The notes under the pieces: generated by a model | Database searches by the model: none | The model's input: the letters and a program-made list of their open reading frames with translations, nothing else | Told to the model about the DNA's origin: nothing | Shown here: positions 1-35,463 of the stretch, one piece after another | How the letters are laid out: each line of letters opens with the position of its first letter | How positions within the stretch are numbered: the stretch's first letter is position 1 | Made by a program: the position numbers and the translations under genes | Source of the DNA: Stramenopiles sp. TOSAG23-6 | Lineage: Eukaryota | Direction: 5' to 3' | NCBI GenBank assembly: GCA_900128565.1 | Contig: LT635944.1 | Coordinates: 1-35,463, forward strand | DNA: 35,463 nucleotides

Positions 1-910
1 GAATCTCCAGCCGACGAACCACTTGTAATCAATAAAGATCCACTCGCGCCATTTTCTGAATTTGCTGTCTTAAAAGAAGCTTTGCCACTCTCAAATCTAC
101 CTACACCACTCGACATACTTAAATCGCCACCACGAGATTTTTCACCTGCACTATCTCCAGCGGCAATAGCAATCAATCCACCATTACTGGAGCTGCTTGA
201 TCCACCTGATAAAAGTATGTCACCACCAAATCCAATCGAAGATGACCCACTTTTTAATGTAACTGTTCCAGTAGAACCCACGGATGAAGTTCCACTGCCA
301 AGGTTAAGAGATCCACTCACACCTGTACTGGAATTTCCAGTAGTAATATCTATTGAACCACTAGAATCCGCAGAACCAGTACCAATGCGAACTTCTCCAC
401 TTGATTTTGCTCCATCTCCTGAAGATATTGACACATCGCCACCATTAAACCCCTCTGCAAGTGCCGTGCCACCTGAAATATTTAAATGTCCACCATCAGA
501 AGATGTACTAGCCCCAACCGCAATCGATATATTCCCGGGTTTACGTGCGTCTCCCGTAGCAATGGAAATTTCACCGGAATTTCCGCTAGCTGCAGAACCA
601 GTAAAAAGTGAGATAGATCCACTTTCAGAATCTTTTTTTGTGATACTAGATGAAGCAACAATTACTGATCCACTTGAATGAGTACCTTCACCACTCAACA
701 CACCGACACTTCCTCCTGTTGATTCTGAAGATTTTGTGCTACCAGCAGAAATACTAATAGATCCTCCAGAACCATTTTTAGTATTTCCGACAGCAATAGA
801 AATCCCTCCTGCAGTACTACCCGAACTGCTACCAGATGCAATGGTCACATTTCCAGAATCTCCAGCCGACGAACCACTTGTAANCAATAAAGATCCACTC
901 GCGCCATTTT
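1..910. repeat. Near-exact ~55 bp direct repeat (1-55 and 856-910), 855 bp apart, inside the giant CDS
   Basis: gaatctccagccgacgaaccacttgtaa(t/n)caataaagatccactcgcgccatttt at both places. Confidence 0.9.
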
Positions 911-3900
911 TTGTATCTGAGGATAAAAATGAAATACCCCCACTTGCAACATCACCATCACCTGATTTAAAAAACAATGAACCACCTATTAAATCTTCGG
1001 ATATACCTGCAGCAAGCAAAATATCTCCACCCTTGCCAAATTTAGATTCTCCAACATCAAAATGGATTGTACCAGCAGATTTACCATCGCCAGTTGAAAC
1101 TGTGACATTTCCGGACTGGCCATTTTTTGAATCACCACTATGCAAACTAAGAGCACCGCTTGTATCAGTGGAATTGGAACTGCTCAAAATGATGGTACCA
1201 CTTTTTTTACTCCCGTAACCAGACAACATTTGAATATCGCCGCCTTCACCATCCGCGGCTAAGCTCCCTCCGGCAGTGAGAAATACATTACCACCACTGT
1301 ATGATCCCATTCCACCAGCAATTGCAATATCTCCTGCTGAACTCTCCTTAGATACCCCTGAAGAAATTAGTATACCACCCGATTCATTTTCAGCATTACC
1401 AGTCGACATCGTAATAATTCCGCTAGCATCAGCGTTATTTTCTGATGATAGTGTCTTGTGAGTTTGAACTACGATGTTTCCACTGGCATCAACACCTTTT
1501 CCACTACTCAGTGACAGAGAACCACCGTGCGATTTCCTGGAAGTGCTCTCGCCGGCTGCTAAAGTAATATTCCCACCTTTGCCTTTGTCACCCGAACCAA
1601 CTGACATAATCACATTTCCTCCTGTCCCCCCTTTTGCTGATCCACTTTTAATTGATACTATTCCACTCGAAGCATTGTTTGCATCACCACTTGCAATATT
1701 CACAGCACCGCTACTTCCATTTTTTGACGAACCACTACTGACAGAAATTGACCCAGACGAGGCCTTTGTAGACTTGGACATTGGGGTAGAGATGTAAATA
1801 TCACCACTTGAGTTACTTTCACTACTACCAGATCTGACAAATACGTTTCCGCCTCGTCCAGTGAAAGATTTACCACCAGAGATGGAAAAACTACCACCGG
1901 TGCCAGATGAGCTATTTCCAACTTCAATGGACACATGACCTGCTGTAGCTGCATCCCCGGAACTAATTTGAACGTTCCCTGAAACTCCATGGGTCACAGC
2001 GCCAGATGAAAAAGTAAGATCACCTGACTTTCCATATTGATGAAGGTCGCCGCTAGCGACTTCTACAGATCCGCTAGATGACTGACCTTGACCACTTAAT
2101 AAATGAATACCACCACCAATTCCATCTTTAGCCGTTGTAGATCCACCTGCGAGACGAACAAGTCCTCCATTTCCAGTTCCACTTTTCCCCGAAGACACAA
2201 GAATTGCCCCGCTATTTCCACGAACAGCATCACCAGATCGAACGGATACAGTCCCAGAATTGCCAGCGTCTGAGGCCCCAGTAGATATAACTGTTGATCC
2301 ACTATTACCTTCGGCAGACATACCAGTGGTGACAACAGAGTTTCCACTTTCGCCTTTATGTATACTCTTTCCACTTGTTATGCGTATCGATCCGCCAACA
2401 CCACCATCTTCGCGAGTTTCACCACCAACGATTGCAACAGAGCCTCCAGCACCAGTAGTTCCAGATCCAGCAGCAACAGCGATAGAACCACCAGCCCCTC
2501 CTTCAGCATTTCCGGTTCGAAGTGACAGTCCCCCACTTGATGAACTTTCGGAGTCACCACTCTTCAAGAAAATATCACCACTGGGGTCTAATTCACTTGA
2601 CCCTGATGCAACAACTATGCTGCCACTTACACCGACACCTTCAGTATCGGCGGTTGATAATATGACATCGCCAGAGGACGTACCTGTACTACTTCCTGAA
2701 CGCAACACCACACGACCACCGCTAGAGGAAACTGAAGAGCCAGCAACAAGTAAAGCATCCGTTGCTGTCAATTTCAACGATGCAGACGGTACCCCCGAAT
2801 TTGTAGAACCTACACCGACCAATACGTCGCCAACAACATGGTTTTGAGTATCACCAGAACCAATATATACAGAACCAGAAGTTGTAGATTGTGTATCACC
2901 TGAACGAAGAAGAAGTTTTCCACTTGTACCGTGACCTCGGTTGACACTTGCGGTCTCAATTGCAATTTCTCCACTCGGGCCATTTTCACTCACACCACTT
3001 TGCACTGTAATAGATCCACCAACGCTTGACGATGTTTCACCTGCCGAAAAAGATATACTTCCGCCCAATCCTTCACCGCTAGCACCTCCAATAAAATTCG
3101 TAGATCCTGCATTGCCTTCTGATGCATCTCCACTGCCTAGTGTAATATCTCCGCTGTCACTATTTTCTGAATGACCACTTTTTATAAAAATGCGCCCTGT
3201 TGCGCCACCCTCGCTTGAATCCCCAGTGCCGATTTCCAGTGCACCACTGTCACCACGGTCAGTAGCTGCAGACTTAACTGTAACATAACCACTTCTGCTT
3301 GCACCTCCACCGGAATGAAGTGTAACTGCGCCACCAACATGTCCACCAGACCCAGCGTGTATCTGAACATCACTGCCAGAAATTTCCTCACTATCGCCGC
3401 TTTGAAGATAAACAGATCCAGCGGAAACTGAATCACCGGAAGATATTGAAACCTTACCGGAACTCTGTTCGCTATCCCCAGTTGAGAGGGATAAGGAGCC
3501 ACTATTCAGAGATGACTTTGCAGTAGCAATTTCAGTGTCTCCGCTAATTCCCCCGACACTGCCCCCGGACAGAAGCTCAACATGACCACCGCTTACACCC
3601 CCCTCTCCAGCTTGAATCTTCACACTACCGCCATCTTTGCCAGCCGATCCTGCTACAAAAACCATATTTCCTGAATTTCCATTATCTGAATTACCAGTGA
3701 CAAATGTGATGTCGCCACTATTGCCAGTTTTCCCTTCGGAAGATTTGAATTGAATATCCCCACTTGATGCAGTTGAACTAGAACCGCTTTCTAATAATAC
3801 TAATCCGCCGATACCAGAACCCTTCGTGGCACCTGCTCGCATTACGATGTCACCACCATCCTCCTTTTCACTTGAACCAATGTTTACATTAATTGAACCT

Positions 3901-6900
3901 GCTTGGGAGTTCTTTGAGTGCCCAGTAGCAATCGAGATTGAACCAGACTCGTCACCAACGCCTGCTCCAGTACGTATTTGAATTCGACCAGAGCGTCCTT
4001 TTGAATTTCCGCCCATATACGATCCTGCATCAGCTGTGTTGATAGTAACGCCTCCACTTTCATCTGGCGTATTGGCACCAATTGTAAGACGACTTTGCTG
4101 CTCCTGAATAGCTGATAATAGATCTACACTAAGCTTTATTTTATTCACTTCGAAGAACTTTTCTCGATGAAAACCTTTATCTGGCAATGTAAAATTATCT
4201 GTGATATGAATATATTCAGGAAATATTTCATATACTTGCTGCGCAATAAAACCCCGCACGGGTCTGCCGACACCAACATCATCTGGCTTCAGATTCCGTA
4301 CTTTAGCCCAATCTTCAGTGTACCTATACTGCTTCATTTCAATCTGATTCAGTCGTTGTAAAACATCATTGTTATCCGAGTCCTCAATATCACGTTTAAT
4401 ACGCTTATCAGACGGTTGTAAAATAGTTGATGCCTGAACGGGAACATGGGCCAAAACTTTATCTTTCCACACGCGAAATACAGACGTACCTTCATCACCA
4501 CCCGAAGCAAGCTCGTGTTTAATAACAAATTCAGCGTCTTTATCTTTTAGATTAACAATAGCATCGAACCCTGTGTCAATTGTAATATCTTGTCCAGTGG
4601 CAGATGAAGCGTCAATAGCACCATCTGGGTTAATCGCAACTCGGGATGTCCCCGATGCATCCTTTAGAAGCACGCTACCACCTGAATACTTATCTGTTCC
4701 GCCACCAGGTTGAAGAATGACTGAGCCTCCTGCAGATGCGACTGAATTGCCTGCTTTCAGGTTGAGAGAACCGGCAACAGTTTTTGCATCACCGGTGGAT
4801 ACTTTCAAATCTCCAGAACGACCGCCAAGTGAATCGACAGTCTTAATTGTAATGTCCCCACTTGCTTTTGTTCCGATGCCACTAGCAATGTTGATACCAC
4901 CTCCAACTTTATCTTCTGCTGAAGTTTTACCCCCACTGATCTCAACCGTTTTACCATCGCCTTGTCCGGATTCTCCTACAATAATACTTATGGAACCTCC
5001 ACCAGCAGAGTTCGATGTCCCCGTTCCGACCAAAATATCACCCGACGATCCTTCTTTTGTGCCACCTGTTATTAGTTGGATATCTCCGCTATTTCCTATA
5101 TCTGTCGCTGCTGAAGCTATTTTTAAAAAGCCACTTCTAGCCATACCAGTACCAGTAGATATTTCGACACTTCCCCCTAAACTATCAGCTGCAGTTGTTG
5201 ACCCACTAGAAATTTTCACACTTCCACCATCAGCAGCATCACCAGAACCAACATTCATTGATATACCCCCACCTTCTCCACCGACAGCAGAGCCTGTAGA
5301 TATATTCACATTGCCTGAATTTCCTGTAGACGCTTTGCCTGTACCAATTGATATAGCACCACTGAGTGTACTATCAGCAGATATAATACTTATTACTCCG
5401 CTCGACTTACCCCCGCGACCACTTATCATGTCAATTTTTCCACCGTTAGCGGCACCAGATCCTGCAACGACAGATATTTCCGCACCATTACCCGTACCAC
5501 TGGAGCCAGCAGTTAAACTCACAGCGCCACCTGAACCTCCAGTACCTGATCCCGCTTTGAGTTTGATTGATCCAGATGCCCCCTCGCCTGTGTTAATAGT
5601 ACCAGTAGAAATGCTCAAATCACCACTATTTCCAATTGTTGCAGCATCTCCGGTGTTAACACTGATTGAACCGGATGTACCAGTTGAACCACTCCCAGTT
5701 TTAAGTGAAATTTTCCCACTCGTTGCTGAGTCTGGTGTTGCTAAATCAATTGATCCACTACTTACCCCACCCGAGCCACTTGAGAGGGAAACTAATCCAC
5801 CATCACCAATCTCTGCAATGGTGGTTTTACCCGCCGACATTACTATTTTACCACCAGGGCCCGTATTTCCAGTACCCACTGTAATTTCAATATTCCCACT
5901 AGCGCCACCTAATGATGCACCTGTGGAGATACTTACAGATCCCGTGGAACCTGTGGAAGAAGTTCCTGTATTTAACTTGATTCCACCAGTTAGAACAGAA
6001 TCAGCAGTTTTAACAACAATTGATCCACTTTTTGCACTTGTAGTACTCAGAGAAGATGCAGAACCCGAATTAATAATAATTTTACCCCCATTAACTTGAT
6101 CTGATTTGGTCGACCCAGCAATAATATTGATAGAGCCACCTTTTGCGACACTACTTTTTCCCACACCGATTTCAATGCCACCCGCTGACCCAAGAACAGC
6201 AGCACCAGTCAATAGAGAAATACTGCCAGTATTTCCAAGTGTTGAAGAACCTGTAGATAATTTGATTTGTCCACTTATTGTACCTGGAGATGTATCAATC
6301 TTAATATTTCCAGATGATTTTGCGATTTCATTTGTTGCAACACTGCCACTAGAAAGTGCAATATCGCCACCTAAACCAGATTTCGAAACACCCGATTTAA
6401 TTTTAACCTGTCCACCATTAACGGTATCACCAGATCCTACAACAATACTTATCCCGCCTCCTGTTCCCCCTTTAGACGTTCCAGTTTGAAATTGAATTCC
6501 GCCCGAGTTACCATCTGCTGTATTTCCAGTGCCTATAGTAACTGCTCCACTAGTACCCGTATTTTTTGCATTTTCAGTTTTAAGACTGAAGTCACCAGTT
6601 TTTCCTTCTTCCCCTGTAGAACCACCAGTTACCATCCTGACCATACCCCCAGTCGCACTATCTGCAGTTGCATCCCCGCTGGAAATGACAAAGTCGCCAC
6701 CTTTAGCAGATTCTGACTCGCCAACATTTAATTTGATACTTCCACTAGGTCCAGTTTTTGATGAAGATGTGGTCACTGAGATTTCCCCAGAACTACCAGT
6801 GGAAGATGTTCCTGTTTTTACCAAAATTCCACCGCTGATTGATTCTTTACCTGAGTTTGGAGTTGAAATAACGATGTTACCGGATGATCCGTTTTCACTA

Positions 6901-9900
6901 AGCCCACTTATCAAATTGATTTTCCCACCGCTTTGAGTTTCTCCCAACGTTTTCCCTGCTATTATTTCAATGTTACCACCTTTACCGACACCATTACCTA
7001 CATTTAGAACTATGTCACCGCCTCGACCTGTAATAGCACGACCAGATGTCAAAGCTATACCACCAGATGTACTGGCATTTGATGTACCTGTTGCTAATAA
7101 TAAGGTGCCACTGACACCCGCTTCGCCAGAGTTAGCTGTCAGTAACCGTATATCCCCAGAAGAAGTTAAAGAACTGTATCCTGAGACAATGTCTACAATC
7201 CCTCCACTTTTAGAAGTTGCATCTGCAGTTGTATTACCCGCAGTGAAAAACAAATTGCCTGATGCACCTTCACTGCTACTTCCTACACGAAGAAAAATGT
7301 CACCGGCACTACCTCCAAGCGATTGACCAGTTTCAAAAGAAATTGACCCGCTATTTGCAACGGCAGCATTACCCGAAGAGACAACAATTGCCCCACTAGA
7401 CCCGGTAATACCACCGTCAGCAGTAGACACCCCAAACATTCCACTTGATGTGGAATCTCCTTTTCCTGTTACTAAAGAAATTTTTCCACCGGAACCCTTA
7501 CCTGTAACATTACCAGCCTCAACTGCAATGTCACCACCGGAAGCTGCTTTGTTTTCAGTAGAACCACTTGCAATCCTAATGTTACCTGCGCCTTTTTTGG
7601 CAGAGCCCGTCGACAAAATAAATGACCCAGATGCACCGGCGGAAGAGGTTCCTGTTCGAAGAGACATATTACCACTGGTACCTTCGGTTCCTGCGTTTGC
7701 TGTAAACATATCAATATCACCAGATGATGTTTTGCTGAAACCAGAGGTTATTAGAAGTTTCCCACCATCACCTTCAGATGGACTGACATCACCTGCTTTT
7801 AAAACAATATCCCCACCTGTTGCTTTTTCGCTTGCATCTGAAAGATCAGATGTCCCGACGTTGATAGAAATTGACCCCCCACCTCTACCTACAGAATTCC
7901 CTGTCTTTAATGAAATACCACCTGACTCCCCTGCCATACTAGCACCTGTGGAAAGGGCAAGTAGTCCTGACATTCCATTTGCTGCTTTCCCCGCTGATGC
8001 TGTACTTATATGAATTTTCCCTGAAGCTTTTGTAGCAGATGTGCCCGATGACACTATAACACTCCCTCCTGTGCTATCAGCTTTGGAATTAGTGGCTTCC
8101 CCAGCAGTAAATTTAATATTACCCCCAACACTCTTAGATGCCGACCCTACTGACAATTTAATGACACCACCGCTACCACCAGTACTGTCTCCGGTACTAA
8201 TACGAATTTCACCAGACCCACCGTTAGCTGACACACCAGTGGAAATACCAATACTACCAGATACCCCACTTACACCAGCCTTCGCAGTCCCAATATTAAT
8301 GTTTCCACTTGAAGTACCAACTGAAAACCCACTTTTAATGTCTACATTACCACCTGTACCAACTATCCCAGATGTTCCCAATACGTCACCAGCTTGAACA
8401 CCGACGTGTCCACCTTCTCCAACTGTTCCATCCCCAACTTTAATCTGTACATAGCCTGCTTGACCGACGGTTGCCGTTCCACTTTGTAATATTACATTTC
8501 CTGAGTTTCCATGATGAGTTGTTCCGGACGCCAAAAGTAAGGGCCCAGAGTGGCCCACTTTTCCAGAATTTGCAGTTGTGATCGAGACAGAACCTGATAT
8601 AGCATCCTCGCCGAGACCTTGACCCGAACGTATGCGAGTGGCCCCACCAACACCTCCAACAGAATGACCATGATGTGTTACACCAGCTTCAATTTTGATA
8701 GCACCACCAGCACCACCGTCACCTTCGCCCACCATAATTTTTATTCCCCCACCCGATCCACCTGTAGCTTTTCCAGTTTGTATTCGAATTTCCCCAGTCG
8801 TGCCAGATGAAGAGGTTCCAGTCGAAATAGCTACACCTCCACTGACACCAGAAATACCAGCATTACTGGTACCCAAGTTAAAATTTCCGCTAGACGTAGC
8901 AATCCCAGCTCCTGTCTTTATTTCTACCTTACCACCTGATCCTGTCGAAGCAGTTTCTAGCGCAGTTCCGGCATTGATATTGATATCTCCACCAACACCG
9001 GTGTCACTGGATCCTACTGACATTTGGATATTTCCGCTATTACCACCATTAGAAGTACCAGTTGAAATTTGGATTTCACCTGAAGAACCTGCTGTCGCAT
9101 CACCTGTCGAAAAGGCAATATTACCTGAAATGCCGCTTGTACCAGCATCCGCGGTTACAACAGAAATCTGACCCGAAGATGTTTGAGTTGAAGAACCACT
9201 CATAATAAATATTTTACCACCAGTTGAATCACTAACTGACGATACGTTTCCTGCCATCATATTAATTACCCCACCTATTCCATTACTGCTATCACCAACT
9301 TCGAGCCTTATGCCACCTGCGCGCCCTTTTTCGGAGTCTCCAGTTTTAAGGGATACAAAACCAGTGTTGCCATTTTCTTCCGATGCAGTACCACTTGATA
9401 TTTCTATAGCCCCACTAACACCATTTTTACCTGCGTTTGCTGAGGTGAGCAGTACACTTCCACTAGACTCTTCTTTGCTAATTCCAGTCTTCAAGAGTAT
9501 ACCCCCTCCATTGGCATTTGAAGAGTCGCCACCAGTTAATGAAACATGACCACCATCACCACCAACACCTTTACCGCTAACAAGACTAATTGATCCACCA
9601 GAACCTTTTGTAGCGGAACCAGTACGGATATCTAATTCACCCGAGTTTCCATCTGTAGCCGATCCAGTACTAACTGAAATTGCACCCGAAACTCCTGTAT
9701 TTCCAGCATCCGGAGTTGAAATATTGATATTACCACTCGAAGTTGCGGTTCCTTTACCAGATTGAATATTCACGGACCCACCACTTTCATCTGAGGAATC
9801 ACCAGCATTGACAGAAACTCGCCCACCGACGACGGTGTCTCCTTTACCCACTAAAATGTTGATTTTACCGCCGCGCCCCGATTCAGTATTTCCTGTTCTG

Positions 9901-12900
9901 ATGGATATTTCGCCTGAATCTCCTTTGGTTGCGACACCCGTAGAGAGCGCAATAGAACCACTAACACCTTGGCTGCCTGCATTTTCTGAAGCAAGAACAA
10001 TATTACCACTACTCGTAGTGCTACCAAACCCAGATTTGATAAAAATAGAGCCACCTGACCCTTTTGATTCTGCCCCAGCAGTAATAACAATTCGCCCACC
10101 TGAGTTATCATCAGGTAGTGATGAACTTTCACCAGCAACAACTTCAATATCACCAGCACTACTGCCTGACGCGGCACCACTCTTCAACAATATTGAACCA
10201 CTACTGCCAGTATTTGCTGCCCCTGTATGCACTGTAATACTACCCGACCCCGAGGAGACGCGAGTGGCAGTTGCAGTCTCCAGTAAAAGTTCTCCAGATG
10301 TTGACTTATCTCCGGTGACTTTTCCTGTGCTTACAGAAATAGCACCCCCACTACCTGACGCGGCTGAAGTGAGACCTGCTTTGAGTGTGATATGACCACC
10401 GTTTGCACTACTGCCTTCTCCTACGATAATATTTATAGCACCTGCTGCTCCAACAAATTCTGCTTTCCCTGTGGAAATATCCAAATTCCCAGAATTCCCG
10501 GCGGTTGCCAATCCAGTTTTGATGGATGCAGACCCAGTTGATCCGTCACTTATCGCATCTGATGTAGCAATCAAAAGTGTCCCGCTAGACCCCTTCAACG
10601 GACTAAGGGATTTTCCTGTTGTAATGGATACATCACCTCCAGTTTTGCCAGTTGATGTGGTATTGCCAGCCTCAATAAATATAGAGCCACCTACTCCAGA
10701 ATTCCCCTGCCCAACTTCAAGTTTAATATCACCTCCTGCTCCATTAATAGCATTGCCAGTCCGAACTACAATATCCCCTGAGCTACCAGAGCTTGATGTT
10801 CCAGTGCGTACGTCAATAAGCCCAGTATTTCCTTCTGTGCCACCCTTCGAAGTGGAAACGTAGAGGGAACCACTTGAAGTTTGTGCACTCATTCCTGTCT
10901 TGAGACTGACACTACCACCTCCGAAACCGTCAGATGTATCCCCTGCCTGCATATTTATTGATCCACCTTCGCCAACTGTTCCAGACCCTACTACCATTGA
11001 CAAACTACCACCTTGGCCACTTGTAGCAGCACCAGTGGAAATCGCAAGGTATCCACTATTTCCCGTATTAGAAGTACCCGAGGACACATATATATTTCCA
11101 GATTTCATAGTTGATTTGCTTGCATCTATATCATTACCCGTTCCAATAAATACACTACCCGAGGAACCAACTGAAGACAAACCTGTTATCAAAGAGATTT
11201 CCCCAGATGTCCCGTCACTTGTTGTTCCGGTCGATATCTCAATTTTCCCGCTGACACCTGATACTCCAGCATTCTGTGACATTATGTGAATATTACCACT
11301 TGAAGATAGAAGTGATTTCCCTGATTCAATATGAATTAAACCCCCAGTGGCTTGAGTGCTTTCGGCCGTTGTTTTACCAGCTATAAGCTCGATATTACCT
11401 CCGGTTCCAGTATCACCCTCTCCAACAGTTACCTCAATATCGCCAGCATTACCACCTGTTGCTGTACCTGTCCATATTTTGAGATCACCAGTATCACCGT
11501 CTGTTGTGTTGCCTGTGAAGACATTAACATTGCCACTATCTCCTGGTTCTGTCAATGAACTACTACCCAAGTCGAACCCATTTTTAGCTTCCATTGAAAC
11601 AAATGTACTACTCAATTCAATTGTGGCTTTATCGTCATAATTTGCTGTGAGATATATATCACCCGCGTCCAAGGCAACTGCACCGCGTCTGCCATTTGAC
11701 ACACCATCTTTTTCGAGTTTCGGTGCCCCCCCAGTTATCATAGTAATGTTTCCTGAGTTTCCTCTGGTCGATTTACCTGTATCAAGCGAAATTGCACCAC
11801 TTACTCCTTTAGAACCAGCCGAATCTGTCTGGAGAGCAATACGCCCAGATGATGTGAATTGACTATTACCCGAGGAAAATAAAATTGACCCACCTGTCGA
11901 CAAAGATCCTGCAATCGTGCCACCAGCCTCAATTGCAACATTGCCACCCTTACCAACTCCAGATTTTCCTACTTGAAGAGATATTGCGCCACCTTGACCC
12001 TGTGTAGATCCACCAGTCTGTAGCAAGATCAAACCTGATGAACCCGCTTCTGAATCCCCCGTTGATAATTTAATCATACCTGTTCGGCCAAAGCTTGCAG
12101 TGCCAGTTTCAAGAGTGACATTTCCTGAAATTCCTTCAATGCCAGCATTCATTGATCTGATATCGAGATGACCTGAGGAAGTCTCCTGAGAAAAACCTGT
12201 GGCGATATTAATATGACCACCGCGTTCATCAGAGGTATTACCAGCTAAAATTTTGATGGCGCCACCATTTCCACGGGCCCCACTTCCAACAAGGATGTCA
12301 ATACCACCTCCACTTCCTTTATCAGAATCTCCTGTTGCAAGAAGAATACTACCTGAAGTTCCACGACTGGCAGTTCCAGTCTTCACATAAATTTCACCCG
12401 ATACCCCATTTATCCCTGAATTTGATGTAAAAATTTCAATATTGCCCGATGACGTACGTTCACTATGCCCACTCTCTACGGAAATAGATCCACCTGAAAA
12501 TGAACCTGTAATGATATCACCTGCTCTCAGTCTTATATTCCCACCAACACCAGAATCTCCTATGCCAGATATAATATTAATATTACCGCCACTTCCTCCT
12601 ACGGCTTTTCCAGAAGCTACAGTAATCTGACCAGAGTTTCCACGCGTTGATTTACCACTTGAAATTTGAATAGCACCAGAGACACCAGAAACACCAGCAT
12701 CCACAGACGCAATATGAATCATACCGGATGATGTATGTTTGCCAAAACCACTTGACATCTTGATATGTCCCCCAGAACCACCTGAAAGTAAGGTTTGGGC
12801 CTCACCTGCCGTCATAATAATGTCACCCCCAGGCCCAGAATTCCCCATTCCAACCAGAACTTTAAAATCACCACCGCTACCTCCTGTTGAAGCACCAGTA

Positions 12901-15900
12901 GTAATAATTATTTGACCAGAATTTCCTTCACTAGACGTCCCTGTGTCTAATGTAATATTACCACTAGTCCCTGATTCTCCAGCATTAGAAGTGATCATCT
13001 TCATGTTACCAGAATCAAAAAAATCACTGTAACCAGACGATAACTTTACATCTCCACCTTTAACCCCACGGTCTTGGTTTTCATCTAAAGATCGCCCGGC
13101 AACAACTTTCACATCCCCCCCATTAAAAGTATCCCCTGTTCCAACACTAATGCTAATATCACCACCGGAACCTCCCTTTGCAGTACCTGTATTCACGGAA
13201 AACTTCCCAGAGGAGCCAGCAGATGATGTACCAGTCGTTATTAGAGCATTGCCAGACACGCCTTCTTCGCCTGCATTATCAGTTTGGAGGATCATATTTC
13301 CACTGTGGAAACCACGACTAAATCCTGTTTTCACAGTAACGGATCCCCCCAGAACGTCAGCAGTAGTCTGATCTTCCGTGAGACCTGCAGTGAAATGAAT
13401 ATCTCCACCATTTCCAAGTTGCCCTGTTCCAACTTGCACTTCAATATTACCACCATGTCCTTTTTTGGCACTACCAGTTTCCAAAACTATAGCACCCGAT
13501 TCAACTCCTGTAGCATCGCCTGTGTTTAGACGAACATCCCCTGAAACACCCTTTGCACCAGAGTCGGCAGTATGAAGAATGATATTGCCACTAGATGTTT
13601 GGGTTGATTTACCTGTAATAAGTTCTATCAATCCACCCGAAACTTTACCCGAGCCAAGTGTATCACCAGCCGTCATTTGTATCACCCCCCCAGATTTCGC
13701 CAAGCCAGTTCCTACTTTGACCAATACATCTCCTCCATGACCCGCGACAGAATCGCCGGTTTTTATAGCAAATTGTCCAGATCTGCCGTATTGGGCCGTA
13801 CCCGTTGTTACTTGTACGGATCCAGAGACACCAGCAGCAGCTGAATTAGCAGTCGATAGAAATATTTGACCAGATGAGGTTGTTGCGCTTGCACCAGAAA
13901 CGAGGCTAATTGACCCCCCTGATGATGTTGCAGCAATACCTGCAATCATAGATATATCACCACCTCTATCTCCAGCACCTTCCCCGTATGCTTTACCACC
14001 TGTGAATTCAATATCACCCCCCTTTCCCCCACTTTTCGAGTTTTTGGAGCGACCATCGCCTCCGGTAATTGAAACAATACCCCCTGCTTTACTATCATGC
14101 GTGGTGTTACCAGCATACAACAGGATATCTCCACCAGGCCCTGTGTTTCCATTGCCAACAGTAACCATGACAGAGCCACCTCTACCATTTATAGCCTCTC
14201 CCGTTGTTAGGTACATCGACCCCGAGTCTCCTGCCGTTGAATTACCGGTTGTGAAGAGCATTGCTCCTGATACACCTGCGTTTCCAGCATTGGGAGTATC
14301 AATGATGAAATTTCCACTCGAAGTGGGAGTACTTCTTCCTGTTTTCATAAGAATAAACCCACCAGACCCAGAATCTGTGGTATCGCCAGCATAGAAGAGT
14401 ATATCACCACCGGATTGTTTATTTCCTTCACCAACTTTGACTTCAAAACGACCACCATGACCCCCAGATGCATTCCCTGTGGTTAGAATGAAATTCCCCG
14501 ACGTACCTTTACTTGATGTACCTGTACCAAGTTCAATGTAGCCACTGACACCCGCCAAACCTGCATTAGGTGTATCCAATTTAATACTTCCTGATGTAGT
14601 GGCCAGACCTTGACCAGTACTCATAGTAATTTTACCGCCAGTTCCACCGGCAGAGTCACCACCAATTATTTCAATGTTACCTCCATTATCATCCAACTTT
14701 GTCCCAGAACCATTTCCACCACTGATAATAATGTCACCACCACCGCTATACCCCCCCGTACCTTTTCCAGACCCACCCGTTAGATATACTACACCTCCGC
14801 TATATCCTGATTTTGAAGATTTTATAGTCGAATCCCCAGCTTTGATATTCACGGGGCTTCCGTTGCCACCATTACCAGATCCAACCATAAGCTCAATATC
14901 ACCGGCGTATTCTTTTTTTGATGATCCGGTCACCATATGAATGAAACCAGTGGAGTTTGATTTCTTTACACTGGCATTTCCTGTCGTAAAATTCATATAC
15001 CCACTGTTGCCATTGGCTCCAGCTGCGGCAGTAATAAGTGTAATATCACCCGATGATGTTGATTCTGAGTATCCCGAAGTCAGTGTAATGTTTCCACCAC
15101 GACCTGATGCGGCATCTCCACCTGTTAAAAGTATATCCCCCCCTGTGTTATAATTGCTTAAACCTTTTGCTTCTCCGCCGATGACAACGACATTACCACC
15201 AGTACCTCCATTTGACGAACTTTTACTCGATCCTTCTCCAGCACTTATCTGAACTTCACCACCGGAAGAATCATCATCAGATGTTAGACCGGCGCTTAAT
15301 ACAACATTTCCTCCATTCCCAGTATTTCCATTTCCAACAAGCATATCTATATGCCCACCACGCCCACCTTCAGCATTGCCTGTGGTAATTTTGACAAGAC
15401 CCGAGTTTCCTTTTGTTGATTTTCCTGTGTGAAATTCTAAAACCCCGCTAACACCAGCTTTCCCAGCATTAGCAGTATTAACAATGAAGTCCCCAGAGGA
15501 CCGCATTTGACTATAACCAGTTACAAGATTTACACTACCCCCACTAATCTTTGCATTTGTTGTTGTTCCTGCTTCTACCAGTATTTTCCCTCCAATGCCA
15601 GTTGTACCTGATCCAACTTTAAGCGAAATACTTCCACCCTGACCTAATGTTGCAGTACCAGTAGTTACTGTAATATGACCACTTTTTCCAGATGTTGTTG
15701 TTCCGGTGCTAATATCTATCTGCCCGGATACACCAGATTGACCTGCATTTGCAGTCCATAATTCTACATGACCTGAGGAACTGGCAATTCCTGAACCACT
15801 ATGCATGATCAGGGACCCACCACTACCTTTGCGCGACCAACCACCTGTAAGCTCAAGGTTTCCTCCTCTATCTAATATAGGAGAACCACCCATGGCACGA

Positions 15901-18900
15901 CCCCCAGTAATAACAATAGCACCACCATCACCGCCATTAATATTCGACTCTGAGGATCCTTCACCACCAGTCATCACAATTTTACCACCACTCATATATG
16001 CAGCGGTTGAATTCCCTGCATTTACAATGACATCACCTCCATTGAAAGTGTCACCAGTACCAACATACATCTCAATATTACCACCTGCACCACCTTTGGC
16101 ATCCCCAGAACGAAAAGAAAAGGAACCAGAATTTCCGGCACTGGTAGTACCTGTATTCAGTAGTATACTTCCGGAAATTCCAGATTCACCAGCATTGGGA
16201 GTATTGAGGTATACATTTCCAGAAGAAGAAAATGAAGAGTATCCACTATCAAGATTTATATATCCTCCGGAAGCTCGGTATGTTGTGTCTCCTGCGGAGA
16301 GTTTTAGGTAACCACCTGAACCAAAATCACCTTCACCTACCTTAATATCTATATATCCACCATTACCCCCAGTAGAAACACCTGATTTAAGATCTAAATA
16401 ACCAGAATTTCCAGAACTTGAAGTACCCGAAGCCAGTGTAATTGAACCTGATACCCCCCTAGTTCCACCATTTGCTGTGTTCAGTACAAACCTACCAGAC
16501 GAGGTACCAACAGATTGTCCAGTAGAAAATAATATTGAGCCACCAAAGCCCATAAACGCAGAGCCACCTGTGATTTCTACATTCCCCCCGTTATCTTCTG
16601 ACGCAGCTCCCATCGCTTCACCACCTCGGATCTCAATCATACCCCCATTGCCACCATCATGACTATGTGCAGATGAACCTTCGCCAGCTAAAATAGACAC
16701 CTTACCACCTACTGCTGCATTAGCAGATGTGCGACCACCAAAAAAGAAAAGATCGCCACCATTTTTATAATCTCCATCACCAACAGCAATAGTGATGGTG
16801 CCTCCTGGGCCAGATGTAGTTTTTCCCGTTTGAAGAGTCATTGAACCAGAAGAACCCGCAGTTGAGGTTCCAGTATATAGTGACATATCACCGCTAGTTC
16901 CACTTTCTCCTGCATTACTTGTAGACAAATTTACCGAACCACTAGAGCGATCACGACTAGTTCCACTTCTTAGAACAACAGATCCTCCAACTCCACCGAT
17001 TGCAGCACCACCAACAACCTCTACATTTCCAGCACTATCACCGGCAAATTCACCTTTTGACTTACCACCGGTAAGTCGTACTACACCACCATTTCCACCG
17101 TCACCAGCGTCAGTATTTGTACCCTCACCAGCATTGATGAAAACAGCACCACCAACAGCAGATTTCGCGAGCGTTGCACCAGCGTTAAGGGACACATCTC
17201 CACCATCACCTGTATCGCCAACCCCAACCATGATATCAATCGAACCCCCTGATCCACCTCTAGCATATCCAGTTTCGAAAGTTATACCCCCAGATGAACC
17301 ACCGGAAGATGATCCTGTATTAAGGGCAATATCACCACTTACACCATAAACACCAGCATCCATCGACATAAGCATAATATTCCCGGATGATGTACTAGTT
17401 CCTTCACCTGAGCGTAATGTTAATGTTCCACCAGTTGCGGTTGCCGACTTTCCACCATCCATGGAAATGTCTCCACCAAAGCCAACCTCGGCCCCACCAC
17501 CCTGCAACATAATGTTACCCCCTTCACCGGCACCAGAATGCGAAGAAGAAGTTCCACCATGTAATTGTACTGTTCCACCACTACCAGCATATGAAGCATC
17601 AGAATCACCGCCATATAATTGGACTTTTCCTCCTGACTTGAAGTCATCTGTTGTCTTACCAGCATTGATAGAAACTTGTCCACCATCCCCACTATCACCA
17701 TCTCCAACGGCAAGCAAAATCTTACCCCCAGTACCACTTTTGGCAGTCCCGGTTGAGATGCTTAAAGCGCCTGATATACCACCAGATGATGTACCAGATC
17801 CAATGACCACCTTCCCCGAAACGCCTGATGTTCCAGCATTAACACTACTAATATGGACTTCTCCACTGGACGATACAGAACTTGCACCGGACTGAAGTTC
17901 TAACGAACCCCCCGTTCCAGATACGGCACTTGTGGAGCCTGCTTTAAATCTCACTGATGATCCCGTCTTGGTATTGCTAGATCCTCCACTAATTTCGATA
18001 GTACCGGCAGCCCCGTCTATAGCATTCCCTGACATTAGGGAAATATTACCAGTAGATCCTGATTTTGAATCACCAGTTACCATTGACAGAGATCCAGTAG
18101 AGCCAGATGTATCTGCTGGAGCAGAGCCTATTGCCACATCTCCAGATCTAATTCCTTGGGACGCACCTGACATCATTTTTAGCGAACCACCGTCACCATT
18201 CACCGCAGCGCCACCGGATACTATGACTGTACCACCTGTATCCAATGTACCAAGTCCTTTGCTGCCCCCCCCACTTATATTTATTTCCCCACCACTCCCT
18301 CCATTATCGTTATCTTCACTATTTCCATCACCACCAGTGATATTAATTTTACCACCTGTGCTACCAGATGCACTAGTATCTCCTGCACCGAGGGTTAGCA
18401 TGCCCCCAAGATGGCCTGACATACTGGTTCCTACTTTGAGATCAATACCCCCAGCAGTTCCCGCGGATGTACCTGTTTTAAGCGATATAGCACCTGAGGT
18501 ACCCTCAGTCGATGTACCAGTCCAAAGGGAAACATCACCACTGGAACCTTGGGTACCACCATTTGACGAGCTTACCTGGATTTCACCAGAATGTTTACTA
18601 TCGGAGCTACCTGATTTTACAGATACATTGCCACCTGAATGACTTGGACTTGAGGTTGCTCCAGCAGAAATTTTGATTTCACCACCTTGAACAGCATTCC
18701 CGGACCCGACTTTTACACTGATGTTGCCACCATGCCCACCAGCGGATTCACCTGTTGTTAAAAAGAGAGATCCTGTATCACCTGCTGAGGATGCACCTGA
18801 TGCAATAGACACGTCACCACTACTACCACTACTACCAGCTTTTGCAGACATAATATTGACATCACCACTAGAGGAAAGTTCAGAAATTCCACTAACAAGC

Positions 18901-19775
18901 AGAATACGCCCTCCACTCATTGTGGCGGCAGTTCCCCCTTGGATTTTCACGGTGCCTCCATTACCTTCAGCTGAATCACCACCTTGAAGAAGTATCTCAC
19001 CACCAGCCTGACCAAGAGATCCAGTTTCAAAAGCAGCTTCACCATGTGCAGCACCACCAAAAAGATATATACTTCCACCCCCACCGCCATTTGCGGCAAG
19101 TCCATCACCAGCTGAAATATTCACAGATCCGCCCAAAGTGTTGACTTCATTCCGATCGCCAGCAGTCAACTTAATATCGGCTGCAGATTGCAATTTAAAT
19201 TGTGTATCATCTAAAATCATTTCAAAGCGGCGCCCACCTGATGCAGGCCCGGATACTTGAAAGTGTCCGCCTCCAAATACAGGGTCTTCTTCTACGATAA
19301 GGTTACCAACTACACGATTGATCCCAACGAAAGATGCAGGGCACGGCATATCGAAGACAGTGCCCCGACAATTTGTACTGAAAACATCAGCAACAGTCAT
19401 ACACTTATTCTCCGAAGCACACCAAGCACACTCATGTTTGTCGGCACAGCTCCCGCAAGTTTGGAATTCATGGCAAACTGGCATTACCGGGCACTCTTCC
19501 TCCAGGGAAACCCAACTGGGGCACGGAGACCCATCTTGGGGACCTATTGAATCTCCATCCATGCAAGTTAGTGTGGAAAGACAGTATCCACACCCCTGTG
19601 TACGAACACAACCTCCACAAACCTTTACTTCATCCCAATAAGGTCCATCTATACCATCATCGAAAGAAGCACATGTCTGTGCAGTGACTGAAGTTAAGAA
19701 AAACAGTGATATGAAAGAAGTTAAAACTATCATTATAAATTGTGTTTTAAGGCTAGCCCTTTTACTAAATACCAT
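3..19775 (-). CDS. Giant (>=6591 aa, 3'-truncated by window) predicted secreted Gly/Ser/Thr-rich repeat protein with N-terminal PSI-like domains and an internal peptidase S74 (intramolecular chaperone) domain
   Basis: ATG at 19775-19773 gives MVFSKRASLKTQFIMIVLTSFISLFFLTSVTA-QTCASF. The same frame (codon starts = 2 mod 3) holds at the S74 motif (4412) and at the left edge (...GASGSLLITSGSSAGD). All Pro-rich plus-strand shadow ORFs from 82 to 19318 lie in one register, so there is no frameshift. The ORF track lists no stop-terminated minus ORF in this frame. Confidence 0.93.
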   Translation of the reverse strand, partial: MVFSKRASLKTQFIMIVLTSFISLFFLTSVTAQTCASFDDGIDGPYWDEVKVCGGCVRTQGCGYCLSTLTCMDGDSIGPQDGSPCPSWVSLEEECPVMPVCHEFQTCGSCADKHECAWCASENKCMTVADVFSTNCRGTVFDMPCPASFVGINRVVGNLIVEEDPVFGGGHFQVSGPASGGRRFEMILDDTQFKLQSAADIKLTAGDRNEVNTLGGSVNISAGDGLAANGGGGGSIYLFGGAAHGEAAFETGSLGQAGGEILLQGGDSAEGNGGTVKIQGGTAATMSGGRILLVSGISELSSSGDVNIMSAKAGSSGSSGDVSIASGASSAGDTGSLFLTTGESAGGHGGNISVKVGSGNAVQGGEIKISAGATSSPSHSGGNVSVKSGSSDSKHSGEIQVSSSNGGTQGSSGDVSLWTGTSTEGTSGAISLKTGTSAGTAGGIDLKVGTSMSGHLGGMLTLGAGDTSASGSTGGKINITGGDGNSEDNDNGGSGGEINISGGGSKGLGTLDTGGTVIVSGGAAVNGDGGSLKMMSGASQGIRSGDVAIGSAPADTSGSTGSLSMVTGDSKSGSTGNISLMSGNAIDGAAGTIEISGGSSNTKTGSSVRFKAGSTSAVSGTGGSLELQSGASSVSSSGEVHISSVNAGTSGVSGKVVIGSGTSSGGISGALSISTGTAKSGTGGKILLAVGDGDSGDGGQVSINAGKTTDDFKSGGKVQLYGGDSDASYAGSGGTVQLHGGTSSSHSGAGEGGNIMLQGGGAEVGFGGDISMDGGKSATATGGTLTLRSGEGTSTSSGNIMLMSMDAGVYGVSGDIALNTGSSSGGSSGGITFETGYARGGSGGSIDIMVGVGDTGDGGDVSLNAGATLAKSAVGGAVFINAGEGTNTDAGDGGNGGVVRLTGGKSKGEFAGDSAGNVEVVGGAAIGGVGGSVVLRSGTSRDRSSGSVNLSTSNAGESGTSGDMSLYTGTSTAGSSGSMTLQTGKTTSGPGGTITIAVGDGDYKNGGDLFFFGGRTSANAAVGGKVSILAGEGSSAHSHDGGNGGMIEIRGGEAMGAASEDNGGNVEITGGSAFMGFGGSILFSTGQSVGTSSGRFVLNTANGGTRGVSGSITLASGTSSSGNSGYLDLKSGVSTGGNGGYIDIKVGEGDFGSGGYLKLSAGDTTYRASGGYINLDSGYSSFSSSGNVYLNTPNAGESGISGSILLNTGTTSAGNSGSFSFRSGDAKGGAGGNIEMYVGTGDTFNGGDVIVNAGNSTAAYMSGGKIVMTGGEGSSESNINGGDGGAIVITGGRAMGGSPILDRGGNLELTGGWSRKGSGGSLIMHSGSGIASSSGHVELWTANAGQSGVSGQIDISTGTTTSGKSGHITVTTGTATLGQGGSISLKVGSGTTGIGGKILVEAGTTTNAKISGGSVNLVTGYSQMRSSGDFIVNTANAGKAGVSGVLEFHTGKSTKGNSGLVKITTGNAEGGRGGHIDMLVGNGNTGNGGNVVLSAGLTSDDDSSGGEVQISAGEGSSKSSSNGGTGGNVVVIGGEAKGLSNYNTGGDILLTGGDAASGRGGNITLTSGYSESTSSGDITLITAAAGANGNSGYMNFTTGNASVKKSNSTGFIHMVTGSSKKEYAGDIELMVGSGNGGNGSPVNIKAGDSTIKSSKSGYSGGVVYLTGGSGKGTGGYSGGGDIIISGGNGSGTKLDDNGGNIEIIGGDSAGGTGGKITMSTGQGLATTSGSIKLDTPNAGLAGVSGYIELGTGTSSKGTSGNFILTTGNASGGHGGRFEVKVGEGNKQSGGDILFYAGDTTDSGSGGFILMKTGRSTPTSSGNFIIDTPNAGNAGVSGAMLFTTGNSTAGDSGSMYLTTGEAINGRGGSVMVTVGNGNTGPGGDILLYAGNTTHDSKAGGIVSITGGDGRSKNSKSGGKGGDIEFTGGKAYGEGAGDRGGDISMIAGIAATSSGGSISLVSGASATTSSGQIFLSTANSAAAGVSGSVQVTTGTAQYGRSGQFAIKTGDSVAGHGGDVLVKVGTGLAKSGGVIQMTAGDTLGSGKVSGGLIELITGKSTQTSSGNIILHTADSGAKGVSGDVRLNTGDATGVESGAIVLETGSAKKGHGGNIEVQVGTGQLGNGGDIHFTAGLTEDQTTADVLGGSVTVKTGFSRGFHSGNMILQTDNAGEEGVSGNALITTGTSSAGSSGKFSVNTGTAKGGSGGDISISVGTGDTFNGGDVKVVAGRSLDENQDRGVKGGDVKLSSGYSDFFDSGNMKMITSNAGESGTSGNITLDTGTSSEGNSGQIIITTGASTGGSGGDFKVLVGMGNSGPGGDIIMTAGEAQTLLSGGSGGHIKMSSGFGKHTSSGMIHIASVDAGVSGVSGAIQISSGKSTRGNSGQITVASGKAVGGSGGNINIISGIGDSGVGGNIRLRAGDIITGSFSGGSISVESGHSERTSSGNIEIFTSNSGINGVSGEIYVKTGTASRGTSGSILLATGDSDKGSGGGIDILVGSGARGNGGAIKILAGNTSDERGGHINIATGFSQETSSGHLDIRSMNAGIEGISGNVTLETGTASFGRTGMIKLSTGDSEAGSSGLILLQTGGSTQGQGGAISLQVGKSGVGKGGNVAIEAGGTIAGSLSTGGSILFSSGNSQFTSSGRIALQTDSAGSKGVSGAISLDTGKSTRGNSGNITMITGGAPKLEKDGVSNGRRGAVALDAGDIYLTANYDDKATIELSSTFVSMEAKNGFDLGSSSLTEPGDSGNVNVFTGNTTDGDTGDLKIWTGTATGGNAGDIEVTVGEGDTGTGGNIELIAGKTTAESTQATGGLIHIESGKSLLSSSGNIHIMSQNAGVSGVSGKIEISTGTTSDGTSGEISLITGLSSVGSSGSVFIGTGNDIDASKSTMKSGNIYVSSGTSNTGNSGYLAISTGAATSGQGGSLSMVVGSGTVGEGGSINMQAGDTSDGFGGGSVSLKTGMSAQTSSGSLYVSTSKGGTEGNTGLIDVRTGTSSSGSSGDIVVRTGNAINGAGGDIKLEVGQGNSGVGGSIFIEAGNTTSTGKTGGDVSITTGKSLSPLKGSSGTLLIATSDAISDGSTGSASIKTGLATAGNSGNLDISTGKAEFVGAAGAINIIVGEGSSANGGHITLKAGLTSAASGSGGAISVSTGKVTGDKSTSGELLLETATATRVSSGSGSITVHTGAANTGSSGSILLKSGAASGSSAGDIEVVAGESSSLPDDNSGGRIVITAGAESKGSGGSIFIKSGFGSTTSSGNIVLASENAGSQGVSGSIALSTGVATKGDSGEISIRTGNTESGRGGKINILVGKGDTVVGGRVSVNAGDSSDESGGSVNIQSGKGTATSSGNINISTPDAGNTGVSGAISVSTGSATDGNSGELDIRTGSATKGSGGSISLVSGKGVGGDGGHVSLTGGDSSNANGGGILLKTGISKEESSGSVLLTSANAGKNGVSGAIEISSGTASEENGNTGFVSLKTGDSEKGRAGGIRLEVGDSSNGIGGVINMMAGNVSSVSDSTGGKIFIMSGSSTQTSSGQISVVTADAGTSGISGNIAFSTGDATAGSSGEIQISTGTSNGGNSGNIQMSVGSSDTGVGGDININAGTALETASTGSGGKVEIKTGAGIATSSGNFNLGTSNAGISGVSGGVAISTGTSSSGTTGEIRIQTGKATGGSGGGIKIMVGEGDGGAGGAIKIEAGVTHHGHSVGGVGGATRIRSGQGLGEDAISGSVSITTANSGKVGHSGPLLLASGTTHHGNSGNVILQSGTATVGQAGYVQIKVGDGTVGEGGHVGVQAGDVLGTSGIVGTGGNVDIKSGFSVGTSSGNINIGTAKAGVSGVSGSIGISTGVSANGGSGEIRISTGDSTGGSGGVIKLSVGSASKSVGGNIKFTAGEATNSKADSTGGSVIVSSGTSATKASGKIHISTASAGKAANGMSGLLALSTGASMAGESGGISLKTGNSVGRGGGSISINVGTSDLSDASEKATGGDIVLKAGDVSPSEGDGGKLLITSGFSKTSSGDIDMFTANAGTEGTSGNMSLRTGTSSAGASGSFILSTGSAKKGAGNIRIASGSTENKAASGGDIAVEAGNVTGKGSGGKISLVTGKGDSTSSGMFGVSTADGGITGSSGAIVVSSGNAAVANSGSISFETGQSLGGSAGDIFLRVGSSSEGASGNLFFTAGNTTADATSKSGGIVDIVSGYSSLTSSGDIRLLTANSGEAGVSGTLLLATGTSNASTSGGIALTSGRAITGRGGDIVLNVGNGVGKGGNIEIIAGKTLGETQSGGKINLISGLSENGSSGNIVISTPNSGKESISGGILVKTGTSSTGSSGEISVTTSSSKTGPSGSIKLNVGESESAKGGDFVISSGDATADSATGGMVRMVTGGSTGEEGKTGDFSLKTENAKNTGTSGAVTIGTGNTADGNSGGIQFQTGTSKGGTGGGISIVVGSGDTVNGGQVKIKSGVSKSGLGGDIALSSGSVATNEIAKSSGNIKIDTSPGTISGQIKLSTGSSTLGNTGSISLLTGAAVLGSAGGIEIGVGKSSVAKGGSINIIAGSTKSDQVNGGKIIINSGSASSLSTTSAKSGSIVVKTADSVLTGGIKLNTGTSSTGSTGSVSISTGASLGGASGNIEITVGTGNTGPGGKIVMSAGKTTIAEIGDGGLVSLSSGSGGVSSGSIDLATPDSATSGKISLKTGSGSTGTSGSISVNTGDAATIGNSGDLSISTGTINTGEGASGSIKLKAGSGTGGSGGAVSLTAGSSGTGNGAEISVVAGSGAANGGKIDMISGRGGKSSGVISIISADSTLSGAISIGTGKASTGNSGNVNISTGSAVGGEGGGISMNVGSGDAADGGSVKISSGSTTAADSLGGSVEISTGTGMARSGFLKIASAATDIGNSGDIQLITGGTKEGSSGDILVGTGTSNSAGGGSISIIVGESGQGDGKTVEISGGKTSAEDKVGGGINIASGIGTKASGDITIKTVDSLGGRSGDLKVSTGDAKTVAGSLNLKAGNSVASAGGSVILQPGGGTDKYSGGSVLLKDASGTSRVAINPDGAIDASSATGQDITIDTGFDAIVNLKDKDAEFVIKHELASGGDEGTSVFRVWKDKVLAHVPVQASTILQPSDKRIKRDIEDSDNNDVLQRLNQIEMKQYRYTEDWAKVRNLKPDDVGVGRPVRGFIAQQVYEIFPEYIHITDNFTLPDKGFHREKFFEVNKIKLSVDLLSAIQEQQSRLTIGANTPDESGGVTINTADAGSYMGGNSKGRSGRIQIRTGAGVGDESGSISIATGHSKNSQAGSINVNIGSSEKEDGGDIVMRAGATKGSGIGGLVLLESGSSSTASSGDIQFKSSEGKTGNSGDITFVTGNSDNGNSGNMVFVAGSAGKDGGSVKIQAGEGGVSGGHVELLSGGSVGGISGDTEIATAKSSLNSGSLSLSTGDSEQSSGKVSISSGDSVSAGSVYLQSGDSEEISGSDVQIHAGSGGHVGGAVTLHSGGGASRSGYVTVKSAATDRGDSGALEIGTGDSSEGGATGRIFIKSGHSENSDSGDITLGSGDASEGNAGSTNFIGGASGEGLGGSISFSAGETSSSVGGSITVQSGVSENGPSGEIAIETASVNRGHGTSGKLLLRSGDTQSTTSGSVYIGSGDTQNHVVGDVLVGVGSTNSGVPSASLKLTATDALLVAGSSVSSSGGRVVLRSGSSTGTSSGDVILSTADTEGVGVSGSIVVASGSSELDPSGDIFLKSGDSESSSSGGLSLRTGNAEGGAGGSIAVAAGSGTTGAGGSVAIVGGETREDGGVGGSIRITSGKSIHKGESGNSVVTTGMSAEGNSGSTVISTGASDAGNSGTVSVRSGDAVRGNSGAILVSSGKSGTGNGGLVRLAGGSTTAKDGIGGGIHLLSGQGQSSSGSVEVASGDLHQYGKSGDLTFSSGAVTHGVSGNVQISSGDAATAGHVSIEVGNSSSGTGGSFSISGGKSFTGRGGNVFVRSGSSESNSSGDIYISTPMSKSTKASSGSISVSSGSSKNGSSGAVNIASGDANNASSGIVSIKSGSAKGGTGGNVIMSVGSGDKGKGGNITLAAGESTSRKSHGGSLSLSSGKGVDASGNIVVQTHKTLSSENNADASGIITMSTGNAENESGGILISSGVSKESSAGDIAIAGGMGSYSGGNVFLTAGGSLAADGEGGDIQMLSGYGSKKSGTIILSSSNSTDTSGALSLHSGDSKNGQSGNVTVSTGDGKSAGTIHFDVGESKFGKGGDILLAAGISEDLIGGSLFFKSGDGDVASGGISFLSSDTKNGASGSLLXTSGSSAGDSGNVTIASGSSSGSTAGGISIAVGNTKNGSGGSISISAGSTKSSESTGGSVGVLSGEGTHSSGSVIVASSSITKKDSESGSISLFTGSAASGNSGEISIATGDARKPGNISIAVGASTSSDGGHLNISGGTALAEGFNGGDVSISSGDGAKSSGEVRIGTGSADSSGSIDITTGNSSTGVSGSLNLGSGTSSVGSTGTVTLKSGSSSIGFGGDILLSGGSSSSSNGGLIAIAAGDSAGEKSRGGDLSMSSGVGRFESGKASFKTANSENGASGSLLITSGSSAGD
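4086..4412 (-). other. Peptidase S74 / intramolecular chaperone auto-processing (ICA) domain within the giant protein
   Basis: SDKRIKRDIEDSDNNDVLQRLNQIEMKQYRYTEDWAKVRNL...RGFIAQQVYEIFPEYI...FFEVNKIKLSVDLLSAIQEQQSRL. Contains the SDxRxK Ser/Lys dyad (Ser codon 4412-4410, residue 5122; Lys 4397-4395), the GxIAQxVxxxxP motif and a terminal AIQE helix. Confidence 0.9.
19341..19673 (-). other. Two tandem PSI (plexin-semaphorin-integrin)-like Cys-rich domains
   Basis: 16 Cys in two blocks of 8: C...CGGCVRTQGCGYCLSTLTC...CPSWVSLEEECP and CHEFQTCGSCADKHECAWCASENKC...C...CP. This matches the C-CxxC-CxWC-C-C-CP PSI pattern. Confidence 0.75.
19680..19775 (-). other. Predicted signal peptide of the giant protein (32 aa)
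   Basis: Basic n-region (KR..K), hydrophobic core FIMIVLTSFISLFFL, small-residue cleavage motif VTA|Q. Confidence 0.8.
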
Positions 19776-20284
19776 GTTCAATGGAATTATTCGTGAGCTC
19801 GCGTTATTCTCTAAGCTGCAAACACTAAAAAGATGCAACAGTGCTTTATCTGAGTCCCTGGATAATTTCTTGGAATGAATAAAATTGCACACAATGGGAC
19901 AACAGCTGTATGTAAGAGTTGTACGCGGATCCTTTTCACAGTTACAAAGGGATACCGTCTTTTTGGTCGTACGAAATTTTATACCTAATCTAGGATCTTT
20001 GTTTTACGTTGGAAATTGAATTTACTTTCTAAATTTCTTGGTTTTTCGTGATAAAATTGCTAAACCGACATTTTCCAGTACCGGGTAATCAACTTCGAAT
20101 TTTTTTTTTGCTTGCCAGACAAAGAAAAAGAAAAAGAGAAGAGAACTCGAAAATTTAATCAACTTTTGAACTGCTACATGCATAGATGCATGTTACCATT
20201 TTCGAGTTTCAAGTTTTAATTGAAAATCAATAACCCGGATGAGGTAATCGAACTTTTTCTAGTTGATACTTTTGTGGAGGCGCA

Positions 20285-22376
20285 ATGTCGCTCGATCATT
20301 CTGAGAGTAATGGCATCACACTCAAAGTTGTTTCAGTTTTTATTATGCTTATATTGGGAGTCTATGTTTGTTATCTTGTAAAGAGATATGCTAGGGCAGA
20401 TACACCCACATTGGTTCTTTTTATTGTATGGGTTTCTTGGTTCCTCTCGTTATGTGGTTCTTTGATGCTTCCGATAGATATTGCGATAACATTGACAGAA
20501 CGTAATACATCTGCTGGTATCCTTGTATTGTGGGAAATTAACTATTGGGCAACTTTTATACTTGCTTGGGTGGTTGGACCCTTACTGATGGAGTTTGGCG
20601 CATCAGGACACTTTGAAACAAAGCTGAAGTTTATTTCGGCCGTGAAGTCTAATGGCAAGTGCTATATGTATGGTTTGATTGCTCTTGTTTTTATTTTTTT
20701 TGCTGTTGTGATGGTGGATGGTTTCACAAACCCTTTATCTATTTTAATGGCTGCTGGGAATGTCTACGGTATTCTGCTTGTAGTAGTTCTCACTTCGTAT
20801 GGTTTATTCAACGTCCCTCGTAATTTGTGGCATTCAGCAAATCCAGAATTAGAGCTCAAGAAGTTAGAATTTATGGCTCCTCAAAAAGAAACTGAAGTTT
20901 GGGAATCAAAACGAGATGTAGAATGTGTTATGAGAGAAGTGTGGGCAGTAGATTATTGTTTGCGAGAAGAATCTAACACACTGGACAACCCGTTGCTTAC
21001 ACAATATCTTCAACAGATTTTAGACAAGTGTAGCCTTTCTAGTTTTAATTTTACTGGAATTCCAGAAGAAGTTTGGTCTCCATCGACTAGTAGGAAGCAT
21101 AAAGTGGATAAAATGGCAAGCATTCACCGAAGACTTCGATCTGCTTTAGCTGTAAAGGGACGTGCTCTTGCTGAGTGGGACTTTTTGATGAATCGTGTGT
21201 TAGAGTTAGAAGATTTGTTAAATGTAGCTGCAATGCCTTCTGGAACTAATGCTGTTGCTGCTACTGGTGATAGCACAATTAAGTTACAACTTTTTGCTTG
21301 GAGGTGGTACTGGAAGGTACACATTGCTCCTTGTGCAAATCGAGTGTTTGCAGTTTTATTCGGTTGTTTATCACTTGTAGTTTTGTGGTGCGAAGTGTCA
21401 ATGCCGCTACAAATGGGACTTTCTCCATTTGGTTTTCTTGTGCGACATTCGGATCAGTCACAATTTTTTTGTGCTTTGGCAGTTGCAATTCCTCTTTGGT
21501 ACATTACCTTCTGTTGCTATTCTTCATTAGCTGCTGTATTAAAGGTTTTCTCAAATTTGACACAACGGGGTTGCTGCACGATGGATGCATATGATATTTA
21601 TGATGGCCAGCATGTATGTTTTATTTTTTTCAAATTCGAATTTATTTTTCGTACGAAATGTTATACCTAACATTTTTTTTTAGATTTTTTTTGAAATATT
21701 TTTCCAAAATACATACTGATCCTTATGCATTGCTGTTTAACGCTGGTTATATTTGTCGAATGCAATTTTCTCTTAATGCTAACTTTCTTGCCATTCTACA
21801 ATACAATGAAAGCGCCTTTAAAAATGTAGTAGGACAAATGTATGTTTTATTTTTTTTTAAATTCCAATTTATGTTTTTTTTTCGTACGAAATTTTGTACC
21901 TAACGAATTTTTTTTGAAATATTTTTCCAAAATACATGGAAGTTGGCGTACTTGGAAAAAATGTCCCGCTTATTTTCCCAGCTGCGATGGTTTTTATTGT
22001 TTTAATGCTTTATTACGAAATGTACGAAAAAATTCTGCGCTGTTTTGGGATTGACATCGCCTTTTTGGGTGATGTTAATGTCGAAAACCTTGGACCAGAG
22101 CATGAAGACCAAATTATGGAGGGACGAGGGCTCATTAGAAATGATCGTAGAGTCATTAGAAATGATCGTAGAAGATTTGGCGACTCGAAAAGAGTAGGTC
22201 CTTCGAGCAATTACAGGTCAGAAACGAAGTCAAGGTTCAAATCTACACGCAGAAGCGGCAATGAAACACTCGAAAATTCAGTGAATTCTATTGAAGTTGG
22301 TGATCTCGCGGTTGATATAGATCATACGAAAATGCCTCTTTGGTTAATTGATAGTAATAGTAGTAGTTCAGATTAA
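20285..22376 (+). CDS. LMBR1-family multi-pass membrane protein (LMBRD2-like), 3 exons: 20285-21613, 21715-21839, 21938-22376 (~630 aa)
   Basis: Multiple TM helices with LPIDI, LWxINYW and GLxxVPRxLW motifs. The joined exons give the family-like QHTDPYALLFNAGYICRMQFSLNANFL and GQMEVGVLGKNVPLIFP...ILRCFG. Joined length 1893 nt = 631 codons including stop. Confidence 0.8.
21614..21714 (+). mobile_element. Introner-like intron 1 (101 nt, GT...AT; element GTATGT...AAAATAC plus duplicated AT)
   Basis: cagcAT|gtatgtttt...tcgtacgaaatgttatacctaac...ttgaaatatttttccaaaatac AT|actgat. Removal restores QH-TDPY. Confidence 0.75.
21840..21937 (+). mobile_element. Introner-like intron 2 (98 nt, GT...AT)
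   Basis: caaAT|gtatgtttt...tcgtacgaaattttgtacctaac...ttgaaatatttttccaaaatac AT|ggaa. Removal restores GQ-M-EVG. Clearly homologous to intron 1. Confidence 0.75.
22132..22172 (+). repeat. 21-bp in-frame tandem duplication (IRNDRR x2) in the LMBR1-family C-tail
   Basis: tcattagaaatgatcgtaga repeated twice. Confidence 0.85.
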
Positions 22377-22418
22377 TTAGGGTTAATTGATAGTAATAGT
22401 AGTAGTTCAGATTAATTA
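22342..22418 (+). repeat. 39-bp tandem duplication spanning the stop codon of the LMBR1-family gene
   Basis: ggttaattgatagtaatagtagtagttcagattaatta occurs at 22342 and again at 22381. Confidence 0.9.
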
Positions 22419-22579
22419 ATTAGGGTTGATGTAGGATACTTTTATAATTTTAGTTACATTTGATTTGCTTTTTTTTTTTTTTGCGATAGAATTCTTAAAT
22501 ATTAAGAGAAGTTATTTTGGATTTATTTCTTAGTAAATCCCTCCGATGCAGACACAAGGAAGTTGTATTGCGACATTAA

Positions 22580-22672
22580 ATTTATTTAGGATTTGAGATT
22601 TATTATCTGTTAAACCTTTTTTTAGGGTTAGGGTTAAGTCGGATTTTGTTCAATCTCAAATCTGAAATAAAT
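22580..22672. repeat. 21-bp inverted repeat (19/21 matches) enclosing TTAGGG repeats
   Basis: atttatttaggatttgagatt (22580-22600) pairs with aatctcaaatctgaaataaat (22652-22672). The loop contains tttagggttagggtta (22621-22636). Confidence 0.7.
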
Positions 22673-22793
22673 CAAATCTGAAATTTTTTTTTTAAAATTC
22701 AAAAAAAAATTGAAACACACGACACTGTTGTCGTCAGAAGATCTTGAAAATTTTGAGAGATTTGGATAGCATTATTAGACTAGAATAACATAT

Positions 22794-23870
22794 ATGTCTT
22801 ATCGTGGACAAGGAGAGTATGGCAACCCCGTAAGAGATGTAGTAGGCTATGGTGCCAACCCACCAAATCCAAGGTGGCCGAATAACGCAAAGGTTGCGTT
22901 ACAAATAGTTGTGAATTACGAAGAAGGTGGTGAACACTGTTTGTTACATGGAGATGGAAAATCTGAGTGGTTATTGAGTGAAATTGTGGGCGCTAAACCA
23001 TATCCCGGACAGCGTCATATAAATATAGAGACTCTGTACAATTATGGATCACGCGCTGGTTTCTGGCGCATTTTTAGAATACTAAAGGAACGAAATCTTC
23101 GTGCGACTGTTTATGCTGTTGGCATGGCTCTGGAGCGCAACCCTGCTGCTGGTCGGGCAATGGTTGATGCGGACTGGGAAGTTGCATCTCATGGTTACAG
23201 ATGGATTGATTATCAAAATGTGGACCAGAAAACTGAACGAGAGCATATTCGAAAAACAGTTGAAATTCATCACCGAGTGCTTGGCCAAAGAGTTTTAGGG
23301 CTTGTATGTTTACAGCATCAATTTTAAATTTATTTATTTTTCATACGAANTTTGTANCTNACNAAAAAAAANTTNAAAATNTTTNCCAAAATACTTTACC
23401 AAGGTAAACCTAACAAAAATACTCGTAAGTTGTGTGTTGAAGAAGGCGGGTTTTTATATGACTCTGATGCATATGACGATGATCTTCCGTATTGGAATAC
23501 GGAGTATGGACGCCCACATTTGGTTATTCCGTATACACTAAGTGAAAATGACATGAAGTTTGTTTCACCGGGTGGTTTTAATAATGGAAGTGACTTTTTT
23601 GGATACTTAAAAGACAACCTGGATTTTCTCATTGCAGAAGGACGCTCTGGTCGTCCTGTTATGATGACTGTAGGTTTGCATGGCAGAGTTGTTGGTAGAC
23701 CAGGGCGTGCAGCTGCTTTAGCTAAATTTTTAGATTATGCAATGTCTTTTGATAAAGATGTTTGGATATGCCGTAGGGATGAAATAGCAAGACACTGGTA
23801 TCGCTATCACTGGCCAGAAGGATATGGTAAAGCTCCACCTTACGCAACAGGTGTATTTAGTAAACTATGA
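22794..23870 (+). CDS. puuE: PuuE-type allantoinase (polysaccharide deacetylase / CE4 fold), 2 exons: 22794-23303 and 23397-23870 (~327 aa)
   Basis: RDVVGYG, WPNNAKVALQIVVNYEEGGE, ETLYNYGSRAGFWRI, MALERNP, WEVASHGYRWIDY, GGFLYDSDAYDDDLPYW, HLVIPYTL..NDMKF, MMTVGLHGRVVGRPGR and DVWICRRDEIARHW are PuuE-family motifs. Confidence 0.9.
23304..23396 (+). mobile_element. Introner-like intron 3 (93 nt, GT...TT) in puuE
   Basis: gggcTT|gtatgttt...tcatacgaantttgtanctnac...ccaaaatac TT|taccaa. Contains an in-frame TAA (23325-23327). Removal restores GL-YQGKPNKNTRKL. Confidence 0.75.
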
Positions 23871-23967
23871 AATAAATTTGCTGTTATTAATCGCTTTTAT
23901 TGAATTGAAATATTCATTTGAAGAAGTCTTCTGTATGTTTCAAAACATTTCGTATGATGATTATTTC

Positions 23968-24876
23968 CTATGCTTCATATACGTCCTTCCTCCTTTGATA
24001 GCCAATTGGGATATTTTTACGAATGGTATCCACAATATCTAAGTCAATATCGGCAATAATTATATCTGCAACTTCGGCAATTTCATCGCCCCCAGCTACT
24101 ACTTTACCCCAAGGATCTACAAGCAGAGAATGTCCCCATGCTTGATAACCACCAGTTGAATTTCGTGCAGGGGAGACTCCAGCAACATATACTTGATTAT
24201 CAACAGCACGGGCTCGCATCAAAAGTTCCCAGTGAAGTGGACCCGTAGTTACATTAAAAGCTGCAGGGAAAAGTAACATTTCACATCCTTCATCTCTCAT
24301 ACGCATTGATAGCTCCGCAAATCTTACATCATAGCAAATTGCAAGTCCCATTTTGCACCAAGGAGTATCAAAAGTAGTGAAGCAGTTACCAGCTGATAAT
24401 GTATCCGACTCTTTAAAGTATTGCCCTCCTGGGATATCGATGTCAAATAAATGAACTTTTCGATGCTTTGCGACTAAAAGACCATTTGGGTCAAAAGCTA
24501 CACTAGTGTTAAATACTTGGTTGTTCGAGTCTATTTCTGGGTAAGAACCACCAAGCAACCAAACTTTATTCTCCTTAGCAGCATCTGAGAGAAATTTTGT
24601 CGTGGGGTTTGCTTTAATATCAATTGAGTCTTTAGCGTTGATGTTTGGTATTTTCTCTGCGTATTTTCGGAATTGGGTAGTGTCGTAAGGACTATTGAAG
24701 CACTCTGGGAGTGCAACGAATTCAGCACCGCCTGCTACTGCAGCATCGATGGCTCTGCGAGCTTTCTGAAGATTTGATGATTTATCCGGTGAGCCACAAT
24801 CCAACTGACAAAGCGCTAGCTTAAACTTCCGTTTTGCACTTGAAGTAGAAAGAGGTATTGCTCTTTGGCATGCCAT
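23968..24876 (-). CDS. NIT2: Omega-amidase NIT2-like (nitrilase / CN-hydrolase family), 302 aa
   Basis: Glu-Lys-Cys triad motifs LPECFNSPY, KHRKVHLFDIDIPG and ICYDVRF, plus AFNVTTGPLHWELLMRARAVDNQVYV and YQAWGHS, typical of NIT2/Nit3. Confidence 0.9.
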   Translation of the reverse strand: MACQRAIPLSTSSAKRKFKLALCQLDCGSPDKSSNLQKARRAIDAAVAGGAEFVALPECFNSPYDTTQFRKYAEKIPNINAKDSIDIKANPTTKFLSDAAKENKVWLLGGSYPEIDSNNQVFNTSVAFDPNGLLVAKHRKVHLFDIDIPGGQYFKESDTLSAGNCFTTFDTPWCKMGLAICYDVRFAELSMRMRDEGCEMLLFPAAFNVTTGPLHWELLMRARAVDNQVYVAGVSPARNSTGGYQAWGHSLLVDPWGKVVAGGDEIAEVADIIIADIDLDIVDTIRKNIPIGYQRRKDVYEA

Positions 24877-25310
24877 TTATGTTTTTTTCACTTATACAGA
24901 ATATGGGAAGAAAAGAGAGAGAGAGATACTAACTACTAGAGTCCTAGTCATAAAAATAACACTTGACAAGGTTGATTAAATTTTGGCCAAAAAAAACGGA
25001 TGTTTTTTTCGTCTTTGACCGAGCGTTTCTGTTAGTTACGGAGTATAATACGTAGTACCTCACTACGGGTAACCTATAGCTAGTAGAATTGGACCAGTAA
25101 GTAGTAGGCAAAGTACTATAGCCTCCTACGTACTCTGGACTCGAAACCACAGGGCTGATTCCCTAAATTCATCTCGAACATTTGTATTAGTCTGCCAAAC
25201 GTTCTAGAGATAACGTTTTGCTGATTTTTCTTTTATCTGTCTATACCAATCAGGGTCTGATTTTCGTGGTGTTTACCACTCTCCTCGTTCGTAGCACTGT
25301 TAATAGTTAT

Positions 25311-25562
25311 ATGGCTTCTGTTCCTAAACCAAAGCGACAGAAACTAGAGGCAAAATCTTGTGATATTGTAACAAAAAGACCAAATGGTGAATTGTGGCAT
25401 TGTTTAGGCACGGACTGTTCTGTTACTTTGCCTTTTGAGTTAAAACCAAAGGGGAAATACTGTGCTTGTTGCAAACCAGGTAAGTGGAATGGGCCACCAC
25501 CAAGGAGTAATATAATGGTGGAGACTTCAGAAGATTTGACTGGGGAGTGTAAGCAGCAGTGA
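25311..25562 (+). CDS. Possible small (83 aa) Cys-rich hypothetical protein
   Basis: ATG at 25311 within the tracked ORF: MASVPKPKRQK...WHCLGTDC...YCACCKPGKW. It fills the gap between NIT2 and the next gene. No family recognised. Confidence 0.4.
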   Translation: MASVPKPKRQKLEAKSCDIVTKRPNGELWHCLGTDCSVTLPFELKPKGKYCACCKPGKWNGPPPRSNIMVETSEDLTGECKQQ

Positions 25563-25652
25563 TGGACATTGTTATGTTCCAGAGAAAAAAATGTTGTCTC
25601 AGTCTAAATGACAAAAGTGACAACCAAATTGATAAATGACTGTTTTTATTAT

Positions 25653-28550
25653 TCACCAGTTAACAAGTTTTTTCTTACCACTTTTACTACTATTTGATCT
25701 TCTTATTTCGCGGTCTAAGAAACTGCTTGTGACGCGTATTTTTTTCTTGCTAGTAGAGGTGTAAGTTTTTCTCTCGCATTGATCAATTGGTTTGTTTTCT
25801 ACCACAGGGCTAGTATAAGATTTTGCAAATAATCCCAAAAAGACGTCACCTAAATTCGATTGCATACTATTCGTATTATCTTCGTCGCCGTGTATCGTTT
25901 GATTCTCTTCAATTAGACTAGTGTCATTTTCTACTATGTTGTTGCTATCAATGGTTTTATCTTTAACCGTTAAATTCTTTTTACGTTTCCCTCGTGAAAA
26001 GGTGTTTGGATGACTGCTACTTTTTACAAAACCACTACTAACACGAACCTTCTTTTTACTAAATTGGTGGATCTTTTTCTTCTTCTTGTGTACTTTTTTA
26101 AAAGGTTCAGCTGTACTTGGTCGGACTCCGCGTATTCCATGGACATACTTTTTCTTCCGTACAGACATTAAATTTCTTGAATTCAAATTTAAATTACTAT
26201 CAGTACCAGTCTTATTGTCTGCAGTATCATCTGGATTCCATTGTCTTCTACTTCCTGAAGCACGATAAGAAGTTTGAAGTCCTTCAATGCCATGTCTATC
26301 AATATGATGTTTTTTTATCTTCAGTTTTGTGCTAAATTTATCATCAGACTGAAAATACTGTCGCGCTTCTCCCATAAAATTTTCAGTCATAGGACGGGGC
26401 ATTGAAGTCGCATAATTAGAATCATTGTGGCTTTCTTCAAAAGATGCGGGATAACTATACGTGTTATCACTTTGTCCTCCAATGTATTGAAATCCTTTAC
26501 TGTTGGGTATCGTCGGACTGATACCTTTGAATGCCCGATTTTTAGGTTTTGTTGAAACTTCTCTTTTTTTTTTCCGTTGATATTTAGTTACATCCTTAGT
26601 TGAATGTGACTCCTCATGTAGAACAACAGCCTTTTTTCTTGTTTTTGTCGATGGTGGTGTATTCATTATCTTTCCGGTTCGTGTGCTTTTTGCAGATGGA
26701 GGCCGTGCTTGCTGTGCACGTTTACTCCTTGTTTGGCGATTTTGTGGTGAGAGCCTTGTTCCTCGGTCAACTGTAGCGGTACCAGTTCTTGAGATTTTAG
26801 ACACAAAAGATGTATTACATTGCAATCCGTTGTCAATACTGAATGTACAGTCTTCGGTAAGACTCTCTTTTGTCTCTTGCATATGGGGTATTTTTTTAAG
26901 TTCAGGCTCTAATGATAGTTCTACCTCTGGTTTTATGGCCACTTCTGGCATACTCTGAGTAGAAATATTACTTTGCCATACATCCCAATTAATGTTTTTG
27001 TTGTTTTGTCTCTTACTTTTGTTATTAACTTGATCTAGGTGATTGTTGGAGCTCCCCATGCTAATGAAACGGGCTAAAATGCCTTCAGAGTCCGAACTTT
27101 TGTGACTAATTCCAGCGGAAGCAAAACGTTGAACAAAATCGCTAGTTAAATCATCTAAATTTCTTGTTCTGCTATAATCAACAATATTCGAATCATTAGA
27201 ATCTGTAGAATAAGAGTCATGGTCCGATCCACTTAAATATGAATCTGGGTCACTACTAAATATATCAGCATATTGTGGACCATAACCTGTAGTTGCCCCC
27301 AGACCACGTAATTCTGGGCGCTCGTGTGTGCTGTATGATTTTCTTTGACTTGGATATACATAAGAATCAGTGTTTGTGTATAGAATTTCTGCATCACTAT
27401 CACTCGTTGTGGAAACGGGTGAGAAAATATTATCCCCTTCTAAATTTCTATTTATAGAGTGTTCCATAGATATTTTTGTTTTGTCATCCATTGACAGACC
27501 TATGGCTTTAAAGCCAATAATCGGTGATTCAATCGGTCGAGGCGATGAAGGAACCGAATCTGGAAATGTGTCGAATGATTCTGTTGGTTTAATTTTAGAT
27601 GCAGGAAGTTGAAGATTCAAAGACTCCTGTGGGGGTCGATGACGAGATGGTGGGCGTCTTCTAGTTGAATCTTGTCGGCGGCGGTGTATATTCGGGCTTG
27701 GCATATACTCAATGCGAAACATCTCGGCGTCCCAATCTGCTTCTTCTGCATCAATTTCTATAACTCTTTCTACGTCCCTATCTTTCTCTCTTTGGGTTAT
27801 CTTGCTCTTTTTACTTTTAATACCACTCTTCAATCCAAATGATCCTCGACGCTCTTGTGTAAAACGCTTTCTCGTTTTTTCATAGGACTTTACGAACTTT
27901 CGTTGTCTAAACTTGGGGGAATTGTTCTTCTGATCCCACCCATATACACTTACAGGTTTCGCATCCACTACATGTGACTTTTGGAATGTTGCATTGTTGT
28001 TGTTAGATTTTTGAGGAGAGTGAACATTTCGGCGAGTGGGTCTTGGTTTACTTGTTGAAGATGATTTATCCAAGTGTGTTGGAAAAGCATCCCTTTGGCG
28101 AGACGGAGGCCGAGTAGTCCACTGTACTCTTTTATTATTTTCTAAAGGTTTCATTGACATTTGAGTCTCTACTCCTATATCTATACAACTGTTGCTTCCA
28201 GTGGCAATCGATACAGAGATATCTGAGTTATTTCTGTGACTTATATCGCTCTCTAAAATAACATCAGTTGTCTCTTCAGCGGCCTTTTGATTTTCTGTCA
28301 ATAAACCACGAACACGATATACAGTTTCTTCGTCGCGCATTGAGGGTGGTCTAGAATGACTGTCGTCTTGGTTGTTTACCTCCTCTTGGTCAAAATGCCA
28401 ATTTTTAGACTCGTTATTGACTAAATTTTGCTGCCTTAAAGATGCATTGAGAGCAGCAAGAGCGCTGGGGTCAGCGTGTTTCAAATACCCATTAGGGCGC
28501 ATCCCACCTGAATTTGTTGGCGCAGTCCACGGAGGTGATACAGACTGCAT
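25653..28550 (-). CDS. Hypothetical 965-aa basic, Ser/Lys/Arg-rich, largely disordered protein
   Basis: Long intact ORF with low-complexity composition and recurring RPPS/RPST motifs. No domain recognised. Confidence 0.75.
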   Translation of the reverse strand: MQSVSPPWTAPTNSGGMRPNGYLKHADPSALAALNASLRQQNLVNNESKNWHFDQEEVNNQDDSHSRPPSMRDEETVYRVRGLLTENQKAAEETTDVILESDISHRNNSDISVSIATGSNSCIDIGVETQMSMKPLENNKRVQWTTRPPSRQRDAFPTHLDKSSSTSKPRPTRRNVHSPQKSNNNNATFQKSHVVDAKPVSVYGWDQKNNSPKFRQRKFVKSYEKTRKRFTQERRGSFGLKSGIKSKKSKITQREKDRDVERVIEIDAEEADWDAEMFRIEYMPSPNIHRRRQDSTRRRPPSRHRPPQESLNLQLPASKIKPTESFDTFPDSVPSSPRPIESPIIGFKAIGLSMDDKTKISMEHSINRNLEGDNIFSPVSTTSDSDAEILYTNTDSYVYPSQRKSYSTHERPELRGLGATTGYGPQYADIFSSDPDSYLSGSDHDSYSTDSNDSNIVDYSRTRNLDDLTSDFVQRFASAGISHKSSDSEGILARFISMGSSNNHLDQVNNKSKRQNNKNINWDVWQSNISTQSMPEVAIKPEVELSLEPELKKIPHMQETKESLTEDCTFSIDNGLQCNTSFVSKISRTGTATVDRGTRLSPQNRQTRSKRAQQARPPSAKSTRTGKIMNTPPSTKTRKKAVVLHEESHSTKDVTKYQRKKKREVSTKPKNRAFKGISPTIPNSKGFQYIGGQSDNTYSYPASFEESHNDSNYATSMPRPMTENFMGEARQYFQSDDKFSTKLKIKKHHIDRHGIEGLQTSYRASGSRRQWNPDDTADNKTGTDSNLNLNSRNLMSVRKKKYVHGIRGVRPSTAEPFKKVHKKKKKIHQFSKKKVRVSSGFVKSSSHPNTFSRGKRKKNLTVKDKTIDSNNIVENDTSLIEENQTIHGDEDNTNSMQSNLGDVFLGLFAKSYTSPVVENKPIDQCERKTYTSTSKKKIRVTSSFLDREIRRSNSSKSGKKKLVNW

Positions 28551-28854
28551 GTATAGTATACAGTAAAGTTTAATACATGTTAGTGTTACCTACAAGAAAG
28601 CATTTAATTATTAATTACAAGAGGACTTTGCAGTACTAGCTATATATAGGCCTACCTACTAAACCCACGTATTATTTTACATAAGATTCTTGATATTTAA
28701 CGGTCGTAATAACGGTTACACTTCCCCAAGTCTCCCCTTTTATTTCCCTTTTATTCCACTATAATAAACGAAATATTACATTTTCGATAAACATCTTCAT
28801 GGAGTAGGCGTCATGGTCATGTTAAGCTCTTGCTAATAGGTCGAAAGTAAGCAA

Positions 28855-31800
28855 ATGCCGATCCTGTTGCAATCGACTGGCAATAGATCCGTATTGCCAT
28901 CGATTGCTAAACCACAGAATAAAACAGAAATTACTCGGAGAAAACGTGATGTCGGCAAACTTCCGATTATTCCAATTAGTGGCACTTCTGATACCTCAAA
29001 TTCGTCTTCAAAGAGTAAAATAGTTTACAATCGTCGCACTGCTGCTAATTATCATCATCACAAAAAGCTCATAAAAAGACAATACCAAATACTAGAAAAA
29101 ATGGTGAGACAGCACCAGCGAGATGAAATGACACGCCAAGTTGAAATGTCAGCTTGTAATAGTACTGCCCAACAAACTGTCCTTCGAATTCGTTTTGAAT
29201 CTGAACGTCAGAGTGAAAAAAGTGAAATTCGGCGTTTATTGAAGCATTTGAAAAGAGCTAAATCTCAATTAATCGATAAAACTGCTTATATTGATTCCGC
29301 GGTAAAAGAGACAAGTATAAAAAAGAAAATTAATATAGAAAAAAAAACAAAGAAAAATAGAGCAAAATCAAAATCAAAGTTACTAGTAGAAAATACATCT
29401 AATAGAGATGCAGATGATGTTAGTACTGAAGCAGCCATTGCAGCTATGGAAATGTCTGTTCGGCGGTTGGCAATAGAGCGCGCTTCTGTCGATGATAGCA
29501 TTAGCGGAGATAAGGACAAGTTTCTTGATAAAATGTTAGAGGACTATTTAAAAGAATATAATGATGCAATTCCAAGTAGATTAAATGTACTTTATTTGTT
29601 TATAAAAAAGAGAACACCAGACATAAAGATATCATTTAAAGATATTGAAGAAACAATCACTCGTTATAGTTCAAAGCAAGAAAATGCCACTCGCGCTCAT
29701 CAATTTAAATACCCTAGAATAGTAAAACAAAACAAAATTGAATCAAGTTTGAAAAAATCTTCACACAAAACAATAGAACGGAAGGAAAGTATAAATAAGA
29801 TGAAATACAAAGTAACACAAGCTCGAAAAGAAAAGTATTCTAGCAGTGATGAGACCGATGATGGTGGGTACTATGATGACTTTGCAGTATCTACTAGAAA
29901 AGAAGATAGTGATGACTGGAATAGAACTACCGGGGGCATTACTCACCAAAATCGTAATTCGTTAGGTACAAAGTTTGGTACGGATTCAAATTCGAATTTG
30001 CCAAGTGTTGCCCCACTGAATAGAAATATAGAGCAAAGTAAACATAAAAATCGAGGAAGAAACAATGATTCAGGTAAAAATGCTAAAATAACATTAGCGA
30101 AAAACACAAAGCGTGGTGTAGCACAGAGAGGTAAACAAAATAGAAAACAAAGACAATCAAGAGATCTAAGGCGGGTAAAACGCCGAGAAAGGAAAACACA
30201 ACAATATATGTCAAATCCATATGGCACCAAGAAGAAAAAAAAATACCAGAGTTTTAACATGAAAAAAACAATTCGTTCTCAATTTCGGGCACAAATAAAT
30301 GAGATGTGGTTTCGGATACCTAAAGCACAACGTACTTTGTGGAATAATAATTGGAGACGTGAAAAAAAGATGATCAGAGTTTACCATACAGCTGCATATG
30401 CAATTTCAAAAGCCAGGGCAAATGCCGCGAACATGACAGAGGATGATAAAGAGGAGATGATTCGAAGAATAGACAACTTACTTATCGAGGCAGAGTCTGG
30501 ATCGATTAAACCTGATAATTTCAATGAAAATGACGCGAAAGTCAAAATAGATGATGTATGGTCTGGAGAAACCAACGAAGGAACCAAAACTGCCTTTGAA
30601 GACCAAGATATAAACACAAAACAGGAAAGTATTTCTCAGGAAGATTTCATTGAAAGGGAGACTCTTATAAAGCTTGAGAAACTAAAAGATGCTTTTGAAT
30701 CTGAAGCACTCACAGAAGAACAATTCTTCCAGTTTAAAGAAAGTGTAGTTGAAGCGTCAGAAAAGGCCAAAGCAACTCTCGCGGCAAATTTAGAAGCTCG
30801 GAAACTTGAATTAGAAATGGCGGAGAAAGTTCGAATTGCTGAATTAGAGATGGCCGAAGATATAAAAAAAACAAAGGTGAAGCTAAATAAATTAAGACAA
30901 GCACATAAAGTGGGGGCTTTGACGCGTTCACAATATAATGATTTAAAAAATGGAATTGAAACAAATACTGGTATTCACTTGATGAGTGATTCCGAAGCTA
31001 ATATCGACTCAAATCGTCAATCTCATTACGTTTCACTTAAGGCTTCAAATATATCTCAAGTAGATGGAAGTAATCAAAGTAGTTACAAAAACGCCCCCCC
31101 TCCAGACACTAGCACAATTGATCAAGGAGAAAGTCATCTATCTAATACAAAATCTCCAACCAATGCTATTTCAAAAGAGGAAACACTTAAGTTACAAAAG
31201 CTAGAAATGTTGAAAATCAACGAACGAGCAAAACAACATTTATCCCGCCTGAGAAAGTTTGTTTTCAGAAAGCAAATTAGACCAGGTACTTTATTCCGAT
31301 ATATGCAGTCAAGTTTCTCTGCGGTTAGTATACATATTTCATTTATAGGATTTCTTCGAGGATTGGAAAGAATTGCTTTCCGGAATTTATCAAAGAATGA
31401 TGCAACGCATGTTTTTAGATTGATATCAAAAGGGCGCGCACAGTTCAGTATACGGGATCTTCTCAGAGCACTCGCTGCCCGTGACGGAGAAGAAGGATAT
31501 GATAGGAAGGAACTAGAAAAAACAACAAAATGGGAACAAAAATACAGCATGAGTAGTGCTGATATTGCACGTGAAAAAAAACAAGCAGTTTTAGACACAA
31601 TGAGACTCAAAATAGAGCTCAAAAGACTGAAAATTCGAATCGAGGTTTTTTTTGAACAAATGGACAAGAATATGAGTGGGAACATTAGTTTTATGGAGTT
31701 TGTCCGCGGGATGGAAAGTGTAAATATATCGTTATCTAGGCGTGCTGCTCGACAAGTCTTCAAAATTCTAAGTCCTGATGGTGTTTGTACCCTACAAAAC

Positions 31801-32595
31801 TTATCCGTTGGACTCAAAATGCCGATTGGGAAAGATGTTTTCCAAGGCAGCAGAAAAGTAAAGCTGTTTAGTGCGGCAAAACCTGTAAAAAGTAAAGATC
31901 AATTGATCACCGAAGCGAATACAATTTTTCATGATATTCGTAAACACTTAATAAGGAAAGCCATACGCCTAGAATCATTTTTTGAACTCTTGGATGAACA
32001 TGGTAAGGGTTTTGTGACATTCACAGGATTTAGCACATCACTTGATCAACTTAATTTCGTACGAAAAAAGAGGTCAAATTTAATTGATATCGAACTCTTC
32101 AAGCTATTTGGAGCAAATGAAAGCGGAATATTAAAAATTCCAGCATTCTCTGGAGCATTGAAACTACCCGAAACTCACAAAGATGAATCAAGCCTTCGTT
32201 CAAACATATCACAGTTTTCATTTACAAGCAACATCGAAGTCAATGAAGAGATATCTGAAGCAAAGCAAAATTTGGAAGATTTATTACTAATGCTGCAAAA
32301 AAAAAAGATGAGACTGGAAACATTTTTTTATGAATGTGATGTTGATCACAGTGGTTCTATCAATGTGATGGAATTTCTAAAAGGCATGAACTCATATGCT
32401 GAAATGTATTTAAACAAACGAAAGGCCATGACTATGTTTAAGCTGATTTCTCCAAAAACTTCATTTTCTAGGGAGGAACTTCTCAAGTATTATGGAAATA
32501 AATACAGTGTAGAAATTCATGATGTTAATGCTCATGATAGTGACTACAGCTCTGATTATTCAGATCAACCGCAAGAAGATCCTCAAGCCTTTTGA
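28855..32595 (+). CDS. 1246-aa protein with coiled/basic N-half, two SHOCT-like motifs and repeated C-terminal EF-hand modules
   Basis: EF-loop-like DKNMSGNISFMEF, DEHGKGFVTFTGF and DVDHSGSINVMEF. SHOCT-like KLEKLKDAFESEALTEEQF..FK and KLNKLRQAHKVGALTRSQY..LK. Confidence 0.82.
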   Translation: MPILLQSTGNRSVLPSIAKPQNKTEITRRKRDVGKLPIIPISGTSDTSNSSSKSKIVYNRRTAANYHHHKKLIKRQYQILEKMVRQHQRDEMTRQVEMSACNSTAQQTVLRIRFESERQSEKSEIRRLLKHLKRAKSQLIDKTAYIDSAVKETSIKKKINIEKKTKKNRAKSKSKLLVENTSNRDADDVSTEAAIAAMEMSVRRLAIERASVDDSISGDKDKFLDKMLEDYLKEYNDAIPSRLNVLYLFIKKRTPDIKISFKDIEETITRYSSKQENATRAHQFKYPRIVKQNKIESSLKKSSHKTIERKESINKMKYKVTQARKEKYSSSDETDDGGYYDDFAVSTRKEDSDDWNRTTGGITHQNRNSLGTKFGTDSNSNLPSVAPLNRNIEQSKHKNRGRNNDSGKNAKITLAKNTKRGVAQRGKQNRKQRQSRDLRRVKRRERKTQQYMSNPYGTKKKKKYQSFNMKKTIRSQFRAQINEMWFRIPKAQRTLWNNNWRREKKMIRVYHTAAYAISKARANAANMTEDDKEEMIRRIDNLLIEAESGSIKPDNFNENDAKVKIDDVWSGETNEGTKTAFEDQDINTKQESISQEDFIERETLIKLEKLKDAFESEALTEEQFFQFKESVVEASEKAKATLAANLEARKLELEMAEKVRIAELEMAEDIKKTKVKLNKLRQAHKVGALTRSQYNDLKNGIETNTGIHLMSDSEANIDSNRQSHYVSLKASNISQVDGSNQSSYKNAPPPDTSTIDQGESHLSNTKSPTNAISKEETLKLQKLEMLKINERAKQHLSRLRKFVFRKQIRPGTLFRYMQSSFSAVSIHISFIGFLRGLERIAFRNLSKNDATHVFRLISKGRAQFSIRDLLRALAARDGEEGYDRKELEKTTKWEQKYSMSSADIAREKKQAVLDTMRLKIELKRLKIRIEVFFEQMDKNMSGNISFMEFVRGMESVNISLSRRAARQVFKILSPDGVCTLQNLSVGLKMPIGKDVFQGSRKVKLFSAAKPVKSKDQLITEANTIFHDIRKHLIRKAIRLESFFELLDEHGKGFVTFTGFSTSLDQLNFVRKKRSNLIDIELFKLFGANESGILKIPAFSGALKLPETHKDESSLRSNISQFSFTSNIEVNEEISEAKQNLEDLLLMLQKKKMRLETFFYECDVDHSGSINVMEFLKGMNSYAEMYLNKRKAMTMFKLISPKTSFSREELLKYYGNKYSVEIHDVNAHDSDYSSDYSDQPQEDPQAF

Positions 32596-32703
32596 TTTTT
32601 AAAGATAAAAATGAATATATTTTCGAAAAGATTTTAGAATTGTTTCATCATTAGTTTATAGATTAACGGTTATTTAAATTTAAAGCTACTATTGCTTAGT
32701 CTT

Positions 32704-35463
32704 CTACCTATTTAGCTTGTTTAGCCATTTACGAACAAATTTACTTGTTGTAGAGGATTTTTTTGTTGTTTTAGATTGACCATTTGATAAGTTTTTAGCT
32801 ACCTCTTTCACAGACAATCGTTTTTTAGTTTTGTCTTCTATTTTTTGTGGAGGACCCGGGGGATCTTTTTGCGTGCCTTTGGGTGTAACTTTTCCTTTTG
32901 ATTTTGTAGGAGTTTTCAAAACATCTTTTGATACCTCTTTCACTTTTGGGGGAGGTGGAGCTGTTCGCGTGCCTTTGGGTGTAACTTTTCCTTTTGATTT
33001 TGTAGGAGTTTTCAAAACATCTTTTGATACCTCTTTCACTTTTGGGGGAGGTGGAGCTGTTCGCGTGCCTTTGGGTGTAACTTTTCCTTTTGATTTTGTA
33101 GGAGTTTTCAAAACATCTTTTGATACCTCTTTCACTTTTGGGGGAGGTGGAGCTGTTCGCGTGCCTTTGGGTGTAACTTTTCCTTTTGATTTTGTAGGAG
33201 TTTTCAAAACATCTTTTGATACCTCTTTCACTTTTGGGGGAGGTGGAGCTGTTCGCGTGCCTTTGGGTGTAACTTTTCCTTTTGATTTTGTAGGAGTTTT
33301 CAAAACATCTTTTGATACCTCTTTCACTTTTGGGGGAGGTGGAGCTGTTCGTGTACCTTTTTTTTTGTTTCCTTTTGGTTTTGTAGTAGTTTTCAAAACA
33401 CCTTTTGATACATCTTTCACTTTTGGTGGAGGTGGAGCTGTTCGCGCGCCTTTAATTATTGGAAGTTTTGCTCCAAATTTCGCGTGTTTTTTCTTTTCTT
33501 TCTTCAACTTTGTTCCACTTTCGCATGGTATCACCTGGTTGTTTTTAACGCTTTGAATATTTTTATTGTAACCTTTAAAATCTAGGTTTTTCCTTTTTGG
33601 AAATAGCAATTTTCGGATCTTTTCCCATGTAAGATATTTTCCTCTATTTTTTGATGACCCAACAGAGATAAATAAACGCCTGCATTCGCTTTGGGTCACC
33701 ATTGTACCAGCCATCTGCAATCCTTTTGATAATTCAGGAAAAGAGACCCGTACTTTTCTATGACACATGGTATGTAACTGAGATTCCCTTACATTTGCAT
33801 CTTTGAGCTTTTGGCGTATCGATTTGAGTAACATAGTTCTTCTTTCACTTGCAGAAAGTTTTGCACTGATGTCAATTGCTGAGGCCGCAGGAATTTTATG
33901 TCCATCTATAGTCCATACCATTTTTTTATGTGGTATTGTGGGAAGCTTAACTTTGTGAGAATCAATATTTTTGCTGAACTCATCCGCAGATTTCTTCTGT
34001 TTTATCTTAGGATGTGTCGTTGACATTAGATTTTCCATCATTTCAGTGTAGGAGATACGATTAAGGAAGTGAATATCAAAGGTACTAAAAAGTTGCCGAA
34101 TTACTTTTCGTGTCGGTTTTACAGTTTTCAAGTCAATACTACGGATTCCTCTTGAAAACTCAGCAAAAGAAATGTATTCATTTTTATCCTTATTAATCAT
34201 CGGAAATAGCTGTTTTGAAGTGAGACTTATACTATACAGTTCTGATCGAAGTTTTTCCATCTGCAATTTATTATTGACGAGGTTATATCGATCTGCTCGC
34301 CCAAGGGTTCTCTGCTGTCTTAGCTGAAGACTCATTGGATTCTGAAAAGCTTTTCGACGGTATTTGCTTAGTTTTCTGTTATTATTACGCGTTATATTTC
34401 TCTGATTCTTTTTCTTCGTGCCCTTATGACTAGCATTGCTTTTATTATGTTTCATTCGAGAACTATTTAGTTCTAGTTCCATAGTATGTGATTTTATTAA
34501 ATCTATAGGTGAATTTATGCGACCACCTCTCATATCAACGAGAAATTCGTGCCAATGTATACTACCACTACTATCTGGACACATCCCTAATATAATATCA
34601 TTTATTTCATCCTCCATTATATTATCCTGAAAAATTTCAGGAATTGCTTCTCTCATTCGCAATTCTGGAATGTAGCCACTGTCAGAATCATCTAAATGAA
34701 GAAAGAAATCTGAAGAATTTTCAAGTCTTCGATTCCCAAACATTGCACCGCATTTGGTTTCAGCTTCAATTGCTTGTAAAAAAGAGTGGCGTGCCTTGTG
34801 TATTTTTGGGTCCGCGATTTTTTCAAATTCTATCCAAGTCACGAAGTCTCTCTGGTTCTTTGTAATATCACTGATACTAAAACCTTTATTTAGCAAAGAC
34901 TCAAGTCGTTGTGAATTTCGAGTATTTGCAATAAATTCGTGCCATACTATATTACCCCTTTCATCTAGAGGGAAATCATTGTACATAAATTGATTTATAT
35001 TTTCTAATTCATTATGGTTGTTGAATCGCCGAAGTGCTTTCCGAAGAGCTCGTTGAGTAACCCATCCCAAATCAAGCGGATCTAGTGCAAGAAAAATATC
35101 TGATAGAGTCATAAGAGGTCTACCATACAATTTGTCAGGAGGATCAGCATTTATTACTTTACTGTCGATTGCGTGTACTGATGATATTGCTAAAATCTGC
35201 ATTTGCGAAGCATTCCTCTTACCAGGAGAGTGTTTACTAATATATCTCCTTTGATAGGGTTTTGGACTACTGCTAAGTAATGTATGACGCCCTCTGGGAC
35301 TTTTTGAGTTACGACGACGTGGACTGGNCCTTCGTGATGATTGGCCTGGACTACGACTGAGTGATTTATGACTCCCTCTGGGACTTTTTGAGTTACGACG
35401 ACGTGGACTGGTCCTTCGTGATGATTGGCCTGGACTACGACTGAGTGATTTATGACTCCCTCT
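32704..35463 (-). CDS. EF-hand-containing protein with Arg/Ser/Pro-rich N-terminal repeats and Pro/Lys-rich C-terminal repeats; 5'-truncated by the window
   Basis: The frame stays open upstream of the tracked Met (35202) to the window edge (...RGSHKSLSRSPGQSSRRTSPRRRNSKSP...). EF-like loops: DDSDSGYI, NKDKNEYISFAEF, DSSGSIHWHEF, DERGNIVWHEF. Confidence 0.82.
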   Translation of the reverse strand, partial: RGSHKSLSRSPGQSSRRTSPRRRNSKSPRGSHKSLSRSPGQSSRRXSPRRRNSKSPRGRHTLLSSSPKPYQRRYISKHSPGKRNASQMQILAISSVHAIDSKVINADPPDKLYGRPLMTLSDIFLALDPLDLGWVTQRALRKALRRFNNHNELENINQFMYNDFPLDERGNIVWHEFIANTRNSQRLESLLNKGFSISDITKNQRDFVTWIEFEKIADPKIHKARHSFLQAIEAETKCGAMFGNRRLENSSDFFLHLDDSDSGYIPELRMREAIPEIFQDNIMEDEINDIILGMCPDSSGSIHWHEFLVDMRGGRINSPIDLIKSHTMELELNSSRMKHNKSNASHKGTKKKNQRNITRNNNRKLSKYRRKAFQNPMSLQLRQQRTLGRADRYNLVNNKLQMEKLRSELYSISLTSKQLFPMINKDKNEYISFAEFSRGIRSIDLKTVKPTRKVIRQLFSTFDIHFLNRISYTEMMENLMSTTHPKIKQKKSADEFSKNIDSHKVKLPTIPHKKMVWTIDGHKIPAASAIDISAKLSASERRTMLLKSIRQKLKDANVRESQLHTMCHRKVRVSFPELSKGLQMAGTMVTQSECRRLFISVGSSKNRGKYLTWEKIRKLLFPKRKNLDFKGYNKNIQSVKNNQVIPCESGTKLKKEKKKHAKFGAKLPIIKGARTAPPPPKVKDVSKGVLKTTTKPKGNKKKGTRTAPPPPKVKEVSKDVLKTPTKSKGKVTPKGTRTAPPPPKVKEVSKDVLKTPTKSKGKVTPKGTRTAPPPPKVKEVSKDVLKTPTKSKGKVTPKGTRTAPPPPKVKEVSKDVLKTPTKSKGKVTPKGTRTAPPPPKVKEVSKDVLKTPTKSKGKVTPKGTQKDPPGPPQKIEDKTKKRLSVKEVAKNLSNGQSKTTKKSSTTSKFVRKWLNKLNR
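32871..33452 (-). repeat. 96-bp coding tandem repeat, 5 near-identical copies plus 1 diverged copy (GTRTAPPPPKVKEVSKDVLKTPTKSKGKVTPK)
   Basis: gcgtgcctttgggtgtaact... recurs at 32871, 32967, 33063 etc. It is visible in the ORF translation. Confidence 0.95.
35290..35463 (-). repeat. 84-bp coding tandem repeat (28 aa), at least 2 copies, running off the window
   Basis: ccctctgggactttttgagttacgacgacg... starts at 35290 and 35374, with a third copy beginning at 35458. Confidence 0.93.

What the first reader, a model, noticed from the sequence alone, without database searches (positions are those of the whole stretch)
3..19775. Hidden >=6,591-aa secreted protein with phage-tail-fibre-like logic: PSI tip, Gly-rich shaft, self-cleaving chaperone
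Seen: a 19.8-kb stop-free, apparently intron-free minus-strand ORF absent from the ORF track, with architecture signal peptide - 2xPSI - neck - ~4900 aa of GGxIxIxxG repeats - S74 - >1300 aa more repeats. Established: S74/ICA domains drive trimerisation and then self-cleave, in phage tailspikes (e.g. endosialidase) and in MYRF; PSI is a eukaryotic extracellular module. Inference: a eukaryote secretes a giant homotrimeric beta-structured filament with a Cys-rich tip, possibly an adhesin, a prey-capture or surface filament, or an extrusome or hair component. About 320 repeats at one beta-strand rise (0.48 nm) each would give a fibre on the order of 150 nm, a rough estimate that depends on the fold.
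Basis: partly seen in the sequence, partly recalled or inferred. Interest (0 to 1): 0.92.

Follow-up and report, generated by a model that had tools for sequence, protein, structure and literature searches.

The report
Giant self-cleaving trimeric fibre protein
A marine protist gene encodes a secreted protein of more than 6,500 residues that probably winds three copies into a very long rope-like fibre, using a built-in assembly-and-cutting module otherwise known from phage tail fibres and the animal factor MYRF.

Summary
Window 3..19892 (-) is one frame of 6,630 codons with no stop, still open at the window's edge. The other five frames carry 100-581 stops. Independent seawater-metagenome contigs reproduce it without indels, and contigs from RNA libraries tile it.

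Order of parts: signal-peptide-like start (Met40), a Cys-rich head (one Pfam PSI plus one PSI-like 8-Cys module), about 309 fifteen-residue Gly/Ser units, a neck, one Peptidase_S74/ICA domain with the Ser5161-Lys5166 dyad, then at least 81 more units.

A three-copy model of aa 4965-5295 scores ipSAE 0.92 against a best control of 0.00. Its inter-chain contacts are offset by one unit, which suggests an intertwined triple beta-helix.

The gene is native: neighbours are cellular and GC3 matches them. The host looks like a marine heterotrophic stramenopile. Uncharacterised, fragmentary relatives occur in Phytophthora, Aphanomyces and 43 metagenome loci, some with two or three ICA modules.

The ICA is closer to MYRF's than to any solved phage ICA.

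Verdict: a real, uncharacterised eukaryotic fibre family. The mechanism is inferred, and cellular role and C-terminus are unknown.

The parts
3..19775 (-). Giant ORF from Met40 to the window edge: at least 6,591 aa, 3' end not in the window
   Evidence: 0 stops against 100-581 in the other frames. (independent metagenome contigs without indels).
19677..19775 (-). Signal-peptide-like N-terminus (aa 40-72): basic n-region, then the only hydrophobic segment of the protein
   Evidence: Kyte-Doolittle 19-aa windows above 1.6 only at aa 47-54 starts. Homologues P0152, P0153, P0155, P0156 and P0158 have similar N-termini. No dedicated signal-peptide predictor was available.
19482..19676 (-). First 8-Cys module (aa 73-137), PSI-like by Cys spacing only
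   Evidence: Cys positions. (no PSI hit alone; 2 PSI stretches in 4 homologues at E up to 10). Its Cys are conserved in every homologue that covers it (columns at 70% or more; two rows lack this module). AF2 pLDDT is below 50 here.
19335..19481 (-). PSI (plexin repeat) domain, aa 138-186
   Evidence: PF01437, E 6e-7 alone, 30.2 bits, cut-off 23.1. AF2 block pLDDT is 74-82 only here.
19197..19334 (-). Conserved linker after the PSI domain (aa 187-232)
   Evidence: invariant V, G, N, D and GGG columns across 8 sequences. Also found in metagenome loci L003, L010, L021 and L022.
4659..19196 (-). Repeat array 1 (aa 233-5078): about 309 units of about 15 aa, consensus G-x-[IV]-x-[LIV]-x-[TSV]-G-x-[SGA]-x-x-G-x-[GS], grouped mostly in super-repeats of 6 or 9 units
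   Evidence: No Pfam or PDB sequence match.
11535..11645 (-). Non-repeat insertion of about 37 aa inside array 1 (aa 2750-2786); possible hinge (inference)
   Evidence: 43-aa gap between strand motifs, non-repeat sequence
4413..4658 (-). Neck (aa 5079-5160): non-repeat beta region just before the ICA, conserved in the family
   Evidence: homologues align from the neck through the ICA. (neck residues are in the trimer interface).
4083..4412 (-). ICA / Peptidase_S74 domain (aa 5161 to about 5270). Predicted nucleophile Ser5161 (4410-4412) and Lys5166 (4395-4397).
   Evidence: PF13884. (MYRF ICA 7dc3, E 2.3e-15 by profile and 1.1e-8 by single sequence). (S587/K592 dyad of MyRF). (Ser in 25 of 32 rows, Lys in 29 of 32).
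3..4082 (-). Repeat array 2 (aa about 5271-6630): at least 81 further units, running off the window
   Evidence: Conserved resumption of repeats after the ICA in homologues.
832..884 (.). Assembly branch point beside the N at 884. A repeat period of about 855 nt starts here.
   Evidence: 1-107 resembles 856-962, 77%. (contigs of X3 and X4 break at 853-883; another 7,584-nt contig ends on 832-882; an RNA-library contig joins 855 back to 1).

Best explanation
This is a native nuclear gene of a marine heterotrophic stramenopile. It encodes a secretory precursor of at least 6,591 residues.

Proposed mechanism:
1. After entry into the ER, three parallel chains are brought into register by the internal MYRF-type ICA (Peptidase_S74) module.
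2. From that nucleus the upstream 15-residue units fold into an intertwined triple-stranded beta-helix. Each unit supplies one strand to one face, and three units make a turn. About 309 units would give a rod of about 150 nm, carrying a Cys-rich PSI head at its N-terminal end.
3. The Ser5161-Lys5166 dyad then most likely cuts the chain in front of Ser5161. This would separate a head-plus-rod trimer of about 5,090 aa per chain from a second piece that begins with the ICA and continues as a further rod of at least 81 units.

The protein belongs to an uncharacterised family shared with oomycetes and common in marine metagenomes. In that family, [rod-neck-ICA] modules occur one to three or more times per polypeptide.

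The most likely role is an extracellular or cell-surface filament (adhesion, prey contact, or a flagellar or surface hair component).

What is shown: the ORF, the domains, the family, and native codon usage. What is predicted: the trimer and the intertwined fold. What is inferred: secretion, cleavage, and the role.
For: - ORF reality: and independent DNA contigs without indels.
- Contigs from two RNA libraries of one sample lie in 30 of 30 and 29 of 30 bins at 99% or more, with no intron-like joints.
- Native gene: GC3 is 0.26 against 0.26-0.31 in five neighbours, with similar synonymous codon use. Neighbours are cellular.
- ICA: PF13884, E 3.1e-13. It aligns with the MyRF ICA over the whole domain, with Ser5161 on the S587 position and Lys5166 on K592.
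- The Ser is kept in 25 of 32 aligned family members, in 94 of 104 motif sites in the 150 best hits, and in 22 of 22 distinct sites in metagenome ORFs.
- Trimer: ipSAE 0.92 in three runs, best of 3 controls 0.00, partner pLDDT at least 88, runs agreeing in at least 98% of contacts. The mark was reached by 21 of 30 proteins solved as pairs of one chain and by 0 of 23 solved as single chains.
- Intertwining: low-error contacts link residue n of one chain to n-15 and n+16 of the other two, for example 1:79 and 2:110 both on 3:94.
- Super-repeats mostly hold 6 or 9 units, both multiples of three: 22 of 32 intervals.
- The AF2 monomer of 287 repeat residues has pLDDT 68.7 and pTM 0.60 but no intrachain strands.
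- Its only fold matches with Z of 2 or more (5 of 48,161 chains) are led by streptococcal phage hyaluronidase tail fibres: Z 4.1, rmsd 4.7 A, 186 residues aligned.
- Family: 284 representatives at E up to 1e-3 and 36 at E up to 1e-30.
- Named members come from Phytophthora infestans and Aphanomyces. Head homologues are 41-47% identical by BLASTP (34% for the seventh hit, P0158), including A. astaci and A. invadans.
- In 4 metagenome loci the head lies 5.5-6.5 kb upstream of the ICA.
- Multi-ICA members: P0002 has three, L001 and L016-L019 have two.
- N-x-S/T sequons are depleted: 45 seen against 79 +/- 8 in shuffles. This fits passage through the secretory pathway.
Against: - No experiment shows secretion, trimerisation or cleavage.
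- The trimer model may score high from memory of solved ICA trimers, as warns. Its calibration used two copies, not three, and my alignment was not used.
- The fold matches are weak (Z about 4), which the tool says can be chance.
- RNA-library contigs do not prove transcription, because DNA can be present in such libraries.
- The C-terminus is missing, so an anchor, further ICA modules or other domains cannot be seen.
- A minority of family ICA sites lack the Ser: 5 Ala, 1 Gly and 1 Asp of 32 rows. Cleavage is therefore not universal in the family.
- The head model is poor, with mean pLDDT 46.
- Nothing ties the protein to any particular cell structure.
Confidence: 0.66

Rival explanations
1. 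Same trimeric fibre, but the ICA is only a permanent trimerisation and registration knot. The chain is not cut and the whole polypeptide of 6,600 aa or more stays as one continuous rod with a knob in it.
For: Some family ICA modules lack the nucleophile Ser. The 2nd and 3rd modules of P0002 have Ala and Asp, and 7 of 32 aligned rows have a residue other than Ser. In all relatives seen, repeats resume straight after the ICA helix, so the ICA is never a disposable C-terminal tail as it is in phages. The MyRF paper (abstract and passages read) reports that cleavage depends on the trimer's geometry.
Against: In this protein both dyad residues are present and align with the residues whose mutation abolishes MyRF cleavage. 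Ser is kept at 94 of 104 sites in the best 150 hits and Lys in 29 of 32 rows. That level of conservation argues for selection on catalysis.
Confidence: 0.2
2. The gene is a fibre gene of an integrated virus (giant virus, polinton-like virus or virophage) and not a cellular gene.
For: S74-tipped modular fibre proteins of up to 3.9 k aa are reported in polinton-like viruses of protists (PMC12220804, passages read). The Atlas feature search lists viral clusters among the nearest.
Against: Neighbours on the visible side are cellular genes: LMBR1, polysaccharide deacetylase, CN-hydrolase and EF-hand proteins. No capsid, packaging or integrase family was found among the 9 proteins scanned. GC3 and synonymous codon use equal those of the neighbours. 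The head carries a signal-peptide-like start and PSI modules conserved in oomycete nuclear genomes. Only 1 weak relative (31% over 82 aa) turned up in 2.9 million viral contigs, against 43 in metagenome contigs with nearly the same pattern.
Confidence: 0.06
3. A monomeric Gly/Ser-rich surface coat or mucin-like protein (single-chain beta-solenoid or disordered), in which the S74 domain is a relic.
For: The composition is 22% Gly and 17% Ser. No Pfam or PDB sequence match exists for the repeats. The AF2 monomer is only moderately confident.
Against: The strict 15-residue unit has alternating Ile/Leu/Val and invariant Gly positions. Units are grouped in threes. The monomer model has no intrachain strands. 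The trimer model has about 1,500 inter-chain contacts running through the repeats. The ICA is well conserved with its dyad intact.
Confidence: 0.06
4. An assembly artefact or a chance open frame in low-complexity DNA.
For: There is one N and an assembly branch at 832-884. The source runs are small.
Against: There are 0 stops against 100-581 in the other frames. Contigs of 12.8 kb, 2.7 kb and 5.3 kb (of which 3.6 kb lies on the stretch) from another study match without indels. Protein-level homologues share 34-52% identity across species.
Confidence: 0.02

Closest known systems
MYRF (myelin regulatory factor) ICA domain with its triple-beta-helix stalk (PDB 7dc3)
   Same: It is the best solved relative of the ICA: E 2.3e-15 with the family profile and 1.1e-8 with the single sequence, aligned over the whole domain. 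The Ser-Lys dyad is in the same positions. The ICA sits inside the polypeptide, preceded by a beta-helical trimer stalk. In MYRF, cleavage separates an N-terminal trimer from a C-terminal piece.
   Different: There is no Ndt80-type DNA-binding domain (no such Pfam hit in 6,630 aa). No transmembrane segment appears in the 1,470 aa after the ICA. The protein has a signal-peptide-like start and so should be luminal or extracellular, whereas MYRF's N-terminal part is cytosolic and nuclear. The stalk is thousands of residues long instead of a few turns.
Phage tailspikes and tail fibres with a C-terminal intramolecular chaperone (endosialidase endoNF, GA-1 gp12, T5 pb1 type)
   Same: The Pfam family is the same, PF13884. 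The logic is the same: the chaperone trimerises, templates a triple beta-helix upstream, then cuts itself off at a Ser-Lys dyad (PMC8326128, abstract and passages read).
   Different: Sequence similarity to solved phage ICAs is marginal (E 0.06-0.12). The ICA is internal and followed by more rod, not terminal and disposable. This is a cellular gene with a secretory signal. It is 5 to 10 times longer than phage fibres (that comparison is recalled).
Streptococcal prophage hyaluronidase tail fibres HylP1/2/3 (PDB 2c3f, 6wv2, 2wb3)
   Same: These are the only solved chains that the repeat monomer model resembles at all: Z 4.1, 3.8 and 2.6. From recall, they are the textbook triple-stranded beta-helices.
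   Different: The Z scores are weak and sequence identity is 9-14%. There is no evidence of lyase activity here, and the repeat sequence is unrelated.
S74-tipped modular fibre proteins of polinton-like viruses of protists (PMC12220804)
   Same: They are large eukaryote-associated fibre proteins with the chaperone-of-endosialidase domain (passages read).
   Different: There the S74 domain is reported at the C-terminus of proteins built of laminin-G, collagen-like and adenovirus-fibre modules, inside viral elements. Here the repeats are a different 15-aa unit, the ICA is internal, and the context is cellular.
Stramenopile flagellar-hair (mastigoneme) proteins
   Same: Both are secretory and extracellular. 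Mastigonemes are assembled inside the perinuclear/ER continuum and bear thin lateral and terminal filaments (PMC2108286, abstract read). The taxa with named family members make such hairs (recalled).
   Different: The known shaft proteins (Pnmas1/2, named in a bioRxiv 2026 introduction) are EGF-motif proteins by recall, and no EGF hit occurs here. No localisation data link this family to hairs.

Membership tests
[quoted passage not shown] | Sequence match to PF13884 above the curated cut-off | tested here: met
   50.3 bits against a cut-off of 22, E 3.1e-13, profile positions 1-56 of 58. Repeated.
[quoted passage not shown] | Ser-Lys catalytic dyad (Ser, then Lys five residues later) | tested here: met
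   Ser5161 and Lys5166 align with position 587 (Ala in the S587A crystal construct) and K592 of MyRF. The role of the dyad is taken from PMC8326128.
[quoted passage not shown] | Forms a homotrimer with a C-terminal helical coiled coil | tested here: met
   This is a prediction only. Three-copy model: ipSAE 0.92, best of 3 controls 0.00, in-register contacts at residue 294 of all chains. The pass may reflect memory of solved ICA trimers.
[quoted passage not shown] | Autoproteolytic cleavage in front of the Ser | not testable with these tools
   Needs protein chemistry.
PSI (plexin-semaphorin-integrin) domain | Match to PF01437 above the cut-off, with the 8-Cys pattern | tested here: met
   Second module, aa 138-186: 30.2 bits against a cut-off of 23.1. 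It has 8 Cys.
PSI (plexin-semaphorin-integrin) domain | The first Cys-rich module (aa 73-137) is also a PSI domain | tested here: inconclusive
   It gives no PSI hit alone at E up to 10. It has 8 conserved Cys with PSI-like spacing after a long first loop. Homologues show 2 PSI stretches at a loose threshold. AF2 is unconfident here.
MYRF family of membrane-bound transcription factors | Ndt80/PhoG-type DNA-binding domain N-terminal to the ICA | tested here: not met
   Pfam scans of all 6,630 codons (seven pieces at E up to 0.1; the head and S74 regions also) found PSI and Peptidase_S74 plus one sub-threshold Kelch_2 hit (19.7 bits against a cut-off of 21.3), and no Ndt80-type domain.
MYRF family of membrane-bound transcription factors | Transmembrane segment C-terminal to the ICA | tested here: inconclusive
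   No hydrophobic segment occurs in the 1,470 aa after the ICA, but the C-terminus lies outside the window.
Phage or viral tail fibre / tailspike | Encoded in a viral genome or element, next to virion genes | tested here: not met
   Neighbours are cellular and no virion families were found. Codon use is native. Only 1 weak relative was found in viral contigs. Only one flank is visible.
Triple-stranded (intertwined) beta-helix fold | Each face built of strands from all three chains in rotation | tested here: met
   This is a prediction only. Contacts n to n+/-15-16 between different chains. Units are grouped by threes. The monomer model has no intrachain strands. There are weak VIA matches to phage hyaluronidase fibres, Z 4.1.
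Trimeric autotransporter / YadA-like head repeats | Match to the Hep_Hag/YadA head repeat families and a C-terminal membrane anchor domain | tested here: inconclusive
   No such Pfam hit at E up to 0.1 in any of 7 pieces. The C-terminus is not visible. This resemblance was considered only because of the repeat of about 15 aa (recalled).
Stramenopile mastigoneme shaft proteins (Mas/Ocm/SIG type) | EGF-like Cys motifs (recalled definition) | tested here: not met
   No EGF-family hit. Cys occurs only in the PSI head.

The most novel reading that the evidence does not exclude
This family is the long-missing protein of a conserved stramenopile surface filament. Candidates are the thin terminal or lateral filaments of the tripartite flagellar hairs, or a prey- or host-contact fibre. 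Each filament would be a micrometre-scale triple beta-helix made as a 'fibre polyprotein'. Repeated MYRF-type ICA modules would set the register of each rod segment in the ER and then cut the segments apart. It would also be the ancestral, extracellular setting from which the ICA of the animal and amoebozoan transcription factor MYRF was recruited, and not a direct phage-to-MYRF transfer.
Probability: 0.15. Interest if true: 0.88.

Novelty: new variant of a known kind. Interest (0 to 1): 0.72.

Why it matters
ICA-assisted triple beta-helix fibres are textbook for phages. In cellular eukaryotes the module is known essentially from MYRF alone.

This finding points to a whole family of giant secreted eukaryotic fibres that use the module internally and repeatedly. 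The family occurs in abundant marine grazers and in oomycetes, including major crop and animal pathogens. There it is annotated only as short 'hypothetical' or 'Peptidase S74 domain-containing' fragments.

If the model holds, it would give three things:
1. A candidate for unidentified surface or flagellar filaments of stramenopiles.
2. A natural solution to the problem of keeping three chains of 5,000 residues of near-identical repeats in register.
3. A closer relative for the evolutionary origin of MYRF's self-cleaving domain.

It also shows that standard gene models systematically break such genes.

I found no paper describing the family in six of my eight full-text searches. Supplementary tables, such as oomycete expression or proteome lists, were closed and may mention members.

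Tried and rejected
- No whole genome is held for the window, so the ORF could not be extended to its stop.
- A search for giant relatives (3,625-11,535 aa) of the ICA region found none. This only shows that no full-length model is on record.
- AF2 of the head with 8 sequences gave mean pLDDT 46. I did not use it for fold search.
- Foldseek of the repeat monomer against the PDB gave 0 matches at E up to 10. The profile of the repeats against PDB sequences gave only chance-level rows at E about 0.5.
- My first paralogue alignment (A3) was useless, because overlapping rows aligned on their identical parts. I rebuilt it as A4 from rows that do not overlap the target.
- ORF ends in GC-rich metagenome loci looked like intron borders and not protein termini. 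No C-terminal anchor could be read from them.
- The genome-contig scan with the alignment failed for lack of a conserved pattern. Repeating it with the single protein found no relative among 153 pattern matches in prokaryote genomes. This is weak evidence, because the patterns were specific to this sequence.
- The scan's earlier findings held nothing near this place, by words or by sequence.
- The run table has rows with small shares (X8-X12, 0.05-0.15). I did not lay them and draw nothing from them.
- A joint 6317 to 15730 in X3 has only 20 letters on its shorter side. I take it as repeat noise.
- The lower RNA-library depth in the last bin (19344-20000) is not interpretable, by the tool's own warning.
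- The weak Kelch_2 hit (19.7 bits, below the cut-off of 21.3) is dismissed.
- The antisense ORF 4717-6099 is dismissed as a by-product of the repeat composition.
Full report
**1. The observation**

The window holds one reading frame on the minus strand, 3..19892, of 6,630 codons without a stop. It is still open where the window ends. The same 19.9 kb has 100, 296, 377, 434 and 581 stops in its other five frames.

The first Met that is followed by a hydrophobic stretch is codon 40 (window 19775), so at least 6,591 residues are visible. I number residues as in P0001, where residue i starts at 19892-3(i-1).

The window has ten ambiguous bases. One of them (884) lies in the ORF and gives an X at aa 6337.

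**2. Is the sequence trustworthy?**

Tandem Repeats Finder reports no array, and the best direct DNA repeats are only 60-77% identical. The repeats are old and diverged, not the product of a collapsed or inflated assembly.

Public runs hold the stretch:
- two small runs that may be its source;
- three seawater metagenomes of one other study, with 0.89, 0.84 and 0.71 of the sampled words;
- two metatranscriptome libraries of one sample, with 0.50 and 0.33.

Laid on window 1-20000, the contigs of metagenome X3 cover 854-3586, 3589-16378 (one contig of 12,790 nt with 35 substitutions and no gap) and 16380-20000. No insertion or deletion is listed for any of the four runs. The frame therefore stands in independent DNA.

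Contigs from the two RNA libraries lie in 30 of 30 and 29 of 30 bins at 99% identity or more, and show no intron-like joint. The tool warns that DNA can be present in RNA libraries, so this is a hint of expression as one unspliced message, not proof.

One place is unsettled. At 832-883, next to the N, the contigs of X3 and X4 break. A different 7,584-nt contig ends on 832-882. An RNA-library contig joins 855 back to 1. Window 1-107 also resembles 856-962 at 77%.

The simplest reading is a higher-order repeat of about 855 nt that continues beyond the window. If so, the gene is longer than what we see. I could not fetch those contigs, and no genome is held for the window.

**3. Anatomy**

- *N-terminus.* aa 40-72 has a basic stretch and then the only hydrophobic segment of the whole protein.
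- *Cysteines.* Every Cys after Met40 lies at aa 74-184, in two sets of eight.
- *PSI.* The second Cys set is a Pfam PSI domain (30.2 bits, cut-off 23.1). The first gives no PSI hit on its own but has PSI-like spacing after a long first loop. Its Cys are conserved in the relatives that cover it, and four relatives give two PSI stretches at a loose threshold. I call it PSI-like.
- *Linker.* A conserved linker follows.
- *Repeats.* The autocorrelation peak is at 15 residues. From 198 exactly spaced units the consensus is G-x-[IV]-x-[LIV]-x-[TSV]-G-x-[SGA]-x-x-G-x-[GS]. I count about 309 such strand motifs before the S74 domain and 81 after it.
- *Super-repeats.* Units are grouped into super-repeats of about 92-97 aa or about 148 aa. 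Of the 32 intervals, 22 hold 6 or 9 units, both multiples of three.
- *Insertion.* A non-repeat insertion of about 37 aa sits at aa 2750-2786.
- *Neck and ICA.* aa 5079-5160 is a non-repeat neck. aa 5161 to about 5270 is the Peptidase_S74 domain (E 3.1e-13). Repeats resume straight after it.
- *No other family.* No other Pfam family passes its cut-off anywhere in the 6,630 codons. The only other row is Kelch_2, below its cut-off. A profile of the repeats matches nothing in the PDB by sequence.

**4. Host and context**

The other genes in the window are cellular and eukaryotic: LMBR1 (E 1.8e-68), a polysaccharide deacetylase, a CN-hydrolase, and two large EF-hand proteins.

GC3 of the giant ORF is 0.26, against 0.26-0.31 for five neighbours, with similar synonymous choices. 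The ORF's higher overall GC comes from Gly, Ser and Ala codons, not from foreign origin.

The CN-hydrolase's best relative (94%) carries a label that suggests an uncultured marine stramenopile. The next named relatives are labyrinthulomycetes and oomycetes at 54-57%. The holders of the DNA are seawater samples. I take the host to be a marine heterotrophic stramenopile and go no further.

**5. Relatives**

A search with aa 5029-5340 (neck, ICA and the first units after it) against 1.8 billion representatives finds 284 proteins at E up to 1e-3, 112 at E up to 1e-10 and 36 at E up to 1e-30. Many align across the neck, the ICA and the resumed repeats.

I looked up 30 of them. The named ones are:
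- Phytophthora infestans PITG_01491;
- Aphanomyces euteiches;
- Aphanomyces astaci;
- two short 'archaeon MAG tail fiber' contigs, which I think are mis-binned.

The rest are unnamed metagenome or transcriptome pieces.

The head (aa 40-339) has seven longer relatives, six at 41-47% identity and one at 34% (P0158). They include A. astaci and A. invadans proteins. Those that include the N-terminus start with a hydrophobic signal-like segment.

A scan of metagenome contigs returns 43 loci with GC 0.44-0.69:
- L001 is a single frame of 5,183 codons, open at both ends, with two ICA sites.
- L016-L019 hold 2,804-codon frames with two ICA sites 1,913 residues apart.
- In L003, L010, L021 and L022 the PSI head lies on the same strand 5.5-6.5 kb upstream of the ICA.
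- P0002 (1,767 aa) has three neck+ICA modules.

The order head, rod, neck, ICA, rod is therefore a conserved architecture of variable length, and the ICA can recur.

No full-length giant model is on record, which fits gene predictors breaking these genes. Viral contigs gave 1 weak relative. Prokaryote genomes gave none, though the patterns used there were very specific.

**6. The ICA**

By profile, the best solved relative is the MyRF ICA (7dc3), at E 2.3e-15. The solved phage ICAs reach only E 0.1. With the single sequence the figures are 1.1e-8 and 0.063.

The alignment places Ser5161 on position 587 of MyRF (Ala in the crystallised S587A construct) and Lys5166 on K592. The MyRF structure paper (PMC8326128; abstract and passages read) makes four relevant points:
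- S587A and K592A abolish cleavage.
- These residues equal S911 and K916 of endosialidase endoNF.
- Cleavage needs the trimer.
- The C-terminal coiled coil drives trimerisation.

In the family, Ser is present in 25 of 32 aligned rows (5 Ala, 1 Gly, 1 Asp) and Lys in 29 of 32. Ser is also at 94 of 104 motif sites in the 150 best hits and at 22 of 22 distinct sites in the metagenome ORFs. The second and third modules of P0002 lack it.

**7. Fold**

*Trimer model.* Three copies of aa 4965-5295 were folded by the complex tool.
- The score (ipSAE) was 0.92 in each of three runs. The best of 3 controls was 0.00.
- Partner pLDDT was at least 88, and the runs agreed in at least 98% of contacts, about 1,500 in all.
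- The tool's calibration: 21 of 30 proteins solved as pairs of one chain reached the mark, and 0 of 23 solved as single chains did.
- Its warnings: the calibration used two copies, a pass can come from memory of solved relatives, and my alignment was not used.

*Contact geometry.* Residue 94 of chain 3 touches residue 79 of chain 1 and residue 110 of chain 2. Likewise 2:65 touches 3:50 and 2:50 touches 3:36. On each face the strands therefore come from the three chains in rotation, one 15-residue unit per face. That is the definition of an intertwined triple-stranded beta-helix.

*Sequence support.* Super-repeats made of 6 or 9 units fit whole numbers of turns.

*Monomer model.* An AF2 model of 287 repeat residues, built with seven paralogous rows, has pLDDT 68.7 and pTM 0.60 but no strand or sheet at all by DSSP. 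That is what one chain lifted out of such a helix would look like, and not what a single-chain solenoid would show.

*Fold searches.* Foldseek finds nothing. The wide VIA search finds only 5 of 48,161 chains at Z of 2 or more. The top two are streptococcal phage hyaluronidase tail fibres (Z 4.1, rmsd 4.7 A, 186 aligned; Z 3.8). From recall, these are classic triple-stranded beta-helices. The Z values are weak and count only as a hint.

*Length.* With one unit per 0.48-nm layer, 309 units give about 150 nm for the part before the ICA, and 81 units give at least 39 nm after it. This is an inference that depends on the fold.

**8. How it most likely works**

- Shown: the ORF, the domains, the family and the native context.
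- Predicted: the parallel trimer and the intertwined helix.
- Inferred: the chain enters the ER. The ICA trimerises through its helices and fixes the register of three chains whose thousands of near-identical units could otherwise slip. The rod then zips up from the ICA towards the N-terminus, as in phage fibres. Finally the Ser-Lys dyad cuts in front of Ser5161.

The products would be a trimer of head plus rod (about 5,090 aa per chain) and a second trimer that starts with the ICA and carries the next rod. Where ICA modules recur, the precursor would act as a fibre polyprotein.

Depletion of N-x-S/T sequons (45 seen against 79 +/- 8 in shuffles) fits a tightly packed helix made in the secretory pathway.

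Which end is distal is open. In phage fibres the end next to the chaperone is the distal, receptor-binding one (recalled).

The role is not known. I favour an extracellular or surface filament. A link to stramenopile flagellar hairs is attractive for two reasons: the hairs are assembled in the perinuclear/ER continuum, and they bear thin lateral and terminal filaments (PMC2108286, abstract read). The link is unsupported by any localisation data. The known shaft proteins are of another type (for their names; their EGF motifs are recalled).

**9. Rivals**

- *Uncut continuous rod, with the ICA as a permanent knot.* Possible, because some family modules lack Ser. Here, though, the dyad is intact and widely conserved.
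- *Integrated viral fibre gene.* Polinton-like viruses of protists have S74-tipped fibres of up to 3.9 k aa (PMC12220804, passages read). The cellular neighbours, native codon use, secretory head conserved in oomycete genomes and near absence from viral contigs all speak against it.
- *Monomeric mucin-like coat.* This does not fit the strict unit, the grouping by threes or the models.
- *Artefact.* Excluded for 884-19775.

**10. Known or new?**

The module and its logic are known from phage fibres and from MYRF. What I did not find in print is a family of giant, secreted, cellular eukaryotic fibres in which a MYRF-type ICA sits inside, and sometimes several times within, a triple beta-helix of thousands of residues.

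Searches: 'Peptidase_S74' with 'eukaryot', PITG_01491, 'chaperone of endosialidase' with 'oomycete', 'peptidase S74' with oomycete and stramenopile names, 'S74 domain-containing', and 'intramolecular chaperone' with stramenopile terms. The only link found was the paper on polinton-like viruses. Li et al. 2013 (PMC3742443, passages searched) does not mention such proteins. Supplementary tables were closed and may list family members in expression or proteome data.

I rate it a new variant of a known kind.

**11. Verdict**

It is a strong lead to an unstudied class of eukaryotic surface fibres and to the history of MYRF's self-cleaving domain. The missing 3' end and the lack of any experimental or localisation data limit it.

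Noticed in passing
window 22794-23327 and 23352-23870 (+): Two ORFs in the same frame (177 and 172 aa) flank a patch of eight N (23350-23385). The first has a polysaccharide-deacetylase hit (E 7.3e-14). They are probably one gene broken by poor sequence or an intron.
   Followed up: no
window 4717-6099 (+): An antisense ORF of 460 aa lies inside the giant ORF. It is most likely a by-product of the Gly/Ser codon composition on the other strand.
   Followed up: no
window 25653-28550 (-), 28855-32595 (+), 32704-35202 (-): Three large intron-free ORFs (965, 1,246 and 832 aa). Two have EF-hand hits and the 965-aa one has no Pfam family at all.
   Followed up: no
whole giant protein (window 3-19676): N-x-S/T sequons are depleted: 45 seen against 79 +/- 8 in 200 composition-preserving shuffles. 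This suggests selection against N-glycosylation of the rod.
   Followed up: partly
P0072 and P0034 (proteins): Two records labelled 'archaeon MAG tail fiber domain-containing protein', on contigs of 3.5 and 3.0 kb, belong to this eukaryote-type family (31-32% identity, neck+ICA+repeats). They are probably eukaryotic contigs binned into archaeal MAGs.
   Followed up: no
L016-L019 and L040 (metagenome loci): In several GC-rich relatives two ICA sites lie about 1,913 residues apart, in two different locus groups. This hints at a fixed module length in those organisms. ORFs there end at what look like conserved intron positions, one of them directly after the ICA Ser motif.
   Followed up: partly
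window 1-883 and beyond the window edge: There is evidence for a higher-order repeat of about 855 nt (285 aa) and for a further 7.6-kb metagenome contig abutting this region. The true protein may be well over 6,600 aa.
   Followed up: partly
window 1-20000: GC skew is strongly negative (-0.20 to -0.30) across the whole ORF and about 0 to +0.2 outside it. This is a composition signature of G-rich codons on the minus strand and marks the gene's extent.
   Followed up: no

Follow-up and report, generated by a model that had tools for sequence, protein, structure and literature searches.

ICA, or Peptidase_S74, domains are known from phage tailspikes and fibres (endoNF, 3gw6; GA-1, 3gud; T5 pb1, 4uw8), where they serve as chaperones downstream of a stalk that is long, repetitive and presumably trimeric, stand at the end of the protein and are discarded, and from the cellular proteins MYRF and MrfA, in which the domain is internal (PDB 7dc3; PMC8326128, PMC3742443, as far as the consulted passages of both papers go). 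The passages of PMC8326128 considered here report that the substitutions S587A and K592A in MyRF abolish cleavage, that mutants of R590, Y615, Y617, I637, Q639, F666, V669 and K671 impair it, and that S911 and K916 of endoNF are the counterparts of S587 and K592. MYRF is synthesised in type-II membrane form and has an NDT80/PhoG DNA-binding domain. In polinton-like viruses of protists, the consulted part of PMC12220804 describes S74 as the terminal domain of large modular fibre proteins of up to 3.9k aa, present as a single C-terminal copy after laminin-G, collagen-like or adenovirus-fibre modules and in a viral gene context. S74 domains are also mentioned in giant-virus papers, in the excerpts seen. 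Judged from listings and passages, the literature searched gave no use of ICA by cellular eukaryotes beyond MYRF and its orthologues. Here we describe a stretch of DNA of 35,463 nt, in the following called the window, in which one gene probably encodes a giant, secreted and fibre-like protein with a self-cutting ICA domain three quarters along its length.

The source of the window is an AT-rich, intron-poor marine microbial eukaryote, and the window's own sequence recurs in seawater metagenome and RNA-library runs. On the minus strand, from 19892 down to position 3, an open reading frame of 6,630 codons runs without a single stop and is open at its 3' end, where the gene continues past the window start. 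Its first codon is a GTG at 19892, from which residues are counted below, and the likelier start is Met40 (nt 19775). A predicted signal peptide occupies residues 40-72 (19677..19775), beginning with MVFSKRASLK, continuing with a hydrophobic core and ending in VTAQ at a putative cleavage site chosen by eye; residues 48-66 are the sole hydrophobic 19-mer of the giant protein in a Kyte-Doolittle scan. It is followed by a Cys-rich N-terminal region (residues ~74-176, 19365..19673) with one or more PSI (plexin-repeat) modules, matched by Pfam PF01437 with an E-value of 6.8e-7 and 30 bits (cut-off 23.1). Gly/Ser/Thr-rich repeats of ~4,850 aa (residues ~210-5060, 4713..19265) come next, with a 15-residue period of the form SGxIxLxTGxSxxGx, and give way to a non-repeat neck (residues 5061-5157, 4422..4712) and then to the ICA/Peptidase_S74 domain (residues 5158-5271, 4080..4421). 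Beyond it Ser/Gly-rich repeats with the same 15-residue period fill the remaining part of the gene (residues 5272 to at least 6630, 3..4079), whose end lies outside the window.

The repeats on the two sides of the domain are similar in composition (G 23% and S 16% in the N-terminal, S 22% and G 22% in the C-terminal repeats), and in both the autocorrelation peaks at a lag of 15 residues (0.215 and 0.23, respectively). A composition scan in 60-residue windows showed that stretches poor in G+S+T+A occur only at residues 1-~270 and ~5091-5300, the scan windows concerned starting at 1-201 and 5091-5241. Tandem Repeats Finder reported nothing with a score of at least 200 in nt 1-20000; at the DNA level the repeats have degenerated. 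No Pfam family was found in a 1,000-aa sample of the N-terminal repeats or in the last 1,200 aa of the reading frame (nt 3-3602), and a 600-aa repeat sample had no relative in the PDB by sequence (best E 0.86). As the repeats lack a solved match, the fibre label for the giant protein comes from composition and periodicity alone, and these suggest that the repeats would form a fibre. In the ESM Atlas a repeat sample fell in unnamed clusters only, mostly eukaryotic and with low recognition (949), among whose few labelled members Chlorophyta and Oomycota were the commonest; this is a lead only.

Analysis of the non-repeat stretch showed that it contains a genuine, internal Peptidase_S74/ICA domain with intact catalytic and accessory residues. 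Pfam PF13884 matched the giant protein far above chance (E 3e-13, 50.3 bits, cut-off 22), the first position of the profile falling on Ser5161, and a 190-aa piece gave a similar result (E 7.4e-14, 52.2 bits). Within the window the gene has no other S74 domain. The original prediction had placed the internal domain at 4086-4420, a span that covers the domain but falls one base short at its upper end. The motif LQPSDKRIK begins at residue 5158 (nt 4421 downward), which corresponds to 5119 when counted from Met40, where ~5122 had been proposed. The elements said to follow it, YRY (5189), GFIAQQVYEIFPE (5214), VNK (5249) and AIQE (5261), were all found, each with a single occurrence in the protein, and the Gly-rich repeats resume from about residue 5272 as anticipated. 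The domain can be divided into the Pfam S74 core (5161-5227), an F-x-VNK element (5246-5251) and a C-terminal helix (5251-5268). The Ser and Lys that had been read as intact are Ser5161 and Lys5166, and they form a Ser-x4-Lys dyad that aligns with S587 and K592 of MyRF. From the alignment with MyRF P586-S587, the predicted scissile bond is Pro5160-Ser5161 (4410..4415, minus strand), with Ser5161 (codon nt 4410-4412) as the nucleophile, and Lys5166 (4395..4397, minus strand) would be the general base. In addition to this dyad the residues corresponding to MyRF R590, Y615, Y617, I637, Q639, F666, V669 and K671 are identical in the giant protein.

The nearest solved match, by sequence as well as by fold, is the ICA domain of MyRF. 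A phmmer search of the PDB returned 7dc3 as the best match (1.1e-8, query 153-273), and the likeness extends to the internal position, the P-S scissile site, the S-x4-K dyad, the R, the Y-x-Y, the I-A-Q, F-x-VNK and the C-terminal helix. For the original prediction that the motifs resemble MYRF more than phage versions, only VNK and overall similarity speak; P-S-D and Y-x-Y occurred equally in the fibre-end copies sampled. The giant protein differs from MYRF in several respects: it has no NDT80/PhoG domain, it is secreted by a predicted signal peptide rather than made as a type-II membrane protein, and Gly/Ser repeats flank its ICA domain on both sides. No NDT80 match was found in four scanned pieces, and the non-repeat stretches of the protein consist of the PSI-like head, the neck and the ICA domain only, whereas 12 of the 13 true MYRFs with MYRF_ICA among the matches of the family search did carry NDT80. 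Downstream, where MYRFs have a transmembrane segment and an MRF_C2 domain, the ~1,356-1,360 residues that lie in the window contain no membrane segment (Kyte-Doolittle) and, over the last 1,200 aa, no Pfam family, the C-terminus of the giant protein being outside the window.

Profile and tree analyses, both proposed beforehand, separated the domain further from MYRF. Peptidase_S74 matched as described above, but the MYRF_ICA profile (PF13887) gave no match to the giant protein at E<=10, in a search where the HMMER filters drop most weak matches. In the tree a branch with an SH-aLRT of 94 set all 41 family rows apart, and the MYRFs fell in another clan (95), so that the domain stands in a clade of its own outside the MYRF clan; the fork joining the family and the MYRF clan had weak support (SH-aLRT 42). 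Taken together, these results show that the giant protein is not a MYRF and that its ICA domain forms its own clade.

As a single-sequence AlphaFold prediction of a 300-aa piece reached a pLDDT of 35.5, we used a model built on a 45-row alignment instead, and this gave a pLDDT of 90.7 and a pTM of 0.76. The top Foldseek match of the model was 7dc3 (E 7e-8, target TM 0.76, rmsd 2.3 A across 126 columns), and all ten best matches were ICA structures, 7dc3 being followed by phage 3gud, 4uw8 and 3gw6 (ranks 4-10). In the model the neck has beta strands at model residues 22-48. When three copies were predicted together the ipSAE was 0.91 against 0.00 for the best control, although 7dc3 is a solved complex of the same kind and the value may thus reflect the model's memory of it and is taken as likeness only. 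Of 30 proteins solved as same-chain pairs, 21 had attained the ipSAE mark used, as against none of 23 solved as single chains, and the three-copy runs agreed in at least 96% of contacts with a partner pLDDT of at least 85. The predicted interface includes model residues 1-48, in the neck. Contacts between copies join K5166 to Y5189 and L5158 to E5248-N5250, the same pattern between subunits that MyRF is described to have, and in the predicted trimer the cleavage strand lies in the neighbour's pocket, again as in MYRF.

The protein belongs to a separate family, apparently eukaryotic and mostly aquatic, with 1-3 internal ICA domains inside Gly/Ser repeats. A search of sequence libraries gave 292 matches at E<=1e-3, of which 100 had E<=1e-10 and 21 E<=1e-30; among the best-ranked 44 of at least 300 aa, S74 alone was present in 37, no Pfam family in 7 and a MYRF domain in none. 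Metagenome contigs, searched with an 11-row alignment, yielded 37 non-duplicate family-level copies of the domain, in 35 of which Ser and Lys are kept, a count biased towards intact copies by one of the two search patterns, which held PSDxRIK. In 23 of these 37 copies the same reading frame continues for at least 100 aa downstream, and in all 23 this downstream part is Gly/Ser-rich. Kilobases of Gly/Ser-rich reading frame flank the domain on both sides at five loci (L002, L005, L006, L010, L016), and the Cys-rich PSI head recurs on the same strand 6.3-7.6 kb upstream of S74 at four others (L027, L025, L004, L008). The neck is conserved as well, since many relatives align from query residue 1-20 onward. 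The Kyte-Doolittle analysis gave no credible membrane segment in the family fragments, the few matches falling in apparent out-of-frame tails. When giant relatives (3,646-11,603 aa) were sought with residues 5060-5300, none of 1,172 scored, and this is not evidence that the protein stands alone. We found no description of this giant-protein family in the literature searched, judged from listings and passages.

On the strength of the alignment, the models and the analogy with described ICA proteins, we favour cleavage at P5160-S5161 during trimer folding as the best and a fairly likely reading. The chain would carry, in order, the signal peptide, the PSI-like head, ~4,850 aa of repeats, a ~100-aa neck, the ICA/S74 domain and at least 1,360 aa of further repeats. 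Three chains translocated into the ER would join via their ICA domains, with the C-terminal helix (5251-5268) as the core of the trimer and the strand that holds P5160-S5161 of one chain sitting in a neighbour's pocket. Association in this way would set the register in which the neck, together with the long stretch of repeats before it, folds as a trimer. Once the trimer is complete, Ser5161, activated by Lys5166, would attack the Pro5160-Ser5161 bond, and the products would be an N-terminal trimer, with ~5,090 aa in each chain, and a C-terminal piece starting with SDKRIK, whose N-terminus would still be capped by the ICA domain. The sizes originally predicted hold for both parts: the chain between the signal-peptide cut and P5160 measures ~5,090 aa, and the part that begins with S5161 has at least 1,470 aa. 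The same prediction had suggested a programmed event outside the cell. As cleavage is automatic after trimer folding in MYRF and phage proteins, this analogy speaks against such an event, and we infer that the cut would rather be made in the secretory pathway.

Possibly, the domain is instead a structural node that forms the trimer and determines the register of the repeats on both sides while the chain stays uncut, or it cuts and the pieces stay bound, a reading that we regard as unlikely but worth serious weight. It gains from the family itself, as in ~19% of the aligned copies Ala, Asp, Glu or Val replaces the catalytic Ser, which suggests that the domain also has a cleavage-independent role. 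The relative P0002 has three domains, with SSD, TAD and PDD, two of which lack Ser, and in L001 the middle copy carries Ala and Gln in place of the dyad; since copies without the dyad persist, the domain can be retained without catalysis. Loss of Ser was absent from the MYRF and fibre-end copies sampled. The start of repeats right after the C-terminal helix would also fit a node. Against this, the giant protein retains the dyad and every accessory residue, and most family copies keep the dyad residues, with Ser in 114 of 141 and Lys in 128 of 143 aligned copies of the wider family (34 and 38, respectively, of 45 rows in the alignment used for the model). Moreover, according to the consulted parts of the reports on MyRF and phage proteins, no cofactor is needed for cleavage once a trimer with an intact dyad has folded (PMC8326128, PMC3742443).

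The gene could also be that of a viral fibre, from a giant virus or a polinton-like virus, either integrated or co-assembled, with S74 as the usual chaperone at the fibre end. The S74-ended fibres of polinton-like viruses introduced above, and those of giant viruses, are likewise very large, modular and from the marine and freshwater world of protists, and the GC content of the whole reading frame (~45%) exceeds that of its flanks (36-39%). This excess sits in codon positions 1 and 2 because of Gly, Ala and Ser, whereas GC3 (0.26, against 0.26-0.31 in adjoining genes) and synonymous codon use are native, and the neighbouring genes are cellular (LMBR1, C-N hydrolase and EF-hand proteins). The signal peptide and PSI modules also argue against a virus, and the repeats differ from those of the viral fibres. 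With the phage chaperones the domain has the Pfam family, the dyad, the fold class and the position downstream of a long repetitive stalk in common, but it is internal, not terminal: the giant protein continues in frame for at least ~1,356-1,360 aa, and the domain would cap this downstream piece instead of being discarded. A tblastn search of 50,697 phage records gave no match, sequence similarity being too low, and none of 18 matches of an IMG/VR pattern scan was a relative, a result limited by the pattern used. We therefore consider a viral origin very improbable. Even less credible is an assembly artefact or a decaying pseudogene, in which the domain would end one gene and the downstream repeats belong to another. 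The window does contain single Ns, one of them at 884 within the reading frame, and its end is self-repeating (nt 1-55 resemble 856-910). However, the 6,630 codons are free of stops, relatives share the layout, and a DNA metagenome contig of 12,790 nt from an independent study is collinear with 3589-16378, spanning the domain with no gaps or indels. Contigs from RNA libraries, which are not proof of transcription, cover the reading frame at identities of at least 99% (30 of 30 bins in X6 and 29 of 30 in X7, from the same sample as X6), two more from a second study lie at 4264-4574, and they show no splice joint in the ICA domain.

With this family the phage ICA domain gains a second cellular use, apparently eukaryotic and widespread (100 representative clusters at E<=1e-10), in a context unlike that of MYRF, namely giant secreted Gly/Ser-repeat proteins with 1-3 internal ICA domains. 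A broader and rather doubtful proposal is that the family members are self-processing cell-surface polyproteins punctuated by ICA domains, and that this family, not phage directly, is the source or sister of the ICA domain of MYRF. Each ICA domain would then nucleate the trimeric folding of thousands of upstream residues and, if it retains the dyad, cut the chain; a single giant gene would in this way give several separate trimeric fibre segments, with copies lacking the dyad leaving segments joined. If this is true, the eukaryotic capture of the domain predates MYRF, and the family in any case provides an outgroup for the origin of the ICA domain of MYRF. Cutting and non-cutting copies together form a natural series that could separate the chaperone from the protease role. 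For the cell, the family offers a candidate mechanism for the folding and processing of trimeric repeats thousands of residues long, and it points to a class of very large, uncharacterised proteins of marine protists that are located at the surface or outside the cell.

The largest feature of the window is a minus-strand ORF of 6,630 codons (19892 to 3) that stays free of stops up to the window end. With residues counted from the GTG at 19892, a typical signal peptide begins at the likely start Met40 (nt 19775), where residues 48-66 form the sole hydrophobic 19-mer in the whole protein, and is followed by Cys-rich modules, including one with a match to the PSI (plexin repeat) profile (6.8e-7, 30 bits vs. 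a cut-off of 23.1). Phage_spike_2 also matched this head (19365-19775), but below threshold (E 0.062, 14.1 bits vs. a cut-off of 25), in a span that overlaps the PSI match and extends slightly past it; this is probably a spurious match caused by the Cys/Gly-rich composition. Residues ~210-5060 are Gly/Ser/Thr-rich repeats (G 23%, S 16%) with a main period of 15 residues (autocorrelation 0.215 at lag 15), and the 15-residue period is found again from after ~5300 to the window edge (0.23 at lag 15; S 22%, G 22%). Only the head (~residues 1-270) and a stretch at ~5091-5300 were poor in G+S+T+A (60-residue windows starting at 1-201 and 5091-5241). Samples of the repeats gave neither a Pfam family nor a relative of solved structure; from their composition and periodicity we infer that they form a fibre.

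The original prediction placed an S74 autocleavage domain inside this protein, and both its coordinates and its motifs proved correct. LQPSDKRIK starts at residue 5158 (nt 4421), and YRY (5189), GFIAQQVYEIFPE (5214), VNK (5249) and AIQE (5261) are each present in a single copy in the giant protein. The Pfam Peptidase_S74 profile (PF13884) matched residues 5161-5227 far beyond chance, with Ser5161 at profile position 1 (E 3e-13, 50.3 bits vs. a cut-off of 22; E 7.4e-14 on a 190-aa piece). No second S74 copy was found inside the window, either when the domain was compared with the whole protein by BLAST or when six-frame translations were scanned with a family HMM. By sequence, the best solved relative was the ICA domain of MyRF (7dc3; 1.1e-8, query 153-273 vs. 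chain 39-151). According to passages of PMC8326128, MyRF is cut between P586 and S587, S587A and K592A abolish cleavage, a double mutant of Y615 and Y617 at the cleavage site blocks it, mutants of R590, I637, Q639, F666 and V669 are impaired or mis-cut, and K671 lies close to the reaction centre. When aligned to 7dc3, the window protein is identical at all these positions (P5160|S5161, R5164, K5166, Y5189, Y5191, I5216, Q5218, F5246, V5249 and K5251).

A confident AlphaFold model made from a 45-row alignment of relatives (pLDDT 90.7, pTM 0.76) pointed in the same direction, as a Foldseek search against the PDB ranked three 7dc3 chains on top (E 7e-8 to 1.5e-7, target TM 0.69-0.76, rmsd 2.3-2.4 Å), followed by the phage ICA structures 3gud, 4uw8 and 3gw6 and no other significant match. 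Three co-folded copies of the 190-aa piece were predicted to associate with an ipSAE of 0.91 vs. 0.00 for the best control, a mark attained by 21 of 30 proteins whose solved structures are pairs of one chain and by none of 23 whose solved structures are single chains; the runs share at least 96% of contacts, with partner pLDDT of at least 85. In the model K5166 contacts Y5189 of another copy, and L5158 contacts E5248-N5250 of another, an inter-subunit arrangement that is the one described for MyRF. Since the MyRF trimer is already solved, the trimer score may reflect the model's memory of it, and speaks for likeness rather than binding.

The giant ORF fits its surroundings in codon usage, with a GC3 of 0.26 as compared to 0.26-0.31 in five neighbours and alike synonymous codon choices; codon positions 1 and 2 account for its higher overall GC. 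Around it lie cellular eukaryotic genes, for LMBR1-like, polysaccharide deacetylase, C-N hydrolase and two EF-hand proteins, in which no introns are visible. The two EF-hand proteins are large and convergent (28855-32595, plus strand, 1,246 aa; 32704-35202, minus strand, 832 aa), the longer one with a sub-threshold DUF5770 match (20.5 bits vs. a cut-off of 25). In the region 22794-23385, the polysaccharide-deacetylase ORF (177 aa, profile positions 13-98 of 124) ends just short of several clustered single Ns (23350-23385), and the gene is probably truncated by this poor sequence. A 965-aa ORF on the minus strand (25653-28550) has no Pfam family at E≤0.1.

The window DNA is present in seawater metagenomes and RNA libraries. 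A 12,790-nt DNA contig from a different study aligns collinearly and without gaps to nt 3589-16378, differing by 35 substitutions. RNA-library contigs of at least 99% identity covered 30/30 bins in one set (X6) and 29/30 in another from the same sample (X7), a coverage that is not proof of transcription, and two 151-nt RNA-library contigs from a second study match 4264-4413 and 4424-4574. None of the RNA-library contigs has a joint in or near the S74 domain. In the 3' portion of the giant gene, nt 1-55 and nt 856-910 (with an N at 884) share 98% identity, and one RNA-library contig connects 855 back to 1; region 1-910 thus seems to contain a tandem unit of ~855 nt or a collapsed repeat. A 7,584-nt DNA metagenome contig ends at 832-882 and diverges from the window sequence on the other side; together with the repeat, this hints that the giant gene extends well past the window. 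Another DNA metagenome contig lacks the 9,412 nt between 6317 and 15730, with just 20 nt on the shorter side; this could reflect a population allele with a shorter repeat or an erroneous join inside the repeat region.

Despite its likeness to MyRF, the giant protein is not itself a MYRF. The pieces scanned contain no NDT80 domain and the protein lacks a further non-repeat stretch able to hold one, the MYRF_ICA profile was unmatched even at E≤10, and there is no membrane segment in the 1,356 in-window residues downstream of the ICA domain. A full HMMER search across 1.84 billion representatives yielded 292 matches at E≤1e-3 (100 at ≤1e-10, 21 at ≤1e-30), and 62 listed matches of at least 300 aa were scanned with Pfam. 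Among these, the best-ranked 44 had S74 alone (37) or no Pfam domain (7), and none had a MYRF domain. True MYRFs start only at ~E 2e-8 and weaker (13 with S74 and MYRF_ICA, 12 of them also with NDT80), interspersed with five others: collagen plus S74, bactofilin-like plus S74, a double S74 and two S74 alone. We also made a quick maximum-likelihood tree (123 columns, 71 rows) of the window copy, 13 MYRFs, 17 others and 40 family members drawn at random from the 92 in which 115 or more columns were filled, shorter rows being excluded. The family was found on one side of a branch (41/41, SH-aLRT 94), with the window copy splitting off first, and the MYRFs with three unlabelled fragments formed another clan (95); the fork between the groups was poorly supported (42). 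The description "MYRF-like" is therefore justified by overall similarity and by F-x-VNK, but the weaker, mostly fibre-end copies in the sample as a rule have P|S-D, Y-x-Y and I-A-Q as well.

When metagenome contigs were searched with an 11-row alignment, 124 of 289 pattern matches proved to be relatives, and we retained 80 loci. The family HMM splits these into L001-L041 (67-181 bits, most nearly full model) and L042-L080 (17-61 bits), where the match is often close to the ORF end. In some of the latter (L044, L047, L048, also L053, L067, L075, L076 and L077) two to four adjoining ORFs each carry a weaker C-terminal S74 match (20-46 bits); runs of the L044/L047/L048 type look like phage or giant-virus fibre gene arrays outside the window-protein family. 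Among 37 non-duplicate family-level copies, 35 have both Ser and Lys, a count biased upward by the presence of PSDxRIK in one of the two search patterns. In 23/37 copies the same ORF continues for at least 100 aa downstream, and all 23 tails are Gly/Ser-rich. The nearest protein (P0002, 1,767 aa) has three S74 domains within Gly/Ser repeats, reading SSDKRIK, TADERIK and PDDTRIK. Three copies are also found in the ORF of L001 (at least 3,902 aa), where the middle one (2786-2904) has Ala and Gln at the dyad and the outer two PSD; some multi-domain relatives, such as these two, thus combine intact and dyad-less copies. The first and third copies of L001, separated by 1,180 aa, are identical, suggestive of a recent duplication or an assembly repeat. 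In L010-L017, a single exon of 2,758-2,804 aa encodes two intact copies with a spacing of 1,913 aa. Gly/Ser-rich ORF pieces occur throughout the 20-kb loci L010 and L016, and kilobases past the S74 exon in L005 and L002. Because a Cys-rich head of the window type recurs 6.3-7.6 kb upstream of S74 on the same strand in L027, L025, L004 and L008 (30-44% identity), the layout of head, long repeats, ICA domain and more repeats is, as judged from these sequences, conserved.

Among the listed results of full-text literature searches, we found no description of secreted proteins of cellular eukaryotes with internal ICA domains. The nearest published cases, as passages of PMC12220804 present them, are fibres of polinton-like viruses, in which S74 is terminal whereas it is internal in the window protein; giant-virus papers also mention S74.

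Taken together, we read the ICA domain of the giant protein, from its residues and predicted fold, as an active, trimerisation-dependent self-cleaving module. Cleavage at P5160|S5161 would yield an N-terminal trimer, with ~5,090 aa in each chain, and a C-terminal piece of 1,470 aa or more with the ICA domain at its start. The original prediction had proposed programmed shedding or maturation outside the cell; since known ICA systems cleave after folding and are cofactor-free, we would by analogy expect cleavage in the secretory pathway and not as a regulated extracellular event. A further ICA copy past the window is plausible, because in relatives a long repeat block tends to precede an ICA copy. 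Within the 160 non-identical family copies collected, the nucleophile column holds Ser in 114 of 141 aligned copies and Ala in 20, and the base column Lys in 128 of 143. Ser and Lys are both kept in 59/59 copies of the weaker group and in 13/13 MYRFs, and in the sample compared the loss of catalytic residues is confined to the window-protein family. This loss argues that the ICA domain has a cleavage-independent role in the family, most simply to nucleate the trimer and keep its register.

Follow-up and report, generated by a model that had tools for sequence, protein, structure and literature searches.

The DNA of Stramenopiles sp. TOSAG23-6 analysed here (contig LT635944.1; the window is this whole stretch, 35,463 nucleotides in length) carries two neighbouring genes, one LMBR1-like and one encoding a PuuE-type deacetylase, that are interrupted by three homologous T-rich inserts of ~95 nt, two in the former and one in the latter. 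The question raised by the locus is whether these inserts are introns, when no AG stands at their 3' boundaries. We consider it probable that they are spliceosomal introns of a marine stramenopile, all from a single introner-like family that is present in very many copies and whose 3' splice site is not AG. The kinship and anatomy of the copies, the removal of intron 2, the exon end at 23303, the occurrence of the elements in independent DNA, selection on the host genes and the copy number are direct observations; other parts of the account are inferred, and are worded as such below.

Three related inserts in two neighbouring genes

The two genes and their inserts are arranged as follows.

20285..21613, + strand: LMBR1-like exon 1, 443 codons; membrane protein; Pfam PF04791, E 1.6e-68
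21614..21714, + strand: putative intron 1, LMBR1-like gene, 101 nt, phase 0; GTATGT at 21614; element 21614-21712, repeated AT 21713-21714, TACCTAAC 21664-21671
21715..21839, + strand: LMBR1-like exon 2, 125 nt; spliced model aligned with 13 homologs
21840..21937, + strand: putative intron 2, LMBR1-like gene, 98 nt, phase 2; GTATGT at 21840; element 21840-21935, repeated AT 21936-21937, TACCTAAC 21897-21904
21938..22376, + strand: LMBR1-like exon 3, running to a TAA stop; RNA contigs over 21990-22335
22794..23303, + strand: PuuE-type exon 1, 170 codons; allantoinase / polysaccharide deacetylase; Pfam PF01522
23304..23396, + strand: putative intron 3, PuuE-type gene, 93 nt including 8 N, phase 0; GTATGT at 23304; element 23304-23394, repeated TT 23395-23396, TANCTNAC 23355-23362
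23397..23870, + strand: PuuE-type exon 2, 157 codons and stop

The coordinates and motifs of the inserts, as given in a preliminary description of this DNA, were all confirmed on the sequence. GTATGT forms the first bases of every copy, an internal core follows (TCGTACGAA then TACCTAAC in introns 1 and 2, TCATACGAA then TANCTNAC in intron 3), and the 3' ends consist of CCAAAATAC plus AT, AT and TT, respectively, with AG absent from the boundary in all three (the ends become AC in the alternative register). The same description had pointed to reverse-complementary ends and 2-bp flanking repeats, and both hold for each copy: the element termini GTAT and ATAC constitute a 4-nt inverted repeat, and the terminal dinucleotide (AT, AT, TT) recurs immediately 5' of GTATGT, the upstream base C also matching in two of the three, such that a 3-nt flanking repeat is equally possible. 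The copies are T-rich (18% GC) and sense-oriented in their host genes; introns 1 and 2 are 89% identical, the other pairs 73% and 72%, and a TAG at 21681-21683 is unique to intron 1. A motif scan for GTATGT N40-70 TACCTAAC found two occurrences in the window versus none in 100 shuffles, and an nhmmer profile built from the three copies recovers them at E values of 1e-18 to 1e-12 (3e-18 for intron 1, 1.5e-17 for intron 2).

The U2-type 5' splice site GTRNGT is met at all three intron starts (a 2-nt register ambiguity permits AT or TT there instead) and, as judged from sequence alone, so is the branch signal CTRAY with a downstream pyrimidine-rich tract. By motif position, the branch A would lie 44 nt upstream of the intron end in intron 1 and 34 nt in intron 2, and the box TANCTNAC lies 35 nt upstream in intron 3, branch use being inferred throughout. 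GTATGT is a classic target of U1/U6, as CTAAC is of U2, and yeast-type U2 introns follow the pattern GTATGT ... TACTAAC ... YAG. The present family resembles these in its intron-poor genome, in the strong conservation of GTATGT and in having CTAAC as branch signal at 34-44 nt from the 3' end, but is without YAG, has an extra C in the branch box TACCTAAC, and consists of introns that are copies of one repeat. U12-type introns have the 5' site RTATCCTT and a branch TCCTTRAY ~10-26 nt from the 3' end. Two of the three inserts can be read as AT..AC in the manner of U12 AT-AC introns, while the third would be TT..AC; a U12 identity was rejected on the 5' site (GTATGTTT or ATGTATGT) and on the placement of the branch box, 34-44 nt from the end. 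The proposed absence of ordinary GT-AG introns from the coding sequences of the window fits its long uninterrupted ORFs, RNA having been compared only within 19900-23349.

Excision of 101 and 98 nt yields an LMBR1-like protein of 631 aa with a single terminal stop, colinear with its best match (P0123) across both junctions. The alignment drew on 13 homologs chosen among 150 listed; a word-index search for LMBR1 relatives had given no match, and an exhaustive HMMER search later found 1216 in total. In the PuuE-type gene, exon 1 matches PDB 1z7a and 3cl6 at E 1e-57 and 4e-54, and exon 2 matches the same structures from residue 164 at E 5e-51 and 4e-50. Excising exactly 93 nt causes the exons to abut at residues 162/163 and 164 of these structures, and restores a YQG present in all seven aligned homologs (picked among 120 listed). 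The colinearity with the PDB entries and with P0123, together with the conserved YQG, upholds the earlier claim that excision restores conserved protein.

Splice junctions in RNA and the AG-ending alternatives

Evidence on the elements and their junctions comes from poly(A) RNA runs (X6, X7 and X8, the last a metatranscriptome) and a seawater DNA run from another study (X3). Precise removal from mature RNA was observed for intron 2, in part for intron 3, and not for intron 1. A 151-nt RNA contig of X8 (contig 27) joins 21792-21837 to 21936-22040, with no mismatches and no letters between, and leaves out 98 nt in a register that is uncertain by 2 nt; the junction 21839/21938, which the preliminary description had named for an RNA check, came out as predicted. 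This is the sole junction bridged by RNA, by one contig at a depth of 2.2, from a sample different from that of the DNA. A second X8 contig (contig 31) matches 23125-23303 without mismatch and then diverges for 53 further letters, at a point that fits the GTATGT donor. Of the predicted junction 23303/23397, therefore, the donor side was borne out; the acceptor would rest on homology, the letters of contig 31 past 23303 not having been shown, and reads could not be aligned over the interior of intron 3 owing to its N. No RNA contig across intron 1 was among those listed, and contigs that do not cover 21460-21790 are uninformative for it.

The public annotation assumes instead that splicing is canonical, at nearby GT/GC..AG sites, with the true borders a few bases off. 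It had been claimed from the sequence that the nearest AG acceptors fail, and for the first AG after the branch signal, paired with the GTATGT donor, this is the case: a stop results in intron 1, and the frame is broken in introns 2 and 3 (103 and 100 nt). One correction is needed. Stop-free, in-frame GT/GC..AG alternatives are present near each of the three introns, so that the non-AG sites fit best but are not the sole open-frame solutions. For introns 2 and 3 the alternatives lengthen the protein by 4-17 residues, put 15 intron-encoded residues in place of its own, or shorten it by 1-26; for intron 1, GC21610..AG21683 adds 9 aa, its AG lying 13 nt past the branch A. At intron 3, GT23308..AG23403 (-1 aa) reproduces a public model (P0273) letter for letter. 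However, that model replaces the conserved YQG of all seven homologs with VC, and its donor at 23308, which predicts a match to at least 23307, is contradicted by the end of the contig 31 match at 23303. At intron 2 no AG is used by contig 27, whose joint 21837/21936 excludes the nearest one, at 21942. The public models at the locus contain two more GT..AG "introns", deleting 20 and 18 residues, and the 20 residues lost from the PuuE model are kept in all seven aligned homologs, which argues that these models are unreliable. Canonical splicing is thus given little credence, and survives for intron 1 only, where the non-AG junction would rest on homology alone and GC21610..AG21683 is not excluded.

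Definition of the 3' boundary and comparison with known introners

Excision could also be non-spliceosomal or guided by structure, with paired intron ends defining the cuts in the manner proposed for euglenid nonconventional introns or the hairpins of Amoebophrya, systems that likewise show non-canonical borders and direct repeats. The AT repeat does extend the ends to a 6-bp palindrome (ATGTAT/ATACAT), and GTATGTTT pairs with AAAATAC given one bulged G. These extra pairs are nevertheless lacking in the third copy (TT), the folds of introns taken alone are no stabler than shuffles (z = -1.66 and +0.22) with only 4 end pairs, the inverted repeat spans 4 nt compared with 8-20 nt in Amoebophrya, and the U1/U6 and U2 targets are conserved. 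We regard structure-guided excision as improbable; a hairpin introner of the Amoebophrya type specifically, with 4 (to 6) complementary nt and the same fold scores, was not met.

If the inserts are instead spliceosomal introns of one family, as we prefer, each copy would come with GTATGT as a yeast-type 5' splice site, TACCTAAC as branch signal and a T-rich tract, and the cut in the transcript would remove the element along with one copy of the 2-nt flanking repeat. Placing the donor at GTATGT would make the introns GT..AT, GT..AT and GT..TT, a register that the RNA cannot separate from AT..AC, AT..AC and TT..AC. It is inferred that the copies multiplied as non-autonomous DNA elements, with 2 bp duplicated at insertion, and the duplicated dinucleotide would occupy the place where other introners recruit AG; the spliceosome would locate the 3' cut from the element end (CCAAAATAC + 2) or from the branch site, without reading AG. 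Support for a transposon origin is weak, being inferred from the 4-nt inverted repeat and 2-nt flanking repeats which, although present in all three copies, do not amount to proof of transposition at this length and number.

A more radical reading is that in a MAST-3-type lineage the spliceosome no longer reads AG at all, and cuts by a ruler from the CCAAAATAC end or from the branch site. We offer this only tentatively, and rather doubt it. If true, any 2-bp target duplication would be tolerated, copies of one family would make up most of the introns in a genome that is otherwise poor in them, and the lineage would provide a natural system in which the rules for 5' site and branch are intact and only 3' recognition is rewired (U2AF1, Slu7/Prp18, the Prp8 step-2 pocket).

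Introns are created by short elements without coding capacity, present in many copies, in the case of the introners of Micromonas pusilla and Aureococcus anophagefferens and of the introner-like elements of Polarella and Symbiodinium (PMC11282704; bioRxiv 10.1101/2020.10.14.339549; both consulted in part). As far as these accounts were available, those elements share with the present family short flanking duplications, the element there carrying one splice site and the duplicated target the other. They end in an AG supplied by the target (5' GT, GC or GA), in contrast to the AT and TT without AG seen here; their target duplications are 3-8 nt, compared with 2 (perhaps 3) nt here, alongside an inverted repeat of only 4 nt.

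Two further parallels are systems that depart from AG. According to the portion of the report accessible to us, the marine protists Amoebophrya A25 and A120 have non-canonical repeated introns for which gene prediction needs RNA, and share with the present family non-GT/AG borders and direct repeats spanning the exon/intron boundary (PMC7789003). The same source, within that limit, describes hairpin-forming inverted repeats of 8-20 nt, direct repeats of 3-5 nt, no fixed terminal dinucleotides, and a U1 snRNA that was not detected (PMC7789003). The present family differs in having a canonical 5' site and branch signal and no stable hairpin, only its 3' end being deviant. In the animal Fritillaria borealis, as described in the parts of two reports at hand, MITE-derived introns with non-AG 3' ends (AC/AT) are handled by a U2-type spliceosome, the 3' site being an exonic TAC motif and an altered U2AF being implicated (PMC11282704; bioRxiv 10.1101/2025.08.15.670264). 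Those introns, to the same extent documented, mostly start with AG, whereas the present copies start with GTATGT and have a conserved internal core. The literature searched, leaving aside supplementary files that may contain intron statistics, does not speak of introns of a non-canonical or repeated kind in MAST-3 or Nanomonadea.

The family, with its non-AG 3' site, is perhaps best viewed as a further form of a known phenomenon, as in Amoebophrya and Fritillaria. Bursts of intron gain are explained above all by transposon-like introners, and acceptance by the spliceosome of ends other than GT/AG has been recorded in very few lineages (Amoebophrya, Fritillaria, euglenids), to which the present case would add a heterotrophic marine stramenopile. 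As only the 3' rule is broken, with a yeast-like 5' site and branch, 3' recognition is separated here from the remaining splicing code. There are consequences for annotation as well. The GT..AG introns forced into the public models of this locus damage conserved residues, and protein sets from such single-cell assemblies may hold systematic errors. Annotation-based introner surveys depend on annotated introns (PMC12130899, seen in part), and would for that reason probably overlook a family like the present one.

The elements in seawater DNA and RNA

Contigs of the seawater DNA run X3 pass from exon into element at all three sites (contig 1 to 21630, contig 6 from 21917, contig 8 to 23346). This bears on the possibility that the inserts are recent, gene-disrupting MITEs polymorphic for presence, with spliced-looking RNA contributed by strains that have empty sites. 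RNA (X8) and DNA (X3 and the window) do come from different samples, and the family is abundant with some copies very similar, which makes recent movement plausible. Such polymorphism is nonetheless very improbable, given that the independent run has the elements at every site, that RNA contig 27 is 100% identical to the window over its 151 nt, and that in the three copies, all sense-oriented, the 5' splice site and the branch signal occupy the positions expected of an intron. Moreover, where environmental contigs differ from the window in coding sequence, 8 of the 9 changes are synonymous and at third codon positions (7 of 8 in the LMBR1-like gene; P = 0.001 for 8 or more of 9 falling at third positions), which argues that the host genes are under purifying selection.

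Short elements with 2-nt flanking repeats, lost precisely with one repeat copy, are also reminiscent of DNA-level elimination, as of the internal eliminated sequences of ciliates, by which the expressed genome would be freed of them. We find this scarcely credible: the elements are present in bulk seawater DNA, the standard genetic code fits an ORF of 6630 codons, the best protein matches are stramenopile (labyrinthulids, oomycetes) or from a MAST-labelled assembly, and the splice signals would be left unexplained. To our knowledge no split between germline and soma exists in stramenopiles, and the gene models that match this locus bear a public label which we take to read MAST-3. Identity as a ciliate-type eliminated sequence was also not met in the flanks, which are AT/TT and not TA-type.

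Copies of the family abound in seawater DNA as well as in RNA. In X3, 6155 contigs aligned to 3450 bases of the locus, and summed depth reached 28,723 and 125,532 in element bins versus 5.6-19.5 in 25 element-free bins; in DNA and RNA alike the 3' half of the element is 100 to 10,000x deeper than its flanks, element depth being a sum over every organism in the sample. With three copies in two unrelated genes in addition to this depth, the occurrence of many similar copies at unrelated gene positions, characteristic of introners, is met. Many X3 copies align through the AT at either side, loose ends start at 21612 in 21 contigs, and 8 of 12 listed element pieces extend to 21937 or further. The X3 joints 21714-21717 / 21834-21876 were rejected as evidence on the locus, since they are contigs of other repeat copies. 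Element bins in the RNA runs X6 and X7 are about as over-represented relative to exons as in DNA; many copies may stay in RNA, or the libraries may contain DNA.

Searches of assembled collections for copies of the element returned four loci among metagenome contigs, none with the element (no GTATGT start, not T-rich, three of four with a GC of 0.52), none among viral contigs, and a single locus among genome contigs that was discounted as cyanobacterial by Pfam. Rfam identified no families across the whole window, which argues that the conserved core belongs to no RNA family so far described.

Two further regions of the window resemble the element.

29953..30000, - strand: internal element fragment without element ends, antisense within an open EF-hand ORF of 1246 aa
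19908..20027, + strand: possible diverged fourth copy; lies upstream of the LMBR1-like gene, in a divergent intergenic region

The fragment reads CAAATTCGAATTT ... TTTGTACCTAACGAATT (nhmmer E 0.0026, with an exact 12-mer match); portions of the core are thus found outside introns too, and are left unexplained by a simple intron model. The possible fourth copy may, judging from sequence features alone, be an intron of the 5' UTR: GTATGT stands at 19908, positions 19967-19989 hold the core TCGTACGAAATTTTATACCTAAT, an AATTTAC+TT end lies near 20025-20027, and the region aligns with the three copies and gives a partial nhmmer match at E 0.0024.

Host genes and element anatomy

The window has the look of gene-dense eukaryotic DNA with few introns. 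One open frame, longer than 6630 codons, spans 3-19892 on the minus strand and runs off the window; it shows a strong GC skew and encodes degenerate repeats rich in G-G-x-I/V-type units, with one PSI (plexin repeat) domain near the N-terminal part. GC content is about 45% in this giant gene versus 33-40% in the rest of the window, where the other genes are mostly uninterrupted ORFs spaced 100-800 nt apart. Two adjoining plus-strand genes are interrupted, by three homologous insertions, each lying exactly where the preliminary description had placed it.

Interrupted genes and their insertions
First interrupted gene, plus strand: LMBR1-like membrane protein gene (Pfam PF04791, E 1.6e-68)
21614-21714, plus strand: intron 1, 101 nt
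21840-21937, plus strand: intron 2, 98 nt
Second interrupted gene, plus strand: PuuE-type allantoinase / polysaccharide deacetylase gene (PF01522)
23304-23396, plus strand: intron 3, 93 nt, including 8 N

All three copies start with GTATGT and continue through a variable T-rich stretch, a conserved core (TTTCGTACGAAATNTTRTACCTAAC) and a second T-rich stretch to the element end, GAAATATTTTTCCAAAATAC. The ends, GTAT and ATAC, are mutual reverse complements, and the dinucleotide after the element end is the same as that preceding GTATGT (AT, AT and TT in copies 1, 2 and 3). The predicted branch A is 44, 34 and 35 nt from the 3' end in introns 1, 2 and 3, respectively, with a T-rich tract after it. 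Identity is 89% between copies 1 and 2 and 72-73% between copy 3 and either of them; GC content is 18% in every copy. This likeness is far beyond chance; a profile built from the three copies recovers them at E 3e-18, 1.5e-17 and 9.5e-13, and the spaced motif occurs twice versus never in 100 shuffles.

That exact removal restores conserved protein, as initially proposed, holds in both genes by colinearity with homologs. Without the 101 and 98 nt, the LMBR1-like gene reads as a continuous frame whose only stop is terminal, and its product is colinear at both junctions with P0123, the best of 1216 HMMER hits; among the 13 homologs aligned (of 150 listed), one, P0127, has its own long insertion adjoining junction 1. 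PuuE-type exon 1 matches 1z7a (PDB) over residues 6-162, with its last residue falling at 163, and exon 2 begins at residue 164 of PDB chains 1z7a and 3cl6. Joining 23303 to 23397 yields G-L-Y-Q-G-K, and G-[IF]-Y-Q-G occupies this junction in all seven homologs aligned, which were picked from 120 listed.

Environmental RNA and DNA across the insertions

Parts of the stretch are matched by 20 environmental sequencing runs, 11 of them recorded as RNA; contigs of a seawater DNA run (X3) and of three RNA runs (X6, X7, X8) were mapped, on 19900-23349 only, a limit set by the N in intron 3. In X8, a poly(A) metatranscriptome, contig 27 matches 21792-21837 and 21936-22040 with no mismatches and no letters between, skipping 98 nt; given a 2-nt AT ambiguity, it bridges the predicted junction 21839/21938 and leaves the nearest AG (21941-21942) unused. 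Contig 31 of X8 follows 23125-23303 without mismatch and then departs from the genome with 53 more letters, which fits the GTATGT donor of intron 3. For the predicted junction 23303/23397, the exon end is thereby confirmed; the acceptor is not directly seen.

These contigs bear on canonical splicing at nearby GT/GC..AG sites. The preliminary description held that the nearest AG acceptors give a stop or a frameshift; used with the GTATGT donor they do, but the account requires one correction, as stop-free, in-frame GT/GC..AG alternatives exist. One for intron 1 (GC21610..AG21683) would add 9 residues, one for intron 3 (GT23308..AG23403) would replace Y-Q-G with V-C, and the others would lengthen the protein by 4-17 residues, exchange 15 for residues encoded by the intron or remove 9-26. 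Contig 31 contradicts a donor at 23308. Canonical splicing survives only for intron 1, which no RNA contig among those listed for X6, X7 and X8 crosses.

An allele with an empty site could instead be the source of the spliced RNA contig, and cannot be formally excluded, the RNA and DNA having come from different samples. It is countered by independent DNA that carries the elements: at each of the three insertions, contigs of X3, from a separate study, span part of the exon and part of the element (contig 1 as far as 21630, contig 6 from 21917 onward, contig 8 as far as 23346). All three copies, moreover, are sense-oriented with their signals correctly placed, and the host genes are under selection. 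Of the nine coding differences between the window and environmental contigs, eight are synonymous and at third codon positions, and the ninth is an Ala-to-Val change (P = 0.001 for at least eight of nine at third positions), which argues against pseudogenes; by gene, eight fall in LMBR1-like exon 1 and one in the PuuE-type gene. Elimination of the insertions at the DNA level fits poorly.

The element is extremely abundant in the seawater data. Of X3 contigs, 6155 were placed on 19900-23349, with summed depths of 28,723 and 125,532 in the bins containing element 3' halves and 5.6-19.5 in the 25 bins free of element sequence; depth here is a sum over all organisms per sample, not copies per genome. 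The excess in X6 and X7 resembles that in X3, and over-representation relative to exons in poly(A) RNA runs is about that in DNA; in the RNA it could reflect retained introns, stable excised introns or library DNA. Loose ends of 21 X3 contigs begin at 21612, and 8 of 12 listed element pieces reach 21937 or beyond. Many other seawater copies thus have AT on both sides, which suggests either a preferred AT target or that AT is part of the element.

Splice-site recognition and comparison with known introners

GTATGT and the CTAAC box are signals read by U1/U6 and U2 in intron-poor eukaryotes. Given both, together with the branch-A spacing and T-rich tract, the most economical reading is that the spliceosome recognises the 5' site and branch in the ordinary way. 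Excision guided by structure, without the spliceosome, fits poorly; end pairing is weak, with only four terminal pairs and folds no better than shuffles (z = -1.66, +0.22). What is unusual is the 3' cut, placed here two bases past the conserved ..CCAAAATAC, on a flank-dependent dinucleotide (AT, AT, TT), a register that RNA cannot separate from a shift two bases left (AT..AC, AT..AC, TT..AC). The duplicated dinucleotide would stand where described introners have a target-derived AG, yet it is non-AG; that the spliceosome positions this cut by measuring distance or by reading a signal carried in the element is inferred, not shown.

Described introners draw one splice site from the element and the other, always AG, from the target duplication (PMC11282704; bioRxiv 10.1101/2020.10.14.339549). 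Repeated non-canonical introns of Amoebophrya have 8-20-nt inverted repeats, 3-5-nt direct repeats and unfixed end dinucleotides (PMC7789003); in Fritillaria, MITE-derived introns mostly run AG..AC or AG..AT, and U2AF is altered (PMC11282704; bioRxiv 10.1101/2025.08.15.670264); and elements of Polarella and Symbiodinium use a range of frames yet retain G[TCA]..AG (bioRxiv 10.1101/2020.10.14.339549). Unlike these, the present family retains a canonical 5' site and branch box, shows almost no inverted repeat and breaks only the 3' rule. Such introns are unreported in the available passages of MAST papers (PMC5778133, PMC8163842, PMC12614181) and of an introner survey (PMC12130899), and full-text literature searches found no report, supplements being covered in none of these.

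Public gene models and further element-like pieces

The best matches of the neighbouring CN-hydrolase and PuuE bear the source names GSMAST32.ASY1.ANO1.816.1 and.815.1, a label we read as a MAST-3 marine stramenopile assembly; labyrinthulids, oomycetes, other stramenopiles and many unnamed sequences follow. Cutting GT..AG stretches 22908-22967 and 23308-23403 (plus strand) reproduces the public PuuE (P0273) letter for letter, as does cutting 24551-24498 (minus strand) for the public hydrolase (P0003), so public annotation of the same sequence forced canonical introns. The one at 23308-23403 overlaps the real 93-nt element, destroying YQG; the others remove 20 residues from PuuE, kept in all seven homologs aligned, and 18 from the hydrolase. 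All three stretches are probably false introns.

Within a 393-nt divergent intergenic (promoter / 5'-UTR) region, 19908-20027 (plus strand) combines GTATGT with the conserved core and an end reading AATTTAC+TT; it may be a diverged fourth copy, and might be a 5'-UTR intron. Internal core fragments with exact 17-mer and 13-mer matches, of unexplained origin, lie at 29953-30000 (minus strand) and 32053-32083, antisense in an uninterrupted 1246-aa EF-hand ORF and lacking the element ends. In the whole window, TCGTACGA occurs four times versus 0.16 expected. A search of public genome contigs with the core gave one stretch of 28 nt, 93% identical to the core of the intergenic copy, at 4994-5021 of L005, a cyanobacterial MAG contig whose ORFs include PAM68, RimM, S15 and DAHP synthase; it extends 6 nt past the searched pattern and likewise lies between divergent genes. 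Given the scan size this is probably chance, though odd.

The LMBR1-like gene's 3' end, stop codon included, forms a tandem duplication of about 45 nt (22334-22425, plus strand), and TTAGGG-like repeats (TTAGGGTTAGGGTTAAG) occur in the intergenic region near 22620. An EF-hand gene (32704-35463, minus strand) contains six 96-nt tandem repeats, up to 98% identical, at 32762-33456, and two copies of an 84-nt repeat at 35263-35430.
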